A stretch of DNA of 64,000 nt from the IMG/VR virus record IMGVR_UViG_3300027749_005140, positions 1-64,000 of that record; one strand, given 5' to 3'. Position numbers and translations under genes: made by a program. The notes below the pieces were generated by a model. It was given only the letters and a program-made list of their open reading frames with translations, was not told the origin of the DNA and searched no databases. Each line of letters opens with the position of its first letter. Within the stretch, counting starts at the first letter, position 1. Shown here one piece after another: positions 1 through 64,000 of this stretch. Source of the stretch: a virus (taxonomy: Duplodnaviria; Heunggongvirae; Uroviricota; Caudoviricetes).

Positions 1-135
1 AATTAGTTTTACTTTTTAAATTTACTATCATATTTTAATTGTTTTATTTATTTATATCACTAAATTTTTATTAGTTTAGTTTTGTTTTACTAAAAAATAG
101 TTGTATATTTGTATTTCAAAATATAAAGACGAAAT

Positions 136-783
136 ATGATTACATTAGGATTATCAGGTAGTAGATACTCAGGAAAAAAAACAACTATTGAAGTATTCAA
201 AAGAATAGGTATACCTGTTTTCGATGCAGACCTTATTTTAAAGTTTATCTTAAATCATAATCATGAACTATTAGGTGATGTAAGAAAAGAGATAGGTTCT
301 GACTTCTTTATAAATCATCAATTAGATTTTCGTAGTTTAAATAAATCTACATTTGATAAAGTTCTTGATATAACAGAAGACGATTTATTCAATGCTTATA
401 ATAAATTTTGTAATAGATATGAAAGAAAATCTTCAATCTATACAATTTTTCATTCATCGCTTTTATTTGAAAGAGACTGGGATAAAAAACTTGATTTAAG
501 TATCAATGTATTCTCTCCAGAGGGAGATAGATTAAAAAGAGCTCGTTATCAAACTAATGAAGGTTTACTAAACATTAGAGATAGAATGAAAACTGAAATG
601 AATCCACTTCAGAAAAATCAAATGGCAGACTATATTATAAATAACTATAATAATGGTGATGTCGTAGGAAATATTGGCCTACAACCTACAAAGCTACCAA
701 ACTTAGTAAAACAAGTAAATCAAATTGATCAAAAGGTTATTGATGAATACTTATATAAAGAAAGTTTAATACTTTGTGTGTAA
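136..783 (+). CDS. P-loop kinase, dephospho-CoA kinase-like
   Basis: N-terminal GLSGSRYSGKKT P-loop followed by VFDADLI, resembling the CoaE GLTGGIGSGKS...VIDAD pattern. Confidence 0.4.
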   Translation: MITLGLSGSRYSGKKTTIEVFKRIGIPVFDADLILKFILNHNHELLGDVRKEIGSDFFINHQLDFRSLNKSTFDKVLDITEDDLFNAYNKFCNRYERKSSIYTIFHSSLLFERDWDKKLDLSINVFSPEGDRLKRARYQTNEGLLNIRDRMKTEMNPLQKNQMADYIINNYNNGDVVGNIGLQPTKLPNLVKQVNQIDQKVIDEYLYKESLILCV

Positions 784-1236
784 ATGAAAAATGTAATAAG
801 AATAAAACTTATCAACCAATGTGCTGGTAAATTACAATTTGTAAAAAATATAAAAGAACTTTTAGGTTTAGGTTTAAAAGAAGCTAAAGACATTGTTGAT
901 AATATCTGTACTCAACCATTTAAGTATGTTGAGTTTGAAATTCCAAATAATACCAGTATCTATGATGTCAAAAAACTTTTAGATGATTTATCTTGGACTA
1001 GTATATCTCGTGATGATGAAATGGCTTTTTACAACTATGAGATCAATGGTGGCGTACAATGGCAGAGAGAAGCTAATATGTTAAAACTAGGAATAGGTTC
1101 ACGAGAAGATTATTTAGATTTTATTAAACAATCTATTCAAACAAATTTTGGTAACTCAGAAGAATTGATTACATTTGTACTCAATAAATTATCAGACGAA
1201 CAATTAAAACAAACATTAGAAAAAATAGAATATTAA
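784..1236 (+). CDS. ribosomal protein bL12 (L7/L12) C-terminal-domain-like protein
   Basis: [25 protein letters not shown] matches the L7/L12 CTD core ([21 protein letters not shown]). Extra ~80 aa C-terminal extension. Confidence 0.5.
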   Translation: [150 protein letters not shown]

Positions 1237-1653
1237 ATGGCAAATGCACATATACATTCAGTATCTTCAGCACGTAAATTTGGTGGACAACCAGAGGATT
1301 ACTTAACAATACATATAAAGATGGATTGCTCTAAAGCCTATTTATCAGATAATAGACATAGAGCTTTAACACACCACGGGTTTTGGATACACGAGGTGAT
1401 GATACCTATATTCGGATACACAATCACAAACTCAGATGATAAAATTGTATCTGTAAAAGATATATGTGAACAACATATATTAGAAGACTTTGGAATGAGG
1501 TTCATTCCAACTGCACAAGACTACCTTGAAAATTTAGATTTTAAAGAATGGATGCAAAATGGATTAAAAGATAATCCTTCATCTGCAATAAAAATTACAC
1601 AAAAAAATAAATCTGGACAAATACCTAGTCCAACTAACACAATTTTAGACTAA
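1237..1653 (+). CDS. hypothetical protein
   Basis: ORF in co-directional gene run; no recognisable motif. Confidence 0.3.
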   Translation: MANAHIHSVSSARKFGGQPEDYLTIHIKMDCSKAYLSDNRHRALTHHGFWIHEVMIPIFGYTITNSDDKIVSVKDICEQHILEDFGMRFIPTAQDYLENLDFKEWMQNGLKDNPSSAIKITQKNKSGQIPSPTNTILD

Positions 1654-2381
1654 TGATAGTAATATGTAAAAAAGGTAGTACCCGATTAGTAAAAGGACTT
1701 AGATACGAAGTAATCGCTATGAATAATAGTCCAACTTCCTCATATAATAGTGTACGTATTAAAGACTTTGGTGCTTACTCTGTAAAAAACTTTACAACTA
1801 TTGAGGGTAATGAATTACCAAAAATTGATATAGCATTACCACAATACTTCTATAATAGAAATACTTTATTAAAAGTTGATGAAATTAAGAAAGGTGATAT
1901 AATTGTTTGTACCCGAGATACATATAAAACTTTGGTACAAGATGGTATGTATCGTATTGAAGAAATTACTGTTAAATCAACACCGAGAACTTCTTATAAT
2001 GGTACTATACTTTCACCAAATATAGAACATTTCATTAAACTTGAAGGTGTTAAAAGAAAACTAAAGTTCAATGGTTGGACTTTTAGAAAATTGACAATCG
2101 CAGAAGCACGTGAAATGGCATTAGGTCAATTACTATTTGATGAAGAAACAGGAGTTATTACTACAAATGATGTAAGAAAAATTGACTTGGTTAAGAATAA
2201 GAACTTAGAACTAGTTAGATTGGTATCAAAATCTATATTAGACCCTAATAGACACGGGTTAAAGATTTTAGACTGGGGTATTCAACAAGTGTCTAAGAAA
2301 GTAGACGTAAAAGCAGATGATTATGAAGAACTTTTAAATATGTCTTTAAAAGATATATTAGAACTAATCGAAACTAATTAA
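1653..2381 (+). CDS. hypothetical protein
   Basis: ORF, start overlaps upstream stop (ATGA); no motif recognised. Confidence 0.3.
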   Translation: MIVICKKGSTRLVKGLRYEVIAMNNSPTSSYNSVRIKDFGAYSVKNFTTIEGNELPKIDIALPQYFYNRNTLLKVDEIKKGDIIVCTRDTYKTLVQDGMYRIEEITVKSTPRTSYNGTILSPNIEHFIKLEGVKRKLKFNGWTFRKLTIAEAREMALGQLLFDEETGVITTNDVRKIDLVKNKNLELVRLVSKSILDPNRHGLKILDWGIQQVSKKVDVKADDYEELLNMSLKDILELIETN

Positions 2382-2422
2382 GAATAAGTAATACAATTAA
2401 AACAATTAAAAACAATTAAATT

Positions 2423-4321
2423 ATGGTAGAACAGATTTTGGGCTATTGGCCCGTACTTTTAACGCTCGTATGTATCGTTATGTACAAATTCATTTTTCGT
2501 GTATTTTTTGGACTAGTCATTGTTCCTGAGGACAAGGTTGGTTTAGTAACGAAAAAATTCGTTCTTTTTGGAGACAATAAAGAACTTAGTGGTGATAGAA
2601 TCATCGCAGTAAACGGTGAAGCAGGTTTACAAGCTAAAATGCTTTCTCCTGGTTTACATTGGTGGATGTGGCCTTGGCAGTACTCTGTTGATATGCAGGC
2701 ATTCATCGTTATCCCAGAAGGACATATTGGATTAGTTTCTTCTAAAGATGGTAGAGTTCCTAAAACTGGACGTATCTTAGGACGTAGAGTTGAATGTGAT
2801 AATTTCCAAGATGCGGTAGCTTTCCTTAATAACGAAGGACAAAAAGGACGTCAGTCTGCTTATATCACGAATGGTACTTATAAAATCAACACTCACTTAT
2901 TTGAAGTGTCTGCAGTTAAACAAGTAAGTGTACAAGAGAATATGGTTGGTATTGTAACTACACTTGATGGTGAACCACTTAACACTGGTCAAATCGCAGG
3001 AGAACCTGTAACAGGACACAATAACTTCCAAGACTTTGATACATTCTTATCTGAGGGTGGTAATAGAGGTTTACAACAACAAGTAATTCTTGCGGGTTCT
3101 TATAACTTAAACCCTTGGGCAGTACAAGTTGAAGAGGTTCAAATGACTGAAATTCCTATTGGTAATGTTGGTGTTGTTATTTCTTATGTTGGTGCTGATG
3201 GTGTTGACTTAACTGGTGCTAACTTCAAACACGGTAACTTAGTATCTAAAGGACAAAAAGGTGTTTGGGCTGAACCACTTGGACCTGGTAAGTATGCAAT
3301 CAACAGATATACAAATCGTATTGAAGTTGTACCTACTACTAACTTAGTTCTTAACTGGGCAAATGCTAGAACAGAGTCTCACAACTTAGACAAGGGATTG
3401 AGTACGATTACAGTACGTTCTAAAGATGGTTTCCCATTCAACTTAGACGTTTCTCAAATCATTCACATTCCAATGACAGAAGCACCAAAAGTAATCGCTC
3501 GTTTCGGTTCTATGTTAAACCTTGTATCACAAGTATTAGAACCAACAATTGGTAACTACTTCCGTAACTCTGCACAAGATTCAGACGTTATTGCTTTCTT
3601 ATCTACTCGTCAGATTAGACAAGATGCAGCTAAAGCTTCTATCTCTGCAGTACTTGAAGAGTATAATGTTCACGCAGTAGATACCCTAATTGGAGACATT
3701 ACTCCACCAGAGTCTTTGATGAAAACTCTTACTGACCGTAAGATTGCAGAAGAGCAACAAGTGACTTACGAGACACAGAAAAAAGCTCAAGTTCAAAGAC
3801 AAACTCTTGAAAAAGAAACTGCTATTGCAGATATGCAAGGTGAGTTAGTAAAAGCTGACCAAGGTGTTCAAATCTCTGAGAGATTGGCAGACTCTGCAGT
3901 AAAAGACGCAACTGGTAAAGCTCGTTCAGTAAAAATTGCAGCAGAAGCTAACGCCGAATCTACAACATTGAATGCTAAAGCAGAAGCTACCAGAAAAACT
4001 CTTATTGGAGATGCTGAAGCTAACGCTATCTTAGCAGTAGGTAAATCGACTGCAGAATCTTACAGATTAGCTGTTGATGCAATGGGTCAAGATAACTTCA
4101 CGACTTATAAAGTAACAGAAGAAATCGGTAAAGGTAATGTGAAAATTATGCCAGACTTACTTATCAACGGTGGTGGTCAAGGTGGAAATGGTTCATTAGA
4201 TGGACTACTTGGAGTTCAAATCATGAATATGATGGGTAAAGGTTTTAAAAATCTTGAGACAACAGAAATTCCTGCTGAAGTGGTAGTAACAACTACCGAA
4301 GATAAAAAAGGAAAAAAATAA
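2423..4321 (+). CDS. SPFH/band-7 flotillin-like membrane protein
   Basis: N-terminal TM helix, SPFH-like core, long Ala/Glu/Lys-rich coiled-coil C-terminus typical of flotillin/YqiK; terminator follows. Confidence 0.6.
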   Translation: MVEQILGYWPVLLTLVCIVMYKFIFRVFFGLVIVPEDKVGLVTKKFVLFGDNKELSGDRIIAVNGEAGLQAKMLSPGLHWWMWPWQYSVDMQAFIVIPEGHIGLVSSKDGRVPKTGRILGRRVECDNFQDAVAFLNNEGQKGRQSAYITNGTYKINTHLFEVSAVKQVSVQENMVGIVTTLDGEPLNTGQIAGEPVTGHNNFQDFDTFLSEGGNRGLQQQVILAGSYNLNPWAVQVEEVQMTEIPIGNVGVVISYVGADGVDLTGANFKHGNLVSKGQKGVWAEPLGPGKYAINRYTNRIEVVPTTNLVLNWANARTESHNLDKGLSTITVRSKDGFPFNLDVSQIIHIPMTEAPKVIARFGSMLNLVSQVLEPTIGNYFRNSAQDSDVIAFLSTRQIRQDAAKASISAVLEEYNVHAVDTLIGDITPPESLMKTLTDRKIAEEQQVTYETQKKAQVQRQTLEKETAIADMQGELVKADQGVQISERLADSAVKDATGKARSVKIAAEANAESTTLNAKAEATRKTLIGDAEANAILAVGKSTAESYRLAVDAMGQDNFTTYKVTEEIGKGNVKIMPDLLINGGGQGGNGSLDGLLGVQIMNMMGKGFKNLETTEIPAEVVVTTTEDKKGKK

Positions 4322-4340
4322 TAAAATCCTTTTTAAGAAA

Positions 4341-4385
4341 AAACACCCCTATTTTTTAATAGGGGTGTTTTTATTTATAATTTTT
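4341..4385 (+). terminator. rho-independent terminator
   Basis: aacacccctatttttt / aataggggtgtttttattt hairpin plus T-run. Confidence 0.7.
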
Positions 4386-4398
4386 AATATATACAATT

Positions 4399-5145
4399 AT
4401 GTACAATAAAATATATGACTTCTGTAAAGTAAGAAATGAAGGAACTATCTATGATAATAATTCACAGACACCTCCTCCAAGAGTTCAATTTTTAATGGAA
4501 CTTTTAGATTCGGAAGGTATTAAATATGAATTAGATAAGTTTTATACTTCTGAAGTTACCGGATATAATCTTATTCTACAGGGAACATCAAATAGGATGG
4601 TTGTTGCACATCATGATGTAAGTAATCCTAACATAGATAATGCAAATGATAATAGTGCGTCAGTAATCAATGCAATAATGATTAAGAAGCTTTTACCAAC
4701 AATGAATGTAATTCTATTAGATGGTGAAGAAGTTGGGGGTGTAGGCTCTAATAGAGCTTCAGAACTAATCAATAATGGTAAGTTTGGTGATATAGAATGG
4801 GTACTTAATTTAGAGTTAAGTGGTAAAGGTGGTAAACACTTTTTCATCGGAGATTATCCAGGACCTTTAACAGATCACATTAAAAATATTTTTGATTGTC
4901 CAATAGTTCGAACACCTTTTAATGACTCAGTTACATTTAGAAGAAATGGAATTGATTCAGTAGTTATAAATCCATTACCTCCTGTTTTAGAAGGTAAAAC
5001 AAATGTTAAATGGAATGAAGATACATATTTAGATTACTCTATGTTATTTAATTGTCATTCATCAAAAGACACGATTGCAACAATTGATCCAACAGATATG
5101 AAAGAATTTGTTGAAGATGTTGTTTTAAAAATATTAACATATTAA
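4399..5145 (+). CDS. M28-family zinc peptidase-like protein
   Basis: VVAHHDV (H-x-D), DNSASV (Asp), LDGEEVGGVGS (EE-x-G-x-GS) resemble the M28 aminopeptidase metal-ligand motifs. Confidence 0.45.
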   Translation: MYNKIYDFCKVRNEGTIYDNNSQTPPPRVQFLMELLDSEGIKYELDKFYTSEVTGYNLILQGTSNRMVVAHHDVSNPNIDNANDNSASVINAIMIKKLLPTMNVILLDGEEVGGVGSNRASELINNGKFGDIEWVLNLELSGKGGKHFFIGDYPGPLTDHIKNIFDCPIVRTPFNDSVTFRRNGIDSVVINPLPPVLEGKTNVKWNEDTYLDYSMLFNCHSSKDTIATIDPTDMKEFVEDVVLKILTY

Positions 5146-6333
5146 ATGAGAAGTTTAACCAAGTATGATGAATTTATTGTAGAGAAACTTATATTAGAAC
5201 AGCTTCTATTAGAGTCTAATGTAATTTATTCTAGTAAGTTTAAAAAAGCACTTACAAAATTACCGGATAATGAAATAGCTCAAAAGTTATTAGAAATAGA
5301 AAATAAAGACTTAGAAGTAGTTTCTAACTTCTTTGATATAAAAATAGACAATGATAATATATTGACATTTACTCCTGACAGAGTTGCACAACAAATACTT
5401 GAAGATACTAGAGAATATGTAAATTATGTTGGCCGTAGAGGTGGTTGGTTGACTAATAATGTTAGAACTAACGGAGCTATCTTTGCAAGACTTGGATTTA
5501 CTCCTACAACAGAAGAGGTATTTCATCCAAACAATAATCTTATTGGTGAAGTAATTAGTGAAGTGACCTCTGAAAAAACTCATAAAACTTGGTGTTATGT
5601 TAAGTTTCCAACTGGTGAAGGTGTTTATAATAGAGAAAAGTTAAGAACTATTGTTGATGATAAACAAAAGATAGTATTTACTAAAAGTAGACAAGAAATA
5701 AGAATTGGTAGAGCAGTTAGGATTCTATTGACTGCATATAACTTCAATCCAACCGCTGCAGCGATAGAAACATTTGTAAATGAGTTTAGAGCAGTCTTGT
5801 CAATTATGAATGATGTATTCTCACGATTTGAGATAGTCGAAGGTGATGATTTAGGATTCTGGTATCATAGAAGAAACTATGAGTTTCCACACCAAGGTAC
5901 ATTAGGAGGATCTTGTCAAGCAGTTGGAAATCTTGATTGGTTAGAAATTTATATTAAAAATCCACAAACCGTTAAACTACTTATGTTAAAGTCAGAAAAC
6001 TTTGATAATAAAATTATTGGTAGAGCACTTCTTTGGACATTAGATGATGGTAGACAAGTAATGGATAGTATTTATACAAGTAAAGATTCTGATAGAAATG
6101 TATTTATTGAATATGGTAATGCAAAAGGATATCTACAAATGAATTATAGTGATACATTTGTTGCTCATATAAATCCTGGTGAATTTGATCAATATCCATC
6201 AGTTGATAATATGAATAATTGGGATCCAATAACTGGTAAAATTAGTAATAGAAGTTTTCCAGGTTCAAGAGGTATAATATGGAGTGAGAATGATGGTGAT
6301 GAAGAATGGGATGAAGACGATGATAACTGGTAA
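5146..6333 (+). CDS. hypothetical protein, paralog family A (acidic C-terminus)
   Basis: Shares SKF..L..IEN..FTPDR, IY(I/V)KNPQ, GRA(L/I)LW, IYTS(K/N)DSD and an acidic tail with the ORF at 50467..51696. Confidence 0.4.
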   Translation: MRSLTKYDEFIVEKLILEQLLLESNVIYSSKFKKALTKLPDNEIAQKLLEIENKDLEVVSNFFDIKIDNDNILTFTPDRVAQQILEDTREYVNYVGRRGGWLTNNVRTNGAIFARLGFTPTTEEVFHPNNNLIGEVISEVTSEKTHKTWCYVKFPTGEGVYNREKLRTIVDDKQKIVFTKSRQEIRIGRAVRILLTAYNFNPTAAAIETFVNEFRAVLSIMNDVFSRFEIVEGDDLGFWYHRRNYEFPHQGTLGGSCQAVGNLDWLEIYIKNPQTVKLLMLKSENFDNKIIGRALLWTLDDGRQVMDSIYTSKDSDRNVFIEYGNAKGYLQMNYSDTFVAHINPGEFDQYPSVDNMNNWDPITGKISNRSFPGSRGIIWSENDGDEEWDEDDDNW

Positions 6334-6525
6334 AAAAAATAATATATACTAAGTGAAATACTTAAAGCTTTTTGAAGCATTTGTTGCAGATATACCACAA
6401 GTAGAATTATCAGACAAAACAATTGATGATGTTCTTAATCCGAATTTCTTTGAAGAAGTGATTGAGGATGATGGTTCTACAATAGATTCAAATGGAGTTA
6501 TACATATAAAAAATTGGAATATATA

Positions 6526-7707
6526 CTAAAGAATACCGTCTTTTAGTTGATTTATTAAATGATTAGTAATTTTCTGAATGATTCTACTACTAATTATTTC
6601 TGCTTGTTCTTCGTTAAAATCTGAGAACTTTTTACGTTGTTCATTCAATTCTGATTCTTTGATATCATTTAATTTTTCTTTTAAAGCTTGAATGGTTGGT
6701 GCGAACTTTCTATTTTCTAACCAAGTTATAAATTCACCTTTTATTTCGTCTATGATTGATTCCGCAGCAGGTATATAAAGTTTTCGATTCTCGAGTGTTT
6801 CGTCAGTAATTTGTGATAAGTGATCCAAATGTATTAGTGTGACACCATTTATTTCGTTTACATTTTCATTTACATTTTTCGGAATTGATAAATCTAAAAT
6901 CAATAATGGTTTTTTAATATTAAGTATTTCTTTATCAACTGTTGGTTTTTTCGATCCAGTCGCAACAATAACAACATCTACATTTTGGAGTTCTGATTTC
7001 AAATTTTCATAATCTTTTACAATAACATTTACTTTTTGAGCTAACTTTTCTGCCTTGTACTTTGTTCTATTGATTAAAGTTATGTTATCGTGTTTAGTAT
7101 GTTTTACTAAGTTTTGACAAGTATTTATTCCAATTTTTCCTGTTCCTAAAAGAAGAATATTTTTGTTTGCAATATCTTCGACATTTTTAATGATATATTG
7201 AACAGATGCAAATGCAACTGAAGTAGCCCCACTAGAAAGTTTGGTTTCTGTTTTTATTTTTTTACTGGCTTGTATAACAGAATTCACTAATCTTTCCATA
7301 AAAGAATTTACTAATCCTGATGATTTACTTTGTATAAAAGAAGATTTTAACTGACCGATAATTTCAAAATCACCTAAAATTTGACTATCTAGTCCGGCTC
7401 CTACTCGAAACATATGACTTACTGCGTCATGATCCTTGTATACATAAATAACCTCTTGTAATTCTTCAACAGTACCCTCGCTGTTATTACAAAGTAATTT
7501 GATCAACTCATATGGATGATTTGAAAAACCATATATTTCAGTTCTATTACAGGTTGAAGTAACGATTAGAGATTCAATTCCAGCTGTTTTTGCTTGTAAT
7601 AATAATCTTGATTTAGTATTAGTATCTAAAATAAACTTACCTCTCAGTTCAGCATCAGCATTCTTGTAACTTAATCCGATGGCATAGAAAGAAGTGTGCT
7701 TCGTCAT
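6526..7707 (-). CDS. hemA: glutamyl-tRNA reductase
   Basis: Hallmark STCNRTEIY motif near the N-terminus, LLGTGKIG NADPH-binding glycine-rich motif, length ~390 aa. Confidence 0.8.
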   Translation of the reverse strand: MTKHTSFYAIGLSYKNADAELRGKFILDTNTKSRLLLQAKTAGIESLIVTSTCNRTEIYGFSNHPYELIKLLCNNSEGTVEELQEVIYVYKDHDAVSHMFRVGAGLDSQILGDFEIIGQLKSSFIQSKSSGLVNSFMERLVNSVIQASKKIKTETKLSSGATSVAFASVQYIIKNVEDIANKNILLLGTGKIGINTCQNLVKHTKHDNITLINRTKYKAEKLAQKVNVIVKDYENLKSELQNVDVVIVATGSKKPTVDKEILNIKKPLLILDLSIPKNVNENVNEINGVTLIHLDHLSQITDETLENRKLYIPAAESIIDEIKGEFITWLENRKFAPTIQALKEKLNDIKESELNEQRKKFSDFNEEQAEIISSRIIQKITNHLINQLKDGIL

Positions 7708-7721
7708 AGTTTTTAATATTT

Positions 7722-8132
7722 TTATACTTCTACAACCCAGGTATCAGTTTTAAAATCATCCTTTGTCATTACAGTGATTACCGTTAGTGTAAATTCATTC
7801 GCACCAGGTGTTAGTACACAAACTATATTTAATTTAGTTTTCTTATCTCTAATAACAAATCTATTTGGTTTACCATTTTCATCCATAATATCAAATTGAT
7901 CTTGCATTAAAGCAATTGTTATTTCTTCAATCGCAGATTCTACTAAACCTCTAATATCATCATCATCAATTTTACCACTTTCTTTATTAAAACCGTGTCT
8001 ATATTGTTGAATTGCAGCATGTTCTACCTTTTCAAGATCAATTCTAATTTCAACTCTTTTTTGAATTGGACCTAAATCTGTTACTCGTGGTCTAAAACCA
8101 CCTTTAAAGCTTTCAAATTTCTTAATTATCAT
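7722..8132 (-). CDS. hypothetical protein
   Basis: ORF immediately downstream of hemA on the same strand. Confidence 0.3.
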   Translation of the reverse strand: MIIKKFESFKGGFRPRVTDLGPIQKRVEIRIDLEKVEHAAIQQYRHGFNKESGKIDDDDIRGLVESAIEEITIALMQDQFDIMDENGKPNRFVIRDKKTKLNIVCVLTPGANEFTLTVITVMTKDDFKTDTWVVEV

Positions 8133-8165
8133 ATTAGTAAATTATTTTTTAATAAACTATATATT

Positions 8166-8200
8166 AAATAAAAAAACCCTAGATTTCTCCAGGGTTCAAT
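8166..8200 (-). terminator. rho-independent terminator (minus strand)
   Basis: Minus-strand hairpin aaccctgg..agggtt followed by ttttttt, downstream of the S1-like gene. Confidence 0.5.
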
Positions 8201-8235
8201 TTTATTTTATCATTTTAAAAATGGGTCGTTTTTAA

Positions 8236-9324
8236 TTATCCAATCGTTAAGAAGATCTTACGTGATTGTCTATCAACTGATAAAACTTTTACTTTGATGT
8301 CTTGTCCAGACACAAACTTTTTGCCTAATTTCTCCATTTCTGAAGTGTGGATTAGTCCAACTGTTTCATCATCTAAGATTACTAAAGTTCCAAATTGTTT
8401 CACATCTTTCACACGACCATCAATAACTTGACCGTTTTTGATGTTATCCCAAAGTGTTTCTCTTAGAACTTGAGTAAGAATAATCTTCTCTTTAATGATT
8501 TCTTTTACATAGAATTCAATCTCTTGTCCTGGTTTAATTTCGGAGATTCTGTTTTGCCAATCTTCTGTAACATTCGCTTTGTGAATCATACCAGTTAAAC
8601 ACTCGTTAAACTCAACAAAGATACCAAACGGTGTTGTTCCAGTTACTCTACCACCATATAAGTTATTAAACTCAAGATTACCAATTTCTTCTGGAATCAA
8701 TGATTGTAGATACTTTCTACGACTTACGATATAAGTTCCTTCATGTTCTGAGAAAGACTCAATCATTACTTGGAATGTATCACCAACAATTGAAGTTGGG
8801 TCGTAAAGTTTGTTGATACCTGCTAAGGTATTTGGCATAAATCCTGGAAGAGTTACTCCTCCATTTGTGATTTCAACATCGTAACCTGCTGGATTAAGTC
8901 CTCTTACATAAGCGGTTACTGATTCTCCTTCCTCTAAAGATTTAAGGTTTTCGTGAGCTCTTGACTCATATAGTGAAGCAATGCTTCCTTTGATGAAATA
9001 TTGACCGTGATTTATCTCGGTAATTAAAACATCAACCTCATCTCCAGTGTTGCAATTTTTAAGGTACTTTGCCTCATTTGGTTTGTCTTCAACTCTAACA
9101 TCATCTTTGAATCCGTCAACGCTAAATACAAACTGATTAGCCATAATACCTCGGTAGTTAGATCTAACCACATTACCTATTTGTGGTATTTCTAATTTAA
9201 TAGAGCTATAAAGAGCATCTAAGTCTTTATCACTCATATTCTTACCCTTTCTGTAGCTTTTTTCTTCAAATAAAAGCTCAAAGTCTGGGTTTCCTACTTC
9301 TGGGTTTAAAATTTCGTTTGTCAT
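8236..9324 (-). CDS. multi-S1-domain RNA-binding protein (ribosomal protein bS1-like)
   Basis: Repeated S1 OB-fold signatures, e.g. GQVIDGRVKDVKQFGTLVILDDETVGLIHTSEM and GGRVTGTTPFGIFVEF..GMIH. Confidence 0.6.
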   Translation of the reverse strand: MTNEILNPEVGNPDFELLFEEKSYRKGKNMSDKDLDALYSSIKLEIPQIGNVVRSNYRGIMANQFVFSVDGFKDDVRVEDKPNEAKYLKNCNTGDEVDVLITEINHGQYFIKGSIASLYESRAHENLKSLEEGESVTAYVRGLNPAGYDVEITNGGVTLPGFMPNTLAGINKLYDPTSIVGDTFQVMIESFSEHEGTYIVSRRKYLQSLIPEEIGNLEFNNLYGGRVTGTTPFGIFVEFNECLTGMIHKANVTEDWQNRISEIKPGQEIEFYVKEIIKEKIILTQVLRETLWDNIKNGQVIDGRVKDVKQFGTLVILDDETVGLIHTSEMEKLGKKFVSGQDIKVKVLSVDRQSRKIFLTIG

Positions 9325-9375
9325 ATAATTTTTTTAGTGTTTAAGTTTTAGTGTGAATTATTAAAAAGTTTTAAA

Positions 9376-9741
9376 TTATTTAATTCTTTTTATAGATTTT
9401 TTTAACATATAATCTCTAAGCTTTGCTGCTTCTTCAAACCTTTCATTTTTGATAAGTTCATCCATTTTATCATTTACTTCTTTGGTAACTTCTTCTAAAG
9501 TCTTATTACCTATCTTTATAGGATCTAAAATAGAATTATAAAAATCATCCATTTCCGAAATACTAGTTAGATAAACATCCTGATTTTTAGGATTATTTAA
9601 CTTAGCACTTTTCATTATTTTGTTTAGGAATGGTTTATTTAGAGCAGAATTTTCAATTAAGTACTTTGCTAGATGATAAGGTCTATTCTTAAACATCTTT
9701 AAAAAGTTTGCTAAAATTTCATTTAATTCTTCGTTATTCAT
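9376..9741 (-). CDS. small protein with UVR-like motif
   Basis: C-terminal FEEAAKLRDYMLKK resembles the UvrB/UvrC UVR motif. Confidence 0.3.
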   Translation of the reverse strand: MNNEELNEILANFLKMFKNRPYHLAKYLIENSALNKPFLNKIMKSAKLNNPKNQDVYLTSISEMDDFYNSILDPIKIGNKTLEEVTKEVNDKMDELIKNERFEEAAKLRDYMLKKSIKRIK

Positions 9742-9773
9742 ACTACATATTATAAGTAATTAAATGATAAGGT

Positions 9774-10472
9774 TTATATTTTTTCAAATAAAATGTTAAA
9801 GTAATAATCAAATTTATAAGTAGAGCTTGGTTTTTCTTGATTAAACATTATTTTAATTGACGATTGATCAAACTCTGTTTCAGTTTGAATCTTAATTAGT
9901 TTATAAGTAGGATCTATTATATTAGTCGACCATGTATTATTATATCTAAGTAAATTTTGATTTCTTAAATCTTGGTATCTTACATAAAGCTCTACACCTT
10001 TGTATTTATATCTATCTAAAACATTTGAACGTATATAACTAGTTACAGCAACATTTACATCATTAAACATGGTCATGTCATTCTTAACTCCCTCAAAAGT
10101 TCTATATTTTTTAAGTGTCGCAAATAAATAGTTAGTAATTATTGTTTTTAAATCAATGGTTAATATCCATCTGGTATTATTATCTAATTGATATTTTGGT
10201 TGTGTGTTATCAATAACCAATGTATGATTTTTGAACTTATCACCATTATTACTACCTGGTGAATAAATATAAGAATCTAGTGATGTTTCAATAGAAACAT
10301 CTAATTGTTCTCCATTAGGTCTTTGATAATATATAATATCTTGATTATCTATACTTATGGTATCTTCTACTTCAAGCATTTTCGCACCGAAGAAGGTACT
10401 TTCCTCTACCATGTTTAATGTTCCATAAACTGCTCTATTCTGATATTCTGGTGATATATAACTTCTTCTCAT
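9774..10472 (-). CDS. hypothetical structural protein
   Basis: ORF contiguous with giant structural genes; no motif recognised. Confidence 0.3.
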   Translation of the reverse strand: MRRSYISPEYQNRAVYGTLNMVEESTFFGAKMLEVEDTISIDNQDIIYYQRPNGEQLDVSIETSLDSYIYSPGSNNGDKFKNHTLVIDNTQPKYQLDNNTRWILTIDLKTIITNYLFATLKKYRTFEGVKNDMTMFNDVNVAVTSYIRSNVLDRYKYKGVELYVRYQDLRNQNLLRYNNTWSTNIIDPTYKLIKIQTETEFDQSSIKIMFNQEKPSSTYKFDYYFNILFEKI

Positions 10473-13400
10473 TTAACTATCTTGTGTTTTTCCTATATAA
10501 GATGGTATTACAATTGGTGTTGTAATATCAAATGTATTTATTACATTTTCATCAATAGTATATTTTTGTAAATAATCTTTATTTGTACTACTATAAACAG
10601 TTTCCAAATAATACTTTAAATCCCAAGTTGATGAGAATATAAAAAAGTCATAAATAGAATATCCAAACTCATCTAACATAGGATATATTGACTTTTCGTC
10701 ATTTATGTTACCTAATCTTAATATATTTCCCTTTCTATTGATTTTTCTAATTTTTCTTTCTTTCATTAAACCAAAATCATTTAATATGGTATCAAACTTA
10801 TAATTACCACCAGATGGTATTCCATTAGAATCTCTTTCAAACAATTGAACATCATAAAATACTGGACTATAATAACCACTATATCGGTGTATTTCATGTG
10901 AAATTATATTTTTATTACCATGATAATTCTCAAATACTTTAGGTGGATATTTATTTTCAATAATATTTGCCGCAACTGGAATATTATTATAATAATTTAA
11001 TTGTGTTATATCTATTATTCTACCACCATCCAACTTTTTAATTGGATTTAATGTATTCGGAAGTTCAACTGCTCTTTTAAATAAAGAGTTCACTTTAACA
11101 TCTAATTTATCTGGTTCTTCACACTTTAATAAATATGGTAAATCTTTTATATTACCACCATCTACATCTGAATAACTATATTTTTTAATATTATTATTTT
11201 CATCAATAACAACATATGATACATAATTACTAAACCCATATTTATTAGTAATATCATTGATAGCATTGGTAAAATTCGATGCAGTTAGTTTCTGATTTAC
11301 ATCATTGTATAAAATATCTCTATTTGAATTAGATATATTTGGTGTTGTACCATCACTTATATTTATATTTACTAATATATTTTTCCATTTTTTATTGATA
11401 TAAATAATAATACCATTATTAAGACCTGAAGAAGTGGATTGTCCACCACCAACTAAAATATTATATCTATTATTTAATTTAATTATTGAACTTGTACCAA
11501 CAACTGAATTAAATGACTTATCTTTTCTTTCTATCCAGTAGTTTGATTGTAATGGATTAGTACCCGGTAATACTGAAATACTACTAGTTCCATTCCAATA
11601 TAATTTATAGATACTATTATTATAAACAATATTACCAGAAAATGTTCCATCATAAGTGTATTGTTTAGTTGAATTCCAAGATTCTATTATTTCCCACTTT
11701 GATTGAGTGTACGAAGACATAGTCCAAGTATTCATAGTTGGCTTAAAGTAATTATCACCAATCAATGATGTATAATAATTATTCTTATAGATAACAATTG
11801 ATGCGGTTGTATAACCAGTTGTAATAGATTTTCCTGGGTTCCAAAAATCAATAATATTAGATTCTGATGCACAGTAATAATATTCTCCTGAATTATATAC
11901 AACTGATGGACCAGTAGCACTTATAAATGAGCTATATGCAGTTACTAATGGTGACCAAAAAACACTATTTTTATCATTATAAAATCCCCATTTTTGTGTA
12001 TATGGAGCAGATGGTATTGTAATACCATATGTTGCAAATATTGGATTATTAGTAGTATTTGAAGAATATCTATAATATAGAATATCATCATGTAAAACCT
12101 TTGAAGCATTTGCCCAAGCAGTTCCACCATATACATATTGTTTATCCATCTTCCATTCATCAATAACACTCCAAACAAGATTACTATCTGAACTAGTGAG
12201 TCCAATTATTTTACTTTTATCAATATTATCAAATATTGGAGAAGAGTTATTATCAGATAATAAAATAGAAAATTTATAATCATCAAATGAATTAGATGAT
12301 TTTATATTGATTTTATCAATTTGATTATTTGTATTGATTGTAATACTACTAACATCATAAATATCAAATTTTATACCTCTAAATAAAGTATGATTTGGTA
12401 CAGATTCATCACCAACATTAAAATATGAATACTTATTAGTATTCTTTTTAATTTTACCATTAAATAATTTAGTGGACTTACCAAACAAATATGAAAAATA
12501 GTCATATGGGTATGGTGATGTTGATTGAGTTGATGTAATAGAATATGTAAAGTTTAAATACTTATTTAACTCAAAATTAAACATATTATCTATAGTATTA
12601 TTACTATTTAGATTCTGTATATGTAAACTATGATAAACATATGATGATGATGCGGAGTTTATTGTATAAAAATAATCTAAATTTCTTTCAGATCTTATAG
12701 GATATGGTTCGTAAATATTAACAGTTCTATTAAAATCTTCAAAAATTAAAGAATTATTCAATGAATATGGTAGATCGTTTGCGGAAAGTGATTTGTGAAA
12801 TCCCCATTTACAATAAACCGGATTTTTTCTCCATATTTCAGAAAGATCATTTCCATCTATCTTAAATGTTTCATAATTTGCAGTATATTCAGAAGATGTT
12901 GGTATATTAACTATATTATTTTTATAATTAAAATCATCCAAATTTATAGGATCTGTTAAACCACGTATATCTTCTAAATACATTTTTGTTTCATCAGTGG
13001 AAGTAATATTAGTAGATTCCTCATATTCATATTTAGAATAATCGGTATCAACAATTCTTGTATCAAAATCTTTTATATCACAAAAATTAAGTTTATAAAT
13101 TGAAAACTTTTTAGGTGAATTATTAAAATCAACTACTGTACTAACCTTTGTTGATTCTCCACGAACTTTATATGTAAAGTCATTTTGATTAAAAATAAAA
13201 GAGTAGTCTGTACTAACCATTATGTTACCATCTATCTTAACTAAATTATGGTATATTCCATCTATCTCAATTACCCAAACATCAGCATCATCAAACTCTG
13301 TCATCTGGAAGCTTTTTACACCACTACTATCATTAGTGATAAGTTTATTAGCAATATCTATCTCAGCATAATTTTGATTAAAACTAGATGCCGTTAGTCC

Positions 13401-14651
13401 AGTTAAATTTAAGTCAGTTATTATTTTATATTTTGTGACAATAACATCACCAAAATCCTCTACTGCAGATTTTGTATTTGTTGTAACTGATTTTTTAATA
13501 ATACTGGCATTTTTATTATACTTTGATGAACCAAATCCAAGATCTTTTGACATTCTACTTTCTGTATTATTCAATGGATTAGAAATTTTAACTAATTGAT
13601 TTGTAATAGTTTCAGTAAACTTTTCGACCTTATAATAGTTTCCATTATATTCTACATAGAATGGTCTTTTACTCGACCACTCTTGAAGGAATGGATTCTC
13701 ACTACTTGGTGAGTATAGTATATTTGATACTCCTGTGCCACTATTCTGAGTAATAGTAATATCACTTCTTAAAGGTATCGATAAATATGGTGAAATAGTC
13801 TTAACTAATTCTAAATCATTTAGATAAAATCCATAGTATCTATTTATAGACCATTTTCTTTTAATATCTGGAGTTGATGGAGTATCATCAAATAAAAATG
13901 AGAAATTTATTATATTGGGAAAAACAACTTTATTATTTTTATAAGAATCAAATACAAATTTTTCAAGTTCAAATATCTCTTTTTCCTCATCTAATATATC
14001 ATCAATAAATAAAGACTTATAAGTATAACCACCATTTTGATAATCAATTCCGTTCCATCTACAAAATTCTAAATTTCTAAAATCAATGTCTAATGGAGAA
14101 TCTGGAAAATATTTATTATCTGTAAAGTTTTTTCCTAACCATTCTCCCAATATACTTTTCTTACTTAAATCAAATAATTTAACAGTTTTTAATTTTTTAA
14201 TTATTCCGCTATTAAAACTATTTGCATCGGTTGTACCAATACCAGACCCATCAACTCTAAAAATAATGAAGTTTTTTGGCAATCCATTTTTTGTAATGTA
14301 TAAAGGTGCAAAATACTCATACTCTTCAGTATAGTTTTTATTATCAACTATATTACGTGCACCATAGCTATACAACTCATCATATTGATTTTTAAAATCA
14401 TTTGACATTGTATCAACATCATTTTCATATTTAATTGAGAATGCAGTTTCTGCAGGTAAATTATTATAGAAATATGGAATCAACTCATCATAGTAGTTAT
14501 CTTTAGTAAAAGGAACCTTTTTAAATTTATCAAAAGATAGGTTAGGATCAGATTCAATACTATCTAAACTAAATTTATAGTTAGTATCAATCATAACCTT
14601 AATATTTGTTGTCAATCCAACATTTGTTCTTAATAAACCAAAACTTTTCAA
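10473..14651 (-). CDS. giant tail fibre / baseplate-like structural protein (1392 aa)
   Basis: Very long Asn/Tyr/Ser/Thr-rich ORF typical of phage fibre and baseplate proteins. Confidence 0.4.
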   Translation of the reverse strand: MKSFGLLRTNVGLTTNIKVMIDTNYKFSLDSIESDPNLSFDKFKKVPFTKDNYYDELIPYFYNNLPAETAFSIKYENDVDTMSNDFKNQYDELYSYGARNIVDNKNYTEEYEYFAPLYITKNGLPKNFIIFRVDGSGIGTTDANSFNSGIIKKLKTVKLFDLSKKSILGEWLGKNFTDNKYFPDSPLDIDFRNLEFCRWNGIDYQNGGYTYKSLFIDDILDEEKEIFELEKFVFDSYKNNKVVFPNIINFSFLFDDTPSTPDIKRKWSINRYYGFYLNDLELVKTISPYLSIPLRSDITITQNSGTGVSNILYSPSSENPFLQEWSSKRPFYVEYNGNYYKVEKFTETITNQLVKISNPLNNTESRMSKDLGFGSSKYNKNASIIKKSVTTNTKSAVEDFGDVIVTKYKIITDLNLTGLTASSFNQNYAEIDIANKLITNDSSGVKSFQMTEFDDADVWVIEIDGIYHNLVKIDGNIMVSTDYSFIFNQNDFTYKVRGESTKVSTVVDFNNSPKKFSIYKLNFCDIKDFDTRIVDTDYSKYEYEESTNITSTDETKMYLEDIRGLTDPINLDDFNYKNNIVNIPTSSEYTANYETFKIDGNDLSEIWRKNPVYCKWGFHKSLSANDLPYSLNNSLIFEDFNRTVNIYEPYPIRSERNLDYFYTINSASSSYVYHSLHIQNLNSNNTIDNMFNFELNKYLNFTYSITSTQSTSPYPYDYFSYLFGKSTKLFNGKIKKNTNKYSYFNVGDESVPNHTLFRGIKFDIYDVSSITINTNNQIDKINIKSSNSFDDYKFSILLSDNNSSPIFDNIDKSKIIGLTSSDSNLVWSVIDEWKMDKQYVYGGTAWANASKVLHDDILYYRYSSNTTNNPIFATYGITIPSAPYTQKWGFYNDKNSVFWSPLVTAYSSFISATGPSVVYNSGEYYYCASESNIIDFWNPGKSITTGYTTASIVIYKNNYYTSLIGDNYFKPTMNTWTMSSYTQSKWEIIESWNSTKQYTYDGTFSGNIVYNNSIYKLYWNGTSSISVLPGTNPLQSNYWIERKDKSFNSVVGTSSIIKLNNRYNILVGGGQSTSSGLNNGIIIYINKKWKNILVNINISDGTTPNISNSNRDILYNDVNQKLTASNFTNAINDITNKYGFSNYVSYVVIDENNNIKKYSYSDVDGGNIKDLPYLLKCEEPDKLDVKVNSLFKRAVELPNTLNPIKKLDGGRIIDITQLNYYNNIPVAANIIENKYPPKVFENYHGNKNIISHEIHRYSGYYSPVFYDVQLFERDSNGIPSGGNYKFDTILNDFGLMKERKIRKINRKGNILRLGNINDEKSIYPMLDEFGYSIYDFFIFSSTWDLKYYLETVYSSTNKDYLQKYTIDENVINTFDITTPIVIPSYIGKTQDS

Positions 14652-14660
14652 TTTAAACTA

Positions 14661-17600
14661 TTATTTTTTACTTGATGTTGACCAATCATCTATATATGCT
14701 GGACTACCACCAGTTGAGTTGAATTTTCTTACAATAACTTTATTTCTATTTAAGTTAAATTTAAGTGTAAATATAAATGGTCTATTTTCTGCCTCATTTT
14801 CCAAGAAGAATTTAATTTTCTTAACATGTTTAACAGTTTTTGTTGAATTATTAAGATCAACATACTGATAGTTTACTCCTGATTGACTATTATCTAGTGA
14901 GTTAAGTTTAAAATAAATGTTTAATGGAACTATAATAGAATTCTTATCACCAACATTTAATGTTTTAACCTTATCACTATTATTTTCTTGTATATTTTCT
15001 AAATTTTTAACTACTGGATGAATAGTTGTTAAGAATTTAGTTGTTGATGCAATTGAAACAGTCACATCATTCCATTTTGAAGGATCTAATAACGATTTAT
15101 TATTACCAATAAATTTTAATATACCAGACTCATTATAACCAACATTATAATCACTTGTCGCAAGTACATTTGTTATAGAGTTTGAGTTTACACTAGAATT
15201 ATCAAATCCATTACCTATATTCTCTGATAATTTAGCAACTGTATTTTGTGTAATAGAATCATAGTTCATTTGCCAAACAAATTGATTGTCTAAGTGAGTT
15301 CTTGTTTGACCAGTTTCAATAACATCATTTGTCAATAACTCATCTTGATTATTTACCCAGAAACTTTGAGGTGCCTGTGTATTATAAATTGAACTACTTT
15401 GTAAGTAAGTTCTGTTAGATAACAAACCTAATAAAGACTCTTTAGCATTATTTTTAATTTTCATAACAAAGTCTTTAATAACATAAATATTATTTTCATA
15501 AACTCTACCAGTTGCAGCTCCTTGTCCATTAAATATAGTGCAATAATCTTCACACTCAACATTAAATGTTGTTTCAGAACCATTATTTACTATAAATTCT
15601 TGATTATTTCTAAGAATAATAATTTGAAGTTCACCTTTAGCTCTTGTAATTTTCTCTTCTAGTGATGAAATTCTATCAGATAACTTTTGTATATAAGCAT
15701 ATAAATCTAATGATACACCATTCTCATCTTGAAAACCGGATAAAATCTTTTTAGCTTCGTGATGAAATGTAACATTATTTACAGTTACCGTATCTGCCAA
15801 GTGATTATCTAATCCTTTTGCAGATAATTCAGAATTCATACTTATTTTTAAATCCTCTTTAGTTGCAGTCGCTAATATAAAATCATTCTCATTAGCAATT
15901 GTGTTTAAATCATCTGGGAAATCAATTGTAATAATTTCAGACCAATCAGATTCTACTGCAGATTCTGGCCAACCAACCTCTGATATAGATTTTATTCTAA
16001 TATCAACTCTCTCATTAGATTGAATTGGAATATCTATTTGATTAATATTTGGAGTATCTGCATTAGTAACATCTTCAATTGCCCAAGTGTACTCACCCGT
16101 TGAAGTATTATACTGTCTTTTTCTTGCATCAGTTTTAAATTCTGTCCAGTTAGAGAACGAAGCTTTACTTTGAGAATCTGTAATTGTAAATGTATCTACT
16201 GGTGCTTCTCTACCATCTTTACTAGTATATCTATATTGTATTCTAAATTGTACAATCTCTTGTGGTTTAGTACCCGTAGTAACTACAGAACTTGGAATAG
16301 TCCAAAAGCCTCTTACACTAAATTTAGGAGCAACTTTATTTTTTGGATCTTTAGATAAGTCAATAACTTCTTGAGTAACTGATGCAAGTAATTTACTTTT
16401 ACTATCTTTTTTATTAGTTAATTCTTCAACTTCTAAATCGGCTTGTTTTTTCGCAGAGTCTGATTTAAACTTAGTAAATTTTGATGCCTTATTTCTTGAT
16501 AAAATTGCTTCTTGTAATTGTTGTATCTCTGATTTCAAAGATAACTGATAATTATGTTTTTGTTTAACTAAATTAGAATCAGGTGTATCAGTAAGATGTT
16601 TATTGATTTGAACTACTTTAAAGTTATCTAATGCCAATGTTGGTGAACCTGGTGTACCTGCTAATGAATTTGGAGTTTTCTTTGCAACTAAATCTTGTAA
16701 AACGACACCATAATCATAAACATAGTCAATATAAAACTGTTCCATTGATAATCCATTTGCCGTGGATGCAGAACTAAGTCTCAAGTCATTTGTATAATAT
16801 CCAGTACCCAAACTCCATTTTTTTGCAACTAAATTATTATCAGCATTTACTGGTTTAATAAAAAGAACATTTCGTTCATTATAACCAACACTTACTCTAA
16901 CTTTTTTGGTATATATAAGTGATGAGTAAATCTTTAAAGTACCAATACCAACAGGAATTGGTTCAATCCCCTCAAGTCTTTCTACTCTAATTCTAGGATT
17001 AGACTCTGCAGTCGAAACTTCTAATATTTTATATCTTGTTGATGTCTTGTCAGAATTTATAATAACTTCATCACCGTTAGATAATTTTTTTGTCATATTT
17101 GCATCAACTATCAAATAATCCAGAGTATCCAAAACGTACCAAAGTTTTCTATTTAATCTATCTTCCTGTATTCTTAAAACACTAAACTGACCATCATATA
17201 ATAGGTGGTTAGGCTCTAAGTCAAAAATTTGCTCATCATACTTAGGATTCGTTGGATTTAATAAACCCGTTGTAGTAGTATACCAATTTTCAAATTCTGA
17301 TATAACCACGTTGGCATTTCCTCTAAATAACTGATTATAACTATTAAGTGCCGACTGACCTAATGTAGTAAATGAACCATCTGCATTTTTTGCAAAATCA
17401 ATAATATATCTTCTAATTAAACATTTTCTAACATTATCTTCAATTTTACCAGATAAATCAAGTTCTACAGAAACCATAGGATCCATAAGTGAATCAAAAA
17501 ACCAATTAGGTGATGACTTAAAAGTACTTAAAGTTCCTAAACTTCCAATTGGAGTAGGATCTCTATTCAAATCAACTGTAATAATCTTTTTGTATTTATT

Positions 17601-17867
17601 TTGTGATGTTGTTTGAATTAAAGCACCCGCTGAATCAATACTATAAAGTGAATTAATATTATTATTTAATCTATCAATATCTGCTTTTAAAGATGTAAAA
17701 GAAGGTAATGTAAATTTTCTTAATATACCATTTTCATCATATACTTGAAGAGTAACAGAAGAATCTGTTGTTGTTGTTAAAGAATTGATTTTAGATAAAA
17801 TCTCAACAATATTTTTATTATACGTTATTATTTGATCCGCTACTTTTGGAAATGAACTTTGAACCAT
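14661..17867 (-). CDS. large structural protein (1068 aa) with central coiled-coil
   Basis: Long ORF with coiled-coil segment (QLQEAILSRNKASKF..) and beta-rich Asn/Ser-rich C-terminus. Confidence 0.4.
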   Translation of the reverse strand: MVQSSFPKVADQIITYNKNIVEILSKINSLTTTTDSSVTLQVYDENGILRKFTLPSFTSLKADIDRLNNNINSLYSIDSAGALIQTTSQNKYKKIITVDLNRDPTPIGSLGTLSTFKSSPNWFFDSLMDPMVSVELDLSGKIEDNVRKCLIRRYIIDFAKNADGSFTTLGQSALNSYNQLFRGNANVVISEFENWYTTTTGLLNPTNPKYDEQIFDLEPNHLLYDGQFSVLRIQEDRLNRKLWYVLDTLDYLIVDANMTKKLSNGDEVIINSDKTSTRYKILEVSTAESNPRIRVERLEGIEPIPVGIGTLKIYSSLIYTKKVRVSVGYNERNVLFIKPVNADNNLVAKKWSLGTGYYTNDLRLSSASTANGLSMEQFYIDYVYDYGVVLQDLVAKKTPNSLAGTPGSPTLALDNFKVVQINKHLTDTPDSNLVKQKHNYQLSLKSEIQQLQEAILSRNKASKFTKFKSDSAKKQADLEVEELTNKKDSKSKLLASVTQEVIDLSKDPKNKVAPKFSVRGFWTIPSSVVTTGTKPQEIVQFRIQYRYTSKDGREAPVDTFTITDSQSKASFSNWTEFKTDARKRQYNTSTGEYTWAIEDVTNADTPNINQIDIPIQSNERVDIRIKSISEVGWPESAVESDWSEIITIDFPDDLNTIANENDFILATATKEDLKISMNSELSAKGLDNHLADTVTVNNVTFHHEAKKILSGFQDENGVSLDLYAYIQKLSDRISSLEEKITRAKGELQIIILRNNQEFIVNNGSETTFNVECEDYCTIFNGQGAATGRVYENNIYVIKDFVMKIKNNAKESLLGLLSNRTYLQSSSIYNTQAPQSFWVNNQDELLTNDVIETGQTRTHLDNQFVWQMNYDSITQNTVAKLSENIGNGFDNSSVNSNSITNVLATSDYNVGYNESGILKFIGNNKSLLDPSKWNDVTVSIASTTKFLTTIHPVVKNLENIQENNSDKVKTLNVGDKNSIIVPLNIYFKLNSLDNSQSGVNYQYVDLNNSTKTVKHVKKIKFFLENEAENRPFIFTLKFNLNRNKVIVRKFNSTGGSPAYIDDWSTSSKK

Positions 17868-17947
17868 TTTATGATTTTTGATTTTTTAGTATATATTAAA
17901 TTGTCAGTTTTCTTTAATGGTTTATTTGTTATTTAAAATAAATTTTG

Positions 17948-17955
17948 TATATTTG
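17948..17955 (+). promoter_or_regulatory. Bacteroidetes-type -7 promoter box TAnnTTTG
   Basis: tatatttg 17 nt upstream of the ligase start codon. Confidence 0.45.
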
Positions 17956-17971
17956 TAGAAATAAATTATTT

Positions 17972-19807
17972 ATGATAGATAAAATAGTAGCAAAATTAGA
18001 AGAAGCAAATGAAGCTTACAGAACTGGTAATGCAATCATCTCCGATAAAGATTATGATGAGATGGTCGATTTACTGTTTTCATATGACCCAGAGAATGAA
18101 TTTTTCTCAAAAGTAGGTATTGAAATTCTTGATGAAACAAGAAAGTCAAAATTACCTATTGATATGGCATCTATGAATAAAATTAAAACCATTGAAGACA
18201 TACATACATGGTTAAGATTAAAAGGTATCAATCCGAATACCGAAATTGTATGTACTCCAAAATATGACGGACTTTCTTTATGTCATGACGAAATCAATAC
18301 AAACACCTGGACTAGAGGTGATGGTGAATTCGGCCAGAAATCCGATGAACACTACAAACTAATACAAAATCACTTATCTTTAAAAGGTGATGTATTTACA
18401 TATACTTATGGTGAAGTTATCATGCCTAAACAAGTTTTCTTAGACAAATACTCATTAGAGTTCGCAAATCCAAGAAATTTAGTTGCCGGTTTACTTAACT
18501 CAAAAGAAGTAACAGAACCATTAAAAGACTTACAATTCATTAAATACGGTGCAATACCAAATGAAGGATTTAACTTTAAAAACAAGTCAGACATTTTAGA
18601 TATGTTAAACTCTGGCCAAGAAGTTAAAGTAAATTATCATTTATTTATTGCGAAAGATATTACAGAAGACTTATTAGTAGAGCTATTCAAAAGATGGTCT
18701 ACCGACTATGAAATCGATGGTATTATTCTAGAAGTAAATGATCTTAAACTACAAGCAAGTTTAGGTCGTGAGACTTCATCTAACAATCCTTGTTATGCAA
18801 GAGCATTTAAACACGATAGTTTTGAACAAAAAGCAGAAGCGACAGTATTAGGTATTTCTTGGAATATCTCTAAACACGGTCTCTTAAAACCTGTTTTACA
18901 TATTACTCCAATTAAATTAGATGGAGTTACTGTTTCTAACGTAACTGGTAACAATGCTAAATTCGTAAGAGATATGGGTTTAGGAATTGGTGCGAAAGTT
19001 GTAGTTAAAAGAAGTGGTATGGTTATTCCTCTAATTGTAGAAGTATTACAAACGGTTGACTTTGTTATGCCAGTTGTTGAAGGTACTGAAATTGATTGGA
19101 ATGAGGCAGGTATTGAGCTGATTACTTTAACTGAAACTGACGATCAAAAGATAAGACAAAATATTGCTTTCTTTGAAATCTTAGAAGCAGACAATGTGTC
19201 AGAAGGTATCATCACTCAATTATGGGATGCTGGTTATAAAACTATCGAAGACATTTTAAATGTTACTACTACACAATTAGAGAGTATTGACAGATTTGGT
19301 AAAAGAAAGGCTCAGATTGTTTATAACTCAATTCAAAAATCAGTCACTGATGTTCAGTTATCTAAACTACAACACGCTACAGGTTTGTTCAGAGGATTAG
19401 GTAGTAAGAAGTTAGCTTTATTAGAACACTTTACAACTAAACCTACAATCGATCAAGTTATGGAGATTGAAGGATTTGCTGAGATTTCTGCAAAAGTTTT
19501 TGTGGATAACTACGATAATTTCTTTACCTTTGTAGGAAATCTTCCTATAACGATTGCTAAAAAAATAGAATCAGTTAAAGTTGGTACAGATTTAGATGGT
19601 AAATCATTTGTATTCACTGGAGTTCGTAGAAAAGATTTAGAAGAAGTAATTGAATCACGTGGTGGTAAAGTTGCAGGTTCTGTATCTAAAACTACAACTT
19701 ACTTGGTAATGAAAGCAAAAGGTTCAGGTTCAAGTAAAGAAACAAAAGCGGTTTCACTTGGAGTAGTAATATTGACAGTAGAAGAATTAGAAAACTTATT
19801 ATCATAA
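17972..19807 (+). CDS. ligA: NAD+-dependent DNA ligase
   Basis: N-terminal Ia domain (YRTGNAIISDKDYDEM), adenylation KYDG lysine motif, C-terminal BRCT. Start moved to the Met after the promoter box. Confidence 0.85.
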   Translation: MIDKIVAKLEEANEAYRTGNAIISDKDYDEMVDLLFSYDPENEFFSKVGIEILDETRKSKLPIDMASMNKIKTIEDIHTWLRLKGINPNTEIVCTPKYDGLSLCHDEINTNTWTRGDGEFGQKSDEHYKLIQNHLSLKGDVFTYTYGEVIMPKQVFLDKYSLEFANPRNLVAGLLNSKEVTEPLKDLQFIKYGAIPNEGFNFKNKSDILDMLNSGQEVKVNYHLFIAKDITEDLLVELFKRWSTDYEIDGIILEVNDLKLQASLGRETSSNNPCYARAFKHDSFEQKAEATVLGISWNISKHGLLKPVLHITPIKLDGVTVSNVTGNNAKFVRDMGLGIGAKVVVKRSGMVIPLIVEVLQTVDFVMPVVEGTEIDWNEAGIELITLTETDDQKIRQNIAFFEILEADNVSEGIITQLWDAGYKTIEDILNVTTTQLESIDRFGKRKAQIVYNSIQKSVTDVQLSKLQHATGLFRGLGSKKLALLEHFTTKPTIDQVMEIEGFAEISAKVFVDNYDNFFTFVGNLPITIAKKIESVKVGTDLDGKSFVFTGVRRKDLEEVIESRGGKVAGSVSKTTTYLVMKAKGSGSSKETKAVSLGVVILTVEELENLLS

Positions 19808-20115
19808 TGAAAGGAGATATAACAGAAGCTATCATAGAAAGATTAGAGAAACTCCAAAAAGATGTATTAGATTTACAAGACTTTGTAATTAGAGCCAAGA
19901 ACTTTGGATCTAACATTGAAGCAGCAGCTTTCAAAAATATTGAAGAGGGTATAGTAAAAAATCTTCATAAAGCTAATAAAGAACAATTACATAAAATCTT
20001 AAATGGCTGGAAGTTTAGATACTATACAGAATTTAATAAAGACAAAAGTTTGATTGTTAAAGAATTAAGAGATAATAGATTAAAAGATATATTAAATGGC
20101 GAAGACAAGAAATAA
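19807..20115 (+). CDS. hypothetical protein
   Basis: ORF, ATGA overlap with ligA stop. Confidence 0.3.
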   Translation: MKGDITEAIIERLEKLQKDVLDLQDFVIRAKNFGSNIEAAAFKNIEEGIVKNLHKANKEQLHKILNGWKFRYYTEFNKDKSLIVKELRDNRLKDILNGEDKK

Positions 20116-20689
20116 AATATTTGTATTAGGTGACTCTGTTTATAGATCAGAAGCAACCTTCTTAAAAAATATAAAAAGTATGGTTTCAAGACAAAACTTT
20201 GAAACTAGCTGGGCTGCAAAAATGACTTATCAAATTTTTGAAGTTAGTGAGTCTGGTACACTTGTTGATTATAAAGCAAGAGTAGATCAAACTAAAGTTA
20301 GTAATGAGAGAGATCTCCAATTGAAATCATTATTGGATCAACTAGATCCAATGGATAATGCAGTATTGACAATTATCAATATGTATCCCAATTTAGAGAA
20401 AGATGATAAAAAAAGAGCTAATGTTCTACGTGGACTAAATAATGTAAAGTTTGAGATTGATAATTTCAAAGGTTATATTATTGGTCATAAAGCTTATTTT
20501 TTAAATATATCTACAGATATTGAGTGGATGAAATCAATTTTAACTATTCACAATTTTAGAGATTGTAATTCTCAAAGATACTATGATTACACCCAAAGAA
20601 AGTATGTAACTACACAACCTAGTGAAGAATTACTTGCAACATTTAAACAAGCAAAGTTAGAATTAAGAAAAAAACGTAAAGTAAAATAA
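20096..20689 (+). CDS. hypothetical protein
   Basis: ORF. Confidence 0.3.
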   Translation: MAKTRNKIFVLGDSVYRSEATFLKNIKSMVSRQNFETSWAAKMTYQIFEVSESGTLVDYKARVDQTKVSNERDLQLKSLLDQLDPMDNAVLTIINMYPNLEKDDKKRANVLRGLNNVKFEIDNFKGYIIGHKAYFLNISTDIEWMKSILTIHNFRDCNSQRYYDYTQRKYVTTQPSEELLATFKQAKLELRKKRKVK

Positions 20690-20690
20690 T

Positions 20691-21059
20691 ATGATTTGGT
20701 TAGGTATACTGATAGGACTCATACTAGGTGTGGGTTCTACTTGTCTTTACTTCATAAGTAAAGATAAAAATAAGAAAATACAATTTATTAAAAGAGGCAT
20801 TTGGTCAAACCATTATACATGTGATGGTAAGTCATTCGATGTTCAGTTTGAATTAGGTGAGTTAGAAAAAACTTCGTTAAGATCAAAAGTAAAAGTTATA
20901 ACAATGGTTGCAAATCAATCTAAGTTTAATGATGATGATGTTAGAAAAAAAATTTCTGATATGGTTGATAATACTTGGATGTTATCGAGTAATATTGAAT
21001 GGATTGAAGACGACTTAGCAACTAAAAGAAATGATAAAATTGAACAAATACTTAAATAA
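20691..21059 (+). CDS. hypothetical membrane protein
   Basis: N-terminal hydrophobic helix. Confidence 0.3.
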   Translation: MIWLGILIGLILGVGSTCLYFISKDKNKKIQFIKRGIWSNHYTCDGKSFDVQFELGELEKTSLRSKVKVITMVANQSKFNDDDVRKKISDMVDNTWMLSSNIEWIEDDLATKRNDKIEQILK

Positions 21060-21086
21060 ATATGACATATTTCTTCAAGGAAGTTG

Positions 21087-21122
21087 ACAACTTTTAATAT
21101 ATATATCATATAATAATATTAC
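21087..21122 (+). promoter_or_regulatory. sigma-70-like TTGACA-N17/19-TATAAT consensus promoter
   Basis: ttgaca ... tataat with 17-19 nt spacing upstream of the sigma factor gene. Confidence 0.35.
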
Positions 21123-21203
21123 ATCAATTAGAATAAATAACAAGCCAAAATCACAATTAAAAGCAATTGACTGCAAGTCAAAAAGAAAAATCAAAAGCAA
21201 TCT

Positions 21204-21806
21204 ATGGAATTAAGCAAGACCCCCTTCTCTGAACAAGAGAAAATTTTTAAAGAAAGAACCGGTAAAGACTTCGCAACACTTTATCAAAAGTATTACCCAA
21301 AACTAATCTACTTTACATCAAGAATTTGTAATGATGTACAAAAAGCAGAAGACATTTCGACAGACTCATTTATGATAGCTCTGGAAAAAATAGAAATGTA
21401 TCAAAAAGAAAAATCACAATTCTCAACGTGGTTATTTACAATTGCAAAAAACTTATCTTTACAAGATAAAAAGTTAGAAAACCGAAACATATCACTAGAC
21501 ATTGAGTTTGATGATGAAGGTACTACTTTAAAAGATTTCTTACAAGAAACTGAAAGTAATGAAGCAATCTATGATGTTTTCACACAGAAAGCTGATGTAA
21601 TGAAGAAACATATCGACGAGTTAAAAGAACCGTATAAAACAGTTATTATAATGAGAGAGATAGAAAGAATGCAATACAAAGACATTGCAGATAAATTAAA
21701 TAAAAACTTATCTACAATAAAATCTCAAATCAGAAATGGTCGTCAAATACTTATGGAACAGTCTAAAAAAGAGTTTGAACAAATAGATGAAATGTTTTTG
21801 GATTAA
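21204..21806 (+). CDS. sigma-70 family (ECF-like) RNA polymerase sigma factor
   Basis: Region 2 FSTWLFTIAKN and region 4 HTH YKDIADKLNKNLSTIKSQIRNGRQIL. Confidence 0.6.
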   Translation: MELSKTPFSEQEKIFKERTGKDFATLYQKYYPKLIYFTSRICNDVQKAEDISTDSFMIALEKIEMYQKEKSQFSTWLFTIAKNLSLQDKKLENRNISLDIEFDDEGTTLKDFLQETESNEAIYDVFTQKADVMKKHIDELKEPYKTVIIMREIERMQYKDIADKLNKNLSTIKSQIRNGRQILMEQSKKEFEQIDEMFLD

Positions 21807-21949
21807 ATGAAAGATAAACAAATAAAAACAACAGAAGAATCGGAAGAAGTTAAAGATGAAAATCAGACTTCTTCTGATAATACTGTCAGAAGATCATTAA
21901 ATGATCACATATCAGAAGTTTTAAAATTAAACACTAAAAAAGAAAAGTA

Positions 21950-23203
21950 ATGAACGTAGAACAGTTAGCAAAGAATGCTATTCAAAAAATAAAATCGAAT
22001 TGGGGTTTGCCTAAAAGAGGTTTCATCGCAGGTGGTTCTGTTGCAAATCTTATATGGGAAGAAGTTTCTGGAACAAAAGCAATCATCAATGACATTGATG
22101 TTTTTTTGTTTGATGGTCTTTTAGATAACTATAACGAGAATAAAAAAGAATACTTTTTTTCATTTAAAGAAGATGAACAGAATATTTGGTATGATGATTA
22201 CGCTGGTCTAAGATTTATTGATAGAGCAAAAAATTATTACTCTATAGTTGAATCTACTACCGAAGGTATATTCAACTACGTTAGTTACAAGTCAAATACC
22301 CACAATCCAGAGATTATTATCAAATCATTTGATATAAACTGTACCGCAATTGGTTACTCAATTGAAGAAGATAAGTTTTATTGGACACCAGAATTTGAGA
22401 AGTTCTTAAAAACCGGAGAGTTAAAAATATCTAATTTGAAAACTCCTTGCCATACGGCAATCAGAATTGTTAAAAAAGCGGAAGAGCTTGATGTTAAATT
22501 AGATTTATTTGAATTGGAGATTGTTCAATGTGTTCTATCACGTCTTACAATTCCAAAACTACAAGATGTTTATAAAGTTAGATTTCAAGATAGATATTTT
22601 AATATGTTTAACAATCATAAGATACTCAATAACTATTTCACAATAGAAAAAGATCTTGACTGTATGACACACGTCAAAACGACATATGACAAAGATGTAG
22701 ATCTATGGACTTTAAAAACTAAAAAAGAGTTATTACTAGATAATAATCTACTTGCTATTCATAAAGGTGATGATTTCTTATTTTATTTAAGAAATATTTA
22801 TACCAAACCAGAATTAGTAGATATATGGAATCAGTTGAGACCTTTATTTGTAAATGAAGATTATGTAGATGGTGGTGTTGATGTAGAAGATATGAAATTA
22901 TTATCAAGTACAATTCAGTTTCTACCAAAAACAATACTTAATTTAAGAGGATATAAACTAACTGAACAGATTTCAATACTAAAACTATTATTAGAACGAT
23001 ATAAAGAAGATCCCGAAATTGCTTTTTCGGTATTAGAAAAACATACTATCGAACCAGGACAAGAGATTGATGATACAACAGCTTTACTTTATGAACTTTC
23101 AGTAAGAAAAGAAATTGTTGATGATGCACATAATTCTAGAGTTCAGAGTATCTTATCTAAAATAGAATCTAAAGTAGAAGATAGTGATCACTGGCCAATT
23201 TAA
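21950..23203 (+). CDS. hypothetical protein
   Basis: 417-aa ORF, no motif recognised. Confidence 0.3.
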   Translation: MNVEQLAKNAIQKIKSNWGLPKRGFIAGGSVANLIWEEVSGTKAIINDIDVFLFDGLLDNYNENKKEYFFSFKEDEQNIWYDDYAGLRFIDRAKNYYSIVESTTEGIFNYVSYKSNTHNPEIIIKSFDINCTAIGYSIEEDKFYWTPEFEKFLKTGELKISNLKTPCHTAIRIVKKAEELDVKLDLFELEIVQCVLSRLTIPKLQDVYKVRFQDRYFNMFNNHKILNNYFTIEKDLDCMTHVKTTYDKDVDLWTLKTKKELLLDNNLLAIHKGDDFLFYLRNIYTKPELVDIWNQLRPLFVNEDYVDGGVDVEDMKLLSSTIQFLPKTILNLRGYKLTEQISILKLLLERYKEDPEIAFSVLEKHTIEPGQEIDDTTALLYELSVRKEIVDDAHNSRVQSILSKIESKVEDSDHWPI

Positions 23204-23249
23204 AACTTTTCAACAAAATATAATATAAATATAAACTAAATATAAAATT

Positions 23250-23570
23250 ATGGGATTTATTACAGAATTAGATGAAACTAACTATGATGGATTTGTAGAA
23301 AGTGGAGTAGCATTAGTAGATATATGGGCAACGTGGTGTGGACCATGCCGTCAAATTGCACCAATTGTAGATCAATTTTCAATTGATTTCCAAGGAAGAG
23401 TAGCAGTTGGTAAATTAGATGCAACCCCAAATGGTGACAAAGTTTCCGAGTTAGGTATCAGAAACATTCCTACAATCTTAATCTATAAAGATGGAGAAAT
23501 TGTAGATAGAAGTGTTGGTATGACAACTAAAGAGAAATTGTCTGAACTTGTTGAGCAATACCTAAACTAA
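23250..23570 (+). CDS. trxA: thioredoxin
   Basis: WCGPC active site, 106 aa. Confidence 0.85.
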   Translation: MGFITELDETNYDGFVESGVALVDIWATWCGPCRQIAPIVDQFSIDFQGRVAVGKLDATPNGDKVSELGIRNIPTILIYKDGEIVDRSVGMTTKEKLSELVEQYLN

Positions 23571-24145
23571 TGGAAGAAATAGATTATTTATATGATCTAA
23601 TTAGTAAAACAGAGACAACCTTAATTGGTTATCGATTTTCAGATGAAAGAATTAAAGATGAAATTATTTCTAATCTTGGAGGAACCAAGATAATAGATTT
23701 AAGTTCATCTTTTTCTATGAAGTCAATCCTTAGAGATATGAAAATTGATCAAGTTTTAAATGAAGAAGAAAAACTTGAGTATCTATTATTAGATATAAAT
23801 GATATAAGAAATTCTTATATTAAACAAAGAAATTTTACTAATGAAGATATAAACCGGGCAGGTATAATAAAAAATACTATTTACGATATAAGAGATTGTT
23901 TAAGAGATAGTAGAAATGGTAAAGATATAAATGATATTAAATTGATAATTACTTGTCCACTACAATCTAATGGTTTAAATAAAGATAATAATATGATTGA
24001 TTCTTTTATAGGTGGTTCAACACCTTTATATTTGGCAGATTTAGCAATGGTTATAACTCAACAAAGTAATGATAAAGTAATACAAGTCATTAAGAATAGG
24101 GAATCAGATTTCCACAAAATTATAAAATATGATAGCATTAAATAG
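23570..24145 (+). CDS. hypothetical protein
   Basis: ORF. Confidence 0.3.
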   Translation: MEEIDYLYDLISKTETTLIGYRFSDERIKDEIISNLGGTKIIDLSSSFSMKSILRDMKIDQVLNEEEKLEYLLLDINDIRNSYIKQRNFTNEDINRAGIIKNTIYDIRDCLRDSRNGKDINDIKLIITCPLQSNGLNKDNNMIDSFIGGSTPLYLADLAMVITQQSNDKVIQVIKNRESDFHKIIKYDSIK

Positions 24146-24560
24146 AAGAGCACGTTATGAATATACGTTCATAGAAGAATTTGACTGCGGAATAATATTG
24201 GTCGGTAGTGAGGTAAAATCAGTTAGAATGGGTAATGTTACTTTAATCGATGCGTTTATTTTTATAAAAGATAATGAAGTTTGGATAAAGAATCTAAAAA
24301 TTGCTGCTTATAAATCAGCACATACTTTAGACATACACGAAGAAAATCGAGATAAAAAACTTCTTTTAAATAAAAAAGAGATTGTACGAATCAAAAGAAA
24401 ACTGGAAGATAAAGGTATAACCGCAATTCCACTTGGTATGTTTGTTAAGAATAACAAAATTAAAATTAAAATAGCTGTGGCTAAGGGTAAGAAAACTTGG
24501 GATAAAAGAGCTTCAATAAAGGAAAGAGATCTTACCAGAGAGATGCAACGAAATATATAA
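24129..24560 (+). CDS. smpB: SsrA-binding protein SmpB
   Basis: Full-length match to SmpB: IALNRRARYEY, GSEVKS, KLLLNKKE, AIPL..F, KIKIAVAKGKK.WDKR..IKERD. Confidence 0.85.
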   Translation: MIALNRRARYEYTFIEEFDCGIILVGSEVKSVRMGNVTLIDAFIFIKDNEVWIKNLKIAAYKSAHTLDIHEENRDKKLLLNKKEIVRIKRKLEDKGITAIPLGMFVKNNKIKIKIAVAKGKKTWDKRASIKERDLTREMQRNI

Positions 24561-24563
24561 TAT

Positions 24564-24917
24564 ATGAAATTGACGTTATTAGAATATCTTGATAAATTAC
24601 ACCTATCAAATACTGAAGATGAAGTTATTGATACACTTAAAAGACTTATGAAGAACTTTAGTTCCAATAATTACAAAGGTGTTATTATGTCAAATCCGTA
24701 TTTTAAATCATTAGCACTTGATTTAAAAGAAGAGGTCGGTAAAGAAATGAATTTAATGAAAGATTTAATAACTGTTGAAATCGATAATCTCAATTCACAA
24801 TTAAATAAAACTAAAAATACAGCGGACTTTTTAAAATTAAAGGATCTAAGAAGAGAATGTGTACACCTTTTAACTGAGTTAGAAACTAGACAACATGATT
24901 TATATCTACTATCTTAA
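24564..24917 (+). CDS. hypothetical protein
   Basis: ORF. Confidence 0.3.
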   Translation: MKLTLLEYLDKLHLSNTEDEVIDTLKRLMKNFSSNNYKGVIMSNPYFKSLALDLKEEVGKEMNLMKDLITVEIDNLNSQLNKTKNTADFLKLKDLRRECVHLLTELETRQHDLYLLS

Positions 24918-26582
24918 AAAGTCTTTAACTATTCGTTCAAGATTATCTAATTTTTTAATATCCTTTTTGTAGTCTTCATCACTATATCTTAATCTACTCA
25001 TCTTCAGTTTTAATGACGAAGAATCTGCATCTAAACTTGTAAGAATATCTTTAACAGGTCTTGAAAGGAAAAAAATATCATCTTGTGCTAACTCATATAA
25101 TGATGATAATCTAACTTGCACCGATTTAAGATCTTCAATAGTTTCTATATCTTTAGTTTTAACTGAAATTGATAAGTTTAAACCAATTTTAACCACTTTA
25201 TCAATTATATCAGACATTCTTTCTGCATTTTGATTATGTGTATCTTTAACAATTTTAATACCTTTAGAGTAAGCAGTCGTTTGTTTCAAGCGTCTTTTCT
25301 TAATAGTTTTGAATAATTCATACGTTTTCTCAAAGTTATAAGAATTATCATTTTCTGACATAAGTCTATATAAATAAGAAATAAAGTCTGTTAATCTATC
25401 AATATAAGCACTACTATTATAAAGAGCGATTATAAAGTAATCTCCGATAATTGATGATGAGACAACTGAGTTAAGATTTTTAAATTCTTGTTTATCTTTT
25501 TCAATTCCCAATTTTGTAAATAAAGTAGTTAGATACCTTTCAACATTTTCTTTTCTAATATCTTCTGGTTTTTTTAAAGCTAATGCGTTATTTTTGAATG
25601 ATTTTCTCCTACTTATAATATCAGATGTGGTATCATCAACATTTTTAATTATTATATCATCGAGAAAAAGAACAATTGCAAAATTTGCTTCTTTACTTAC
25701 TTTATTAAAAATTGAAGTTTTTCTCTGATTCCATTCTTCCAAATTAGTTCCATCCAATGGTAAATTGAAATCCCAAACAGATTCTTCTGTCTTATTCATC
25801 TTCTCTAAATCATCATCTTTAAATCTTAATGGTTTTTCATCAAGTATTACTTTATGTAACATAAGATGATCATCTGATTCATTTTCTGGACTTCCTAATG
25901 ACCAAGCATATTGATAAGCAGCGTTACCTTCATAAAGGTTATATCTATCTGGTATTTGTATTTCATTTCTGGTTACAGAAGGATCTGAACCTTCATGATC
26001 ATTTTGATAAAAGTAATACTGAGGATCATCATCATCTCTTCTATTATCCGCGTATATTTCACCAAAAGTTAAATAAGTAGGATCTCCATTGAAATCTTCA
26101 CCACAAACCATTACTACTTTATCACCAGTTACTAAATCTCCTAATCTAGCTGGAGTAATAATACCACCTATTTTATATTCTCTAGCTAGGTAAGCTAAGT
26201 GAGATTGATCTAAACCTTCACCATTACTCATCATAGCACCATTATAAGAATTATACTTATTATAATCCATTGTTTTATTTCCAGTTCCAGTACTACATAA
26301 ATATCCGTTTTCTAATGAAAACCAATACTTAATACAATAAGTTCCAGATGGATTCATTGCTTCTTCACCTCTACCAACAGAAAGTGCTTTATTTACTGGT
26401 AGATATTGTATTTCTTTATCACTTAATGTACTTAAAGGAAAATCAAATTTATCTGAAAGTTTTTTTAATACTTTCAAAAACTCTCTTGTAGGATTATCAC
26501 TCTTTATCTTGTTATTTAAAAATGAAAGTATTGCACTAATCCTATTAGATTCAAAACCTTCGTATAATTTTAAGTACTTCAT
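24909..26582 (-). CDS. hypothetical protein (557 aa)
   Basis: Long minus-strand ORF. Confidence 0.35.
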   Translation of the reverse strand: MKYLKLYEGFESNRISAILSFLNNKIKSDNPTREFLKVLKKLSDKFDFPLSTLSDKEIQYLPVNKALSVGRGEEAMNPSGTYCIKYWFSLENGYLCSTGTGNKTMDYNKYNSYNGAMMSNGEGLDQSHLAYLAREYKIGGIITPARLGDLVTGDKVVMVCGEDFNGDPTYLTFGEIYADNRRDDDDPQYYFYQNDHEGSDPSVTRNEIQIPDRYNLYEGNAAYQYAWSLGSPENESDDHLMLHKVILDEKPLRFKDDDLEKMNKTEESVWDFNLPLDGTNLEEWNQRKTSIFNKVSKEANFAIVLFLDDIIIKNVDDTTSDIISRRKSFKNNALALKKPEDIRKENVERYLTTLFTKLGIEKDKQEFKNLNSVVSSSIIGDYFIIALYNSSAYIDRLTDFISYLYRLMSENDNSYNFEKTYELFKTIKKRRLKQTTAYSKGIKIVKDTHNQNAERMSDIIDKVVKIGLNLSISVKTKDIETIEDLKSVQVRLSSLYELAQDDIFFLSRPVKDILTSLDADSSSLKLKMSRLRYSDEDYKKDIKKLDNLERIVKDFLR

Positions 26583-26625
26583 AAACTATATATTAAAATA
26601 TATTTTTTAAATTAAAACTTTGTTG

Positions 26626-26633
26626 TATATTTG
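26626..26633 (+). promoter_or_regulatory. -7 promoter box TAnnTTTG
   Basis: tatatttg about 200 nt upstream of the YqeY-tyrS operon. Confidence 0.4.
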
Positions 26634-26644
26634 CACAATAAATA

Positions 26645-26662
26645 ATGAGCTACTACAACTGA
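26645..26662 (+). CDS. candidate mini leader peptide MSYYN
   Basis: atg agc tac tac aac tga just downstream of the promoter box; two Tyr codons upstream of tyrS. Confidence 0.2.
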   Translation: MSYYN

Positions 26663-26837
26663 CCTGTTAGAGAATAAGTTTTGGTCACATAGTTATAGTT
26701 AGTGTTTATGGTAGTAATTAGCTGGGAAATACGTTTTCTTATACACTTTTAATAAAAACAGTGAACTACCTCGATATTAAATATAAAATATGAAAATAAA
26801 AGTGTATTTTTTTAGAAATTATTAAAAAATAAATATT

Positions 26838-27242
26838 ATGAATTTAAAAGAACAAATTAGCAAAGACTACATGATAGCTTTCAAAGAAAGAAATATCGTA
26901 GCAAAAAACTTACTTTCTGTAGTGAAAGGAGAGATCCAAACTATTGAGAAGAATACTAGTGTTGATTGTCTTTCTGATGTAGAAGTAGTTAAAATTCTTA
27001 ATAAAACTGCAAAGTCTTTAAATGAGGTTATTTCATTAAATGGTGATGAAGAGTCTAAATTACAATTAAAAATTGTAGAAGCTTTTCTTCCAACACCTTT
27101 AACTAAAGAAGATATTGTTATTAAAGTAAATGAACTAGTTGCATCTGGAATTACAAATGTTGGTGGTATTATGAAAGAGTTTGCTACTTTACATGTAGAT
27201 AGAAAAGTTGTATCAGAAGTTATTAAAGAAGTATTAGCATAA
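26838..27242 (+). CDS. GatB/YqeY-domain protein
   Basis: Colinear with YqeY (MNLKEQI..DYM.AFKERN..LLSVVKGEI.....EAFLP..LT.EDI). Confidence 0.6.
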   Translation: MNLKEQISKDYMIAFKERNIVAKNLLSVVKGEIQTIEKNTSVDCLSDVEVVKILNKTAKSLNEVISLNGDEESKLQLKIVEAFLPTPLTKEDIVIKVNELVASGITNVGGIMKEFATLHVDRKVVSEVIKEVLA

Positions 27243-28498
27243 TGAAAAATATAGTAGAAGAATTACAATGGCGTGGGTTAGTACACGATATAATACCCGG
27301 AACGGAGGCTCAACTTTTAAAAGAAGCCACCACCTCTTATATTGGTTTTGATCCAACGTCAGATTCTCTACACATTGGGAGTTTAGTTCCCATCATTCTT
27401 CTAAAACATATGAAGAATTTTGGACACAATCCTATCGCACTTGTTGGTGGGGCTACTGGTATGATCGGTGACCCCTCTGGTAAGTCAAATGAAAGAAATC
27501 TATTAGACGAACAAGAACTTAATAAAAATGTTGAAGGTATCAAAAATACTTTGACCAGATTTTTAGGTGATACTCCTGTAGTAAATAACTACGATTGGAT
27601 GTCAAAGTTTAGTTTCATAGATTTTGTAAGAGACATCGGTAAAAGAATTACTATAAATTACATGTTATCAAAACAATCTGTAAAGAACCGTATCGAAGGT
27701 GAAGGAATGTCTTTCACTGAGTTTACTTACCAGTTGATTCAAGGATACGATTTCTACCATCTAAATAAAGAGTATAACTGTTTATTACAAATGGGTGGTT
27801 CAGATCAATGGGGTAACATTACAACAGGAACTGAACTAATTCATAAAATGAATCCTGGTAGGGAAGCTTTTGCTATGACATGTCCTTTACTAACTAAATC
27901 GGATGGTTCTAAGTTCGGAAAATCTGAAGGAGGTACAAACATATGGTTAGATAAAGATAAGACCTCTGTGTACAAGTTTTACCAATTTTGGATAAGTACT
28001 GATGATAATGATGCAGAGAGATATATTAAAATCTTTACATTTTTAGATAAAGAAACTATTGATAATTTAATAGAAGAGCATAATAAAGCAAAACACTTAT
28101 TTTTGTTACAAAAAACATTAGCAAGAGAAATAACTATTATGGTTCACGGTCAACAAGAGTTTGAAAAAGCAGTAGAAGCTTCTAACATTTTATTCAATGG
28201 TGGAGATTTAAACTTACTTGATGAAGAATTATTCTTAGATATATTTGGTGGAATACCACAAGCGAAAGTTCCTATGGAAGATATTCTTGCTGGTATTACA
28301 ATGACAGACATTCTATTTAAAACAGGTTTCTTAAAATCAAATAATGAAGCTAGAAGAGCTTTAAAAGAAAACTCTGTTGCAGTAAATAAAATAAAGAGAG
28401 AGGAAGACTACATAGTAACAGATGTTGATTTGATAAATGATAAGTTTATCATACTACAAAGAGGTAAGAAAAGTTACTTCTTAGTTGAAGCATCATAG
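27242..28498 (+). CDS. tyrS: tyrosyl-tRNA synthetase
   Basis: YIGFDPTSDSLHIGSLVPI (HIGH region, here HIGS), VGGATGMIGDPSGKS, KFGKS, C-terminal S4-like domain. Confidence 0.85.
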   Translation: MKNIVEELQWRGLVHDIIPGTEAQLLKEATTSYIGFDPTSDSLHIGSLVPIILLKHMKNFGHNPIALVGGATGMIGDPSGKSNERNLLDEQELNKNVEGIKNTLTRFLGDTPVVNNYDWMSKFSFIDFVRDIGKRITINYMLSKQSVKNRIEGEGMSFTEFTYQLIQGYDFYHLNKEYNCLLQMGGSDQWGNITTGTELIHKMNPGREAFAMTCPLLTKSDGSKFGKSEGGTNIWLDKDKTSVYKFYQFWISTDDNDAERYIKIFTFLDKETIDNLIEEHNKAKHLFLLQKTLAREITIMVHGQQEFEKAVEASNILFNGGDLNLLDEELFLDIFGGIPQAKVPMEDILAGITMTDILFKTGFLKSNNEARRALKENSVAVNKIKREEDYIVTDVDLINDKFIILQRGKKSYFLVEAS

Positions 28499-28677
28499 TT
28501 TTCACTTACATAAGTTTGAAAACTTTTAACTTTGTTTGGTAACCCACTGGCTTTAACACCTTGGGACCAATCTTTGTTAAATACCCATTTCATATGTTTA
28601 GGTGCACTTTTTTTATTTTTATATTTATGACGCATAGCCCAAATATACTTTAATTGCTGTTTGGATTTTGCTGGCAT
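28474..28677 (-). CDS. small basic hypothetical protein
   Basis: 67-aa Lys-rich ORF on the minus strand. Confidence 0.3.
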   Translation of the reverse strand: MPAKSKQQLKYIWAMRHKYKNKKSAPKHMKWVFNKDWSQGVKASGLPNKVKSFQTYVSENYDASTKK

Positions 28678-28723
28678 TTTAACATATTTTTTCTTTTATA
28701 TATAAAAAACACAAAATACAATT

Positions 28724-28990
28724 ATGGAAATGACCAAAATTAGTAAAGAGGAAAAAATAATTCTCGATATACATCGTCAATTGTTTAAAGAATCTATGCC
28801 AAGTGCAAATTATGATGAACTTATTAAAAAAGAAAAAACTAACTTTAAAAGTTACATTTTATCGGGTTTATCATACCACCTTATTTTAGAAGAAGCATTA
28901 AAAAATAAAAAACTAACTCCGCTAAAAAAAGCAGTTATTCGTAATATGGTTAACTCAAGTGAAACTTTACCTGACATTAAAAGACTTTAA
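28724..28990 (+). CDS. hypothetical protein
   Basis: ORF. Confidence 0.3.
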   Translation: MEMTKISKEEKIILDIHRQLFKESMPSANYDELIKKEKTNFKSYILSGLSYHLILEEALKNKKLTPLKKAVIRNMVNSSETLPDIKRL

Positions 28991-28992
28991 AC

Positions 28993-29250
28993 ATGGTTTT
29001 AAAAATATTCTGTATAACAGAACCAGACATTTCCTATACAAGAAACAAAGAATTAGTTGTAAATGAAACTTATTATGGTGTATATGAAGAAGTCACACTT
29101 CTAGGTGATTATGGTATTTGTCCTATATATGATGTATTTGACGAAAGAAAAAATAAACTTGGTCAATACTATGCTAGAGATTTTATAACTTTAGAAGAGT
29201 ATAGAGATAGAAAACTTGAAGAAATTTTAGGTTTAAGTTTGGTAGATTAA
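28993..29250 (+). CDS. hypothetical protein
   Basis: ORF. Confidence 0.3.
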   Translation: MVLKIFCITEPDISYTRNKELVVNETYYGVYEEVTLLGDYGICPIYDVFDERKNKLGQYYARDFITLEEYRDRKLEEILGLSLVD

Positions 29251-29260
29251 AATAAAGCTG

Positions 29261-29268
29261 TATATTTG
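29261..29268 (+). promoter_or_regulatory. -7 promoter box TAnnTTTG
   Basis: tatatttg 22 nt upstream of a small ORF. Confidence 0.4.
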
Positions 29269-29290
29269 CAGTGTTAAAAAAATAACAAAA

Positions 29291-29410
29291 TATGAAAATT
29301 AAAAATTACGGATTGGTAGTATTATTTCTAATCATTATTGGTGTAACAGAAAGTTGTGCTTCAAGATGTGGACAACAAAGAAGATACTGGAGTAAACATA
29401 GATGTGTGTA
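29291..29410 (+). CDS. small Cys-rich peptide with N-terminal hydrophobic segment (39 aa)
   Basis: MKIKNYGLVVLFLIIIGVTESCASRCGQQRRYWSKHRCV, not in the ORF track. Confidence 0.2.
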
Positions 29411-29467
29411 ATTATCAGAAAAATTAAAATAAAAACATAAAAATTAGGTAGATAAGTAAACTTTTAT

Positions 29468-29475
29468 TACTTTTG
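29468..29475 (+). promoter_or_regulatory. -7 promoter box TAnnTTTG of leader/tRNA module 1
   Basis: tacttttg followed by conserved AAAAAGAGAGAATAAACTTTTAATATATA 5' UTR element. Confidence 0.5.
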
Positions 29476-29533
29476 TACTATAAAAATAACAAAAAAACAA
29501 AAAGAGAGAATAAACTTTTAATATATAATAACA

Positions 29534-29644
29534 ATGAGAACAAATTCAATACATACAAGCTTTAGTAAGTCGTTCAAGTGGTTTAGCCACAAGTTCGGAT
29601 GTATGAGTATGTCGTTCTCAAAAGAAGATGTTATTGTAGGATAA
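29534..29644 (+). CDS. leader peptide 1 (36 aa) of tRNA array 1
   Basis: MRTNSIHTSFSKSFKWFSHKFGCMSMSFSKEDVIVG; Lys/Phe/Trp/His codons mirror the downstream tRNAs. Confidence 0.45.
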   Translation: MRTNSIHTSFSKSFKWFSHKFGCMSMSFSKEDVIVG

Positions 29645-29674
29645 TGTCATAAAAGAGAATAAAACATAAACGTA

Positions 29675-29707
29675 AACCCGAACTTAAAATTAAGTTCGGG
29701 TTTTTTT
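29675..29707 (+). terminator. rho-independent terminator/attenuator 1
   Basis: aaacccgaactt aaaatt aagttcggg + ttttttt. Confidence 0.7.
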
Positions 29708-29716
29708 ATTTTATAA

Positions 29717-29789
29717 TCCCTCTAAACATTGTTGGTGGATGTACCAGACTTTTAATCTGGGAAGGTGGTTTCGATTACCACAGGGGGAA
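29717..29789 (+). tRNA. tRNA-Lys (anticodon TTT)
   Basis: Hand fold: acceptor tccctct/aggggga, anticodon loop cttttaa, T-arm gtggt ttcgatt accac. Confidence 0.55.
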
Positions 29790-29795
29790 CAAAAT

Positions 29796-29868
29796 ACAGG
29801 TCAGCATAATGGTATGCACCAGGTCTCCAAAACCTCGGATGGAAAGGGTTCGACTCCCTTGGCTTGTG
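29796..29868 (+). tRNA. tRNA-Trp (anticodon CCA)
   Basis: Acceptor acaggtc/ggcttgt, loop ctccaaa, T-arm aaggg ttcgact ccctt; D-arm slightly atypical. Confidence 0.45.
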
Positions 29869-29875
29869 CAAAAAA

Positions 29876-29948
29876 GTGGAGGTAGCTCAGTTGGTAGAGC
29901 ACTACCCTGAAGAGGTAGGTGTCGCGGGTTCGAGCCCCGCTCTCCACA
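29876..29948 (+). tRNA. tRNA-Phe (anticodon GAA)
   Basis: Acceptor gtggagg/tctccac, D-arm tagctcagttggtagagc, loop ctgaaga, T-arm gcggg ttcgagc cccgc. Confidence 0.65.
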
Positions 29949-29955
29949 CAAATAT

Positions 29956-30044
29956 GGTGTTTGTAACCGGTAAAGGCAGCCGACCAGATTGTGAATCTGG
30001 AATGAATTAATTTTCTAATGCGGGTTCGAATCCCGTCTCACACC
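29956..30044 (+). tRNA. tRNA-His-like (anticodon GTG) with G-1 and expanded variable region
   Basis: Extra 5' G, anticodon loop ttgtgaa, T-arm gcggg ttcgaat cccgt; 19-nt variable region and two acceptor mismatches. Possibly degenerate. Confidence 0.35.
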
Positions 30045-30062
30045 CTAAATTCTCCCTCTAAA

Positions 30063-30135
30063 CATTGTTGGTGGATGTACCAGACTTTTAATCTGGGAAG
30101 GTGGTTTCGATTACCACAGAGGGAACTAAGTCTTT
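30063..30135 (+). tRNA. tRNA-Lys (anticodon TTT), second copy
   Basis: Near-identical (1 nt difference) to the copy at 29717..29789. Confidence 0.55.
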
Positions 30136-30195
30136 GTAACTTATTATAAAGGAGCCACTAACTTATTAATATATAAATAAAAATTATTATTATAT

Positions 30196-31233
30196 ATGAT
30201 AAGTTGTAAATTTTGTAAAAAAGTATATATAGGACGTAATAAAAATAAAGATGTTTTAATACATGAGTCCCATTGTATTCTAAATACAGATAGAGTACCA
30301 TATATATGTAATATATGTGATATGGAGTTTGATAAAAGACATTCTTTAATAGGACATAAAAGTCATTGCGGTAATTTAAAAGTTAGGAAAAAACGGATTA
30401 CAAAAGAGAAAGTAATTAAAATACACAAATGTAAATACTGTGATTCAATATTCGAAAATGGTTATAAATTGGGCGGACATGTATCACATTGTGATAGAGA
30501 TCCAGAATATGAAACTAAGAGGAGAAAAATGTGTGATAATATCTCTTTTCTTAATAAAGGAAAGAAATTATCAGATGAAACTAGAAAAAAAATATCAAAT
30601 AGTAGAAGAGAATATTTAAAAAATAATCCAGATAAAGTTCCCTATCTATTAAACCATAGTAGAAATGAATCATATCCTGAGAAATACTTTACTGATGTTT
30701 TTTTAGATAGAAATATTAGTGTAATAAAATCTTACAGAATTGGATTATATGAATTAGATTTTTGTATTTTAGATAAAAAAATAGATATAGAAATCGATGG
30801 TGGTCAACACTATTTAGATAATAAAATTATTGAAAGTGATAAAAGAAGAAATAAATATCTAGAAGATTTAGGTTGGGATATAATTAGAATAAAATGGAGT
30901 GATTATCAATTGTTGGATAAAGATTCTAAAAGAGAATTTATTGATAATATAATCTATTACATAAATGGTCTGGTAAAAACTAAACCAACATTTGAAATAT
31001 TAGATAATAAAAATTATTGTAAATGTGGTATAGAAATATACAAATGTTCTAAAATGTGTTCTAAATGTGATTCATTTAGACAAAGAAAAGTTGAAAGACC
31101 TTCATTAGAGCAAATTTTAAAAGATATAAAAGAAACAAACTATGTCTTGACCGGTAAAAAATATGGTGTTAGTGATAACACTATAAGAAAGTGGATAAGA
31201 CAATATAATGCGGATTTAGCTGAGACGGTTTAG
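30196..31233 (+). CDS. homing-endonuclease-like protein: 3x C2H2 zinc fingers + DUF559/Vsr-like PD-(D/E)xK nuclease + C-terminal HTH
   Basis: CxxC..HxxxH x3; YELDF..IDIEIDGGQHY..D.RR..L..GWDIIRIKW core; stop codon lies inside the D-loop of the following tRNA. Confidence 0.55.
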   Translation: MISCKFCKKVYIGRNKNKDVLIHESHCILNTDRVPYICNICDMEFDKRHSLIGHKSHCGNLKVRKKRITKEKVIKIHKCKYCDSIFENGYKLGGHVSHCDRDPEYETKRRKMCDNISFLNKGKKLSDETRKKISNSRREYLKNNPDKVPYLLNHSRNESYPEKYFTDVFLDRNISVIKSYRIGLYELDFCILDKKIDIEIDGGQHYLDNKIIESDKRRNKYLEDLGWDIIRIKWSDYQLLDKDSKREFIDNIIYYINGLVKTKPTFEILDNKNYCKCGIEIYKCSKMCSKCDSFRQRKVERPSLEQILKDIKETNYVLTGKKYGVSDNTIRKWIRQYNADLAETV

Positions 31234-31281
31234 CGTATGGTTGAAAGCCATAAGAGGTCAATTCGATTTTGACAATCCGCA
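31210..31281 (+). tRNA. tRNA-Phe (anticodon GAA), second gene
   Basis: Acceptor gcggatt/aatccgc, loop ttgaaag, T-arm gtcaa ttcgatt ttgac; 5' 24 nt overlap the endonuclease ORF. Confidence 0.5.
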
Positions 31282-31285
31282 CAAA

Positions 31286-31422
31286 TAGAAAGTAGCTCAA
31301 TTGGTAGAGCACGTAATCATACTTAGTCAGTCTTTCTCTAAGAAACTCTCTTAGTAGCAATGAAATAAGTTACTTCGCTCTGTTAAAGCCGTGGTTGTGG
31401 GTTCGAGTCCCACCTTTCTATC
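31286..31422 (+). tRNA. tRNA-like gene with ~65-nt internal insertion
   Basis: Perfect acceptor tagaaag/ctttcta, canonical D-arm tagctcaattggtagagc and T-arm gtggg ttcgagt cccac, but 87 nt between D- and T-arms. Confidence 0.3.
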
Positions 31423-31464
31423 AGATAAATAAAAACAAAGAATAAAATTTTAATATATAGTAAT

Positions 31465-31542
31465 ATGAAAACAATTATCACAACATCGTCAAGTTCGTCT
31501 AGTCGCTCAAGTAATTTGAGGGAGGTTCTGTTGTGCTCATAA
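31465..31542 (+). CDS. leader peptide 5 (25 aa), Ser/Arg-rich
   Basis: MKTIITTSSSSSSRSSNLREVLLCS; upstream of tRNA-Arg and three tRNA-Ser. Confidence 0.45.
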   Translation: MKTIITTSSSSSSRSSNLREVLLCS

Positions 31543-31564
31543 TTGATATAAAAAATTAGTATGA

Positions 31565-31609
31565 AACCCACAGACTTCAAAGTTTGTGGGTCTTTTGTTT
31601 TTAATTGGT
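31565..31609 (+). terminator. rho-independent terminator/attenuator 5
   Basis: aaacccacagact tcaa agtttgtgggtc + ttttgttttt. Confidence 0.65.
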
Positions 31610-31678
31610 TCCATCGTTTAACGGATAGGATAGGTCGCTACGAACGATCAGGTGGGGGTTCGATTCCCTCTGGAATCA
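31607..31678 (+). tRNA. tRNA-Arg (anticodon ACG)
   Basis: Acceptor ggttcca/tggaatc, anticodon stem ggtcg/cgatc, loop ctacgaa. Confidence 0.5.
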
Positions 31679-31687
31679 CAAATATAT

Positions 31688-31770
31688 GGAGGGTACCGCT
31701 AAGGTAGCAAACTGGGCTTGAACCCCAGGGGTACGGGCAACTGTACGGGTTTCGATTACTCTACCCTCTT
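31688..31770 (+). tRNA. tRNA-Ser (anticodon TGA), class II
   Basis: Acceptor ggagggt/accctct, stem ctggg/cccag, loop cttgaac, long variable arm. Confidence 0.5.
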
Positions 31771-31776
31771 CAGAAT

Positions 31777-31862
31777 AGTGAGTAAGCCTTGATGGTGATA
31801 GGGTCTGCCTGGAAAGCAGTACGTACGTTTAGATGTATAGGGTTCGATTCCCTTGCTCACTA
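31777..31862 (+). tRNA. tRNA-Ser (anticodon GGA), class II
   Basis: Acceptor agtgagt/gctcact, loop ctggaaa, long variable arm, T-loop ttcgatt. Confidence 0.45.
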
Positions 31863-31870
31863 CAAAATAT

Positions 31871-31956
31871 GGAGGATGAATTCACTGGGTAGTGGACGCA
31901 GTTTGCTAAACTGTTGGTGCGTTAAATCGCATTGGGATCGAGACCTACTTCCTCCG
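31871..31956 (+). tRNA. tRNA-Ser (anticodon GCT), class II
   Basis: Acceptor ggaggat/ttcctcc, stem gcagt/actgt, loop ttgctaa, variable hairpin tgcg ttaaat cgca. Confidence 0.4.
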
Positions 31957-31960
31957 CATA

Positions 31961-31999
31961 AAAGAAAAGACTTTGATTTATCAAAGTCTTTTTTATTTT
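31961..31999. terminator. bidirectional terminator
   Basis: aaaagactttgat ttatc aaagtctttttt between the tRNA array (+) and the tail fibre gene (-). Confidence 0.65.
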
Positions 32000-34900
32000 T
32001 ATAATAACTCTATCCAAGTTGTATCTGGACAGAAATATAATAGACTTGTATCAACACAATAACCAATTACTCTAACAACTTCACCAGTTCCTGTAGGTTG
32101 AACTTCTTCAAACTCACCATCTGTTACTGATAAGAATTGTACTGTACCAAGAGTACCCATCGCCATATATATAGGTGTTGTATCAAATCTAGAGAATCCT
32201 CTTAATAACATACCATCAGAAGAGCTAGTTCCCAATGCAATTGCTAATAATCCTGATGAAGTTGCTTCTACTGAAGCACTTGCTAATGTCCAATCACCAC
32301 CATCATAATAGTATATTGAACCTGGAGTTAAACCAGTAGTAACATTACCAAAATAAACAACATCTCCTGAAGTCATATTATTATCAGGTAAAGTAAATGT
32401 TTGATTACCTTTTACTTCTAAATCACAATTTGGCGAAACTGAGGTTCCCGTAAATCCTATTGCAACATTTCCTTTAAGAATAGTTTTTTCTATATTATCA
32501 TTACCTAAAGTAACTGTATTAGAACCATTACCAAGTGCGGTTGCACCAATAACAATTTCATTACTTACATTAAAATTTACTGAATTTGCATTATATCCAA
32601 TATATACAGAGTCATTTGTATCAGCTAAATATCCATAACTACCAGCAAGACTTCCAATTCCTATATTACGTGCACCACCAAAAACATTATTTAATGCCTG
32701 ATAACCAAGTGCAGTGTTATCATCACCGGCTGGTTTTATACTTGCTATGTTTATTGAAAATCCTGATCCAGAACCTGGTATTTGATAATACTGAATACCG
32801 GTTTGTATACCAAATACAACTGTTTCATCAGGTACTACACTTCCTTCTGAAGTTAAAGTAACAGAACTTACAGTTCCACCAGCACCAACAACTATAGTAA
32901 CTTGAGGATAATCTCCAACATTATTACCAGGGTAGTAAGATGAACCACCTATACCAAATAAAACAATGTGTGGCCATGTACCTGGAGTATAACCGCCACC
33001 CGCAGAAAATGTTGCCGCTAAAGCTGTTACTCTGGTTGTAGAATTTCTCAATGTTTCTACACCAACCGCAGTATTAAAGTTACCTGTATTATTTTTATAT
33101 AGTGAAGAGTATCCAATTGCCACACTATTAGTTGCGGTTGTATTATTATATGATGAATTTTCACCAATCGCAGTATTTTGAAACCCAATTGTATTATTCC
33201 TTAATGAGTTTGCACCAAGTGCACTATTAGAATTACCTGTTGTATTAACATATAGTGAGTAGTTACCGATTGCGATATTATTTATACCTGTTGTATTTGA
33301 ATATAATGATTCAAGACCTAATCCTATATTATAACTACTTTTAGTATTAAGTAATGATCTATAACCAATTGCAATATTATAATTAGAAGAAGTTGCCGTA
33401 TATAGTGAATCAAAACCAATTGCGATATTATAAGAACCTGTTTTATTAAAATATAGTGAATCTGAACCCAATCCTACATTATAAGAACCAGTTGTATTAT
33501 TATACAATGAACCATATCCAAATGCAGTATTCGTATAACCAGATGTATTATTATACAATGAATTTACACCAACTGCAGTATTATAACTAGATGTATTATT
33601 ATACAATGAATTTGCACCAAGTGCACTATTAGAATTACCTATCAAATTATGATATAATGTAGCATATCCAATAGCGGTATTATTATAACCAGTTGTATTT
33701 AAACTTGATGAGCTTGCACCAATCGCAATATTATTATAACCAGTTGTATTTGATAGTAACGAATTGTGTCCAAATGCCGCATTATCATTACCGATATTTG
33801 ATTTTAATGAATTATAACCAAATGATGTATTACGAACAACTGCAAGATTAATGGTTATATAAAAACCAGAACCAGAATCAAAATTAGCAGTAAGTTGTGT
33901 TGATGAACTAGTAAATCCAGTACCATTAGTTACGATTACAACTTCTTGTACATAACCATCCTCAACATATATGTTTACTATTGGGTAAGTTAGTGGTGCT
34001 GGACCAGAATATAATTCCATCTCTATACCAGAATACCAACCATCATCATAACTTGAACCACCTATAATACTAGCCACACTAATACTCCCTGATGGAGAAT
34101 CCTTTTGTGAACCATAACCAAATGCGGTATTATAAGTAGATTTTGATCCACCTTGATTATAAACATTACCAGACTCATCAACTATTAAGGAAACAATTCC
34201 ATCATATGATGAAACTATAAATCTATCATTTGTATCAAAATCACCAGTTCCAACTTTTAAAACACCAGTTCTTACATTAGAATAATCTGTTATAGTAACA
34301 TTACCTGATACCGTATCACCATCTGGTGTAGAAATGAATTTAAACTCATCCATTGATTCATCCCAAATAAAAGCTTGAGTCGCACCAATACCACGATCTA
34401 CAAATAAACCTGAGTCTAATGTTGGTGTTCCTGACTGACTTGCAGCCAATACGATAATAGGATCTTTAACTATTAAATTCTCACTACTTATTGTCGTTGT
34501 TGAACCTTTAACCACTAAATTACCATCAATAGTAATAGTATTACCACTTTGGAAAGACATACTATATTCACTTCCTAATAAAGTTGACTGTCTATCATAG
34601 AAATAATTATTCAATATTAAATTATCTTGTAATGAATTTATATCAGTATTCATATTGAATTGAGCAGATGAATTATTCATTGTTATATTAGTTTGTAAAA
34701 TACCTCTAAAATTTAGATTCTCATTATAAGAGTTTACTATATTTTGACTCGCAATACCAACTCCAGTCGATGTACTATATACATTACCCCATTGAAATAC
34801 TTTTATTGGATCATATAATCCAACATCATCTACCCAATAACTAATATTATCTGCATTTGTACTTACTGTATTTATACCTCTTTCACTTCTATAAATGATT

Positions 34901-36390
34901 TTATCAGTAGCTCTGTCATACTTAATTTTATCATAACTAATTCTATAATATAATCCATTTGTATAAGGAATAACAGTCCACTCTGTTGGATTTAAGAAAA
35001 AGATAGTCAATGGGGATGAAGTATTAGTTCCACTATTATTAGACCATGCTCTACCACCCCAATAAACAACGGAAGCTGTTGCATAAGATGATGAAGTACC
35101 ACTCCAAATTCTATATCCTTCAACTGTTTGATCATATTTAGGATTATAGAATTTACCCTCACCAACATCATTTAATATTCCTTGTGAGTTTGTTGTTAAG
35201 TATATTTCTGTACCACCATATAAATCTGTATCAACACCAGTTATTCTATAGGTGCTAGATGATGAGAATGATGAAAGTCCAGCAAATGTTGCTGCGGTTA
35301 CAGTAATAACTGGTGTTCCAACTCCGGATGACCAACTAAGATTACCAGCACCATCTGTTTTTATAACTTGTCCGGATGTTCCATCTGATAGCGGCAATTT
35401 ATATTGATTATTAATATCTACTACACCACCTAGATAAACGGTATCAGAACTATCTACAGTTAAAAACTGTCCTCCAACAACAACGGTATTATTTATACTT
35501 GGATCAAATGTTGTATTTGATGTTGATATAAAAGTATTGACTGTTGTTGTTGATGTTTCAGTATCTCCAGATGGACCAGTAACACTATCTGTAATTATAA
35601 TACCATTGTTATTAAGCATTGTTGAACTACCTGCTTCCAATATACCAATAACTTTTGTACCTGATGACATATAAACCTCGTTATTACTATTAAATTTTAA
35701 TTGTCCATCTCCGATAGTTCCTTTTACATAACCACCATCTTTTATTATTAGATTAGGTGTATAGACAGAGTTTGATTGTGTTCCAGTAATACCAGAACCA
35801 CCAATAATAACACTATTAGTAACCGTATTTGAAAATCTTGATCCGTTTGATGATATAAATACAGGAACTCTATTACCACTTGCTCTAGAAGCAGTTGATG
35901 TTGTAAATTCTAAAACTCTTGTAGTTCCTAGCTGTAAGTAGGAATTATTATTTTGTAATAAAAATTGATTCACCCCAAAGTTTAAACGAATGTCTGTTGT
36001 ACTCATTTGTATAGATGAACTTAATCCTCTTAATTGAATAGTAGTATCATTCATAGTTAAAGTAGAACCGGTTGTTAAATTAGAGGATGATAATTCTACA
36101 TAATTACCAGGACTACCATTATCTAATCTTAAACTAGCAGAACCACCAGATGACTTAATACCAGAATTTACATCTAAATATATTGAATTAGTACCAGTTG
36201 TATTACCAATAGATAATGTTTGTGATAAAGAACCTATTCCTCCACCGGAACCAATTGGTGTGATAACACCTTGGTCATCTTTTTGTTTTAAAACTCCATC
36301 TAATGTATCATATGCAACTAGAAACCCACCAATTGAAGGTGTGGCCGCAGTTATCATATTTACTCTACTTTCAAAAAGAACTAATGCCAT
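31999..36390 (-). CDS. giant tail fibre protein (1463 aa) with tandem ~15-aa N-x-(A/S)-(I/V/L)-G repeats
   Basis: About 25 consecutive NTxGYNNIAIG / SLYNNTxG repeats (beta-helix/fibre-like); Gly/Ser/Thr/Asn-rich throughout. Confidence 0.5.
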   Translation of the reverse strand: MALVLFESRVNMITAATPSIGGFLVAYDTLDGVLKQKDDQGVITPIGSGGGIGSLSQTLSIGNTTGTNSIYLDVNSGIKSSGGSASLRLDNGSPGNYVELSSSNLTTGSTLTMNDTTIQLRGLSSSIQMSTTDIRLNFGVNQFLLQNNNSYLQLGTTRVLEFTTSTASRASGNRVPVFISSNGSRFSNTVTNSVIIGGSGITGTQSNSVYTPNLIIKDGGYVKGTIGDGQLKFNSNNEVYMSSGTKVIGILEAGSSTMLNNNGIIITDSVTGPSGDTETSTTTVNTFISTSNTTFDPSINNTVVVGGQFLTVDSSDTVYLGGVVDINNQYKLPLSDGTSGQVIKTDGAGNLSWSSGVGTPVITVTAATFAGLSSFSSSSTYRITGVDTDLYGGTEIYLTTNSQGILNDVGEGKFYNPKYDQTVEGYRIWSGTSSSYATASVVYWGGRAWSNNSGTNTSSPLTIFFLNPTEWTVIPYTNGLYYRISYDKIKYDRATDKIIYRSERGINTVSTNADNISYWVDDVGLYDPIKVFQWGNVYSTSTGVGIASQNIVNSYNENLNFRGILQTNITMNNSSAQFNMNTDINSLQDNLILNNYFYDRQSTLLGSEYSMSFQSGNTITIDGNLVVKGSTTTISSENLIVKDPIIVLAASQSGTPTLDSGLFVDRGIGATQAFIWDESMDEFKFISTPDGDTVSGNVTITDYSNVRTGVLKVGTGDFDTNDRFIVSSYDGIVSLIVDESGNVYNQGGSKSTYNTAFGYGSQKDSPSGSISVASIIGGSSYDDGWYSGIEMELYSGPAPLTYPIVNIYVEDGYVQEVVIVTNGTGFTSSSTQLTANFDSGSGFYITINLAVVRNTSFGYNSLKSNIGNDNAAFGHNSLLSNTTGYNNIAIGASSSSLNTTGYNNTAIGYATLYHNLIGNSNSALGANSLYNNTSSYNTAVGVNSLYNNTSGYTNTAFGYGSLYNNTTGSYNVGLGSDSLYFNKTGSYNIAIGFDSLYTATSSNYNIAIGYRSLLNTKSSYNIGLGLESLYSNTTGINNIAIGNYSLYVNTTGNSNSALGANSLRNNTIGFQNTAIGENSSYNNTTATNSVAIGYSSLYKNNTGNFNTAVGVETLRNSTTRVTALAATFSAGGGYTPGTWPHIVLFGIGGSSYYPGNNVGDYPQVTIVVGAGGTVSSVTLTSEGSVVPDETVVFGIQTGIQYYQIPGSGSGFSINIASIKPAGDDNTALGYQALNNVFGGARNIGIGSLAGSYGYLADTNDSVYIGYNANSVNFNVSNEIVIGATALGNGSNTVTLGNDNIEKTILKGNVAIGFTGTSVSPNCDLEVKGNQTFTLPDNNMTSGDVVYFGNVTTGLTPGSIYYYDGGDWTLASASVEATSSGLLAIALGTSSSDGMLLRGFSRFDTTPIYMAMGTLGTVQFLSVTDGEFEEVQPTGTGEVVRVIGYCVDTSLLYFCPDTTWIELL
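33040..33850 (-). repeat. tandem ~45-nt coding repeats inside the tail fibre gene
   Basis: Periodic recurrence of ttatacaatgaatttgcaccaa.. units at nucleotide level. Confidence 0.55.
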
Positions 36391-36430
36391 AATTTTATAT
36401 AAAATATTTTGTATCTTATATATTATTTTT

Positions 36431-36438
36431 TATATTTG
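36431..36438 (+). promoter_or_regulatory. -7 promoter box TAnnTTTG
   Basis: tatatttg 20 nt upstream of the ATG at 36458. Confidence 0.4.
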
Positions 36439-36457
36439 TAAATTAAAGCAAAGCTAC

Positions 36458-36961
36458 ATGATTATAACAAAAGGTGAGATAAGTGAGAAGAAAAATAAAT
36501 CTAAAGTATTTAGATTTGAAAATGATGAGGATGAAAAAGAACATTATCAAAAATTTGACTTACATCAAACTAAAATTAAAACAGGTAAATTCTTTTTATA
36601 TGAGTCTGTTATTGGAAGAGGTCAATCAGTTTTAACTTATCCAAAGTTAGGACTTTTTGTAGATACTTATCTGGTAGATCAAGCTTTAGAAGTTGAATGG
36701 ATTGATACTAGAAGAACTTGGGAATATAACTGTGAGTATGAGTATGATTATAATGGTAAAACATACACTAATATTGTTGCAGAAGATAAATCTGAGTTAA
36801 AAAGTTTAATTCTATGGGATGATGTAATGTATGTTTATGGAATTTGGGATATAAAGCCAGATTGGAAACAATTACGACAAGCATACGAAAGAACTTTATG
36901 GTTCAAAAAAACAAAATCTGAACTGAGAAATTCTCAAATAAATAGAATACTTAGTATCTAG
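36458..36961 (+). CDS. hypothetical protein (start revised)
   Basis: ORF-track start 36260 would overlap the fibre gene by 130 nt; an internal Met follows a promoter box. Confidence 0.35.
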   Translation: MIITKGEISEKKNKSKVFRFENDEDEKEHYQKFDLHQTKIKTGKFFLYESVIGRGQSVLTYPKLGLFVDTYLVDQALEVEWIDTRRTWEYNCEYEYDYNGKTYTNIVAEDKSELKSLILWDDVMYVYGIWDIKPDWKQLRQAYERTLWFKKTKSELRNSQINRILSI

Positions 36962-37316
36962 GTAATTGCATATCAGTTGTAATCTCAATCTTAAAACCAA
37001 ATCCAGAATCATCATCAGATGTATATCTAACTTCTGAATCATATCCTCTACCACCATCAAATGTTTTTGGCTTTGGTCCATTCATCTGTTGTTGTCTTCT
37101 CATTTGATTATTTCTTTCCTCTGCTTCTTGTTGAGCAATCATTTGATCAAATGTTAAACCCGGTTGTTGAACTGGTACTTCTTCTTGACGAGTTGTAAAT
37201 TGTTCTGGTTGATGTCCATATTTACGAAGTAGTTGTTCTGCTTCCCAACTTGGAATATTAGCTGGTTTAGTTTCTTCTGATTGAGGTTCAACCATTCTTA
37301 CTTGAGGTCTTTCCAT
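36951..37316 (-). CDS. hypothetical Gln/Glu-rich protein
   Basis: ORF. Confidence 0.3.
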   Translation of the reverse strand: MERPQVRMVEPQSEETKPANIPSWEAEQLLRKYGHQPEQFTTRQEEVPVQQPGLTFDQMIAQQEAEERNNQMRRQQQMNGPKPKTFDGGRGYDSEVRYTSDDDSGFGFKIEITTDMQLPRY

Positions 37317-37413
37317 AAATTTTTATTTATTTTATTAGTTATATATAAAATAAATTAAACTTTCTTATTTACGAGATTATAATTATGAGATTTTATTTGA
37401 AGTCTGATTAAAA

Positions 37414-38118
37414 ATGAAAATGAAAATGAATTTAGAAAAATTTAACTGGGGGTGGATGTATACAGAAGATGAGTCACATAAAAATCACATCATTTACGAA
37501 ATATTTGAAAGTAAAATATATGAAAAAATATTTGAGGTAGAATCTGGAGATATAGTGTTAGATGTAGGTGCCAGTATTGGTCCATTCACATATTCAATTT
37601 TAGATAAGAAACCTAAACACATATATTGTTTAGAACCAAGTGAATTACAGTTTCCAACTTTAATATCAAATACAGTAGGTCATCCAGTAACACCTATTTT
37701 AAAGGGTATTTCAAATATAAATTCATACGTTGATACCGAATTTCTTCATAAATTGAATTTACTTTTAGGTAATGATGAATCAAAAATGGAAGGCATTACA
37801 TTCAAAAAATTAAGACAAGTTTATAACTTAGAAAAAATTGACTTTTTAAAAACCGATTGTGAAGGTGGTGAATATGATATTTTTAATGAAGAAAATTTTG
37901 AATTTATTAAAAATAATGTTAAGAAAATATCAGGTGAGTGGCATTTAGGAAATACTGAGCTTAAAGAAAAATTCAGATACTTTAGAGACAATTACCTAGT
38001 TCAATTTGATAAAATAGAAGTATTCTCTGTAGATAATATTGATATTAAGTGGGACTTATGGAACGATCACTTTATTGATTATTACACCGAAATATTAATT
38101 CATATAGATAATCGTTAA
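37414..38118 (+). CDS. FkbM-family SAM-dependent methyltransferase
   Basis: VLDVGASIGPFT motif I and DFLKTDCEGGEYDIF typical of FkbM-family MTases. Confidence 0.55.
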   Translation: MKMKMNLEKFNWGWMYTEDESHKNHIIYEIFESKIYEKIFEVESGDIVLDVGASIGPFTYSILDKKPKHIYCLEPSELQFPTLISNTVGHPVTPILKGISNINSYVDTEFLHKLNLLLGNDESKMEGITFKKLRQVYNLEKIDFLKTDCEGGEYDIFNEENFEFIKNNVKKISGEWHLGNTELKEKFRYFRDNYLVQFDKIEVFSVDNIDIKWDLWNDHFIDYYTEILIHIDNR

Positions 38119-38181
38119 AAATATTTCAAAAATATCAAAAGGGAGAAAAACTTTTTAATATATAGAACTATAAACATATAT

Positions 38182-38251
38182 CGCGTTAAAGTGTAAAGGT
38201 TGCATGAGACTTTCATAAGGTCTACGGGGTGGTTCGAATCCACGCTACGCT
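38182..38251 (+). tRNA. tRNA-like, anticodon CAT (poorly folding, possibly degenerate)
   Basis: Anticodon arm agact ttcataa ggtct and T-loop ggttcgaatcc; acceptor and D stems weak. Confidence 0.3.
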
Positions 38252-38298
38252 ACAAAAGAGATAGGTAACGATTTAGATACAAGTCTCAAAAAATATAT

Positions 38299-38371
38299 CG
38301 CGGGATAGAGCAGTAGGCAGCTCGTGTGGCTCATAACCATAAGGTCGGAGGTTCGAGTCCTTCTCCCGCTA
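38299..38371 (+). tRNA. tRNA-Met/Ile2-like (anticodon CAT) with C1:U72 mismatch
   Basis: Acceptor cgcggga/tcccgct, D-arm gagcagtaggcagctc, stem tgtgg/ccata, loop ctcataa, T-arm ggagg ttcgagt ccttc. Confidence 0.55.
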
Positions 38372-38420
38372 CTAAAAGAATAAAAAATTAAAAAAGATTT
38401 GGTGGTTTAAAAACTTATCG

Positions 38421-38428
38421 TATCTTTG
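38421..38428 (+). promoter_or_regulatory. -7 promoter box TAnnTTTG of leader/tRNA module 3
   Basis: tatctttg upstream of leader ORF 3. Confidence 0.45.
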
Positions 38429-38496
38429 TACTCACAAGATGAGAGTCACATAAGTGACTAGAAGAATTAAAAACAACAATTTAAAAAATAGAAAAA

Positions 38497-38598
38497 ATGA
38501 CAACAATTACTAACATAACAATAGCTATCGAAGCCATAGGCGGGTATGAAGCGGGGTATATTATACCATCGGTCAGAAGCGTTATGTCTATAAAGTAA
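38497..38598 (+). CDS. leader peptide 3 (33 aa), Ile/Thr/Gly/Glu/Tyr/Ala-rich
   Basis: MTTITNITIAIEAIGGYEAGYIIPSVRSVMSIK; resembles thr-operon leader; codons ATA, GAA, GGC/GGG, TAT, GCN match the downstream tRNAs. Confidence 0.45.
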   Translation: MTTITNITIAIEAIGGYEAGYIIPSVRSVMSIK

Positions 38599-38627
38599 TG
38601 AGTTGAAAAAAACATTATTATATAACA

Positions 38628-38667
38628 AACCCAATCTGACTTAAAAATCAGATTGGGTTTTTTTATT
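38628..38667 (+). terminator. rho-independent terminator/attenuator 3
   Basis: aacccaatctga cttaaaaa tcagattgggtt + tttttt. Confidence 0.7.
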
Positions 38668-38682
38668 GAATTAAAAGTACAA

Positions 38683-38767
38683 GGGAGTACGCCGGAGTTG
38701 GAGAGCCGGAGCGGTCTGTAACACCGTTGGCATTACGCCTGAGTAGGTTCGAGTCCTACTACTCTCA
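38683..38767 (+). tRNA. tRNA-Tyr (anticodon GTA), class II
   Basis: Acceptor gggagta/tactctc, stem gcggt/accgt, loop ctgtaac, variable arm, T-arm gtagg ttcgagt cctac. Confidence 0.6.
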
Positions 38768-38773
38768 CAAAAT

Positions 38774-38841
38774 AAAAGTGACTATGTGCGGGTCGAAAGA
38801 CTTGAAAAGCCAACCGAAATAGTCTAACGTGGTCACTTTTT
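38774..38841 (+). other. extended imperfect hairpin flanked by A-run and T-run
   Basis: aaaagtgactat ... atagtc taacgt ggtcactttttt; not a tRNA (no T-loop). Confidence 0.3.
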
Positions 38842-38848
38842 AGAATAT

Positions 38849-38921
38849 GGTGTATTCGTCTAGTGGTAAGGATTACGCTTTTTCAAAGCGGAGGACGTCG
38901 GTTCGAATCCGACATACACTA
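38849..38921 (+). tRNA. tRNA-Glu (anticodon TTC)
   Basis: Acceptor ggtgtat/atacact, D-arm tcgtctagtggtaaggat (Glu-like), loop ttttcaa, T-arm gtcgg ttcgaat ccgac. Confidence 0.5.
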
Positions 38922-38925
38922 CAAA

Positions 38926-38987
38926 TGTAAGTAGAGCTCCGGTGACTTCTACCTAACCGGGCATTGTGCTTGAGTAGAAGACTTACA
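38926..38987 (+). other. nested hairpin element between tRNA genes
   Basis: tgtaagt..cttctac..gtagaag..acttaca nested inverted repeats. Confidence 0.25.
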
Positions 38988-38991
38988 AAAT

Positions 38992-39066
38992 GCTGCTATC
39001 GTCTAACGGTAGGACAACATCTTCTCAAGGTGTGAGATACGGGTTCGATCCCCGTTAGCAGCACCA
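38992..39066 (+). tRNA. tRNA-Glu (anticodon CTC) with encoded CCA
   Basis: Perfect acceptor gctgcta/tagcagc, loop ttctcaa, T-arm acggg ttcgatc cccgt, followed by a cca. Confidence 0.55.
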
Positions 39067-39182
39067 AACAGATACTTGAGTGCAAGCAAGTTATAGTATC
39101 AGTCGTTAGGTCCTTGCAGACAGTGAACGGTGGTCCGAATGTCATTATTCGGTGGTGGATACCAGGCAACTCCATCATATAT

Positions 39183-39254
39183 GATCCGGTCTTCTAATGG
39201 TCAGGAAGCAAGGTTTTCATCCTTGTAATCAGGGTTCGATTCCCTGTCGGATTA
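39183..39254 (+). tRNA. tRNA-like, anticodon TTC (Glu-like; G1:U72 and G7:U66 wobbles)
   Basis: Acceptor gatccgg/tcggatt, stem caagg/ccttg, loop ttttcat, T-arm caggg ttcgatt ccctg. Confidence 0.4.
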
Positions 39255-39264
39255 CAAAAAAAAT

Positions 39265-39338
39265 TGGTAAGTAGCTTAGACGGTAGAAGCATCTGTCTTA
39301 TACACAGAAGATAGTGGGTTCGATACCCACCTTACCAA
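39265..39338 (+). tRNA. tRNA-Ile (anticodon TAT)
   Basis: Acceptor tggtaag/cttacca, stem tctgt/acaga, loop cttatac, T-arm gtggg ttcgata cccac. Confidence 0.55.
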
Positions 39339-39345
39339 CAAAATC

Positions 39346-39419
39346 GCGGGAGTCGTATAATGGCTCGATTATGCTGGCTTTCCACGTCAGAGACGAGGGT
39401 TCGATTCCCTTCTCCCGCA
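39346..39419 (+). tRNA. tRNA-Gly (anticodon TCC)
   Basis: Acceptor gcgggag/ctcccgc, stem ctggc/gtcag, loop tttccac, T-arm gaggg ttcgatt ccctt. Confidence 0.55.
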
Positions 39420-39428
39420 CCGCATAAT

Positions 39429-39502
39429 GCAAATGTATATCAATTGGTAGATAGTCTCGTTGCCAACGAGAAGGCTTGCGGGTTCGAGCCCCGTCATTTG
39501 CT
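39429..39502 (+). tRNA. tRNA-Gly (anticodon GCC)
   Basis: Acceptor gcaaatg/catttgc, stem tctcg/cgaga, loop ttgccaa. Confidence 0.6.
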
Positions 39503-39600
39503 CAGTAGAAGTGGTTTAAGTTATAGAAATCTCTATATCTAAGACGTTAGATGTAAATTTTTATACACCACTTTAATTATAAAGATAGTAGTAATATAAA

Positions 39601-39700
39601 GCGTTACTTCGTATTCAAACGACTATTATAGGTTCGAATCCTATTGTCCGCACAAATAATTAAATTGCGGATATAGTGTAATGGTAGCACAGTAAAATAC
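39601..39700 (+). other. two orphan tRNA halves: a 3' half (T-arm + acceptor 3') lying upstream of a 5' half (acceptor 5' + D-arm); their acceptor strands are mutually complementary
   Basis: ...ataggttcgaatcctat tgtccgc a (39628-39652) and gcggata ta gtgtaatggtagcac (39667-39690); tgtccgc pairs perfectly with gcggata. Confidence 0.25.
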
Positions 39701-39728
39701 GCTTAATAAACTTTCTCTATCTTATTTT

Positions 39729-39800
39729 GGGGCTATCGTATAATGGCTATTACACAGGGTTTGCAACTCTGATATTCCGGATCGTCCCCGGATAGCTCCA
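39729..39800 (+). tRNA. tRNA-Ala-like (anticodon TGC) with non-canonical T-loop
   Basis: Acceptor ggggcta/tagctcc (G3:U70 present), stem caggg/ctctg, loop tttgcaa, T-arm tccgg atcgtcc ccgga. Confidence 0.45.
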
Positions 39801-39977
39801 CAAAAAATAAAAAATAGATATGAAAACTAAAGAACAGTCGCTGGACGCATTTTAGTCACAGAAGAATATAAATCTTACTGTGACGGTAATAAAACAGAAA
39901 GAATTAAAAGATCATTAGTAAAAAATGGTTCACGTAATGATAGAAAATTACAAAAATATTCTGATAAATTTAACAAA

Positions 39978-40358
39978 ATGTTTGAGTTTTATTTCAAAAT
40001 TTACAGAAGTGGTTTAGTTAAATTCTGTGGTGATATTGTTAAGGTAGACTTTGATGTAAATGGTTCAGAAGGAAAATTTGCATTTAGAGAATATGATAAT
40101 GGTCGTTTTAAATTAATAACACCTATATCAAGACATCCTAATATACTTCAATCAGTAATTATTGGTAAAAAAGGTTGGGGATTATGGGTAAGTCAATGGA
40201 CTGATGGAATTGTTGACTGGTCATTCACAAAAGAAGAAATACTAAAAGAATTTGAATTAAGAGATATAGAAATACCAGAATCACTAATGATTGAATGGGA
40301 TAAATTGATCTTAAAAAGAAAAATTATACGAAATGAGAATTATATAAAATCTAAATAA
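39978..40358 (+). CDS. hypothetical protein
   Basis: ORF followed by a terminator. Confidence 0.3.
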   Translation: MFEFYFKIYRSGLVKFCGDIVKVDFDVNGSEGKFAFREYDNGRFKLITPISRHPNILQSVIIGKKGWGLWVSQWTDGIVDWSFTKEEILKEFELRDIEIPESLMIEWDKLILKRKIIRNENYIKSK

Positions 40359-40384
40359 TCCGAGAATATTCTCGGATTTTTTTA
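40357..40384 (+). terminator. rho-independent terminator
   Basis: aatccgagaatattctcggatt + tttttt. Confidence 0.7.
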
Positions 40385-40403
40385 TTATATTAAATTTTTT
40401 ACT

Positions 40404-40411
40404 TACTTTTG
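40404..40411 (+). promoter_or_regulatory. -7 promoter box TAnnTTTG
   Basis: tacttttg 15 nt upstream of the ATG at 40426. Confidence 0.4.
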
Positions 40412-40425
40412 TAAAAATTAAAATT

Positions 40426-40695
40426 ATGGAAGTAAAAGATTTTCTTATAAAAGCAGGTTTAAAATCTTCTGAGGTTTCATTCTTCTATAAGAATAGAACT
40501 GATGAAAGACCAGTAGAAGTAAAAGTAATTCAATCTAGTAAGAAAGGTGAATGGGAGGTAATTAGAGAAAGTCAAATTCAAGGTAGAACTGAGTATGCTG
40601 GTTTCTTCACTACTTTCTCTACTCTCTGGGTTAAAACATCATCAAGATTTTTACAAATAGGTAAATTGTTACAAGAATTAAATGCTGTTGAATAA
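40426..40695 (+). CDS. hypothetical protein
   Basis: ORF. Confidence 0.3.
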   Translation: MEVKDFLIKAGLKSSEVSFFYKNRTDERPVEVKVIQSSKKGEWEVIRESQIQGRTEYAGFFTTFSTLWVKTSSRFLQIGKLLQELNAVE

Positions 40696-41164
40696 AGATA
40701 CACCGAGAAGAATTAAACAACGTCAAGATTGTCGTACTGTTGAACAAATAAAAGATTTTGTTAAGCAGTATTTCGACATATACGAAAGGTATGAAAATCG
40801 ACAGTTTGGACATCAAAGTAACTTCACTTTAGTTTACAAAGACAAACCAAAAGGAAATAATCATACTGACATCAACATAAAACTTGTTTGGTATAATGAT
40901 GAAGAATTAGTTACTGAGGTTAGTTTAGAATGGTATAAAGGATGGAGGTCAGATGAATGTAAATACAAAAAATTGGAGTGGACATTTAAGAATGATGATT
41001 TCAATTACGAATGTTGGTTTCTATGGAACGAACAAGGTCGTAAAGATATAGTAGAAAACTGTGACATATTGACAGAGATTACAAATTTTATCATTGAATA
41101 CGAACCAAGATTATCAACCGCTCTATTAAGAGAGAAGAATTTAAAACAATTACTCGGGATATAG
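40682..41164 (+). CDS. hypothetical protein
   Basis: ORF. Confidence 0.3.
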   Translation: MLLNKDTPRRIKQRQDCRTVEQIKDFVKQYFDIYERYENRQFGHQSNFTLVYKDKPKGNNHTDINIKLVWYNDEELVTEVSLEWYKGWRSDECKYKKLEWTFKNDDFNYECWFLWNEQGRKDIVENCDILTEITNFIIEYEPRLSTALLREKNLKQLLGI

Positions 41165-41195
41165 TATAAGTTTATATTATATATCATGATGTTAC

Positions 41196-41840
41196 ATGTT
41201 TTTAGAAACACTAATAAAAAAAATTAAAAAGAAAATGAATAAAATTGAATACGATCCATTTGTAACCAGACAATTCTCACAGAATTTCTCTGGAACTAAA
41301 GTTGATCCCGAAGTTAAAGATGAACTATTAGAAGTAATAAACGATGCTTATGAGTATATGTCAACAGAATCTATGTTAGACTCTGAATGGGATTTCTGTA
41401 AGTACTTGGTTTTACCAAATGAGTTTGGTGTAAAATGTGCTGTTAGAGAAATTACATTAGACATTTATCCTTATATTAGAACAGACTATTCTCAAAGAAC
41501 ACCAGAGGAATTGGCTGTTCTAACTAGATATGTTCAATTACCACCTGGATTCAAATCAGCAGAAGCAAACTATATTGTTTTAGTTCTTTACTCAAAAGAA
41601 CAACTTCAAAAGGAATTTAAACCAAAAGAAGAAGGACAAGAATTCTACTTTGATGATTCTGTTGATTGGGGTGTGGTAAGCATAATGGGTACGATGGAGC
41701 CGAAGCCAGATCCACTTGTACCAATTACTATTATGAGAAATGCTTTAGGCGTTGAAGAAGGTGGCAACGGAGAAACATTAAATAGAAAAGTTTATAATGA
41801 ATCAGTGGAATTCTGGTCTAAATATATTTTAGTTAAGTAA
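41196..41840 (+). CDS. hypothetical protein
   Basis: ORF. Confidence 0.3.
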   Translation: MFLETLIKKIKKKMNKIEYDPFVTRQFSQNFSGTKVDPEVKDELLEVINDAYEYMSTESMLDSEWDFCKYLVLPNEFGVKCAVREITLDIYPYIRTDYSQRTPEELAVLTRYVQLPPGFKSAEANYIVLVLYSKEQLQKEFKPKEEGQEFYFDDSVDWGVVSIMGTMEPKPDPLVPITIMRNALGVEEGGNGETLNRKVYNESVEFWSKYILVK

Positions 41841-42076
41841 TGAAAAAATTTATAATCACATTTATCGTATCATTTATTATATTCTATTTAATTGAGTATT
41901 CATTACACTATTTCTTCGATATAGACCTCGATACACTTGAATTAGGATGGTTAGGATGGCTTGGCTTCATAATTGTATATGGATTTAAGTTTCACATTTT
42001 TTGTTGCCTTATACCTCTTATTATTACTTCGTATAAATGTAAACATAAAAAATGTGAACACGATCACTGTAAATAA
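41840..42076 (+). CDS. small membrane protein with Cys/His-rich tail
   Basis: Two predicted TM helices, C-terminal CKHKKCEHDHCK. Confidence 0.3.
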   Translation: MKKFIITFIVSFIIFYLIEYSLHYFFDIDLDTLELGWLGWLGFIIVYGFKFHIFCCLIPLIITSYKCKHKKCEHDHCK

Positions 42077-42140
42077 ACCACCTTTTACTAGGTAATTACA
42101 AATATATGTTGTATATTTGCCCAATAAAATAAAAAAAAAT

Positions 42141-42896
42141 ATGGAACTTAAAGACATAAACGTAGATACAATTACATCAGACGAACTTTCAAAGATTGAC
42201 TTTTCAGATTTTGCTAGTTTACTAACAGACTTAAAAAACGACCACTTAACAACTGATGAAGAAAGAAAAACTTTCTTAACTGTTTTAAAAAGAATGTATG
42301 GTGGAGACTCATTCCCACATGTTGACATCTATCTTAAAAATACTCAATCTGGAGAACTTATTGAGAAGAAATTCGTTGATATGGTAAACGGAATTACTCG
42401 TGTAACAAGTGAAAACTATGACTTCTTATATGATGATAAGAAAGGTGAAATCAAATCTATTAGAGTAATGTCTAGTAAAGATAAAGATAAGTATCCTGTA
42501 CAAAGAGCAATGTCTATCTTTGAAAAACAAACCTGTCTTTCTAACACAAGTTTTCAGCAAATTAAACCAAGTGAGTTCGACTCAATGGTTGGTGTGTTAG
42601 TCTATAAAGACGGTATAAGTATATACAATGTTCCAAATACAGTATTCCACCCAACAGTGATTAAGAAAACTGATAAAACTAAGAAAGCTTTCATCAAAGA
42701 ATTAAATGATGCGGGTAAAATTGTTTTATCTGGACAACACAAGTCTAACTTAACAGAAGGACAAATTGGATTTAACGAATTGAAAAAATATCTTAAATTC
42801 TCACTTTATGTAAAAGATGGTAATTACTACTACGTAGAGAATGGTAAGAAAACTGACAAACTATACACTAACTTAGACTTTAGTGACTTGCTATAA
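42141..42896 (+). CDS. hypothetical protein (start revised)
   Basis: Promoter box tatatttg at 42112-42119; first Met after it at 42141. Confidence 0.3.
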   Translation: MELKDINVDTITSDELSKIDFSDFASLLTDLKNDHLTTDEERKTFLTVLKRMYGGDSFPHVDIYLKNTQSGELIEKKFVDMVNGITRVTSENYDFLYDDKKGEIKSIRVMSSKDKDKYPVQRAMSIFEKQTCLSNTSFQQIKPSEFDSMVGVLVYKDGISIYNVPNTVFHPTVIKKTDKTKKAFIKELNDAGKIVLSGQHKSNLTEGQIGFNELKKYLKFSLYVKDGNYYYVENGKKTDKLYTNLDFSDLL

Positions 42897-42898
42897 TA

Positions 42899-42930
42899 AA
42901 AAAGGAGACTAATGTCTCCTTTTTTTATTT
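42899..42930. terminator. bidirectional terminator between convergent genes
   Basis: aaaaggagactaatgtctcctttttt. Confidence 0.65.
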
Positions 42931-44352
42931 CTTATATTTAAACTCTTCCATAAATTCTACCGGTACTCCAAAGTAAAACTTACTATAAGTTTTCTTAATA
43001 TTCTTATACCAATCAGATTTGTAGATAAATATCATATACTCATAAATCATATCAATTGGCATTTCAGTATTTTCATACCAATACTTTTTAAATTCATCCG
43101 TAAGATTATCTTCTATACCAGCAAGAGGAATAGTTCTTATACTTCCTGGACTAGAGTTTCTATTTGCATCATAATCTGTGTATCCATAATAATCTGTTGA
43201 TATTGATGTTGGATTACTTGTGAAGTAAAAAGACTCACCAGGATTACTGTTTATAAGATAAACAAATGAAACCTTTTTAATACTCTCGTGTCTAAAATAG
43301 AATCTCCATTCATTTCTATGTTTTATTCTTTTGTAGTTATCAATATTCTGAAATATCGATAGATCATAAGAATCTTTAATCTCATTTACATAACTTAGAA
43401 TTATAGCTAACTTCTTATCATCAATTTTACTCAGGTGATGTGAATTATTATAAGATAGTTTATCCTTTAAATTAGTAAGATTAGTTTCTTCAAAAAACAT
43501 ACTACATACTCTTTCCATAAAATGTTCTTTAGATTCATCTTTACAAGAAAGTAAAAATGATTCAGCAGGAACACTACCTAAATAAGTTTTCTTAAAAATC
43601 TTGTTATAAGGTATGATATTCTGATTAGCACCTAAGAAATCATCTAATAAAATTTCCTCGTCATTATACAACATAGTTTTACTATTAGTAATATTAGTAG
43701 TAAAATGAACAAGTATTAAATTCTGACTTACATTCTCAAAGTTACTTTTATCAATGTCTTTTATAGAAACAATATTCAAATGGTTATTTAAGAAAGTATA
43801 AAATGACTTAAATGCTTTAGTTGGGTTTTGAAAGATTGTTTTTGGTAGAATATAGAAAACATCTGCTTCTTTATTCACATTTTTAATAACATCAAGTGTT
43901 TTTACTATAAAGAATATACATTCTTCTTTTACACCATCAATACTATATAATCTTTTCAATCTATCAATCTCTGGCTTTCTATCTTTCAAAGATAATGCTG
44001 GAGTTCTATAAGGTGGATTACCAACTAATAAAATTCTATCACAATCTTCGATGAAGTCTTTATCTAAATCAAAATCATAAATATTCTGATTTATCAATTG
44101 ACAATTATCTATTGGTGTAAACTCTGAGAAAACTTCATCATCTATCTCAACTGCAACAATCTTATTTTTATAAACTTTTCTAAATGATTTGACAAAATTA
44201 CCAGAACCAAAAGATGGTTCTATAAAAACTGTTTTATCAGTAATCTCAACAGGTAGTTCTGAAATAATTTTATCAGTACCTTCTATCTTAGTATTATACT
44301 GACCGAGTATTTCTACTTTTGTATAATTATCTTTATTTGTTGCTTTTCTCAT
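42925..44352 (-). CDS. N6-adenine DNA methyltransferase (gamma-class, motif I then NPPY)
   Basis: EPSFGSGNF (motif I) followed by LLVGNPPYRT (motif IV). Confidence 0.6.
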   Translation of the reverse strand: MRKATNKDNYTKVEILGQYNTKIEGTDKIISELPVEITDKTVFIEPSFGSGNFVKSFRKVYKNKIVAVEIDDEVFSEFTPIDNCQLINQNIYDFDLDKDFIEDCDRILLVGNPPYRTPALSLKDRKPEIDRLKRLYSIDGVKEECIFFIVKTLDVIKNVNKEADVFYILPKTIFQNPTKAFKSFYTFLNNHLNIVSIKDIDKSNFENVSQNLILVHFTTNITNSKTMLYNDEEILLDDFLGANQNIIPYNKIFKKTYLGSVPAESFLLSCKDESKEHFMERVCSMFFEETNLTNLKDKLSYNNSHHLSKIDDKKLAIILSYVNEIKDSYDLSIFQNIDNYKRIKHRNEWRFYFRHESIKKVSFVYLINSNPGESFYFTSNPTSISTDYYGYTDYDANRNSSPGSIRTIPLAGIEDNLTDEFKKYWYENTEMPIDMIYEYMIFIYKSDWYKNIKKTYSKFYFGVPVEFMEEFKYKK

Positions 44353-44429
44353 TATAAAAATTGTTTATTATTATATGAGTATATAGAATTAAAGTTTCAA
44401 CTTTACTTTGTATTATCAATATAATTCAT

Positions 44430-44437
44430 TATCTTTG
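44430..44437 (+). promoter_or_regulatory. -7 promoter box TAnnTTTG
   Basis: tatctttg 21 nt upstream of the ATG at 44458. Confidence 0.4.
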
Positions 44438-44457
44438 TTATCTAAATATAAAATAAT

Positions 44458-44895
44458 ATGGAAGATAATGTTAGTGTAGTTTATGATATTTTTTCAGAAT
44501 CATCTTGGGAAAATATCTATCAATTTGAAAAGGATATTAGAAGAATAACTGATAAGAAATTCTTACTTGGTTTATTAATGGAGTTTGTTAGAGCAGATCT
44601 TAATTATGATGTAGATAAAGAATACATTAGTGAACTAATGCTTTCTATTGATGATAACATTGATAATCATTTTGATGCAAGTGATTATTATATTGATAGT
44701 ATACGTAAGGATGTTAGATCAATAATGAATGATTTTTTATATCAAGGAGAAGGTGATTTAAGTGAGAATGAAGAAATGATAACTTGGATTAAAAGTCTTT
44801 CAAAAGAAGAAATTGAAATACTTGAGAGCTACTATGTTAGTAGTGAAATGTATGAGACAATAGGATTTATAATGGACATACATAAAAAAAAATAA
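44458..44895 (+). CDS. hypothetical acidic protein
   Basis: ORF. Confidence 0.3.
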   Translation: MEDNVSVVYDIFSESSWENIYQFEKDIRRITDKKFLLGLLMEFVRADLNYDVDKEYISELMLSIDDNIDNHFDASDYYIDSIRKDVRSIMNDFLYQGEGDLSENEEMITWIKSLSKEEIEILESYYVSSEMYETIGFIMDIHKKK

Positions 44896-44899
44896 AAAT

Positions 44900-47065
44900 A
44901 TGAAAGATATATACCTAATATCAACAAAAACACTACAATATCCTTCAACAATTCATAGAAGTGAATCACAAAAAGAGGATATTGAGCGTGGTTGTATTAT
45001 AAAAGTTGGTGAGGCCATAGATGCAGAAGTTAGGGTTGAGACACTTGATGGAACATTTGTTTTTGAAAAACCAATAATATTGAAAGTTTGGAAAGACTCG
45101 CCTATGACCGATAAGGAAATACACATAGAACTTGAAAAAAGAGGATTTCCTAAATATAGAGAAGATAGAGATAGAGAGTTCTTTGAATGGCAAAGTCAAG
45201 AACAAGCCATCAGAGAAATAAATAATATAATCTATGGAACAAAAAAACTAAAAACATACTCTGCTAGACCAGAACAATCCGAAATGGTAGATGGTGTATG
45301 TAAACTATTTAATATACAATTAAATAGAAAAGATAAAAGAGATTTATCACGTAAATGTAAAGGTCGTGCACTTATTAACGCAAAAATGAGAGCAGGTAAA
45401 TGTCATATATCATATAGAATAATCAAAAAAATGAATTTTAAAAGAATTCTAGTTTTAACATATAAACCAAACGGTGTTGCAGAAAGCTGGGAAGATGATA
45501 TTGATCACGTTGATTTTAAAGACTTTATCTTTAAAAAAGCAATAGATTTATCAGATGTTAAATTTGAGGAAGGTGATAAAGTACAGATAATCTTCTCATC
45601 ATTCCAAGATGCACTTGGTGAAGTAAGAGATCAAGATGGTAATATTATTAAACAAAATAAAGATAAATGGAATAATATCTTTGGACAAAAAATCGACTTG
45701 ATTATCAAAGATGAGGATCATTATGGGTATGAAACTGAAAGATCAACTAACTTTTTATCTAAGTTAGATTATGATTTTGAATTGTCTCTATCAGGAACCC
45801 CATTTAAAGCAATTTTAGATGGTAAATATGAAAAAGATGAGGTTTTTACCTGGACATATTTACAAGAGCAAGTAAAAAGAAATGAAGAGAAAGAAAAAGG
45901 ATGGAACACACAGGTTTATAGAGCACTTCCAGAATTTGAGGTATTTTTATGTAAATATGATAATGATATTATTAAAAAATTTTTAAAATATTATACAGAG
46001 GAGGAAAAAGTAACTAACTTTAAATTATTCTCAAATGAGAGAATTGTGTATGATTTTTTAACTTGGATTAAAATGGACCCAAGTATGAATAATCTTATTA
46101 CAAACCATATGTTTTGGTACTTACCACAAGTTATAAACTGTGATACTATTGAAAGTATTATTAAAATACATCCATATTGGAAAGATTATAGTATAATAAA
46201 CGCATCTGGTAATAGTGTTAGAGATTTAGAAGATACTAAAAATAATATTTTTAATAAAAAAGCAAATTCTATAACACTCTCTTGTGGAAGATGGAATACA
46301 GGTTCAACAGTTCCACAATGGAATTCTGTTTGGATGTTAGATGATGGATACTCTGCAGAAAATTGGTTTCAGACAGGTATGAGATCAGGTAGTCCTTTTA
46401 TTAGTAGAGAAGGAGAGGTTTTAAAAGAGAAAGTACATATCGTCGATTTTAATTCTGATAGAATGTTGAAATGTTATATTGAATACTCAACAGTTATATC
46501 TAAATATACTGGTTATGAAGCATCGGAATTTAGCACCGAAATGCTAAAGTGTATGCCCATTTTCAGTGTTGATGGAGCAACTATCAATAAAATTGACAGT
46601 GATGATCTACTTGAGCACTTTAATAGATTTTTAACCGATTCATTTGGTTCACTATCTCTTTTAGATAGAGATAAATTTGACAGTGATATAAAAGATATAC
46701 TTGAGGATATAAATGGAAATTTATCAAAGGAAGAATTATTATCAATGAATAAATCATCAAAAGGTAGAGGTAAAGATAATCAAAGAACAAAAGTTAGTGA
46801 AGGTGTCAAAGGTGAAGTTGAAAAAATTGAAGATTATGTTATAAAAGCAAGGTTGATTACTAATAGATTTAAAAACTTCCTATTTGTGATTGATAAGATT
46901 TCAAACATAGATGATATTTTTAAATATAAAGAAGAGTTTAAAACTCAAACAGGAGTTGAAGCAGAAAAATTCAAAATACTTTTAGATAAAGGATTCATTT
47001 TGAAAGAGAAAATAAATGATAGTATTGATTTATTCAATATTAACAACGAATACTTATATAACTAA
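44900..47065 (+). CDS. SF2 (SNF2/ResIII-like) helicase-family protein
   Basis: Motif Ia KPNGVAESW, motif II DLIIKDEDH (DExH), motif III LSGTPF, motif VI-like FQTGMRSGSP; Walker A degenerate (RAGKCH). Confidence 0.45.
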   Translation: MKDIYLISTKTLQYPSTIHRSESQKEDIERGCIIKVGEAIDAEVRVETLDGTFVFEKPIILKVWKDSPMTDKEIHIELEKRGFPKYREDRDREFFEWQSQEQAIREINNIIYGTKKLKTYSARPEQSEMVDGVCKLFNIQLNRKDKRDLSRKCKGRALINAKMRAGKCHISYRIIKKMNFKRILVLTYKPNGVAESWEDDIDHVDFKDFIFKKAIDLSDVKFEEGDKVQIIFSSFQDALGEVRDQDGNIIKQNKDKWNNIFGQKIDLIIKDEDHYGYETERSTNFLSKLDYDFELSLSGTPFKAILDGKYEKDEVFTWTYLQEQVKRNEEKEKGWNTQVYRALPEFEVFLCKYDNDIIKKFLKYYTEEEKVTNFKLFSNERIVYDFLTWIKMDPSMNNLITNHMFWYLPQVINCDTIESIIKIHPYWKDYSIINASGNSVRDLEDTKNNIFNKKANSITLSCGRWNTGSTVPQWNSVWMLDDGYSAENWFQTGMRSGSPFISREGEVLKEKVHIVDFNSDRMLKCYIEYSTVISKYTGYEASEFSTEMLKCMPIFSVDGATINKIDSDDLLEHFNRFLTDSFGSLSLLDRDKFDSDIKDILEDINGNLSKEELLSMNKSSKGRGKDNQRTKVSEGVKGEVEKIEDYVIKARLITNRFKNFLFVIDKISNIDDIFKYKEEFKTQTGVEAEKFKILLDKGFILKEKINDSIDLFNINNEYLYN

Positions 47066-48421
47066 ATGATAACAAAGGAACAACAATTAAGAATTGATAT
47101 ACTTTTTAAACAGATTTCTAATTTAGAAAGCTCTGATTCTTCTACAATGACAGAATTATCTGTTTGTAGAGATTTAATATCTCAAAAATTTGATTTTAAT
47201 TTATCGTATATGGATATATGTTGTGGTAAAGGAACAATTTTACTTTGTCTATATCTTGAATATTGGAAAAAATTAGATATACCTGATATTGAGGAAAAGA
47301 ATAAATATATCATTGATAGAATATGTGGAGTGGATATCTCAAAATCTCAAGTAGATATTACAAAAAGTACACTTAAAAAGATACAAAAAATACTGAAAAT
47401 ACACAACATTTTAGTGCCTTTTGTATATAATTATAACATACTTGACTGTGATAAAAAAGAAATAAATGACTTGAAAAGAAAATTTGATGTCGTAATAACA
47501 AATCCTCCATATAATTCGGAAAGAGGTGATAACAATCAATCTGTGGATATTTATCCAGATTTTGTAGATAAAGCATTTGAGTTGGCTGATAGATATGTAA
47601 TAATGATTACAAAATCTAATTGGATGAATAAACCATCTATGAAAGATTTTAGAGAGAAAATGATTAACAAATACAATGTTGATAAAATTGTTCATTATCC
47701 TGAAAATCCTTTTAAGGGAACACTAATATCAGGTGGTGTTTCATATTTTGTTATTGATAACAAAAACACAAAAGAAACATTTGAATTAAATGGTGTTGTT
47801 TATGATAGGAAAGTTGCCTTAGATTTTTTACCTTATGAACTTAATAAAGATGAATTATCAGTTCTAAGTAAACTACTAAAAATAGATAAAATAAACATGG
47901 ATAATTTTAGAACTCAAGGATATTATACTATAAAAACAAATGACAACAGACTAATAAGTGATAACTCTGATGAAGTTGTTGAGTGTCATGTATCAGAACA
48001 AAAGGGTAAAATAAAATATTTCCCAAGAGTATTATTCAATACTAAGATTAGTAATGATTTACTAAATCCTAAAATATTTACAACATCTGCATATGGCTCA
48101 AACCCATTTTCATTAGGTAGAATACTAAAATCTGATGGAAACCAGATATGTAGTGAAAGTTTAGTATCATGGTCATTTAATACTGTTAATGATAGAGATA
48201 TTTTTCATGATTATATGAATACTAAACTTTTCAGAGTTGCTGTTTCCTTTATAAAAAACAAAAAACATGTTAGTAAAAATACATTTTCTCTAATTCCACA
48301 AATTGATTTCTCAAAATTAGAGAAAATAGATGATGAAAATATTTACAAATACTTAAACTTAACAGAAGAAGATATTCAAACTATTGAAGAAAGATGTGAT
48401 AGACTAAAATTACTTAGGTAA
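47066..48421 (+). CDS. N6-adenine DNA methyltransferase (gamma-class)
   Basis: CCGKGTILLCL (motif I) and VITNPPYNSE (motif IV); C-terminal ~300 aa putative target-recognition domain. Confidence 0.6.
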   Translation: MITKEQQLRIDILFKQISNLESSDSSTMTELSVCRDLISQKFDFNLSYMDICCGKGTILLCLYLEYWKKLDIPDIEEKNKYIIDRICGVDISKSQVDITKSTLKKIQKILKIHNILVPFVYNYNILDCDKKEINDLKRKFDVVITNPPYNSERGDNNQSVDIYPDFVDKAFELADRYVIMITKSNWMNKPSMKDFREKMINKYNVDKIVHYPENPFKGTLISGGVSYFVIDNKNTKETFELNGVVYDRKVALDFLPYELNKDELSVLSKLLKIDKINMDNFRTQGYYTIKTNDNRLISDNSDEVVECHVSEQKGKIKYFPRVLFNTKISNDLLNPKIFTTSAYGSNPFSLGRILKSDGNQICSESLVSWSFNTVNDRDIFHDYMNTKLFRVAVSFIKNKKHVSKNTFSLIPQIDFSKLEKIDDENIYKYLNLTEEDIQTIEERCDRLKLLR

Positions 48422-48442
48422 TTATAAAAATAATAAGAAAAT

Positions 48443-48847
48443 GTGTCAAAAATTAAAGGAATTGAGAAAATCAAAGATGAAATAAATAAACTTACTAAAT
48501 ATAGAAAAGAACATGCCGACACATTTGGTGAAGTATTTACAGAGTTCTATCTTATAGAAGAACACGTATCTAATATTGATAGTAAATTATTTGAAGATCC
48601 TAACTCAACATTTCTTGATCCATGTTCCGGATTTGGTTCATATTCTATTATTTTAATAGAAAGACTGATGGAAGGACTTAAAGATTGGGAACCAAATATT
48701 GAAAAAAGATATAAACATATACTTGAAAACCAAATATTTATGGTAGAGATACAAAAAGAATCTTGTGAGGTAATTGAAAGATTATTTAATCCAAAAGGTA
48801 AATATAAATTAAATTTATATAACCAATCATTTTTGAACTTTGAATAA
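48443..48847 (+). pseudogene. truncated N6A-methyltransferase N-terminal fragment (motif I only)
   Basis: GEVFTE...FLDPCSGFGSY matches the N-terminus/motif I of TaqI/Eco57I-like MTases, but no NPPY follows before the stop. Confidence 0.35.
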
Positions 48848-48861
48848 TTTAAAATTATTTG

Positions 48862-48869
48862 TACCTTTG
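48862..48869 (+). promoter_or_regulatory. -7 promoter box TAnnTTTG
   Basis: tacctttg 16 nt upstream of the ATG at 48885. Confidence 0.4.
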
Positions 48870-48884
48870 ATAAAAATTAAAATT

Positions 48885-49193
48885 ATGTTTAAGAATAGTG
48901 ATAACTTATTTGTTGGTAAGTATTTTGGAGAAAATGTAAATGGTTTCATAAAAGGTAATACTTATACCTTCCGTGCACTAATGTATAATAAAGGTGTATC
49001 TATAAATACATCACCTGGTAGATCACATAAAATAATGGAGTTTGATAGTATGAGAGACCTATTACTCACTTTCAAGATAACTGATATACCAAATTATGTC
49101 ACAGATGATGTTGCTCTAGAATATGATAGAGGACTCGATCTATTAAAATCGGATTATAGAGAATATCAAATAAATCGTATTCTAAATATTTAA
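48885..49193 (+). CDS. hypothetical protein (start revised)
   Basis: First Met after the promoter box. Confidence 0.3.
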   Translation: MFKNSDNLFVGKYFGENVNGFIKGNTYTFRALMYNKGVSINTSPGRSHKIMEFDSMRDLLLTFKITDIPNYVTDDVALEYDRGLDLLKSDYREYQINRILNI

Positions 49194-49214
49194 GGAAACA
49201 TAAATCAATATGTA

Positions 49215-49655
49215 ATGAATAAGAAAGAAAAATTAGACGAACTATATAAAAAACTATCAAACGGACAAAGATTTGGATTTAATTTTTTGTATGGTTCACC
49301 TAGTGATATAAGTGATGATAAGATAGATACCGCAATAAAAACTTGTGAAAGTTATATTAGTAAAAAACCTAACCTTATTCAAACACTACCTGGTATCAAT
49401 TTCACAACCTCAACCGCATCTACTACCCCAACAGTAACACATTGTTTATGTGGAAATATCCCATCAAAAGGTGATATATTCTACTATCAATCAAAATATA
49501 GTAAAGTTCCACTCGAAGGTATCGTTGATGTTATTTATCACGACTCAATTCGTTCTAAAAATGGTACTGCTTATAAATTTGATGAAATTACTATTAAACC
49601 AAAGTCTGAAATAAGAGACGAAATAATAAATGAAATACTGAAGTTTAATATATAA
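49215..49655 (+). CDS. hypothetical protein
   Basis: ORF. Confidence 0.3.
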   Translation: MNKKEKLDELYKKLSNGQRFGFNFLYGSPSDISDDKIDTAIKTCESYISKKPNLIQTLPGINFTTSTASTTPTVTHCLCGNIPSKGDIFYYQSKYSKVPLEGIVDVIYHDSIRSKNGTAYKFDEITIKPKSEIRDEIINEILKFNI

Positions 49656-49658
49656 ATA

Positions 49659-50387
49659 ATGAAGAAGATATATACATATGAAGAAATGCTAAAATCCATT
49701 AAAAATAGTAAAAGAATATTTGAACAAGCCATGACACCTGAAAAAATATCAAAACTTAAAAGATTAAAGGATGCGGGTGATGTTAAAGGTGTATTAAAAG
49801 AATTACAAATAGATATTGATGATATTTGTAAAAAAGTTAAAGAATTAGAATGGAATGATATTAATTATTCATATAAAAATGATATTATAACCATATTATA
49901 TATAAATAATATAATGACATCATTATCCATACTAAAAGGAAAGATTAAAGAATATTCAAGTGATGAAATTGATGAAAGAATATTTGGTGGTGATTGGAAA
50001 GAGTTATTTTTAGAAATTGAATTAGATAAAGATATGTTAAATAGAATAGATATTATGAATGGTCTTCCCCTTTTTATGAAAGGTTTAGGACTTGGTAAAA
50101 AAATCTACAAAAAATTAATATGTGATTTTGGGTATATATCATCATATAATGGTTATGAACCAAGTTTAGATAGTTCAATGGTTTGGGAATCACTTGTACA
50201 AGATACAGAATTATTTACCTTTTCAAATGATGAAAATCTAATAAGTTTTTGGAATGAATTGGAATATGAAACTATTATCGAAAAATTAAAATTGTTCTGT
50301 AAACATAAAGGGAATATCCAATTTGATGATGATTTCCTAAATAAATATAATTTAAGTGAAACAAGTTTAAAAACACTATTAGAATAA
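49659..50387 (+). CDS. hypothetical protein
   Basis: ORF followed by a terminator. Confidence 0.3.
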   Translation: MKKIYTYEEMLKSIKNSKRIFEQAMTPEKISKLKRLKDAGDVKGVLKELQIDIDDICKKVKELEWNDINYSYKNDIITILYINNIMTSLSILKGKIKEYSSDEIDERIFGGDWKELFLEIELDKDMLNRIDIMNGLPLFMKGLGLGKKIYKKLICDFGYISSYNGYEPSLDSSMVWESLVQDTELFTFSNDENLISFWNELEYETIIEKLKLFCKHKGNIQFDDDFLNKYNLSETSLKTLLE

Positions 50388-50416
50388 ACCTCAAATTAAA
50401 TTTTGAGGTTTTTCTT
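50388..50416 (+). terminator. rho-independent terminator
   Basis: aacctcaaa ttaaa ttttgaggtt + tttctttttt. Confidence 0.7.
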
Positions 50417-50436
50417 TTTTATTCAAATAATTTACT

Positions 50437-50444
50437 TATATTTG
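50437..50444 (+). promoter_or_regulatory. -7 promoter box TAnnTTTG
   Basis: tatatttg 22 nt upstream of the ATG at 50467. Confidence 0.45.
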
Positions 50445-50466
50445 TACTCTAATATAAAAACAACAT

Positions 50467-51696
50467 ATGCAATCTGAAATTAAATATTCCAGTAAGTTCA
50501 CAAACTTATTAAGACTTATCGACCACCGTGTCGCAAAAATACTTTTAGACATTGAAAATAAAAGTTTTATAGTTACTCAAAACTATATTGATATTACCGA
50601 CAAAAAAGATACCGTATCTTTTACTCCTGATAGAAAAGTTGCTGAAATAAAAGCAAGTATACCTCAATTGTGGAAAACTACTGAAGATACAAAACATCTT
50701 ACACACGGTTCTGCAAATGATAAAATCTACGAAGATTTAGGATATGAAAAACCTAATAGAGATCCTTGGTCACCAGAGTACGGTACTTTAGGAACTATTT
50801 TAGGCGAAGCCAAGTCACGTACTACTGATAAGGTATATGTTATCTTTCAAAAATATGAAGGAGAATATAAAGTTGTCGTAAACAAAGCTACTTTGATACC
50901 AACAACTAACTTCAATAAAATCTGGTCTTCTAATAGAAACTCTATTAGAATTGGTAGATTGACAAGATCTCTTTTATCTTCTGTTGGTGCAATATTTACT
51001 GAGAAAGATATTGAAGAATTTACTAATAAGTTTAAGGCAGCTTATGACTTTAATAAAGATACTACCAATAAATTTGATATAGTATCTGGTGAAGACATTG
51101 CAAAATGGTATCACTTTGAGAAATATACCAAAGGTGGTGGAACACTTAACAATTCTTGTATGGCTAATGTAAAATCAGATTTCTTTGAGATTTATGTTAA
51201 AAATCCACAAGTTAAATTAGTTATTCTTTATGATGATGCTGGTAAAATTGAAGATGGCAAATATACTTCTGATAAAATCAAAGGTAGAGCCATTCTATGG
51301 AATGATGCTAAATGTGTTGGTGTAGAAGGTAATATAAACTTTATGGATAGAATTTATACAAGTAATGACTCTGATACTGATTTGTTTAAAACTTTTGCAG
51401 AGTCTAAAAACTTTTGGTATAAAAAATCACAAAGTATGGATTTTGATTGCCATATCTGTAATGGAGTTATCGAACAAAAAGCGACTATCACAGTTAAGTT
51501 AGATGAAACTAACTTTGCTTTTTACCCTTATACCGATACAATGTCTTTTGCTAATTTAGATGATAATACATTGATGAACTTCAGTGATGAATTTGATAGA
51601 AGACTTAGAGGTACAAATGGTGGATATGAAGGTTCGGACGAACACTATTATGATCCACAAGATTATGATGAAGATGAATATAATGATGAAGATTAA
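50467..51696 (+). CDS. hypothetical protein, paralog family A (acidic C-terminus)
   Basis: Paralog of 5146..6333 (shared motifs listed there). Confidence 0.4.
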   Translation: MQSEIKYSSKFTNLLRLIDHRVAKILLDIENKSFIVTQNYIDITDKKDTVSFTPDRKVAEIKASIPQLWKTTEDTKHLTHGSANDKIYEDLGYEKPNRDPWSPEYGTLGTILGEAKSRTTDKVYVIFQKYEGEYKVVVNKATLIPTTNFNKIWSSNRNSIRIGRLTRSLLSSVGAIFTEKDIEEFTNKFKAAYDFNKDTTNKFDIVSGEDIAKWYHFEKYTKGGGTLNNSCMANVKSDFFEIYVKNPQVKLVILYDDAGKIEDGKYTSDKIKGRAILWNDAKCVGVEGNINFMDRIYTSNDSDTDLFKTFAESKNFWYKKSQSMDFDCHICNGVIEQKATITVKLDETNFAFYPYTDTMSFANLDDNTLMNFSDEFDRRLRGTNGGYEGSDEHYYDPQDYDEDEYNDED

Positions 51697-51701
51697 AAAT
51701 T

Positions 51702-52655
51702 ATGAAAGTAACACAACATATAGACGCAGCCAAGAAACCATTGTTTTCCTTTGAAATTTTACCACCTTTAAAAGGACAAAACATACAATCTATATTTGAT
51801 GGTATTGATCCACTAATGGAGTTCGATCCACCATTTATTGATGTAACTTATCATCGTGAAGAATATGAGTATAAAGAATTACCTAATGGGTTATTTCAAA
51901 AGAAAGTTGTAAAGAAACGTCCTGGCACAGTTGGTATTTGTTCTGCTATTCAAAACAAGTATAATATTGATGCTATTCCACATGTTCTTTGTGGTGGATT
52001 TACTAAAGAAGATACTGAGAATCTATTGATTGACTTAGATTTCTTAGGAATTGATAATGTAGTAGCACTTCGTGGTGATTCTTTAATTACAGAAACATAT
52101 TTTAGTGCGGAAAAGGATGGAAATAATTATGCATCCGAATTAGTTACCCAAATTAGTAATCTGAATAAAGGAATCTATTTAGATGAAAGTTTAAAAAATG
52201 TTGCCAAGACAAATTTTTGTATTGGTGTGGCAGGTTACCCAGAGAAACACATGGAAGCTCCTAGTTTAGATAGTGACATTCACTTTTTGAAAGAGAAAAT
52301 AAAAAATGGAGCAGAGTATATTATTACTCAGATGTTTTTTGATAATAAGAAGTTCTTTGAGTTTGTTGATAAATGTAGAGCGGCAGGAATCACAGTCCCA
52401 ATTATTCCAGGATTAAAACCAATTTCAACTAAGAGACAACTTAATCTAATCTCACATAGATTTAGTATTGATTTTCCAGATGATTTGATTATGGCAGTAG
52501 TTAAAGCTCCCGATAATAATGCAGTAAAACAAATTGGTATTGAATGGTGTACTGAACAAAGCAAGGAATTAGTTAAAGTAGGTATTCCACTTTTACATTA
52601 TTATTCGATGGGGAAAGCAGAAAATATTAAAGCTATTGCAAAAGAAATTTTCTAA
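51702..52655 (+). CDS. metF: 5,10-methylenetetrahydrofolate reductase
   Basis: Colinear with MetF: FSFEILPP, IDVTYH, IPHVLCGG, VVALRGD, VAGYPEKH, IITQMFFD, IPIIPGLKPIS, HYYSMGKAE. Confidence 0.8.
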   Translation: MKVTQHIDAAKKPLFSFEILPPLKGQNIQSIFDGIDPLMEFDPPFIDVTYHREEYEYKELPNGLFQKKVVKKRPGTVGICSAIQNKYNIDAIPHVLCGGFTKEDTENLLIDLDFLGIDNVVALRGDSLITETYFSAEKDGNNYASELVTQISNLNKGIYLDESLKNVAKTNFCIGVAGYPEKHMEAPSLDSDIHFLKEKIKNGAEYIITQMFFDNKKFFEFVDKCRAAGITVPIIPGLKPISTKRQLNLISHRFSIDFPDDLIMAVVKAPDNNAVKQIGIEWCTEQSKELVKVGIPLLHYYSMGKAENIKAIAKEIF

Positions 52656-52656
52656 A

Positions 52657-52682
52657 AAATCCTCCAATCGGAGGATTTTTCA
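52657..52682 (+). terminator. rho-independent terminator
   Basis: aatcctcc aatc ggaggatt + tttt. Confidence 0.65.
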
Positions 52683-52690
52683 TATCTTTG
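52683..52690 (+). promoter_or_regulatory. -7 promoter box TAnnTTTG (probable leaderless transcript)
   Basis: tatctttg only 4 nt upstream of the ATG at 52695. Confidence 0.4.
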
Positions 52691-52694
52691 TACT

Positions 52695-53078
52695 ATGAAA
52701 ATTAAACTACAAGACGTTAAAGAAGATATTGAAGATATAATCGATGGTGTTCTCGTAGAACTAATTGATGATGATTTTGAGATTAGAAAAGTCTTTGTAG
52801 ACTCTAAAAATTATCCATACAGTAATGGTAGACATCTTATAGATGTTTACATAAACAAAGAAAATAATAAAGGATTTAAGATAAGTGAAATACAATCAAA
52901 AGTTTTAACACTTAATGACTTTATGAGACGTAGATATGATGCAACTGTTAGTTACCAAACAATGGATAGTAAAAGTAAAAGACAACTTCATGGAACTTTT
53001 CCACTTTTCAAATATAATCAAATAAGAAAATTTAAAATAATTATAACCTTTTTAGAGGAAACTACTAACATTCGATAA
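52695..53078 (+). CDS. hypothetical protein
   Basis: ORF. Confidence 0.3.
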   Translation: MKIKLQDVKEDIEDIIDGVLVELIDDDFEIRKVFVDSKNYPYSNGRHLIDVYINKENNKGFKISEIQSKVLTLNDFMRRRYDATVSYQTMDSKSKRQLHGTFPLFKYNQIRKFKIIITFLEETTNIR

Positions 53079-53128
53079 AAATACGATATAATAATTGTAA
53101 CCTTGTACTATAAAATAAAACATATATT

Positions 53129-54124
53129 ATGATAATCAAATCAGAAATAAATCCGAAAGACTTTGAGGTCGGTACAATCATTGGCCGTTTCCAAGTAAAC
53201 AAACTACACGATGGTCACAGATCATTAATCAACTACGTATTAGATAACCATAAAAAAGTAATCATACTTTTAGGTGTATCAAGAGTTCAAAATACTCGCA
53301 AAAATCCACTAGACTTTGCTTCTCGTAAAGCAATGATTCAAGCAGAGTTTCCTTCTGTTATGATACTACCAATTCAAGATCAAAGATATAACGAAAAATG
53401 GTCTCAACAAGTTGATTCTATTATCCCAATTCCTTTCGGTGAGAAAAAAACAGTAATCTACGGAAGTAGAGACTCTTTCATTCCTTACTACTCTGGTAAA
53501 TTTCCAGTTATCGAATTAGAAGAAAGTGTTACTTATAATGGTACAAACATCCGTGAAGAAGTTGCAAAAGAAACATTAGACTCTGACGACTTTAGAGCAG
53601 GTGTTATTTACTCTTCTTTTAATCATAGACCTACAACCTTCCCAACAGTTGATATTATTGCACACGATAATGAAGGTAATATCCTTTTAGGTAGAAAACC
53701 TAATGAGAAATTATTTAGATTTGTTGGTGGTTTTGTTGATACTTCAGATAGTTCATTTGAAGCAGCAGCTTTAAGAGAACTTAATGAAGAAACTGGTGGG
53801 AACTTAGTAGTAAATAAAGAATTAAAATATATTACTTCTCAAAAAGTAAATGATTGGAGATATAAAGGTGAAGACTCTGGTATTATGACTACATTATATT
53901 TGGCAACAAGACACTTTGGATTTGCTAAAGCTTCTGACGACATAGCCGAAGTAAAATGGATACCTGCTAATAAATTTAGTAACTATGATGGTATCAGAAC
54001 TGGAATTGTTCCGGAACACAGAGAGTTGATGAAAACATTTATTGATAAAGTTTATGATCAAAATCTTATGCCAATTGCAGAAAGATTAGAAGAAAGAACT
54101 AATGTAACTTACACCATTGAGTAA
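53129..54124 (+). CDS. nadM: bifunctional NMN adenylyltransferase / Nudix hydrolase (NadM-Nudix)
   Basis: N-terminal GRFQVNKLHDGH (nucleotidyltransferase H-x-G-H) plus C-terminal Nudix box GGFVDTSDSSFEAAALRELNEETG. Confidence 0.8.
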   Translation: MIIKSEINPKDFEVGTIIGRFQVNKLHDGHRSLINYVLDNHKKVIILLGVSRVQNTRKNPLDFASRKAMIQAEFPSVMILPIQDQRYNEKWSQQVDSIIPIPFGEKKTVIYGSRDSFIPYYSGKFPVIELEESVTYNGTNIREEVAKETLDSDDFRAGVIYSSFNHRPTTFPTVDIIAHDNEGNILLGRKPNEKLFRFVGGFVDTSDSSFEAAALRELNEETGGNLVVNKELKYITSQKVNDWRYKGEDSGIMTTLYLATRHFGFAKASDDIAEVKWIPANKFSNYDGIRTGIVPEHRELMKTFIDKVYDQNLMPIAERLEERTNVTYTIE

Positions 54125-54459
54125 TGAACAATCCAGTTATAAAAATAGCAAATGGTTTAATGATGGTTCAATCTTATCCATTTAATTGGATAAAAGATCA
54201 AGCCGCGGGTACCTCAGGTATTTCAACACCATGTTATTACATATTTTTAGGTGATATGTCTGGTGGTCCTACATGTGTTTATAGAGAGGAAAAAAACGAA
54301 TTATCTATTTCAGACTTAAAGTTTAAAGTCGAAAGTATCGAAGAAGCAGGTGAAATAGTTCTTAAACTTACACAAGGTATGGGAAAAAGTTTAGAAGGAA
54401 CTGTACATGAATCTGCTGTAGACATTAGAGATAAAAAGATAGAAAAAATATTAAATTAA
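54124..54459 (+). CDS. hypothetical protein
   Basis: ORF. Confidence 0.3.
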   Translation: MNNPVIKIANGLMMVQSYPFNWIKDQAAGTSGISTPCYYIFLGDMSGGPTCVYREEKNELSISDLKFKVESIEEAGEIVLKLTQGMGKSLEGTVHESAVDIRDKKIEKILN

Positions 54460-54464
54460 ATATT

Positions 54465-56057
54465 ATGAGTTTACAAAGACAAATTACTCGAAAATTAGAA
54501 AGAGTCATTGCTGATAAAGATTGGACTTCTTTAGAAGGTATTCAAAAATACCTAACAAAAATTATTACAAAACCAGACAATTTAATTCTTTGTTCTGATG
54601 CTTACAAATACTCACACCATAAATTCTATGGTGATGAAATGACTAAGATGATTTCTTATATGGAATCTCGTGGTGGTAAATTCTCAGAAACTTTATTCTA
54701 TGGTTTACAAATCATTATCAAACAATACTTAGAAGGTATCGCTATTACCAAAGAAGAAGTAGATGAAGCAAATGATTACTTAGCTTCTAAACTAGGTGTG
54801 TTCGGTAGAGAAGATGTATTTGATCGTTCTAAGTTTGATTATATCGTTGATAAATATGATGGTAAACTTCCTATCAGTATTAAAGCTGTACCAGAAGGAA
54901 CCGTTGTAAATACAAAAAATGTACTTTTCATTATTGAAAGTTTAGATGAAAAATGTGCTTGGTTGACAAACTTCTTAGAAAGTATCTTACTTCAAGTTTG
55001 GTATCCAATTACTGTTGCAACCCTTTCAAGAGAAGTTAGAAAAATTGTAACTAATTCATTTTTAGATTGTACTTCTTATGATGATAAAACAATCAATTTC
55101 TTAGTTGATTTTGTTTTAAATGATTTTGGTTTCAGAGGTGTATCATCTGTACAATCAGCTAAAATTGGTGGGTCCGCACATCTTGTCAACTTCTTAGGTT
55201 CAGACACTGTAATCGCTTCTAAATTGATTAGAGACGTATATAATACTGAACGAATCTATGGGTTATCAATTCCTGCAACCGAACACTCTATTATGACGCT
55301 TAAAGGTAAAGAAGGAGAGTTAGAACTAATGACGAGAGTGTTAAAAACATTCCCTACTGGATTAGTAGCGTGTGTATCTGATTCATATAACATCTTTAGA
55401 GCTTGTTCTCAATACTGGGGAACTGAGTTGAGAGATTTAGTTCTTTCAAGACCTGCAACACCTGGAAATCAATTAGTTATTAGACCTGACTCTGGCCACG
55501 TTTTAAGAACATTGAAAGAGATTTTTGATATATTATTTGACAAGTTTGGATATACGGTAAATGAAAAAGGTTACAAAGTACTTCCACCACAAGTTAGAGT
55601 AATTCAAGGTGACGGTGTCAACCTAGAATCAATTGGTGAAATCTATACAATGTTAAAATCAGAAGGTATTTCTCCAGAGAACTTAGCATTGGGTATGGGT
55701 GGTAAATTATTACAAGCGGATATAAACCGTGATACAAATAACTTTGCAACTAAAGCTTGTTTCGCAGTGGTTGATGGTCAAGAAAGAAATGTAGTTAAAT
55801 CTCCTACAGAAATGGATGCAGATGGTAACATTATGAAATCTTTCAAAAAATCTAAACAAGGTCGTTTGAAACTTGTTAAGAATGATGATGGTACTTACAG
55901 AACTGTTACTTCAATGGATGCAGACTTTGATACTGTTAAAGACGAGTTAGTTGAAGTATTTAGAATGGGAGAAATTACTAAAGAGTGGAACTTTGATGAG
56001 ATTAGACAAAGAGCTGCAGTTTTAGTAGAACAAGAAACAGAAGAATTGATAGCATAA
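54465..56057 (+). CDS. nadV: nicotinamide phosphoribosyltransferase
   Basis: LCSDAYKYSHHKFYG and GMGGKLLQ..NRDT motifs, ~530 aa. Confidence 0.85.
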   Translation: MSLQRQITRKLERVIADKDWTSLEGIQKYLTKIITKPDNLILCSDAYKYSHHKFYGDEMTKMISYMESRGGKFSETLFYGLQIIIKQYLEGIAITKEEVDEANDYLASKLGVFGREDVFDRSKFDYIVDKYDGKLPISIKAVPEGTVVNTKNVLFIIESLDEKCAWLTNFLESILLQVWYPITVATLSREVRKIVTNSFLDCTSYDDKTINFLVDFVLNDFGFRGVSSVQSAKIGGSAHLVNFLGSDTVIASKLIRDVYNTERIYGLSIPATEHSIMTLKGKEGELELMTRVLKTFPTGLVACVSDSYNIFRACSQYWGTELRDLVLSRPATPGNQLVIRPDSGHVLRTLKEIFDILFDKFGYTVNEKGYKVLPPQVRVIQGDGVNLESIGEIYTMLKSEGISPENLALGMGGKLLQADINRDTNNFATKACFAVVDGQERNVVKSPTEMDADGNIMKSFKKSKQGRLKLVKNDDGTYRTVTSMDADFDTVKDELVEVFRMGEITKEWNFDEIRQRAAVLVEQETEELIA

Positions 56058-56686
56058 TGGAAGAAAGAAAAACACTTGGGTTATCACCACTTATTATAGT
56101 TGAACCAGATCCTACTCTTATAGAATATTATAAGATAGCAAAGATTTTTGAAGTAAGTGAAATGCTTGTAAGTAAAACAGAAGATGGTGAGTGGTTATAC
56201 ATTCAAAGTAATTTAGATCAAAACATCTTTTTGTTGAAGAAACTAGAAGATATGGGATTGCTTCCAGATTCGGGAAAGATATGTGATTGTGGTATTGGAT
56301 TAGGAACTGCGATTTTTGATATTTATCTTCAATCTAAAAAACTTGAAAAGAACTATTCTTTTGTAGGGATAGAGAAACAATCTAAATATGTAAACTATCT
56401 CAATGAAAATCTTTTAGATTATTGGAATAATGATTTGCAAATAGTAGAAGGCGATTTAATGGAACAAAAGTATGATGATTATAATATCATATATTGTTAT
56501 ACACCTTTTAGAGATATAGAAAAACTCAAAACTTTCTATTTAAAAGTAATAGAAGAAATGCAACCAGGTTCTATTCTTATTGAGAATAAGAATTATGGAT
56601 TGGGAGAAAGAGAAATTCTTACTTCTTTGTCTGATAAAATATCTGCAATAGAGTTAGATGGAATAACAGTATTTAAGAAATTTTAA
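56057..56686 (+). CDS. class I SAM-dependent methyltransferase-like protein
   Basis: ICDCGIGLGTAIFDIY glycine-rich motif I. Confidence 0.35.
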   Translation: MEERKTLGLSPLIIVEPDPTLIEYYKIAKIFEVSEMLVSKTEDGEWLYIQSNLDQNIFLLKKLEDMGLLPDSGKICDCGIGLGTAIFDIYLQSKKLEKNYSFVGIEKQSKYVNYLNENLLDYWNNDLQIVEGDLMEQKYDDYNIIYCYTPFRDIEKLKTFYLKVIEEMQPGSILIENKNYGLGEREILTSLSDKISAIELDGITVFKKF

Positions 56687-56716
56687 AATAAAAAGAGTCT
56701 TTTTAAAAGACTCTTT
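56687..56716. terminator. bidirectional terminator
   Basis: aaaagagtcttt ttaa aaagactctttt between convergent genes. Confidence 0.65.
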
Positions 56717-57232
56717 TTATTTACCTTGTTCTATAACCTTCTTAACAGATTTAAAAACATTTTCCTTATCAATATCTGATAAATCTTTTTTAAAAATTAA
56801 ATACATTATATAATCATCATTACCTCTATTGGATAAGTTAAGATTTTTTTCCTTACAAAATTTAGTACAAAAAGAACTATAAAGTCTTTTCCTAGTATCA
56901 TTAGAATCTATTGCAGAAAATAATATAGAATTTGGATTCTTTTGTTCATATAGGTAATAGATATTAGTTTGTATTGTAGAAAGTACTCTAAATATAGATT
57001 TATTACTGTTATTTAACTCAAAACTCCAGTTATTACCATCCAAAAATGAAAATGAATAAGACCAGTTATTACCAAATTGTTTAAAACATTCTATTTTATA
57101 AGTAATATCATCTATTTCAAAATAACCAACTAAATAATTATCATCATCTATTCTCCAACTAACAACCACTGGAGAATCCAGTGATTCCTCTACAATATCT
57201 ACATAATCATTAAACTTTTTTATTAAATCCAT
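56717..57232 (-). CDS. hypothetical protein
   Basis: ORF. Confidence 0.3.
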   Translation of the reverse strand: MDLIKKFNDYVDIVEESLDSPVVVSWRIDDDNYLVGYFEIDDITYKIECFKQFGNNWSYSFSFLDGNNWSFELNNSNKSIFRVLSTIQTNIYYLYEQKNPNSILFSAIDSNDTRKRLYSSFCTKFCKEKNLNLSNRGNDDYIMYLIFKKDLSDIDKENVFKSVKKVIEQGK

Positions 57233-57261
57233 ATACTATATATATTAAAAAAGTAATACCT

Positions 57262-57594
57262 ATGAGTAAATGTAAAGTAGTACACTTTAGAAAAGAACCT
57301 TATGATATAATGATAGATAGGACAACCAAATGGGGTTGTCCTTTTTCTCATATAAAAGATAGAAAAACAAAAGCTAAGTATCATGTAAATTCAAGAAAAG
57401 AAGCTATTGATTCTTATAAAGAATGGATTACAAAAGGTGAAGGTCAACACTTATTGAATGATCTTCACGAGTTAAAAGGTAAAACATTGGGTTGTTGGTG
57501 TAAAGATGAAAATGGTAAAGGAAAATCTTGCCACGGTGACGTTCTAGTAGAACTGGTGAATGATGTGTTTAGAACAGATGGGTTTACTATTTAG
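57262..57594 (+). CDS. DUF4326-like small protein (conserved W-G-x-P-F ... CWC ... CHGD)
   Basis: YDIMIDRTTKWGCPF ... GKTLGCWC ... SCHGDVL. Confidence 0.35.
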   Translation: MSKCKVVHFRKEPYDIMIDRTTKWGCPFSHIKDRKTKAKYHVNSRKEAIDSYKEWITKGEGQHLLNDLHELKGKTLGCWCKDENGKGKSCHGDVLVELVNDVFRTDGFTI

Positions 57595-58087
57595 GTAAAC
57601 CAACAACAAAACTAATGGATCTCAATTTTTTACCTTCAAGAGAGGAAGAATTATCAAGTAATTCTTTACTTTGAAATTTTATATTATGTCCAGTAGCAAA
57701 TTCTAAATTAAAACGTGATTTCTGTATTGAAGTAACAGTAGATCTAGGATCTATTTTTAAAAGGTTATAATTATCTATTAGATATTTTACAAATGGTATA
57801 AATCTATCTGATACTTCTTCCCATAAAAATATTTTAAATGGGAAGCCTGGTCCTGCACTATTAGGTTTACCCAATTTTACTCTAAAATAATTTGTTTGAT
57901 AACCTAATTCAGGATAATTTTTTTTACCAATACATGGCCAAGAATCACTGGCCTCGTGTACTTGAATACTTATTTCGAAACCTTCATCCGTAAGATAAGA
58001 TAAATACATTTCACAGAAGTCTTGTAACTCCTCTTTTTGTAATTTAAGTTCTTCTCGGCTTTCGTTAAATTTTTTTAAATGTTTCAT
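57587..58087 (-). CDS. hypothetical protein, tandem paralog family B (1 of 3)
   Basis: MKHLKKFNES..EEL.DFCE.YL.YL.DEGF shared with two adjacent ORFs. Confidence 0.4.
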   Translation of the reverse strand: MKHLKKFNESREELKLQKEELQDFCEMYLSYLTDEGFEISIQVHEASDSWPCIGKKNYPELGYQTNYFRVKLGKPNSAGPGFPFKIFLWEEVSDRFIPFVKYLIDNYNLLKIDPRSTVTSIQKSRFNLEFATGHNIKFQSKELLDNSSSLEGKKLRSISFVVGLPK

Positions 58088-58091
58088 GTTA

Positions 58092-58583
58092 TTATTTAGT
58101 TTTAACCATAAAGTAAACCTCCCTTAATTTTACTCTATCAAGTGCATTATGTCTTTCTTCAAGAAGTCCTTTAGTTTGATACATAATACCATGCCATCTA
58201 TAATCTACAAATTTTATATCCGTTTTTCTATGGTAAGGTACAGTTGAACTTGGATCTACTTTTTCTAAGTTATAATTATCTTTTAGAAATTTAAGAAATG
58301 GTAAAAAATGATTGATTATATCTTGCCATGAAAAAATAGATTTATCTTGTTTTACTAAAGAAACTTGAAAAGGATTTCGTTTGATTACATTACCATTACT
58401 AGTAATTTGACCACCTCCATAAATTTTTAATTCAAATCCTTCGTCTAAAAGATAAGCTAGGTAGGTCTCACAGAAATCACGTAATTCTTCTCTCTGTAAA
58501 TTAAGTTCTTCTGGACTTAAAGCTTTAACTCCTGGTAGGAAATTTAGGACTGAACTCTCATTAAATCTTTTTAAATGTTTCAT
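58092..58583 (-). CDS. hypothetical protein, tandem paralog family B (2 of 3)
   Basis: MKHLKRFNES..EELRDFCETYLAYLLDEGF. Confidence 0.4.
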   Translation of the reverse strand: MKHLKRFNESSVLNFLPGVKALSPEELNLQREELRDFCETYLAYLLDEGFELKIYGGGQITSNGNVIKRNPFQVSLVKQDKSIFSWQDIINHFLPFLKFLKDNYNLEKVDPSSTVPYHRKTDIKFVDYRWHGIMYQTKGLLEERHNALDRVKLREVYFMVKTK

Positions 58584-58975
58584 AAACTATATTCTTCTAT
58601 TTTAAATGTTATCCTAGAAAGATCCCAATATACATTTATATCATCTAATTTATAATATGGAAAGCTTATTAAATCCATCGAATTTGATGAAGTGAAATTT
58701 ATGTAATCACTAGAAAGTTTATAGGTATTTTTTATTCTTTGTATAAATGGTATATAATGATCTTTTATATCATCCCACTTAAAATAAGAAGTATGAACAC
58801 CGTGTTGATTTGTAGTTAAACTTTTTCTAAGTGTAATATTATAGTACGCACCATTATGTGAGTGTACATCAATAAAAAATCCTTCATCTATTAGATAAGC
58901 TAGATTCATTTCACAATAATCTTTTATCTCTAATCTATCTTCTAAATTTTCATTAAACTTTCTTAAAAACTTCAT
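58580..58975 (-). CDS. hypothetical protein, tandem paralog family B (3 of 3)
   Basis: MKFLRKFNEN..DYCEMNLAYLIDEGF. Confidence 0.4.
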   Translation of the reverse strand: MKFLRKFNENLEDRLEIKDYCEMNLAYLIDEGFFIDVHSHNGAYYNITLRKSLTTNQHGVHTSYFKWDDIKDHYIPFIQRIKNTYKLSSDYINFTSSNSMDLISFPYYKLDDINVYWDLSRITFKIEEYSL

Positions 58976-59031
58976 AATCTATATATAAAAACATTTGACT
59001 AATAAAATCATATAATAAGAAAAAACTTTTT

Positions 59032-59685
59032 ATGGAATTATTTCACTTCGATATAGAAACTGCCGGCCAATATAGAAACTTTACAGAATTTGAAAAAAAT
59101 GATGAACGTGGTTCAGACCTCTTTAGAGGTAAGTTCCGAAAAATGGGTTGGGATTCTAAATATGAAAATGTTGATGAAGCTTACGCAGATAATTGTGGTA
59201 TTGTACCAACTTATGGTAGAATCGTTTGTATTTCATTTGGCTATTTAGATAATGGTCAAGAAAGAATTTCAAGTTTTTATGGTGAAGATGAAAGAGACAT
59301 CGTAGAAAAATTTAACAATTTACTTAAAAAGATTGAGAAGAAAGACTTTAATCTATCTGGATTCAGAATAGCTTACTTTGACATTCCCTGGGTAGCTCAT
59401 AAGTTAGCTAAGTATGGTATTAAACCAGCTGATATAATTACGACTTATAATAAGAAACCTTGGGAGATGAGAATTACTGATATGTCTGATGATTGGAAGT
59501 CAAAATTCGCTTGGGCATTCTCATTTGATGAGATGTGTTATGAGTTGGGTATTGAATCTCCAAAGGATAATATGAATGGTGGAGACGTACATGATGCTTA
59601 CTGGGAAGGTAGAGTTGAAGAAGTAAAAACCTACTGTGAAAAGGATGTAAAAGCCTCTATTAGAGTATCTCAGGTTATTTATTAA
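59032..59685 (+). CDS. DEDDy-type 3'-5' exonuclease (DnaQ/RNase D-like)
   Basis: Exo I FDIETAG, Exo II GFRIAYFDIPWV, Exo III YCEKDVKAS. Confidence 0.5.
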   Translation: MELFHFDIETAGQYRNFTEFEKNDERGSDLFRGKFRKMGWDSKYENVDEAYADNCGIVPTYGRIVCISFGYLDNGQERISSFYGEDERDIVEKFNNLLKKIEKKDFNLSGFRIAYFDIPWVAHKLAKYGIKPADIITTYNKKPWEMRITDMSDDWKSKFAWAFSFDEMCYELGIESPKDNMNGGDVHDAYWEGRVEEVKTYCEKDVKASIRVSQVIY

Positions 59686-59720
59686 AAAACTTCAAAAAGA
59701 GCGTTTTTCGATATATTTTT

Positions 59721-60068
59721 ATGATATATAGTTTTATGGAAAACCTTACTATCACGTACATCAAGACACATGGACAAACTTTGGAAATGTGGTCTGCAAC
59801 CGATACAAAAATAAACCTTTCGGTGGGTCATATTTGTATGAATGTAGAGAAAGATAACAGGATAAAATTCCTAGATGCTTGGGTACACGATGATTATCGT
59901 AGAAGAGGAATATATCGAAAACTATGGGAAACTAGATGGGAATATGTAAATAAAGAGTATAAAGGATATACAATATATGCTTGGTGTAAAGAAACATCAT
60001 TACCATTACTTTTAGAGAAGGAATTCACTCCAGGTGAAGTAGTTACTTATGTTGAGAAAAAGATTTAA
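59721..60068 (+). CDS. GNAT-family N-acetyltransferase
   Basis: HDDYRRRGIYRKLWE resembles GNAT motif A. Confidence 0.4.
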   Translation: MIYSFMENLTITYIKTHGQTLEMWSATDTKINLSVGHICMNVEKDNRIKFLDAWVHDDYRRRGIYRKLWETRWEYVNKEYKGYTIYAWCKETSLPLLLEKEFTPGEVVTYVEKKI

Positions 60069-60097
60069 ACTTTTTTAAAAAGTATAATATAAGTTGC

Positions 60098-60283
60098 ATG
60101 ATGAGACCCTTAAAATCAGTAGCCAAGTACTACTCAAAAGGATTTTTTTTAGCATATGGTTTATTAGCAATAATAAATCTACCAGAGTTTAACTTCTCTA
60201 CATTACTTGAACAATCACTTATGTTTGGCATAGGTATGGCACTTCTAATACACGGATTTGAAGACTTCTATAAAACAAAATAA
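60098..60283 (+). CDS. small membrane protein
   Basis: 61 aa with a hydrophobic helix. Confidence 0.3.
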   Translation: MMRPLKSVAKYYSKGFFLAYGLLAIINLPEFNFSTLLEQSLMFGIGMALLIHGFEDFYKTK

Positions 60284-60286
60284 ATT

Positions 60287-60463
60287 ATGGCAAATAAAGA
60301 CAGAAACTTTATAATTAGAATATCAGAAAAATTATTGGAAGAGTTTCAAGAGTTTTGTGATGATAATTCAATGAATGCTTCTAAAAGAATTAGAAAGTAT
60401 ATTGAGAACGATGTTGATGCGTGGAAGAAAAGAAAATTACAACAACAAAATAATCAAAAATAA
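60287..60463 (+). CDS. ribbon-helix-helix (CopG/Arc-like) small DNA-binding protein (58 aa)
   Basis: NFIIRISEKLLEEFQEFCDDNSMNASKRIRKYIE fits the RHH beta-strand + two-helix pattern; stop overlaps the next ATG (TAATG); not in the ORF track. Confidence 0.35.
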   Translation: MANKDRNFIIRISEKLLEEFQEFCDDNSMNASKRIRKYIENDVDAWKKRKLQQQNNQK

Positions 60464-61194
60464 TGGGTAATATACTTAAATTTATACTTGAATACCAAGA
60501 CTATATAGAAAATATAGAAAACTCCGATAAAGATGATTATATTTTTAATGAGATATTAAAAAGAAGCTATAATAGCAGATTAAAAATATCGGAAGGTCTC
60601 ATTAAAACACATCCCGTAAAAAAATCTGAAGATATTCTAAAAAGAAGATTTCCTGAACTAAATATAGAAATAGACGAAGATGATGAAATTTATATCTACA
60701 ATCTTAATGATAAAATAAGTAAATATCTACCCATAATAACCAACCTTGGATATTTTATATCACAAGTTACAATAGATGGTGATAATTGGCAACATAATGG
60801 TATAAATGATAATTTGTATACAAAAGGTATTTGTATAGAAGCAAAATATGATTATGAAGTAGAAATACCAAGTACTCTTTATCATGCATCACCAATTAAA
60901 TTAAAAAATAAAATATTAAAAAATGGCCTATCACCAAGATCTGGAAATAAAATAGCTAAACATCCAGAAAGAATATATTTAACCGATAATATCAATATCG
61001 CAATACAATTTGGAAAATATCTTAAAAATGAAGAAAATAATGAATGGTATAAAAATGGATTTTGTATCTATTCAATAGACGGTAAAGGTATATCAAACCT
61101 GTATTCAGATGTTAATCTTAGACAAGGTGGTTTTTATACTATGAACTATATAAAACCAGAAAACATAAAACTTATCTGGGATAATAGAAATTAG
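60463..61194 (+). CDS. putative ADP-ribosyltransferase-fold / Tpt1(KptA)-like protein
   Basis: LYHASPIKLKNKILKNGLSPRSGNKIAKHPERIYL resembles the Tpt1/H-Y-E ART core (L-Y-H-G-T...I...GL.P..R.HVHL). Confidence 0.25.
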   Translation: MGNILKFILEYQDYIENIENSDKDDYIFNEILKRSYNSRLKISEGLIKTHPVKKSEDILKRRFPELNIEIDEDDEIYIYNLNDKISKYLPIITNLGYFISQVTIDGDNWQHNGINDNLYTKGICIEAKYDYEVEIPSTLYHASPIKLKNKILKNGLSPRSGNKIAKHPERIYLTDNINIAIQFGKYLKNEENNEWYKNGFCIYSIDGKGISNLYSDVNLRQGGFYTMNYIKPENIKLIWDNRN

Positions 61195-61245
61195 CGGAAA
61201 TAAGAAATAAAAACAAAAAAATTAGGTAAAGCAGAAAACTTTTAT

Positions 61246-61253
61246 TACTTTTG
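61246..61253 (+). promoter_or_regulatory. -7 promoter box TAnnTTTG of leader/tRNA module 2
   Basis: tacttttg + conserved AAACAAAAAGAGAGAATAA 5' UTR element. Confidence 0.5.
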
Positions 61254-61309
61254 TACTATAAAAATAACAAATAAACAAAAAGAGAGAATAACATCTTAAT
61301 ATATACAAT

Positions 61310-61390
61310 AATGAAAACAACTAATCTAAATATTAACTTAACGCTGAATGTCTTATGTCTAAGACGTGAACCGGGTTTTGCCTTATTTAG
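61310..61390 (+). CDS. leader peptide 2 (26 aa), Leu/Asn/Arg-rich
   Basis: MKTTNLNINLTLNVLCLRREPGFALI; codons CTA, TTA x3, CTG, CTT, AGA, CGT match the downstream Arg(TCT) and Leu tRNAs. Confidence 0.45.
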
Positions 61391-61439
61391 AGCAAATGAT
61401 AATGTTATTGGATAACATATTATAACTAAATATACAAAC

Positions 61440-61472
61440 AAAACCCGAAATCTAAAAGTTTCGGGTTTTTTT
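61440..61472 (+). terminator. rho-independent terminator/attenuator 2
   Basis: aaacccgaaa tctaaaa gtttcgggtt + ttttttg. Confidence 0.7.
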
Positions 61473-61492
61473 GTGGAAAAAAATAAATAATT

Positions 61493-61565
61493 GGCTCTAT
61501 GATGTAATGGATTAGCATATAAATCTTCTAAATTTATCGTATAGGTTCGAATCCTATTAGAGTCA
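61493..61565 (+). tRNA. tRNA-Arg (anticodon TCT)
   Basis: Acceptor ggctcta/tagagtc, D-stem atgt/gcat, stem taaat/attta, loop cttctaa, T-arm atagg ttcgaat cctat. Confidence 0.6.
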
Positions 61566-61571
61566 CAAAAA

Positions 61572-61645
61572 GTCTGGGTGGTGAAACTGGAAAACACAAC
61601 AAGTTTAAGCCTTGTAAGCTGCGGGTTCGACTCCCGTCCCAGATA
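61572..61645 (+). tRNA. tRNA-Leu-like (anticodon TAA) with class-I architecture (short variable loop)
   Basis: Acceptor gtctggg/cccagat, stem acaag/cttgt, loop tttaagc, T-arm gcggg ttcgact cccgt. Confidence 0.45.
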
Positions 61646-61651
61646 CAAATT

Positions 61652-61733
61652 GCAGAGGTGATGTAATGTAACCATGCTGGTCTAAGAAGCCAGTGTCCGA
61701 AAGGACGTGCGGGTTCGAGTCCCGCTCTCGGTA
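61652..61733 (+). tRNA. tRNA-Leu (anticodon AAG by hand fold), class II
   Basis: Acceptor gcagagg/tctcggt (one mismatch), stem ctggt/gccag, loop ctaagaa, variable arm gtcc gaaa ggac. Confidence 0.45.
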
Positions 61734-61735
61734 CA

Positions 61736-62002
61736 ATGAAAGAAATAGATTATATACAGTACACATCATATACATTATTATCAAGTGGTAATGTATTTAA
61801 GGTAAATTCAGTTATGCCTTTACAAAGTTTAGACAAACACTTGAATGAAAGTACAAACTTAATTATGTTTGTAGTTCATAATATAAAGTGTAATGATAAA
61901 GAAGTAATGGTTTATAATAGAGATCTATTTAGATTTACATATGGATCAAAAGAATGTCCTGAAATGATTATGAAAATGAAACATTCACATATATTAGAAT
62001 AA
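61736..62002 (+). CDS. hypothetical protein embedded in tRNA array 3
   Basis: 88-aa ORF between tRNA genes. Confidence 0.3.
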   Translation: MKEIDYIQYTSYTLLSSGNVFKVNSVMPLQSLDKHLNESTNLIMFVVHNIKCNDKEVMVYNRDLFRFTYGSKECPEMIMKMKHSHILE

Positions 62003-62004
62003 TG

Positions 62005-62086
62005 TCGGAGTGATGAAATGGTAGACGTGCTAGCCTCAAAAGTTAGTGTCCAAGTGACGTGTGGGTTCGACTCCCACCTTCGATAC
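62005..62086 (+). tRNA. tRNA-Leu (anticodon CAA), class II
   Basis: Acceptor gtcggag/cttcgat, stem ctagc/gttag, loop ctcaaaa, variable arm gtcc aagt gac. Confidence 0.6.
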
Positions 62087-62095
62087 AAAAATATG

Positions 62096-62178
62096 CAGGT
62101 ATGGGGGAATGGTAGACCCGCTGGCCTTAGAAGTCAGTGCTGAAATATGCGTGTCGGTTCGAGTCCGACTACCTGTAC
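62096..62178 (+). tRNA. tRNA-Leu (anticodon TAG), class II
   Basis: Acceptor gcaggta/tacctgt, stem ctggc/gtcag, loop cttagaa. Confidence 0.6.
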
Positions 62179-62220
62179 AAAATAATACTAATAAAATTAG
62201 GTAGATTAAAAAACTAATAG

Positions 62221-62228
62221 TATATTTG
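62221..62228 (+). promoter_or_regulatory. -7 promoter box TAnnTTTG of leader/tRNA module 4
   Basis: tatatttg followed by perfect hairpin ctctgta ataa tacagag (62231-62248). Confidence 0.5.
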
Positions 62229-62314
62229 TACTCTGTAATAATACAGAGAGTGTTTTACACTACTATAAATAAAGATAAACAAAAAGGGACAATAAAAATT
62301 TAATATATAATATA

Positions 62315-62404
62315 ATGAAAACAAATACTGTAAATATTAATGTGATTACGATTACGAATTGTGTGAATAACACGACTTCGGGTAAGCGATTATGTATAGT
62401 ATAA
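62315..62404 (+). CDS. leader peptide 4 (29 aa), Asn/Thr/Val/Ile/Cys-rich
   Basis: MKTNTVNINVITITNCVNNTTSGKRLCIV; AAT/AAC, ACN, GTA/GTG, ATT, TGT codons match the downstream Asn, Thr, Val, Ile, Cys tRNAs. Confidence 0.45.
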   Translation: MKTNTVNINVITITNCVNNTTSGKRLCIV

Positions 62405-62430
62405 ACTCATATATTATATACAATTTATAA

Positions 62431-62466
62431 AGACCCGAACTCAAAAAGTTTGGGTCTTTTCTTTTA
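62431..62466 (+). terminator. rho-independent terminator/attenuator 4
   Basis: aagacccgaac tcaaaa agtttgggtctt + ttcttttat. Confidence 0.7.
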
Positions 62467-62471
62467 TATAT

Positions 62472-62542
62472 TCTTCTATAGTGAAATGGTATCACGTCTG
62501 ACTGTTAATCAGTTATTCCAGGTTCGAGCCCTGGTGGAAGAG
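62472..62542 (+). tRNA. tRNA-Asn (anticodon GTT)
   Basis: Acceptor tcttcta/tggaaga, D-stem gtga/tcac, loop ctgttaa, T-arm ccagg ttcgagc cctgg. Confidence 0.6.
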
Positions 62543-62551
62543 CAAAAAAAT

Positions 62552-62639
62552 TACTGGGTTGCCATAGCCAGGTCGAATGGTTCGGACTGTTAATCCGATG
62601 AGCATCGCTCCACCGTGGGTTCGAATCCCACCCCAGTAG
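62552..62639 (+). tRNA. tRNA-like, anticodon GTT, with class-II-length variable hairpin (atypical)
   Basis: Perfect acceptor tactggg/cccagta, stem tcgga/tccga, loop ctgttaa, variable hairpin gagc atc gctc, T-arm gtggg ttcgaat cccac. Confidence 0.35.
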
Positions 62640-62647
62640 CAATACAT

Positions 62648-62728
62648 TGGCACATACCAGCCCAACCTGATAAGTTGGAGAACTGTAGCGGTACGTTGAA
62701 AACGTGGGTTCGAATCCCTCTGTGCCAA
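62648..62728 (+). tRNA. tRNA-Ile-like (anticodon GAT) with atypical architecture
   Basis: Acceptor tggcaca/tgtgcca, anticodon arm ccaac ctgataa gttgg (loop identical to bacterial tRNA-Ile); D region too short and 26 nt between anticodon and T arms. Confidence 0.35.
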
Positions 62729-62735
62729 CAAAAAT

Positions 62736-62810
62736 AGTCCTATAGCTCAGTTGGTTCAGAGCGATTGTTTAACACACAATAGGTCGTCGGTTCGAATCCG
62801 TCTAGGACTA
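62736..62810 (+). tRNA. tRNA-Val (anticodon AAC by hand fold)
   Basis: Perfect acceptor agtccta/taggact, D-arm tagctcagttggttcagagc, stem attgt/acaat, loop ttaacac. Confidence 0.5.
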
Positions 62811-62847
62811 CTGAAAGTTGTTTTGTGAAACAAAACACTACAAAATC

Positions 62848-62919
62848 AGTTCCTTAGCTCAGCGGGAGAGCGGTTGTTTTACATGCAACAGGTCGTGGGT
62901 TCGATCCCCACAGGAACTA
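62848..62919 (+). tRNA. tRNA-Val (anticodon TAC)
   Basis: Perfect acceptor agttcct/aggaact, stem gttgt/gcaac, loop tttacat, T-arm gtggg ttcgatc cccac. Confidence 0.6.
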
Positions 62920-62924
62920 CAAAA

Positions 62925-62998
62925 ATACCTTGGTCGGTATATCAATTGGTTTAGATTATCACGCTGATACCGTGAAGGTTGCGAGTTCGAGTCTCGCA
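62925..62998 (+). other. degenerate tRNA-like element (T-arm only)
   Basis: gcgag ttcgagt ctcgc T-arm and cggtat/ataccg pairing, but no anticodon arm or acceptor 3' strand. Confidence 0.25.
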
Positions 62999-63007
62999 CA
63001 AAAATAT

Positions 63008-63095
63008 GGCATAGTGTCTGAGTGGTCGAAAGATGCGGTCTGCAAAACCGTAATGATTAAGTTCATCATCGTAGGTTCAAATCCTACCTATGCTT
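63008..63095 (+). tRNA. tRNA-Cys (anticodon GCA) with expanded variable hairpin
   Basis: Acceptor ggcatag/ctatgct, stem gcggt/accgt, loop ctgcaaa, variable atga ttaagt tcat, T-arm gtagg ttcaaat cctac. Confidence 0.5.
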
Positions 63096-63102
63096 CAATA
63101 AT

Positions 63103-63176
63103 GGCGCGGTGGCCGAGTGGCACGTAGGCGGTGGATTGCAAACTCACACACACTGGTTCGATCCCAGTTCGCGCCT
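63103..63176 (+). tRNA. tRNA-like, anticodon GCA (second Cys-like, irregular D-arm)
   Basis: Acceptor ggcgcgg/tcgcgcc, loop ttgcaaa, T-arm actgg ttcgatc ccagt. Confidence 0.4.
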
Positions 63177-63183
63177 CAAAAAT

Positions 63184-63256
63184 GCCGATATAGCTCAATA
63201 GGTAGAGTGCCAACTTGGTAGGTTGGAGGTTAAGGGTTCGATTCCCTTTATCGGAT
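63184..63256 (+). tRNA. tRNA-Thr (anticodon GGT)
   Basis: Acceptor gccgata/tatcgga (1:72 mismatch), stem ccaac/gttgg, loop ttggtag, T-arm aaggg ttcgatt ccctt. Confidence 0.55.
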
Positions 63257-63265
63257 CAATAAAAT

Positions 63266-63346
63266 GCTAGTGTGGCCCAGTGGCGACGGCACTTCCCTTG
63301 TAAGGAAGAAATAAAAACACCGCAGGTTCGAGTCCTGTCACTAGCT
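63266..63346 (+). tRNA. tRNA-Thr (anticodon TGT) with 13-nt A-rich variable region
   Basis: Perfect acceptor gctagtg/cactagc, stem cttcc/ggaag, loop cttgtaa, T-arm gcagg ttcgagt cctgt. Confidence 0.55.
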
Positions 63347-63351
63347 CAACA

Positions 63352-63386
63352 AAAAGACTTCTTTTAATTAAGAAGTCTTTTTTATT
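63352..63386 (+). terminator. rho-independent terminator
   Basis: aaaagacttctt ttaatt aagaagtctttt + tttatttt. Confidence 0.7.
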
Positions 63387-63400
63387 TTAAACTAAAACCG

Positions 63401-63408
63401 TATCTTTG
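63401..63408 (+). promoter_or_regulatory. -7 promoter box TAnnTTTG
   Basis: tatctttg 24 nt upstream of the ATG at 63433. Confidence 0.4.
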
Positions 63409-63432
63409 TATAGAATAATAAATACTACTATT

Positions 63433-63906
63433 ATGAAAGATATAAAACCTCGTTGCTTCGTGGATATGGATGGCGTCCTATGTGATTTTTTCGGAGCATT
63501 CAAAGATGTTCGTCAGAAAGATCCAAACTTTAAATATCCTCAATCCAGAATAGGGTTCTTCAAAAATCTTGAACCAATGCCAAACGCAATCGAATCTTTT
63601 AATAAATTAAAAGAACATTATGACGTTTGGATTTTAACACGTCCTTCATTTAAAAACATTAGTTGTTTTAACGAGAAAGCCGAGTGGGTTTTAGAACATT
63701 TAGGTTTTGACGTATTAGAAAAAACGATTATGTGTGGTGATAAATCTTTATTGAAAGGTGACTTCCTTATTGACGACAATGGTCAGAATGGACAACCTGA
63801 GTTTGAAGGTGAGTGGATACAATTCGGAACTAAACCTTTTGAAAATTGGCAAGATGTCATAAATTATCTATTAAAATCAGATTCCCATATAGATACAACA
63901 TTATAA
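63433..63906 (+). CDS. HAD-family 5'(3')-deoxyribonucleotidase-like protein
   Basis: CFVDMDGVLCDF (HAD motif I, D-x-D-G-V-L), typical of NT5C-like nucleotidases; start revised to the Met after the promoter box. Confidence 0.6.
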   Translation: MKDIKPRCFVDMDGVLCDFFGAFKDVRQKDPNFKYPQSRIGFFKNLEPMPNAIESFNKLKEHYDVWILTRPSFKNISCFNEKAEWVLEHLGFDVLEKTIMCGDKSLLKGDFLIDDNGQNGQPEFEGEWIQFGTKPFENWQDVINYLLKSDSHIDTTL

Positions 63907-64000
63907 CCTATTGATTTCAAATAGGACTCTTTTATCAAAGTTTTTTCATATAAATCTCCAAATTTTATGTTATTTACATAATTTATATCATTTGGATTAT

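Follow-up and report, generated by a model that had tools for sequence, protein, structure and literature searches.

A huge-phage translation gene set and tRNA sub-arrays behind codon-matched leader ORFs in a probable Mahaphage genome segment

Translation genes and genome context

Huge phages have been described with up to 67 tRNAs and up to 15 aminoacyl-tRNA synthetases (aaRS), as well as S1, L7/L12, SmpB and tmRNA (PMC7162821), and the Mahaphage genomes of 634–735 kb among them, including LR745206, have Bacteroidetes as predicted hosts (PMC7162821). We analyzed a 64,000-nucleotide stretch (hereinafter the window) of the virus record IMGVR_UViG_3300027749_005140, for which an initial annotation had proposed an unusually large translation toolkit. 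Positions 1–27242 of the window are colinear with 312469–336500 of LR745206 (tblastn), a complete huge phage of 634,780 bp with which it is syntenic, and because of this colinearity we place the source phage in the same clade; its genome is roughly 0.6 Mb, of which the window represents about one tenth. Pfam and NCBIfam searches supported the phage-encoded module, namely SmpB, the pair of tyrosyl-tRNA synthetase (TyrRS) and YqeY, and the S1-domain and L12-CTD-domain proteins (Table 1). Its size is nevertheless not unusual, bigger kits having already been reported from huge phages of this clade (PMC7162821), and LR745206 has 59 tRNAs. As in the translation gene sets of the Mahaphage clade, which includes LR745206 and the Lak megaphages, tens of tRNAs are combined with aaRS, S1-domain, L7/L12-like and SmpB genes. 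Two differences concern the TyrRS and glutamyl-tRNA reductase (GluTR, HemA) of the window lineage, neither of which has a tblastn match in LR745206, and the tmRNA of the Lak phages, none being detected in LR745206, the nearest complete relative. The gene outfit itself is thus already known from huge phages and its interpretation is mostly ordinary; the unexpected part of the window is its tRNA clusters behind tiny leader genes matching their codons. Judging from sequence, the window probably derives from a huge phage of the Mahaphage clade that infects a Flavobacteriia-like member of the Bacteroidota, and carries a translation-support module with SmpB acting in ordinary ribosome rescue and tRNA sub-arrays subject to leader attenuation. 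The module would serve to sustain efficient translation of AT-rich phage mRNAs by the ribosomes of the host.

Table 1. Translation-related genes, leader units and tRNA sub-arrays of the window.
Feature	Coordinates	Strand	Description
L12-CTD-domain protein	784-1236	+	150 aa; Pfam PF00542, 30.9 bits
Glutamyl-tRNA reductase (HemA)	6526-7707	-	TIGR01035, 279.6 bits (cut-off 209.55)
S1 RNA-binding protein	8236-9324	-	362 aa; four S1 domains, N-terminal extension
Phage sigma factor	21204-21806	+	Pfam Sigma70_r2 and r4_2 (regions 2 and 4)
SmpB	24129-24560	+	143 aa, full length; basic C-terminal tail GKKTWDKRASIKERDLTREMQRNI
YqeY/GatB-C-like protein	26838-27242	+	Pfam 42.3 bits (GA 27); PHROG 1460
TyrRS	27242-28498	+	bacterial type; HIGS and KFGKS motifs; C-terminal S4-like domain
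Unit A, upstream of sub-array A	29534-29712	+	leader ORF 29534-29644 (MRTNSIHTSFSKSFKWFSHKFG...); terminator 29674-29703 plus T-run
Sub-array A	29717-30126	+	Lys(ttt), Trp(cca), Phe(gaa), His(gtg), Lys(ttt)
Unit B, upstream of sub-array B	31465-31596	+	leader ORF 31465-31542 (MKTIITTSSSSSSRSSNLREVLLCS); terminator 31566-31591
Sub-array B	31607-31957	+	Arg(acg), Ser(gga), Ser(gct)
Unit C, upstream of sub-array C	38497-38664	+	leader ORF 38497-38598 (MTTITNITIAIEAIGGYEAGYII...); terminator 38630-38657
Sub-array C	38683-39801	+	Tyr(gta), Glu(ttc), Glu(ctc), Glu(ttc), Ile(tat), Gly(tcc), Gly(gcc), then Ala(tgc)
Unit D, upstream of sub-array D	61311-61472	+	leader ORF 61311-61415 (MKTTNLNINLTLNVLCLRR...); terminator 61444-61465; weak Rfam Thr_leader match at 61415-61475
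Sub-array D	61493-62178	+	Arg(tct), Leu(taa), Leu(aag), 88-aa ORF, Leu(caa), Leu(tag)
Unit E, upstream of sub-array E	62315-62465	+	leader ORF 62315-62404 (MKTNTVNINVITITNCVNNTTSG...); terminator 62429-62459
Sub-array E	62472-63347	+	Asn(gtt) x2, Ile(gat), Val(aac), Val(tac), partial hit, Cys(gca) x2, Thr(ggt), Thr(tgt)

The TyrRS (Pfam 263 bits, with SYY_C; 381 bits to TIGR00234, cut-off 113.8) is 69–70% identical to the Flavobacterium and Tenacibaculum enzymes, which, with the Bacteroidetes predicted as hosts of Mahaphage relatives, is our ground for suggesting a Flavobacteriia-like host. Its HIGH-type motif does read HIGS, with KFGKS intact; however, this is not the phage alteration that had been suspected, since 119 of the 120 closest homologues share HIGS, the Flavobacterium and Tenacibaculum enzymes included. 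HIGS is the lineage-typical motif of Flavobacteriia TyrRS, and the phage gene is a recent acquisition from that group. The TAA stop of yqeY and the ATG of the TyrRS gene share one base (junction GCATAATGAAA). An operon had been proposed at first, but because YqeY stands at the same place in LR745206 without any TyrRS (tblastn), the pairing is a secondary juxtaposition: a host-type TyrRS would have been captured recently and placed behind a YqeY tRNA-binding helper. A cognate tRNA is encoded in the window, as had been noted (Tyr(gta), 38683–38768; ARAGORN). HemA, a Glu-tRNA-consuming enzyme, shows the Pfam domains GlutR_N, Shikimate_DH and GlutR_dimer. The sigma factor, 75% identical in LR745206, may be the protein that recognizes the promoter-like motifs of the phage.

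Two further genes had been described as ribosomal-protein homologs. The S1 protein (Pfam S1, 76.6 bits) aligns to residues 38–344 of E. coli bS1, colinear with bS1 domains 1–4, and has a 66% identical homologue at the syntenic LR745206 site; its multi-S1-domain nature stands, but its scores stay far below the cut-offs of all rpsA equivalogs (102 bits against 577), the rpsA profiles matching from position 6. We suggest that this four-domain protein serves as the mRNA-binding component of the module. Similarly, the L12-like protein has an L12-CTD fold but is no bL12 orthologue: the PF00542 match covers residues 10–41 and only profile positions 6–37 of 67, and the bL12 equivalog TIGR00855 is failed (24.3 against 84.4 bits). 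The N-terminal 88 residues adopt a β-α-α-β-α-β L7/L12-CTD-like fold with a GLGLKEAKD motif, followed by a four-helix domain of unknown function (AF2 model pLDDT 73), and Foldseek retrieved the L7/L12 CTD at 23–26% identity, and also ClpS, at E about 0.1. The N-terminal, uL10-binding domain of bL12 is absent from this protein, and by length and domain content none of its 77 homologues (all 139–155 aa) has a recognisable one; the protein would keep the elongation-factor-binding face without being able to join the ribosomal stalk. As both proteins miss the ribosomal-protein equivalog cut-offs, their association with ribosomes is something we can only infer. The L12-like protein belongs to the phage ‘bL12-domain protein’ type (Mizuno et al. 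2019, PMC6375957), with which it shares an isolated L7/L12 CTD and the factor-binding motif in a non-ribosomal protein. It nonetheless represents a distinct 140–150 aa family, fused to the conserved four-helix C-terminal domain, and whereas the bL12 domains found by Mizuno et al. came exclusively from cultivated phages smaller than 80 kb (PMC6375957), members of this family are encoded on metagenomic contigs as long as 648,731 bp and at a syntenic position in LR745206.

SmpB and the search for a tmRNA

Phages elsewhere more often have a tmRNA without SmpB, and ssrA is found in 2.3% of phage genomes (PMC9004378). The SmpB of the window resembles that of bacterial SmpB-tmRNA trans-translation in its oligonucleotide-binding core and basic C-terminal tail; here, however, it is virus-encoded, with no ssrA detected either in its vicinity or in LR745206. 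The initial description of it as full-length and well conserved was borne out by PF01668 (172 bits, profile 1–140/143) and by both NCBIfam equivalogs (174.4 bits, cut-off 130; 163.9 bits, cut-off 119.1). PDB alignments with the A. aeolicus and M. tuberculosis proteins extend to residue 142, tail included, and the GKK..DKR motif of the tail is kept. Homologues from >120 phage clusters are 68–100% identical and all full length (143–147 aa). SmpB is also present in LR745206 (64% identical, syntenic), LR756502, LR756504, the 735-kb record pair LR756501/LR756503 and 15 Lak genomes (49% identical in Lak-B5), and was found in every >500-kb Mahaphage record of the collection. The protein looks functional, being canonical and conserved like a working factor, and most likely performs ordinary trans-translation, its putative RNA partner being the tmRNA of the host or one that the phage encodes beyond the window.

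The anti-trans-translation role raised by the initial annotation found no support. A decoy SmpB would sequester host tmRNA or occupy stalled ribosomes, for example preventing the tagging of phage proteins, and it would fit both with the lack of a detected cognate tmRNA in the window and LR745206 and with a protein 5–17 residues shorter at both ends than E. coli SmpB. Against this, the phage protein retains the tail that reaches into the mRNA channel, and this tail matches solved SmpBs through residue 142, both equivalog models are passed, and the uniformly full-length homologues at 68–100% identity give no sign of relaxed or divergent selection. Moreover, the gene is kept in Lak phages, which encode tmRNA, and the ancestral role was therefore that of a working pair. 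Blocking of ribosome rescue is accordingly unlikely, and we give the decoy reading very little credence.

ARAGORN, Rfam (E<=1) and a custom scan aimed at the tRNA-like domain (TLD) of tmRNA all bore out the absence of a tmRNA from the window noted at the outset. In LR745206 none was recovered by ARAGORN at default, 95% and 90% thresholds, by Rfam in gathering mode across all 634,780 bp, by nhmmer and blastn searches started from the Lak tmRNA, or by the tRNA-like-domain scan, which does return the Lak tmRNA gene as its sole clean hit; nor was one found in 1.24 Mb of further loci, many from relatives. These negatives, and the mere 22 ORF-free gaps of >=300 nt in LR745206, speak against a private, Lak-like trans-translation system based on a divergent, AT-rich tmRNA gene of the phage itself outside the window. 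On the other side, Lak-B5 has SmpB together with a one-piece tmRNA (409798–410207; Rfam RF00023 48 bits, E 2e-17, gathering score 47) that is conserved in 15/15 Lak genomes. Default ARAGORN missed this gene, and megaphage tmRNAs hence lie at the detection limit, so that the LR745206 result could be a false negative; besides, the window is only about 10% of the genome, and both tmRNAs and SmpB are reported among huge phages (PMC7162821). We hold an own tmRNA to be possible, if somewhat doubtful. Going by the window and the complete LR745206, an ‘orphan SmpB’ is plausible, although the SmpB-bearing Lak relatives have a divergent, hard-to-detect tmRNA of their own.

Leader units in front of the tRNA sub-arrays

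About 35 tRNAs had been announced for positions 784–28498. That interval contains none, all tRNAs lying at 29717–63347; their count is 32–33, made up of 29 found by ARAGORN, Ser(gga) (31777–31863), Ser(gct) (31871–31957) and Ile(gat) (62637–62729) added by Rfam and relaxed ARAGORN, and one additional partial tRNA-like match from the same searches (62938–62997). Relatives suggest about 60 for the whole phage genome. In front of most sub-arrays stands a unit that combines a promoter-like block and a mini-ORF (MKT.../MTT...) of 16–38 codons with a candidate antiterminator and an intrinsic terminator; the mini-ORF is rich in codons decoded by the tRNAs that directly follow the unit. The terminator hairpin (-10 to -18 kcal/mol) and its T-run follow the leader and lie 5–21 nt before the first tRNA. 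Five such units cover 30–31 of the 32–33 tRNAs, Phe(gaa) (31210–31282) and Met(cat) (38299–38372) being without a leader, and the leaders are conserved in relatives L006–L011.

Leader composition matches the downstream isotypes in 5/5 units of the window and in seven of LR745206. Across these 12 units the mean match was 0.463, against 0.18 with permuted labels (0/100,000 permutations reached the observed value), with single-unit binomial P from 0.05 to 2e-8; a second set, comprising 22 additional unique pairs of leader and array from independent IMG/VR contigs, gave 0.50 against 0.25 +/- 0.04 (again 0/100,000), the units in these permutation samples being paralogous or homologous within and between genomes and thus not fully independent. 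Leader segments complementary to the 5′ arm of the terminator had a mean z of -2.04 relative to shuffles in the 12 units, 3/12 of the best duplexes being no better than shuffles. Equilibrium folding with a masked ribosome footprint gave the expected terminator/antiterminator switch in only 4–5/12 units.

The units look like trp-type attenuation controlling tRNA genes, and we infer a trp/his-type, ribosome-mediated mechanism under which most sub-arrays (the five units) would not be constitutive. When the cognate charged tRNAs are scarce, a ribosome translating the leader would stall and an antiterminator would form, so that RNA polymerase would run on into the tRNA genes; with an ample supply of these tRNAs, transcription would end at the terminator. 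If true, this is a closed feedback loop on tRNA supply, in which the phage makes tRNAs only when short of them. Alternatively, the mini-ORFs may not be sensors, either encoding conserved small peptides with their own function or belonging to an untranslated, insulating promoter/terminator cassette, with the likeness to downstream isotypes a by-product. The units are paralogous repeats sharing an N-terminus (MKT/MTT) and 5′ region, and part of their similarity is therefore by descent; the TTTAATATATA motif is found before ordinary genes too, Lak-B5 has only one convincing unit, and most of the long leaders gave no clear switch in the folding test. Yet the variable middle of the leader tracks the downstream isotypes and changes with them across genomes: MTTTQQIQQQQINQTD before Gln x3, PQPQDQDP before Pro/Asp, SRSRSSRS before Ser Arg Ser Ser Arg Ser and YESYYEE before Glu/Tyr. 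Label permutation failed to reach the observed match in either data set, the complementarity to the terminator arm exceeds that of shuffles, and leaders correctly predicted the isotypes of undetected tRNAs, those unnamed behind the Ser/Arg leader proving to be tRNA-Ser and that behind an Ile-containing leader tRNA-Ile. We know of no other mechanism that imposes a reading-frame-specific amino-acid match on tRNA genes, and consider both forms of this alternative, taken jointly, improbable.

Comparison with known attenuation systems

Control of tRNA arrays by leader ORFs is mentioned neither in the huge-phage survey (PMC7162821) nor in the literature that we found. Like the trp, his, thr, leu and pheST leaders of ribosome-mediated attenuation, the units of the window have a short, codon-enriched leader ORF, an adjoining intrinsic terminator and, upstream of it, a segment that can base-pair with its 5′ arm. 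They differ in that the genes proposed to be regulated are tRNA genes rather than biosynthetic or synthetase genes, each leader has a mixed codon set mirroring a multi-isotype tRNA array, and the units are repeated many times within one phage genome, in a phage whose host would be of Bacteroidota type. T-box riboswitches, none of which was detected in the window by Rfam, follow the same logic, tying translation-supply genes to tRNA charging or abundance through a terminator/antiterminator choice; but whereas the T-box binds uncharged tRNA directly, without translation, the sensor proposed here is the translating ribosome.

Leader and terminator units preceding the tRNA arrays

The best DNA and protein matches of the window lie in LR745206.1, a complete huge-phage genome of 634,780 bp, in which 20 of 29 window proteins (window 1-29250) have counterparts in the same order (27-75% identity), the collinear stretch being LR745206 312469-336500 against window 1-27242. 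Gene order and similarity would thus place the window phage in the Mahaphage clade, to which the study that described LR745206 assigned genomes of at least 634 kb and the Lak megaphages, with Bacteroidetes as predicted hosts (Al-Shayeb et al., 2020; PMC7162821). ARAGORN recovered 29 tRNA genes at 29717-63347 and none inside 784-28498, where the translation toolkit had been located; Rfam and relaxed ARAGORN searches add Ser(gga), Ser(gct), Ile(gat), and one partial hit. The large tRNA set of the initial annotation is therefore present, but it numbers 32-33 rather than about 35 genes and falls entirely outside that span. LR745206 has 59 tRNAs.

While checking gaps for a tmRNA, we considered a 310-nt interval between tRNA-Met and tRNA-Tyr, conserved with LR745206, as a candidate structured RNA or tmRNA-like gene; it proved instead to contain a mini-ORF with a strong terminator behind it (unit C in the table). 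Listing the mini-ORFs in all gaps beside tRNA arrays of the window and LR745206 recovered the same leader/terminator unit five times in the former (units A-E) and seven times in the latter. Each unit opens with a conserved, A/T-rich 5′ block carrying TAnnTTTG-like and TTTAATATATA motifs, continues with an ORF that begins MKT, MTT, or MRT (spacer 24-31 nt in the window units), and closes with a G+C-rich hairpin (-10 to -18 kcal/mol) and a T-run, with the first tRNA following after 5-21 nt. The hairpin and T-run precede the first tRNA in 5/5 window and 7/7 LR745206 units; that is, an intrinsic terminator separates leader and tRNA genes in all 12, as in an attenuator. Another hallmark of attenuators, a leader ORF rich in codons that correspond to the regulated genes, is found across these 12 units and in 22 further leader/array pairs from IMG/VR.

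In isotype, the tRNA genes of an array match the codons of the leader before it. From position 4 on, the mean fraction of leader residues with a matching downstream tRNA is 0.463 over the 12 units, against a mean of 0.18 (maximum 0.42) under within-genome label permutation, in which none of 100,000 trials reached the observed value; binomial P-values for single units range from 0.05 to 2e-8. The leaders also foretold isotypes: the tRNAs left unnamed by ARAGORN behind the Ser/Arg leader turned out to be Ser(gga) and Ser(gct), and the one behind an Ile-containing leader to be Ile(gat). Five further relatives retain the leaders, and searching IMG/VR for the shared 5′ motif retrieved the 22 additional unique pairs, the longest of their contigs measuring 597 kb, with a match of 0.50 against 0.25 ± 0.04 after permutation (0/100,000 permutations attaining the observed value). 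Lak-B5 has just one convincing unit.

Folding gives a mixed picture of the putative terminator/antiterminator switch. The best duplex that each leader can form with the 5′ arm of its terminator is stronger than for shuffled leaders (mean z -2.04) and involves the 3′ part of the ORF in 9/12 units. When a ribosome footprint was masked in partition-function calculations, the predicted switch appeared in only 4-5 of the 12 units, long leaders being uninformative; for short leaders, which did show it, the values were, e.g., 0.74-0.89 paired with the ribosome stalled, against 0.18-0.26 with it at the stop codon.

Several further features accompany the arrays. The TTTAATATATA motif recurs 5-15 nt upstream of the start codons of ordinary genes as well as of leader ORFs and probably serves as a phage promoter element, with the phage sigma factor as its possible reader. 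Unlike the other arrays, tRNA-Met(cat) has a promoter-like block without leader ORF or terminator. Just upstream of unit A lies a 39-aa ORF with a signal-peptide/lipoprotein-like N-terminus, which is identical in a relative (locus L006). Array 1 is split, between tRNA-Lys and a lone tRNA-Phe, by a 345-aa Cys/His-rich ORF that may be a mobile endonuclease-type insertion. Four tRNAs outside class II (His, Asn, Cys, and Thr) are unusually long, at 82-89 nt, and may carry insertions or short introns; similarly long Lys, Trp, and Arg tRNA genes occur in relatives. LR745206 encodes a GOLLD RNA (287 bits) between tRNA-Met and tRNA-Pro; Rfam detected none in the window.

Coordinates of features in the window, in LR745206, and in further relatives, with leader residues and downstream tRNA genes
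Feature	Source	Coordinates	Strand	Leader residues	Downstream tRNAs or remarks
L12-CTD-domain protein	Window	784-1236			Pfam PF00542, 30.9 bits (GA 25.9), positions 6-37 of 67
Glutamyl-tRNA reductase (HemA)	Window	6526-7707	minus		Equivalog cut-off passed
S1-domain protein	Window	8236-9324	minus		362 aa, four clear S1 domains
Sigma factor	Window	21204-21806			
Nucleotidyltransferase-like protein	Window	21950-23203	plus		417 aa
ORF preceding SmpB	Window	23570-24145	plus		Overlaps SmpB start by 17 nt
SmpB	Window	24129-24560	plus		Pfam PF01668 end to end, 172 bits
ORF following SmpB	Window	24564-24917	plus		Begins 4 nt past SmpB
Further SmpB neighbor	Window	24909-26582			
YqeY	Window	26838-27242			Passes Pfam; TAA stop overlaps TyrRS ATG
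TyrRS	Window	27242-28498			TIGR00234, 381 bits (cut-off 113.8)
39-aa ORF MKIKNYGLVVLFLIIIGVTESCASRCGQQRRYWSKHRCV	Window	29292-29411	plus		
Unit A	Window	29534-29712		...HTSFSKSFKWFSHKF...	Lys Trp Phe His Lys
Unit B	Window	31465-31596		...TTSSSSSSRSS...	Arg Ser Ser
Unit C	Window	38497-38664		...IAIEAIGGYEAGYII...	Tyr Glu Glu Glu Ile Gly Gly Ala
Unit D	Window	61311-61472		...NLNINLTLNVLCLRR...	Arg Leu Leu Leu Leu
Unit E	Window	62315-62465		...NTVNINVITITNCVNNTT...	Asn Asn Ile Val Val Cys Cys Thr Thr
Long tRNA-His, -Asn, -Cys, -Thr	Window	29957-30045, 62552-62640, 63008-63096, 63266-63347			
345-aa ORF	Window	30196-31233	plus		
tRNA-Met(cat) with promoter-like block	Window	38154-38372			
310-nt gap	Window	38373-38682			
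TTTAATATATA sites	Window	4383, 21093, 29517, 31449, 38154, 49644, 62299	plus		
TTTAATATATA sites	Window	57249, 26597, 17900, 8168	minus		
Seven units	LR745206	342380-342553, 343630-343767, 365029-365266, 366081-366227, 387700-387897, 406703-406868, 407638-407756			
Leader	LR745206			MTTTQQIQQQQINQTD	Three tRNA-Gln
Leader	LR745206			...APVNPQPQDQDP...	Pro Asp Asp Asp Asp Pro
Leader	LR745206			...SYESYYEEG...	Glu Glu Glu Tyr Glu Tyr
Leader	LR745206			...ISIAVIGNGAGAI...	Ile Gly Met Gly
GOLLD RNA	LR745206	about 420875-421280			
Rejected tmRNA candidates	LR745206	407056/407084-407435, 421295-421557			End in T-arm of annotated tRNA
Leader	IMG/VR			MKTTMTITISRSRSSRSL	Ser Arg Ser Ser Arg Ser
Leader	IMG/VR			...AQVQPQDQDP...	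Gln Asp Pro
Unit	Lak-B5			MKTLNMTYCMHPVCGMIHMFPCGGGR	His Pro Arg Arg ... Gly Gly Cys Met
tmRNA	Lak-B5 (MK250024.1)	409798-410207			Rfam 48 bits (GA 47), E 2e-17

SmpB and the search for a tmRNA

The SmpB call is borne out at full length: beyond the Pfam match, the protein passes both NCBIfam equivalog models, i.e., models with a curated cut-off (NF003843, 174.4 bits, cut-off 130; TIGR00086, 163.9 bits, cut-off 119.1), and its translation retains the basic C-terminal tail GKKTWDKRASIKERDLTREMQRNI. SmpB needs such a tail to be accommodated in an empty mRNA channel, and phmmer aligns the phage protein through residue 142, tail included, with the SmpB of A. aeolicus (1p6v; E 1.6e-36) and M. tuberculosis (5zey). 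The identical protein is found on metagenome contigs, and clusters at 68-100% identity number more than 120 (contigs up to 648,731 bp). By tblastn, SmpB is present in every Mahaphage record of >500 kb in the phage collection searched, namely LR745206 (64% identical to the window SmpB), LR756502, LR756504, a 735-kb genome (LR756501 and LR756503), and 15 Lak genomes. Both ORFs flanking smpB occupy the same positions in LR745206 (31-37% identity), and in view of this conserved placement they may be co-expressed with it; PHROGs and Pfam searches gave no family assignment for these two or for the adjoining third neighbor.

A tmRNA was absent from the window, as initially annotated, by ARAGORN (default, 95%, and 90% thresholds), Rfam at E≤1, and a custom tRNA-like-domain scan. 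The genome represented by the window is incomplete: megablast against the phage collection gave no match for it, identical proteins turned up only on contigs of ≤10 kb, and IMG/VR yielded a 96%-identical relative on a 105-kb contig. The whole-genome search was therefore performed on proxies: the complete LR745206, assembled from 13 pieces, and Lak-B5, assembled as a control. No tmRNA was detected in the complete LR745206 by ARAGORN, Rfam in gathering mode, nhmmer/blastn, or the custom scan. The 'permuted tmRNAs' called by ARAGORN at 80% (four in the window, 44 in LR745206) are noise overlapping tRNAs, and the relaxed tRNA-like-domain candidates in both all lie in or beside tRNA arrays, including two in LR745206 that run into an annotated tRNA.

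The control behaved differently. Default ARAGORN misses the tmRNA of Lak-B5, the 95% threshold flags it (409798-410205), Rfam recovers it as a full-length, one-piece molecule just above the gathering score, and in the custom scan it is the sole clean match; it is kept in 15/15 Lak genomes, which also have SmpB. It is divergent and AT-rich, with DDEIEFRMAA* as the tag guessed by ARAGORN and no encoded CCA. Used as nhmmer/blastn query, the Lak tmRNA found no match in the window or LR745206. It follows from the control that a complete SmpB-tmRNA pair did exist in the Mahaphage clade, and that the tmRNAs of megaphages lie at the limit of detection, which makes the LR745206 negative good but not final. 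Standard tmRNA callers thus under-report the tmRNAs of megaphages.

Three readings of the phage SmpB bear on these results. A phage tmRNA encoded beyond the window, for which Lak provides the precedent and LR745206 a tentative counterexample, is possible though rather unlikely. An inhibitory decoy, raised in the initial annotation as an anti-trans-translation factor, would be very improbable, because in its tail and its general conservation the protein matches a functional SmpB. We favor, with some reserve, a phage SmpB that works with the tmRNA of the host. With SmpB throughout the >500-kb records of the clade in the collection searched, and a tmRNA detected in Lak but not in LR745206, whether viral SmpB can use host tmRNA becomes a testable question.

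Other translation-related genes

TyrRS combines the class I signatures HIGS and KFGKS with a C-terminal SYY_C (S4-like tRNA-binding) domain (52.8 bits), and its nearest non-phage homologs, from Flavobacterium and Tenacibaculum (69-70% identity), point to recent capture from a Flavobacteriia host. The motif does read HIGS, but the functional alteration proposed for it falls away: HIGS occurs in 119 of the 120 best homologs, bacterial ones included (the remaining one has HIGN; KFGKS is present in all inspected), and is therefore what TyrRS of the donor lineage normally carries. Nor do YqeY and TyrRS form a co-evolved operon: in LR745206 the syntenic site carries YqeY, and the genome has no TyrRS at all, which indicates that the pair arose by later insertion of TyrRS behind a pre-existing YqeY. 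A Tyr-rich leader was sought upstream of YqeY/TyrRS and not found.

The putative 'viral bL12' is the second supposed oddity that does not survive. A domain with the L12-CTD fold is present, but the protein scores 24.3 bits against the TIGR00855 cut-off of 84.4, covering only profile positions 62-95 of 125, and it opens directly with the CTD-like fold, the N-terminal dimerization/uL10-binding domain and hinge of ribosomal bL12 being absent; its 77 homologs are all 139-155 aa long, none with that N-terminal domain. An AlphaFold2 model (pLDDT 73, pTM 0.60) places a β-α-α-β-α-β unit (residues 3-88) ahead of four helices, for which Foldseek returned L7/L12 CTDs (23-26% identity) and ClpS, which has the same fold, with E only about 0.1. 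A 23-residue motif presumably retains the elongation-factor-binding residues of E. coli L12. We read the protein as a putative factor-binding adaptor or decoy rather than a stalk protein. It is exactly of the type described by Mizuno et al., in which bL12 domains are embedded in non-ribosomal phage proteins (Mizuno et al., 2019; PMC6375957).

The bS1-like claim likewise stands at the level of domains and not as a bS1 equivalog. The protein aligns colinearly to residues 38-344 of E. coli bS1, i.e., four domains against six in ribosomal bS1, and lies far under every rpsA cut-off (best 102 bits, cut-off 577). As to the uS2-anchoring N-terminal segment, the rpsA profile NF004955 aligns from its position 6 at residue 29 of the phage protein, whose residues 33-53 may resemble the E. 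coli bS1 N-terminus. A role in recruiting phage mRNA to the ribosomes of Shine-Dalgarno-independent Bacteroidota hosts is plausible.

The same span also encodes CoaE, an NAD-dependent ligase, the sigma factor, thioredoxin, and a nucleotidyltransferase. The last, directly after the sigma factor gene and conserved in LR745206, has a weak Pfam NTP_transf_6 match; precomputed annotation of the identical protein gives PF26128 (Gad2, anti-Gabija family). HemA, an enzyme that consumes Glu-tRNA, is absent from LR745206; the window genome has three tRNA-Glu genes. Huge phages are reported to carry up to 67 tRNAs, up to 15 aminoacyl-tRNA synthetases, S1, S21, L7/L12, tmRNAs, and SmpB (PMC7162821). Given these kits and the many SmpB clusters, the inventory is not 'unusually large', as it had been called, and is one more example of the known translation kits of huge phages.

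A predicted feedback on tRNA supply

Beyond the observed unit structure and codon/isotype match, we infer leader translation and the switch itself. The promoter of a unit would fire and a ribosome would load onto the leader; if charged tRNAs for the regulatory codons were scarce, it would stall there, allowing the downstream leader segment to pair with the 5′ arm of the terminator and the polymerase to proceed into the tRNA genes. With charged tRNAs plentiful, the terminator would form and transcription would end. Each sub-array would thereby gain negative feedback on its own products, and, gated by isotype-mirroring leaders, its genes would be transcribed only when the matching charged tRNAs are limiting, for instance upon host shut-off or host tRNA cleavage; such feedback would let the phage answer the depletion or cleavage of host tRNAs. 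We lean toward a closed loop of tRNA supply, in which leader attenuators gate each sub-array and SmpB, without a phage tmRNA, would recycle ribosomes with that of the host.

Why phages carry tRNAs is debated, codon usage and the replacement of degraded or cleaved host tRNAs being proposed, and the timing of their expression is unsettled; for the latter the units offer a concrete, testable mechanism. A full-text search of the literature found no account of such control of tRNA genes, and, if the model is true, multi-isotype leader-peptide attenuation of tRNA genes would be a form of regulation undescribed in phages or cells in the literature searched. The proposed mechanism is of the same ribosome-mediated type as trp/his attenuation; should it be confirmed, each unit would naturally sense particular tRNA pools, and the units would be the first attenuators known for tRNA genes.

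Follow-up and report, generated by a model that had tools for sequence, protein, structure and literature searches.

A glutamyl-tRNA reductase gene of Flavobacterium origin in a megaphage: a probable auxiliary gene for tetrapyrrole supply

A glutamyl-tRNA reductase gene among phage genes

The stretch of viral DNA analyzed here (64 kb, referred to as the window) carries near one end a gene for glutamyl-tRNA reductase (GluTR, HemA), set between genes that belong to the backbone of huge phages. The features of the locus are as follows.

4399..5145, plus strand: M28-peptidase-like gene, conserved backbone flank on the far side of the variable slot
5146-6333, between the M28 gene and the 58-aa gene: 395-aa ORF, lineage specific
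6353..6529, plus strand: 58-aa backbone gene, convergent with hemA, the stop codons of the two genes overlapping by 4 nt
6526..7707, minus strand: hemA, GluTR/HemA, 393 aa, ATG start, the ORF having exactly these bounds
7722..8132, minus strand: 136-aa ORF, function unassigned, 14 nt upstream of hemA and on the same strand
8236..9324, minus strand: S1-domain protein gene, a conserved gene of the backbone that borders the variable slot upstream

Judged by its sequence, the ORF at 6526-7707 is a genuine GluTR, the family assignment being far beyond chance. Its product matches Pfam GlutR_N (PF05201; 2.2e-39, residues 10-155, profile positions 1-151 of 151), the NADPH-binding Rossmann domain Shikimate_DH (PF01488; 1e-25, residues 174-300), and GlutR_dimer (PF00745; 1.2e-15), the last over profile positions 1-79 of 99 only. 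Against the NCBIfam hemA equivalog TIGR01035 it scores 279.6 bits (4.2e-83; cut-off, 209.55), and it aligns over its full length with 1gpj (7e-35) and 4n7r (5e-34), two solved structures of GluTR. The signature STCNRTEIY lies at residues 51-59 and the GxGxxG NADPH motif (GTGKIG) at residues 188-193. The catalytic Cys, Cys53, aligns to position 48 of 1gpj and to the Cys of Arabidopsis STCNRMEIY, and is invariant across all phage and host HemA copies. An earlier note on this DNA had called the gene a confident HemA from its motifs, and the three domains, the TIGR01035 score above the cut-off, and the NADPH motif uphold that call, as does the presence of the Cys in the TCNR motif, which the same note had singled out for checking; HemA profiles and GluTR structures, and not another NAD(P)-dependent dehydrogenase family, are what the protein matches. 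In PHROGs, which has no GluTR family, the sole match was a weak one to an alcohol dehydrogenase family, and it was set aside.

The one departure from a canonical GluTR is at the C terminus, where the complete dimerization domain, covered by the host protein over profile positions 1-99, is absent from the phage protein. Curated short GluTR families exist (NF001909, with a profile of 338 positions), and the full dimerization domain is thus not essential for membership of the GluTR family.

The hemA slot in a huge-phage backbone

The window has a GC content of ~29% and no fewer than 29 tRNA genes, which together serve many amino acids. It also encodes translation-related proteins (TyrRS, SmpB, the S1-domain protein, and an L7/L12-like protein), a sigma factor, an NAD-dependent ligase, and DNA methyltransferases. 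A 1463-aa protein matches tail-spike and virion PHROGs, and for a 1068-aa protein the identity is 73.5% with a homolog in the complete huge phage LR745206.1 (634,780 bp) and 66.6% with a homolog in LR756502.1 (642,428 bp), next to weaker matches to a 735-kb phage, Lak phages, and Flavobacteriia jumbo phages. Of the 21 ORFs encoded from window position 136 to 23203, 14 to 17 have collinear homologs in LR745206.1 and LR756502.1, and the window can therefore be assigned to a Bacteroidetes-infecting megaphage of the Mahaphage group, a group of huge phages that infect Bacteroidetes (Al-Shayeb et al. 2020, PMC7162821). The relationship was seen at the protein level only, a megablast search of the hemA locus against GenBank phages giving no match. 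The earlier description of this DNA as a phage genome accordingly holds, given the synteny of the hemA flanks with two complete huge phages and the virion-protein PHROG matches.

Phages of the Mahaphage clade (LR745206.1, LR756502.1, and the Lak phages; PMC7162821) resemble the window in backbone gene order, in proteins that are 40 to 78% identical, in large tRNA arrays that include tRNA-Glu, in translation-related genes, and in having Bacteroidetes hosts. They differ from it in having no hemA and in carrying unrelated ORFs between the S1 gene and the 58-aa gene. Both LR745206.1 and LR756502.1 retain the order S1 gene, small convergent gene, M28 gene, and the cargo between these flanks is either a 139-aa ORF on the opposite strand or two ORFs of 234 and 114 aa. 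No hemA was found in either genome by tblastn, a search that covered all 50,697 GenBank phage records. Since the relatives keep the flanks but carry unrelated ORFs in the slot, hemA sits where the conserved backbone accommodates variable cargo; and since the closest complete relatives lack it, the gene is dispensable for this type of phage.

The 58-aa gene, including its ...KNWNIY* end, is kept in the hemA-less relatives and therefore marks the 3' insertion junction. On the other side of hemA, the 136-aa ORF was found in every hemA-bearing phage contig, and no homolog of it was detectable at the corresponding slot of LR745206.1 and LR756502.1; it may be a cotranscribed partner of hemA or a separate cargo gene. 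Wherever phage-type contigs were read, in independent JGI, ENA, and Logan assemblies, the order was the same: 136-aa ORF, hemA, an ORF of 55 to 58 aa, an ORF of 395 to 396 aa, and the M28 peptidase gene. Elsewhere in the window, a PolB-exo-like ORF (59032-59685) was considered as a second recent capture from the same host locus and rejected, the identity being only 31%.

Capture from a Flavobacterium hem operon

The best cellular homologs of the phage protein are Flavobacterium HemA proteins of 414 to 420 aa (mostly 419), with 77 to 84% amino acid identity and 83 to 88% identity between phage and host genes at the nucleotide level. Nine closer 90%-identity clusters (P0001-P0009) consist of phage copies, 391 to 393 aa long and 85 to 98% identical to the window protein. 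A neighbor-joining tree built from 121 proteins united the ten phage sequences in one clade (100/100 bootstraps), sister to the Flavobacterium subgroup P0010-P0025 (93/100 bootstraps). At the host P0012 locus, from within this subgroup, hemA is the first gene of an operon, hemA-hemC-hemD-hemE-hemF-hemB, upstream of which lie hemH, a hemJ-like gene, and an AraC-type regulator. One P0012 contig and one phage-type contig share the sample ERZ27277814.

Synonymous divergence (dS) between the phage copies and the nearest host hemA was 0.44 to 0.83, well below the 1.3 to 1.5 found between Flavobacterium species. Measured against the genus as a whole, the capture is thus recent, and it identifies a probable host lineage. 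The phage copies have a GC3 of 0.18 versus 0.24 in the host. Taken together, the sequence comparisons show the phage gene to be the product of a single capture, from a Flavobacterium lineage into the megaphage, of the hemA that heads the host hem operon. In one phage variant (L009), sliding-window identity to the host gene was 91 to 94% in the center and 82 to 85% at the ends, a pattern suggestive, although not conclusive, of mosaic recombination between phage and host hemA.

The Flavobacterium enzyme (TIGR01035, EC 1.2.1.70) and its phage counterpart share the three domains, the Cys of STCNRTEIY, and the NADPH motif. They differ in context, in that the host gene lies within an operon and next to an AraC-type regulator while phage hemA has neither, and at their ends, the phage protein starting at host codon 6 and missing the last ~22 residues.

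Tetrapyrrole genes in the window and in other phages

Apart from hemA, neither a tetrapyrrole domain nor a class III aminotransferase (HemL-like) domain turned up in a Pfam scan that took in all window ORFs of 400 aa or more and most of those of 110 aa or more, and tblastn with the host HemB, HemC, HemD, HemE, HemF, HemH, and HemJ gave no match to any other hem gene in the window. No obvious hemoprotein is encoded within these 64 kb either. The search for hemL and other tetrapyrrole genes proposed in the earlier note was thus negative by both Pfam and tblastn, over 64 kb of a genome likely to exceed 500 kb.

The same note had remarked that hemA is not a commonly reported auxiliary metabolic gene (AMG) of phages, and our searches agree. 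Beyond the lack of a PHROG family, tblastn found no credible hemA among the 50,697 GenBank phage records, the matches being to fragments of 1.5 to 11 kb or to unannotated records, at an unconvincing 22 to 29% identity. An annotated hemA is present in two "Acinetobacter phage MD-2021a" contigs; the record checked (H4) carries lolB, prsA, pth, rplY, and dnaG and is a mislabeled Acinetobacter chromosome. No published report of a phage GluTR was found in the searchable full-text literature, and nothing useful was retrieved on huge phages and heme.

A scan of IMG/VR with a single protein query gave no match. An alignment-based scan returned five large viral contigs (50 to 271 kb) with GluTRs of 321 to 337 aa and 33 to 39% identity, plus a sixth contig of 4.2 kb with a partial GluTR match (59%); none of the six has hem-operon neighbors of the GluTR gene. 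The low identity (33 to 39%) marks these genes as independent acquisitions from other donors. Like the window hemA, the viral GluTRs (loci L019-L023) have the GlutR_N and NADPH domains, are shortened at the C terminus, and lie outside any hem operon; unlike it, they belong to other phage types and genomic contexts. The dimerization domain was absent from the GluTR in both loci checked (L019 and L022). At L019 the gene order is heme oxygenase, ferredoxin-dependent bilin reductase, and GluTR, amid phage-type genes.

Known tetrapyrrole genes of phages are heme oxygenase, bilin reductases, cobS, and, recently, AlaS. Phage AlaS (vAlaS) is a demonstrated tetrapyrrole AMG (Wegner et al. 2024, PMC11480375), and in that work it was argued that phages do better with the one-enzyme Shemin route than with the two-enzyme C5 route (GtrR plus GsaM) and that the former would spare Glu-tRNA. 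Both vAlaS, with its vAlaS-HemO-PcyA/X cassettes (PMC11480375), and phage hemA are bacterial-derived AMGs of aquatic phages that act at the entry to tetrapyrrole synthesis, the formation of 5-aminolevulinate (5-ALA). The differences are that vAlaS uses the Shemin route, whereas the window phage carries the C5 enzyme and would have to rely on host HemL, and that the vAlaS cassettes include HemO-PcyA/X, whereas no heme oxygenase or bilin reductase adjoins hemA in the window. The window hemA looks like a further member of this known class of tetrapyrrole AMGs, and its occurrence like an instance of a recurrent, undescribed phenomenon.

Proposed role of the phage enzyme

We consider it probable that the gene is a host-derived AMG that maintains flux to 5-ALA and heme and that was captured once by a Flavobacterium-infecting megaphage; enzymatic activity, dependence on host HemL, and a benefit to the phage are the elements of this proposal that we infer. 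The capture would have occurred by illegitimate recombination of the gene heading the host hem operon into the variable backbone slot of a Mahaphage/Lak-related phage. In the predicted reaction, Cys53 would attack Glu-tRNA(Glu) and NADPH would reduce the thioester, yielding glutamate-1-semialdehyde, which host HemL, together with HemB/C/D/E/F/H, would turn into 5-ALA and then into heme or siroheme. In enteric bacteria and plants, flux through the C5 pathway is controlled at its entry by GluTR, itself under tight regulation, so that a phage-transcribed copy would be expected to hold or raise the tetrapyrrole supply after takeover of host gene expression. This supply would serve respiratory cytochromes and other hemoproteins through the long infection of a megaphage. 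Enzymes of cofactor supply encoded in the same window, namely NAMPT, an NMNAT/Nudix protein, CoaE, and MTHFR, fit a general theme of cofactor provision.

The C-terminal truncation

All phage copies have the same truncation and the same insertion site. In the phage-host nucleotide alignment, homology starts at the second ATG of the host gene (codon 6) and stops right after the LKDG codons (host codon ~396), and the final two phage codons and the stop are nonhomologous to the host gene. Because homology breaks at the capture junction, the truncation is the direct product of that junction. It costs the phage copies the last 20 of the 99 GlutR_dimer profile positions. An AlphaFold2 model of the full-length host protein, built from a shallow 57-sequence alignment and of low confidence (pLDDT, 56), was used for its helix boundaries alone; it places helices at residues 299-338, 341-365, 371-394, and 396-411, and the missing piece would correspond to the last of these, the final helix of the dimerization domain. 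Its absence could impair dimerization or the coupling with HemL. Nothing useful was retrieved from the literature on truncated GluTR dimerization domains.

More speculatively, loss of the helix, together with that of the five initial host codons should these be translated, may alter dimerization or remove host control. Carried further, this would make the phage protein a deregulated or monomeric GluTR, insensitive to feedback or proteolysis or uncoupled from HemL, and selected by the phage for that property. Such an altered-function variant would accord with a truncation common to all phage copies, with the ten substitutions that all phage copies have fixed at sites where 110 host sequences do not vary (among them R194I, directly beside the GxGxxG motif), with the unrelated viral GluTRs that do without the whole dimerization domain, and with the existence of naturally short GluTR families. 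We nevertheless regard it as unlikely, since the position of the capture junction explains the truncation simply and the structural model is of low confidence. A broader version, in which the C5 entry step is a recurrent target of aquatic phages, unrelated lineages having independently taken up GluTR and its shortening being adaptive and not an accident of capture, is possible though doubtful. If it were true, the shortened phage GluTRs would escape feedback or turnover control by the host, or would no longer be obliged to pair with HemL, and GluTR in the L019 cassette would hold the position that AlaS occupies elsewhere.

Selection on phage hemA

Among the phage hemA copies, dN/dS was 0.10 to 0.20 at dS values of 0.26 to 0.62. 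This is about three times the host-host value for hemA (0.03 to 0.06), and flanking phage genes gave values mostly of 0.04 to 0.11 (range, 0.00 to 0.15); the dN of hemA was 3 to 6 times that of the flanking genes. With dN/dS about threefold that of the host and dN above that of its neighbors, the gene is under relaxed or shifted constraint. The window HemA nonetheless keeps 268 of the 307 positions (87%) that are at least 97% conserved among 110 Flavobacterium HemA proteins, and the 39 that differ are distributed evenly among the domains, sparing the catalytic motif and the glycines of GxGxxG. This pattern indicates a functional protein under purifying, albeit relaxed or shifted, constraint and not a decaying fragment. 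Viral flanks, a cellular origin, and maintenance by selection together place hemA among the AMGs.

A neutral passenger, i.e., recent host DNA in a recombination hotspot that confers no benefit and is heading to decay, would be consistent with slot contents that differ in each relative, with complete relatives that do without hemA, with a 3' end cut off by the capture junction, and with a gene that evolves faster than its neighbors and at a higher dN/dS than the host gene. It appears improbable, however, because at least nine 90%-identity clusters have remained intact at dS values of up to 0.62 and the dN/dS given above, because the catalytic Cys, the NADPH motif, and most host-invariant positions are kept, and because no frameshifted copy was seen among the phage contigs read.

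tRNA-Glu genes of the phage

The window contains three tRNA-Glu genes, each found by both ARAGORN and the Rfam tRNA model (55.9 to 60.7 bits).

38849-38922, plus strand: tRNA-Glu (UUC)
38992-39066, plus strand: tRNA-Glu (CUC)
39183-39255, plus strand: tRNA-Glu (UUC)

Where the earlier note had counted two or three such genes, there are thus three. They lie ~31 kb from hemA, amid the tRNA array, and their products, once charged, may be GluTR substrates. To our knowledge, the identity determinants for GluTR in tRNA-Glu are known for E. coli only. The functional pairing of hemA with tRNA-Glu implied in that note, and its idea that the enzyme drains charged tRNA-Glu, found no support: hemA-less LR745206.1 has four tRNA-Glu genes (three UUC, one CUC) in a homologous tRNA array, so the multiplicity of tRNA-Glu predates hemA and is part of the general tRNA complement.

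Manipulation of translation, whereby GluTR would consume or sequester Glu-tRNA(Glu) and so modulate translation or the stringent response while the phage tRNA-Glu genes compensate, is on this evidence very improbable. The substrate is indeed a charged tRNA, GluTR without NADPH hydrolyzes the thioester, and the phage combines its tRNA-Glu genes with genes for TyrRS, SmpB, and S1- and L7/L12-like proteins. Against it, the tRNA-Glu genes are older than hemA, the NADPH domain is fully conserved under selection although a mere tRNA sink would not need it, the donor locus is a heme operon, and a GluTR beside a heme oxygenase and a bilin reductase elsewhere in phages speaks of tetrapyrrole metabolism.

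A chimeric host/phage assembly, or a window that is in fact bacterial, might be suspected from the 83 to 88% nucleotide identity to a co-occurring host gene, yet the chance of this is negligible given identical junctions and neighbors in assemblies made independently by several projects and with several assemblers, a phage-like GC3 and distinct clade, and a backbone syntenic with curated complete huge phages that includes matches to virion-protein PHROGs.

Significance

As far as the literature was searched, this is the first description in a phage of the tRNA-dependent entry enzyme of the C5 pathway. The phage tRNA-Glu genes should not be taken as functionally coupled to it. The shortened protein is a natural GluTR truncation variant that could be used to probe the role of the dimerization domain, and it bears on the bioproduction of 5-ALA, the yield of which is limited by the stability and regulation of HemA. 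The captured gene also gives a precise host assignment, to a Flavobacterium lineage, for an uncultured megaphage. That a megaphage of a nonphotosynthetic freshwater heterotroph keeps a GluTR under selection points to the supply of heme and cofactors as a bottleneck in long infections.

Genomic context of hemA and exchange with the host gene

The phage glutamyl-tRNA reductase (GluTR) gene is flanked by two uncharacterized open reading frames (ORFs):

5146-6333, 395-aa ORF
6526-7707 (minus strand), hemA
7722-8132, 136-aa ORF, 14 nt upstream of hemA

Neither ORF has a match in Pfam or PHROG and, as for hemA, no homolog of either is detectable at the same locus of the related complete megaphages LR745206.1 and LR756502.1. 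The 136-aa gene accompanies hemA in every case. In the related megaphages, the interval between the S1-domain gene and a small convergent gene holds unrelated cargo that differs from one genome to the other (29422-29911 in LR745206.1; 29660-30792 in LR756502.1), and this slot behaves as a variable insertion hotspot within an otherwise collinear backbone.

Comparison of a P0009-type phage hemA (L009, positions 976-2154) with a Flavobacterium host gene (L012, 8001-9260) revealed a nucleotide identity of 91-94% centrally versus 82-85% at both ends. Judging from this sequence pattern, the phage hemA may have undergone homologous recombination with host hemA at some point after the original capture.

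GluTR genes on other viral contigs

In another IMG/VR contig, IMGVR_UViG_3300032607_001425, GluTR forms a three-gene cassette with a heme oxygenase and a ferredoxin-dependent bilin reductase (8686-10957), flanked by homing endonucleases, RNA ligase, and phosphoesterase genes with PHROG matches. The GluTR of this cassette is 321 aa long and has no dimerisation domain. Its layout resembles that of the published phage vAlaS-HemO-PcyA/X cassette (PMC11480375), but with a C5-pathway enzyme, GluTR, in the place of vAlaS. In three more viral contigs (147-271 kb; among L020-L023) the GluTR match adjoins IMPDH/GMP-reductase-like and CMP-sugar genes, the sole full reading among these three being the 337-aa GluTR of L022.

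The record CAKLQH020000007.1, labeled "Acinetobacter phage MD-2021a," was rejected as a phage: its gene content (lolB, prsA, pth, rplY, dnaG, bamD, and hemA) is that of an ordinary Acinetobacter chromosomal contig, and its hemA annotation should not be tallied among phage genes.

Translation-related and cofactor-supply genes

The window also carries several genes related to translation, and a YqeY-like gene:

784-1236, ribosomal-protein-like protein with an L7/L12 C-terminal domain
8236-9324, ribosomal-protein-like multi-S1-domain protein
24129-24560, SmpB (strong Pfam match, 172 bits)
26838-27242, YqeY-like gene, near SmpB
27242-28498, TyrRS, near SmpB

The L7/L12-type and multi-S1-domain genes are both conserved in related megaphages. 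No tmRNA gene was detected in the 64-kb window by ARAGORN or Rfam. A 345-aa ORF with REase_MTES_1575/DUF559/RAP endonuclease-like domains (30196-31233), which may be a mobile endonuclease of the tRNA cluster, lies in the first tRNA array and overlaps tRNA-Phe (31210-31282) at its 3' end. The calls for tRNA-His, -Asn, and -Cys (29957-30045, 62552-62640, and 63008-63096) are unusually long, at 88-89 nt, and three further tRNA-like matches were found by Rfam only (31778-31861, 62648-62728, and 62938-62997); all of them may represent tRNAs that contain introns, are degenerate, or are atypical.

Four other genes concern cofactor supply:

136-783, CoaE (dephospho-CoA kinase)
51702-52655, MTHFR
53129-54124, cytidylyltransferase/NMNAT-Nudix fusion
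54465-56057, NAMPT

With hemA added, this set suggests that replenishing the host's pools of CoA, folate, NAD, and heme is a common theme.

Follow-up and report, generated by a model that had tools for sequence, protein, structure and literature searches.

A predicted structured leader RNA before yqeY-tyrS in a huge phage, a shortened member of an RNA family located between smpB and yqeY

Here, I report that the leader preceding yqeY and tyrS in a 64,000-nt stretch of huge-phage DNA (the window) is, on comparative sequence evidence, a shortened member (26640-26813) of a previously undescribed family of structured RNAs. The family is carried by huge Mahaphage-type phages infecting Bacteroidota and is so far confined to such megaphages, where it lies between smpB and yqeY. 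Two elements which a first-pass annotation of the window had combined into a tyrosine-sensing attenuator find their place in the predicted family fold: its long-range, terminator-like hairpin is the second stem of an H-type pseudoknot (PK-a), and its very short open reading frame is the 5' strand of a basal stem (P1). As for function, the reading that I regard as probable, if modestly so, is that of a cis-acting structured leader ending in a leaky terminator.

The RNA family between smpB and yqeY

In its full-length form the RNA measures ~430 nt and is found between smpB and yqeY in ~20 distinct huge-phage contigs, as a single copy in each genome. Its architecture comprises P1, two H-type pseudoknots (PK-a and PK-b) and, on the 3' side, a domain of 170 nt; the helix that closes this domain leads into a U-run situated 20-30 nt ahead of yqeY. 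Upstream, smpB is present in every locus that is long enough; downstream, yqeY follows the RNA in nearly all members, the intervening spacer (20-30 nt in most of them) containing no TAnnTTTG box. Such a promoter box does occur in every member on the other side of the RNA, in an equivalent place 76-124 nt 5' of the conserved core AUGGURGUAAKUAGCUG, which supplies the 5' strands of PK-a stem 1.

Covariation supports each part of this fold. For PK-a, 94.4% of the cells of the alignment are paired and 12 of 19 pairs show compensatory change, none of 500 shuffles being as good and slid controls reaching 36-53%; within it, helix A is 97% paired (three of six pairs compensatory), helix B 100% paired (three of four), and stem 2 has compensatory change in six of its nine pairs across the family. 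P1 is 98.9% paired among the nine main-type members, with six of ten pairs compensatory, PK-b is 92.1% paired (6/12), and 14 of the 33 pairs of the 3' domain are compensatory. A large RNA with two pseudoknots, a 170-nt domain and very strong covariation support thus has no Rfam counterpart: Rfam 15, searched at the gathering score and then at E <= 10 with the window, L001, L002 and 10 further loci, returned tRNAs and sub-gathering chance matches only. Likewise, the RNA is not described in the literature on tmRNA and SmpB of huge phages, on T-boxes and tyrS of phages, on structured RNAs of huge phages, or on YqeY. The family pattern is specific in IMG/VR, 17 of the 18 matches being true members. 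The pattern GGTAACACT-N90-120-CAGNNGTTCC gave no true member among the at least 120 matches listed for genome contigs and six among the at least 120 listed for metagenome contigs; the loci L378, L005, L007, L010, L014, L015, L017, L019 and L020 were set aside as chance pattern matches.

The window RNA (Table 1) forms a row of the PK-a alignment A3 (nhmmer E = 1.8e-14), and its P1 (26649-59/26692-703) stands at the fixed distance before the core that is common to the family. Helices A and B enclose a loop, within which the 5' strand of PK-a stem 2 is located. The promoter box of the -7 type noted by the first-pass annotation is present, its ATG begins 12 nt past the box, and the reading frame itself was confirmed; transcription is predicted from the position of the box to start at ~26637-26641. 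That the region is the transcribed leader of yqeY-tyrS is supported by the conservation of this box and by the lack of a second one before yqeY, the stop codon of which is overlapped by the start of tyrS. An extended motif, AACTT-N5-8-TAnnTTTG, occurs at three sites in the window against 1.07 expected and is not a general motif.

Table 1. Features of the yqeY-tyrS leader and neighbouring genes in the window
Feature	Position	Strand	Remarks
smpB	24129..24560	+	Pfam PF01668, E = 8.6e-51; conserved upstream neighbour of the RNA family
-7 promoter box, Bacteroidota-type, TATATTTG	26626..26633	+	read from sequence
Mini-ORF ATG AGC TAC TAC AAC TGA (MSYYN*)	26645..26662	+	almost entirely inside the 5' strands of P1/P1a
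P1 basal stem, 5' strand (GCUACUA-C-AACU)	26649..26659	+	duplex prediction -11.9 kcal/mol
P1a inner hairpin, UGACC 26660-64 / GGUCA 26683-87, 18-nt loop	26660..26687	+	
P1 basal stem, 3' strand GUUAUAGUUAGU	26692..26703	+	ends equally far from the core throughout the family
PK-a stem 1, 5' strands: helix A GGUAGU 26710-15, internal loop, helix B GCUG 26721-24	26710..26724	+	
PK-a stem 2, 5' strand AUACACUUUUA	26741..26751	+	5' arm of the terminator of the first-pass annotation
PK-a stem 1, 3' strands: helix B CAGU 26759-62, GAA, helix A ACUACC 26765-70	26759..26770	+	
PK-a stem 2, 3' strand UAAAAGUGUAU	26797..26807	+	3' arm of the same terminator
U7 tract	26807..26813	+	homologue of the U-run that ends the full-length RNA
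A/U-rich spacer, 24 nt, up to the yqeY start codon	26814..26837	+	no promoter box inside
yqeY (GatB/YqeY-domain protein)	26838..27242	+	Pfam PF09424, E = 1e-10
tyrS (tyrosyl-tRNA synthetase)	27242..28498	+	Pfam PF00579, E = 3.3e-78

The truncated lineage and the helix beside the U-run

PK-b and the 170-nt 3' domain are absent across the 64-kb window and in all tyrS-bearing relatives, most simply by deletion. Their loss puts PK-a stem 2 beside a U-run, 24 nt before yqeY. The U7 tract and the spacer of the window resemble the terminal U-run and spacer of the full-length RNA (L004), and the deletion would therefore have preserved the arrangement of a helix beside a U-run. By tblastn, all full-length members are devoid of a TyrRS, tyrS being found in the truncated lineage only, and truncated leader, mini-ORF and tyrS co-occur perfectly. 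In all of the 10 distinct truncated leaders, the YqeY proteins of which are 79-100% identical, P1, PK-a and a U-run of 6-8 are kept, and stem 2 is found in two compensated versions, ACACUUUU/AAAAGUGU and ACCUUUU/AAAAGGU; the P1 region is nearly invariant throughout the lineage, including the stems of P1a, the loop of which is variable. The window lineage may be regarded as a natural deletion experiment, in which the 5' pseudoknot module persists on its own, is still under selection and retains a helix beside a U-run, coincident with the gain of tyrS. In L002 it is the 3' module (domain 2) that is kept alone, just upstream of yqeY; taken together, the 5'-only and 3'-only forms suggest two separable functional units.

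The pairing of atacactttt (26741-50) with aaaagtgtat (26798-807), on which the first-pass annotation had built its terminator, is present and real as a long-range helix, being conserved with compensatory changes and always placed against a U-run. In the window, the perfect inverted repeat extends to 11 bp (26741-51/26797-807). The run of seven T claimed to follow the stem does exist (26807-26813), yet its first T lies inside the stem, so that six follow. Among dinucleotide shuffles of 26640-26837, a perfect repeat of at least 10 bp arises in 8% when taken alone and in 0.2% when a T-run is required as well, and this is the sole long-loop example of repeat plus T-run within the 64-kb window.

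By energy and composition, the hairpin is atypical: it is valued at -7.2 kcal/mol and has two G-C pairs in 11, an A/U-rich stem base and a loop of 45 nt. Because of these two G-C pairs and the long loop, it was not called by a simple terminator scan of the window, and among the features of a canonical intrinsic terminator (a compact, G+C-rich hairpin with a loop of 3-8, and a U-run) it displays the U-run alone. As an observation that speaks against the weak-terminator view, stem 2 is poor by the usual criteria, while the terminators found elsewhere in this phage are compact and contain G+C.

Structure prediction, which the first-pass annotation had proposed as a check, gave for 26638-26840 an MFE no better than that of shuffles (z = -0.19), so that by thermodynamics alone the region would go unflagged. 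Thermodynamic folding of the leader is uninformative, A/U-rich long-range pairings dominating the MFE (z ~0), and MFE folding cannot model pseudoknots; for the same reason, the little change seen upon masking the mini-ORF, in imitation of a stalled ribosome, is not to be relied upon.

According to the cis-acting reading, the leader RNA would start just past the TAnnTTTG box and fold into P1 and then into PK-a, the stem 2 helix of which, together with U7, may act as a weak intrinsic terminator, or mark the 3' end of an RNA, within the yqeY-tyrS leader. Since yqeY-tyrS has no promoter box of its own, its expression would depend on read-through, at a level possibly set by the stability of the pseudoknot fold, and a factor from the translation apparatus might influence this folding. 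The start site, termination at ~26810-14 and the read-through are predictions drawn from the arrangement of these elements. Under the same reading, the perfect co-occurrence of truncated leader, mini-ORF and tyrS remains either a coincidence or the outcome of a single evolutionary event. Translation genes are present in large sets in huge phages, and for these uncultivated viruses the RNA may offer a concrete, testable entry point into regulation or into a novel function of RNA.

Competing readings of the leader

That the family is instead a free-standing, trans-acting ncRNA of the phage translation and ribosome-rescue cluster, acting as a partner, mimic or regulator of SmpB/tmRNA and represented in the window by a cut-down derivative co-transcribed with yqeY, is rather unlikely but deserves to be weighed at length. 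In its favour, smpB is constantly present upstream; its direct adjacency in L070, L095 and L368, the occurrence of infC, not yqeY, after the RNA in L070, and the separate promoter box of yqeY in L021-24 are such that a free-standing RNA gene fits equally well. The RNA also has its own promoter box and an end made of a helix plus U-run, and the complete relative LR745206.1 (634,780 bp) carries both smpB and the RNA, with no tmRNA being found there by ARAGORN. However, yqeY has no promoter box of its own in most members, and the traits of a tmRNA are wanting: ARAGORN, run on the window, on 12 loci and on the complete LR745206.1, finds no tRNA-like domain, there is no Rfam tmRNA match at E <= 10, an invariant GUUCC is without a partner on the acceptor strand, and the putative tag frame, which ends at the UAA of a hairpin loop, is not conserved, its open length varying from 3 to 37 codons and indels displacing it from one member to the next. 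On the last two counts, identity with tmRNA was rejected. Moreover, domain-1-only (window lineage) and domain-2-only (L002) versions both persist upstream of yqeY, and independent cis modules therefore fit better than one machine.

Along the same line, it is improbable that the ~430-nt RNA is a functional RNA of a new kind in the ribosome-rescue/translation module of megaphages, working with tmRNA or replacing it beside SmpB in genomes devoid of a canonical tmRNA; the window lineage would then have kept only the 5' pseudoknot module of this RNA and re-used it as the leader of a newly acquired tyrS. If this were true, the RNA could, for example, bind SmpB as a decoy or regulator, or serve as a non-canonical rescue RNA.

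The tyrosine-sensing attenuator put forward by the first-pass annotation is poorly supported. By this model, regarded here as quite doubtful, a shortage of charged tRNA-Tyr would stall ribosomes at the two Tyr codons of MSYYN; the stall would keep P1 open and prevent the 26741/26798 helix, and RNA polymerase would read into yqeY-tyrS. Control by leader peptides has precedents in a synthetase operon, pheST of E. coli, and in Trp genes of Bacteroidota. On conservation among relatives, the check named by the annotation itself, the tyrS-bearing lineage is in keeping with the model: each of its 10 distinct truncated leaders encodes MSYY(N/S)*, and the codons differ by no more than TAC to TAT (4/10) and AAC to AGC (1/10). 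Mini-ORF, truncated leader and tyrS always come together, the helix with its U-run is conserved, and the chance of a Tyr-Tyr mini-ORF in this 200-nt leader is ~1% (six such mini-ORFs occur in 2 x 64 kb of the window).

Nevertheless, the reading frame is the 5' strand of an older, covarying helix of the RNA family, the full-length members of which have no tyrS nearby; among tyrS-less relatives, some show AUG AGU UAC/UAU UAA (MSY*) in its place and others lack an AUG altogether. At the third position of the Tyr codon, the base changes together with the one that it pairs with in P1, as U-A in L023 and C-G in L397, and the opposite strand of P1 is also changed in three of the four TAC to TAT variants; a coding-type constraint on the mini-ORF is thus not what is seen, because the wobble base follows its P1 partner. 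Furthermore, the frame has five codons only and starts ~6-8 nt from the predicted transcript start. As to an antiterminator, the alternative pairing proposed between the 5' strand of the terminator and aaaacagtg is present (26755-63) but worth only -1.2 kcal/mol, and across the family it is 73% paired, with 64 of 500 shuffles as good, that is, not above shuffles. The other candidate, between the 3' half of P1 and the 5' strand of stem 2, amounts to -2.6 to -4.6 kcal/mol (z 0-1) and does not persist through changes in stem 2, so that neither of the two candidates examined provides a mutually exclusive antiterminator pairing. The mini-ORF is probably not a tyrosine-sensing leader peptide, its tyrosine codons being probably a by-product of the P1 sequence.

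There is similarly little probability that the window copy is a functionless deletion remnant, in which the hairpin beside the U-run and the mini-ORF would be accidental. Half of the ancestral RNA is indeed missing, the window departs from otherwise invariant bases (GUAAUUAG for GUAAGUAG, and loss of the YGUA after helix A), and the fold energy does not exceed that of shuffles; yet the 10 variants, with YqeY differing by up to 21%, keep P1, PK-a, the U-run and a compensated stem 2, and in comparison with L025 the window RNA shows an identity of 98.9% (172/174), against 85.9% for yqeY and 95.5% for tyrS.

Still less probable is a cis RNA that modifies the transcribing polymerase, in the manner of put or EAR processive antitermination, and carries it into yqeY and the tRNA arrays: a structured RNA right after the promoter box does head the unit leading there and is followed by a weak terminator-like end of its own, but the RNA resembles put and EAR RNAs neither in sequence nor in structure (no Rfam match).

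That the synthetase gene has a leader which senses tRNA, T-box-like or otherwise, can hardly be credited, despite the position of the element upstream of tyrS in the window, the several conserved loops with UGGU/GGUAA that could pair with a tRNA 3' end, and 'AGAAUGGUAACAC' in domain 2, which I take to bear a loose resemblance to T-box sequence: there is no RF00230 match at E <= 10 in the window and 12 relatives, UGGUAAC occupies the loop of a covarying hairpin rather than an antiterminator bulge and is absent from the window, no Tyr specifier is conserved, and the full-length members are not beside any tyrS. The T-box riboswitch was thus rejected for want of a model match, of a specifier loop, of an antiterminator bulge and of a family-wide association with a synthetase. 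RNase P RNA was also discarded, informally, as inspection by eye revealed neither a P4-type pairing for ACAG..GUUCC nor a CR-I-like partner, and no match came from Rfam.

Comparison with known RNA systems

With tmRNA (ssrA), the family shares synteny with smpB, a length of ~430 nt, several pseudoknots and, in particular, the succession of a pseudoknot and, ~28 nt further on, a hairpin whose loop contains UAA, a layout which presumably recalls PK1, the tag and helix 5 of tmRNA. Unlike tmRNA, the family has no tRNA-like domain, G3-U70 acceptor stem or CCA end, and the window copy is without the whole 3' domain.

The T-box riboswitch and the window RNA are alike in being long structured leaders before an aminoacyl-tRNA synthetase gene with a terminator-like 3' end, whereas across the family the linkage is to yqeY and smpB and not to synthetase genes. 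Attenuators of the trp/his/pheST type and the Bacteroid-trp leader have in common with the window a short 5' ORF with repeated relevant codons, the overlap of this ORF with the first stem strand (segment 1 of the 1:2 pairing), and, a short way ahead of the genes under control, a helix with a U-run; in contrast to them, the window leader has no 2:3 antiterminator pairing, its terminator stem belongs to a pseudoknot and encloses 45 nt, and its five-codon ORF is inherited from a non-coding helix of tyrS-less relatives.

Like canonical Rho-independent terminators, the window presents an 11-bp helix followed directly by 6-7 U; unlike them, the loop of this helix holds half of another helix. A compact H-type pseudoknot in a 5' leader, the folding of which could decide on the formation of a helix beside a U-run, is known from the preQ1-I, SAM-II/V and fluoride riboswitches, as is the strong conservation of both helices and unpaired bases. 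The window RNA matches none of these classes in sequence or model, and its loops, of 17, 9 and ~30 nt, are much longer. Unlike in these riboswitches, where a separate hairpin is controlled, the pseudoknot stem of the window would itself be the terminator stem; if a domain-closing helix with its U-run really terminates transcription, it would constitute an unusual expression platform.

An RNA family upstream of yqeY

The promoter box, the mini-ORF MSYYN, the T7 tract, the segment aaaacagtg and the inverted repeat which the first-pass annotation placed before the yqeY-tyrS pair can all be read in the window sequence (table), the repeat being longer than stated, at 11 bp, and the first T of the tract being counted within its stem. 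In 0.2% of dinucleotide shuffles a T-run follows a repeat of 10 bp or longer, and the observation is both real and non-random; the fold energy of the leader region is ordinary (z = -0.19 vs shuffles), and a consensus terminator scan did not call the hairpin. The latter is stem 2, the long-range helix of an H-type pseudoknot (PK-a), and the element as a whole is the 5' module of a megaphage RNA family and the putative leader of yqeY-tyrS.

The sequence upstream of yqeY in LR745206.1 aligns with window 26700-26810, with compensatory differences between the two. About 20 distinct full-length members (~430 nt) and 10 distinct short ones were collected by pattern scans (IMG/VR, metagenomes), from YqeY-anchored loci and by exact-protein context look-ups. 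The pattern GTAANTARCT-N25-45-AGTGAACYACC is specific (17 of its 18 IMG/VR matches are family members), and blastn against 50,697 GenBank phage records matched LR745206.1 alone, in whose complete genome the RNA is single-copy. Rfam searches at E <= 10 gave no family for any of the members, no description was found in the literature searched, and this structured RNA family of megaphages is new.

In every member the RNA is preceded by TAnnTTTG, the Bacteroidota-type -7 box. There follow the basal stem P1, variable in its interior (98.9% paired; compensatory change in 6/10 pairs; 0/500 shuffles); PK-a, with helices A (GGURGU/ACYACC) and B (GCUG/CAGU) around the 5' strand of stem 2 (94.4% paired; compensatory change in 12/19 pairs; slid controls 36-53%); a second H-type pseudoknot, PK-b, in which the hairpin loop GUUGG is paired to a CCAAC downstream (92.1% paired; compensatory change in 6/12); and a 3' domain of ~170 nt, comprising several hairpins and many unpaired bases that do not vary (33 pairs, 14 of them compensatory). 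The domain is closed by a covarying helix of 8-12 bp, usually followed by a U-rich tract, from which a spacer of 20-30 nt, in most members without a promoter box, leads to the yqeY start. Among the relatives' loci (L-numbers), L070 (about 9200-9640) and L368 (minus strand, about 130-600) hold a divergent subtype directly after smpB, in which PK-b and the 3' domain are separated by an additional hairpin (..GUGUGAGACUAAACGAAAC..). This hairpin is like the 3' half of the main-type P1, which suggests that modules were rearranged. L283 (minus strand) has a ~25-nt insertion within the GUCAAG/CUUGAC helix of the 3' domain and a 619-aa ORF between RNA and yqeY.

Features of the window around the leader
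Feature	Position	Remarks
smpB	24129-24560	full-length SmpB, Pfam E = 8.6e-51
117-aa ORF	24564-24917	between smpB and RNA; no Pfam match
557-aa divergent ORF	24909-26582	minus strand; no Pfam match
Spacer, 255 nt		between divergent ORF and yqeY
TAnnTTTG box	26626-33	
Mini-ORF	26645-62	ATG AGC TAC TAC AAC TGA
P1	26649-59/26692-703	
P1 inner hairpin (P1a)	26660-87	
Helix A	26710-15/26765-70	
Helix B	26721-24/26759-62	
Stem 2	26741-51/26797-807	inverted repeat
aaaacagtg	26755-63	
T7 tract	26807-13	
yqeY	26838-27242	stop overlaps tyrS start
tyrS	27242-28498	
Palindromic hairpin	29674-29703	perfect, 13 bp; T-runs on both strands (bidirectional terminator)
tRNA array	from 29717	immediately after the hairpin
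Unusually long tRNAs	29957-30045, 62552-62640, 63008-63096, 63266-63347	

The short form and its genomic setting

PK-b and the 3' domain were not found anywhere in the 64-kb window, and its U7 and spacer are similar to their counterparts in full-length members, the terminal U-run and the spacer after it; most likely, therefore, a deletion put stem 2 at the former site of the domain-closing helix. All 10 distinct short leaders, from phages with a YqeY 79-100% identical to that of the window, have kept P1 and PK-a as well as a U-run of 6-8, and they show two versions of stem 2, mutually compensated. Between window and L025 the RNA is identical at 172/174 positions, vs 85.9% for yqeY, 91.2% for the divergent ORF and 95.5% for tyrS. 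The short form is a selected state, under purifying selection. In one lineage with short leaders, that of L407/L408 (1-720, 3405-4039), an IS605-type TnpB adjoins a truncated smpB, tyrS is fragmented and helix A of the leader has a G->U change. The 642-kb phage LR756502.1 (L002) has the 3' domain alone (2790-2960) upstream of yqeY, a mirror image of the window's form.

The closest GenBank relatives of the window are uncultured "Mahaphage" genomes of 634-642 kb, with Bacteroidetes as predicted hosts (PMC7162821). The phage DNA is A+T-rich and the window encodes 29 tRNAs. Several tRNAs of kinds whose variable arms are normally short (His, Asn, Cys, Thr, and Lys in relatives) measure 82-91 nt, in the window and in L002 (4574-4760) and L053 (3316-3602), which suggests insertions or introns; they score low as Rfam tRNAs. 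Both the 557-aa and the 117-aa ORF are conserved throughout the main lineage and missing where smpB abuts the RNA.

Cis-acting leader or free-standing RNA

The family is tied to smpB (upstream) and yqeY (downstream), not to tyrS, since every tyrS-less locus, including close relatives with YqeY 85-88% identical, carries PK-a together with the 3' domain; tyrS was found solely with the short form, every tyrS-bearing locus having PK-a only. In L070, L095 and L368 smpB is directly adjacent to the RNA.

In the window, promoter box, P1 and PK-a are conserved, the stem 2 helix stands beside the U-run 24 nt before yqeY, and no other promoter box was found for yqeY-tyrS. Although stem 2 is atypical as a terminator, helix and U-run would most likely act as a weak intrinsic terminator or as a site of RNA 3'-end formation; expression of yqeY-tyrS would then hinge on read-through, its level being set by pseudoknot stability, possibly tuned by a translation-system protein, a tRNA or a small molecule. 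That a 5'-only form (window lineage) and a 3'-only form (L002) both persist, each directly before yqeY, fits separable cis modules.

Three observations would fit a free-standing RNA equally well: in L070 the RNA is followed by infC (an IF3 homologue) and not by yqeY, the linkage with smpB is tight, and L021-L024, as the only sublineage, have a second TAnnTTTG box (ttctacatttgcag, about 2960-2990 per locus) between U-run and yqeY. A rescue-related role is kept alive by the complete LR745206.1 (634,780 bp; L379-L391), in which smpB is present and ARAGORN detected 59 tRNAs and no tmRNA, none being found in the window either, yet the RNA has neither a tRNA-like domain nor a conserved tag frame. 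A covarying hairpin of the 3' domain, GAGCAG-AAUGGUAACA-CUGCUC with UAA in the loop (e.g. L004 8825-8850), ~28 nt after PK-b, is reminiscent of helix 5 of tmRNA, where the stop codons lie; the reading frame upstream of the hairpin is not conserved.

The mini-ORF and the class of the element

The leader had been proposed to be a tyrosine-sensing attenuator, and the conservation by which the first-pass annotation would judge its mini-ORF is there, MSYY(N/S)* being present in 10/10 short leaders, in striking co-occurrence with tyrS. The mini-ORF, however, essentially coincides with the 5' strand of P1 plus P1a, and is probably a by-product of P1. In tyrS-less relatives the same place reads AUG AGU UAC UAA (L397/L398) or AUG AGU UAU UAA (L021), or has no AUG (L022-24, L396, L406), and P1 sequences of more distant members are unrelated. 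The third base of the Tyr codon at that place covaries with its partner on the P1 3' strand (L023 GUUAUUAAGGUU/AACUUUAAUAAU, L397 GUUACUAAGGUU/AAUCUUAGUAAU), and in 3/4 TAC->TAT variants the facing position has changed too. A ribosome-sensing attenuator requires an antiterminator, and none was found among the candidate pairings of the leader: the proposed alternative hairpin reaches -1.2 kcal/mol vs -7.2 for stem 2 and is family-wide no better than shuffles, and pairing of the P1 3' half with the stem 2 5' strand attains only -2.6 to -4.6 kcal/mol (z 0-1) and is lost when stem 2 changes. With the mini-ORF probably a by-product and no antiterminator found, tyrosine sensing is poorly supported, and a leader peptide governing yqeY-tyrS appears quite improbable.

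The window element is assigned to a known kind, the structured leader with a terminator-like end; the chance that it belongs to a new category altogether, with a link to SmpB, is small.
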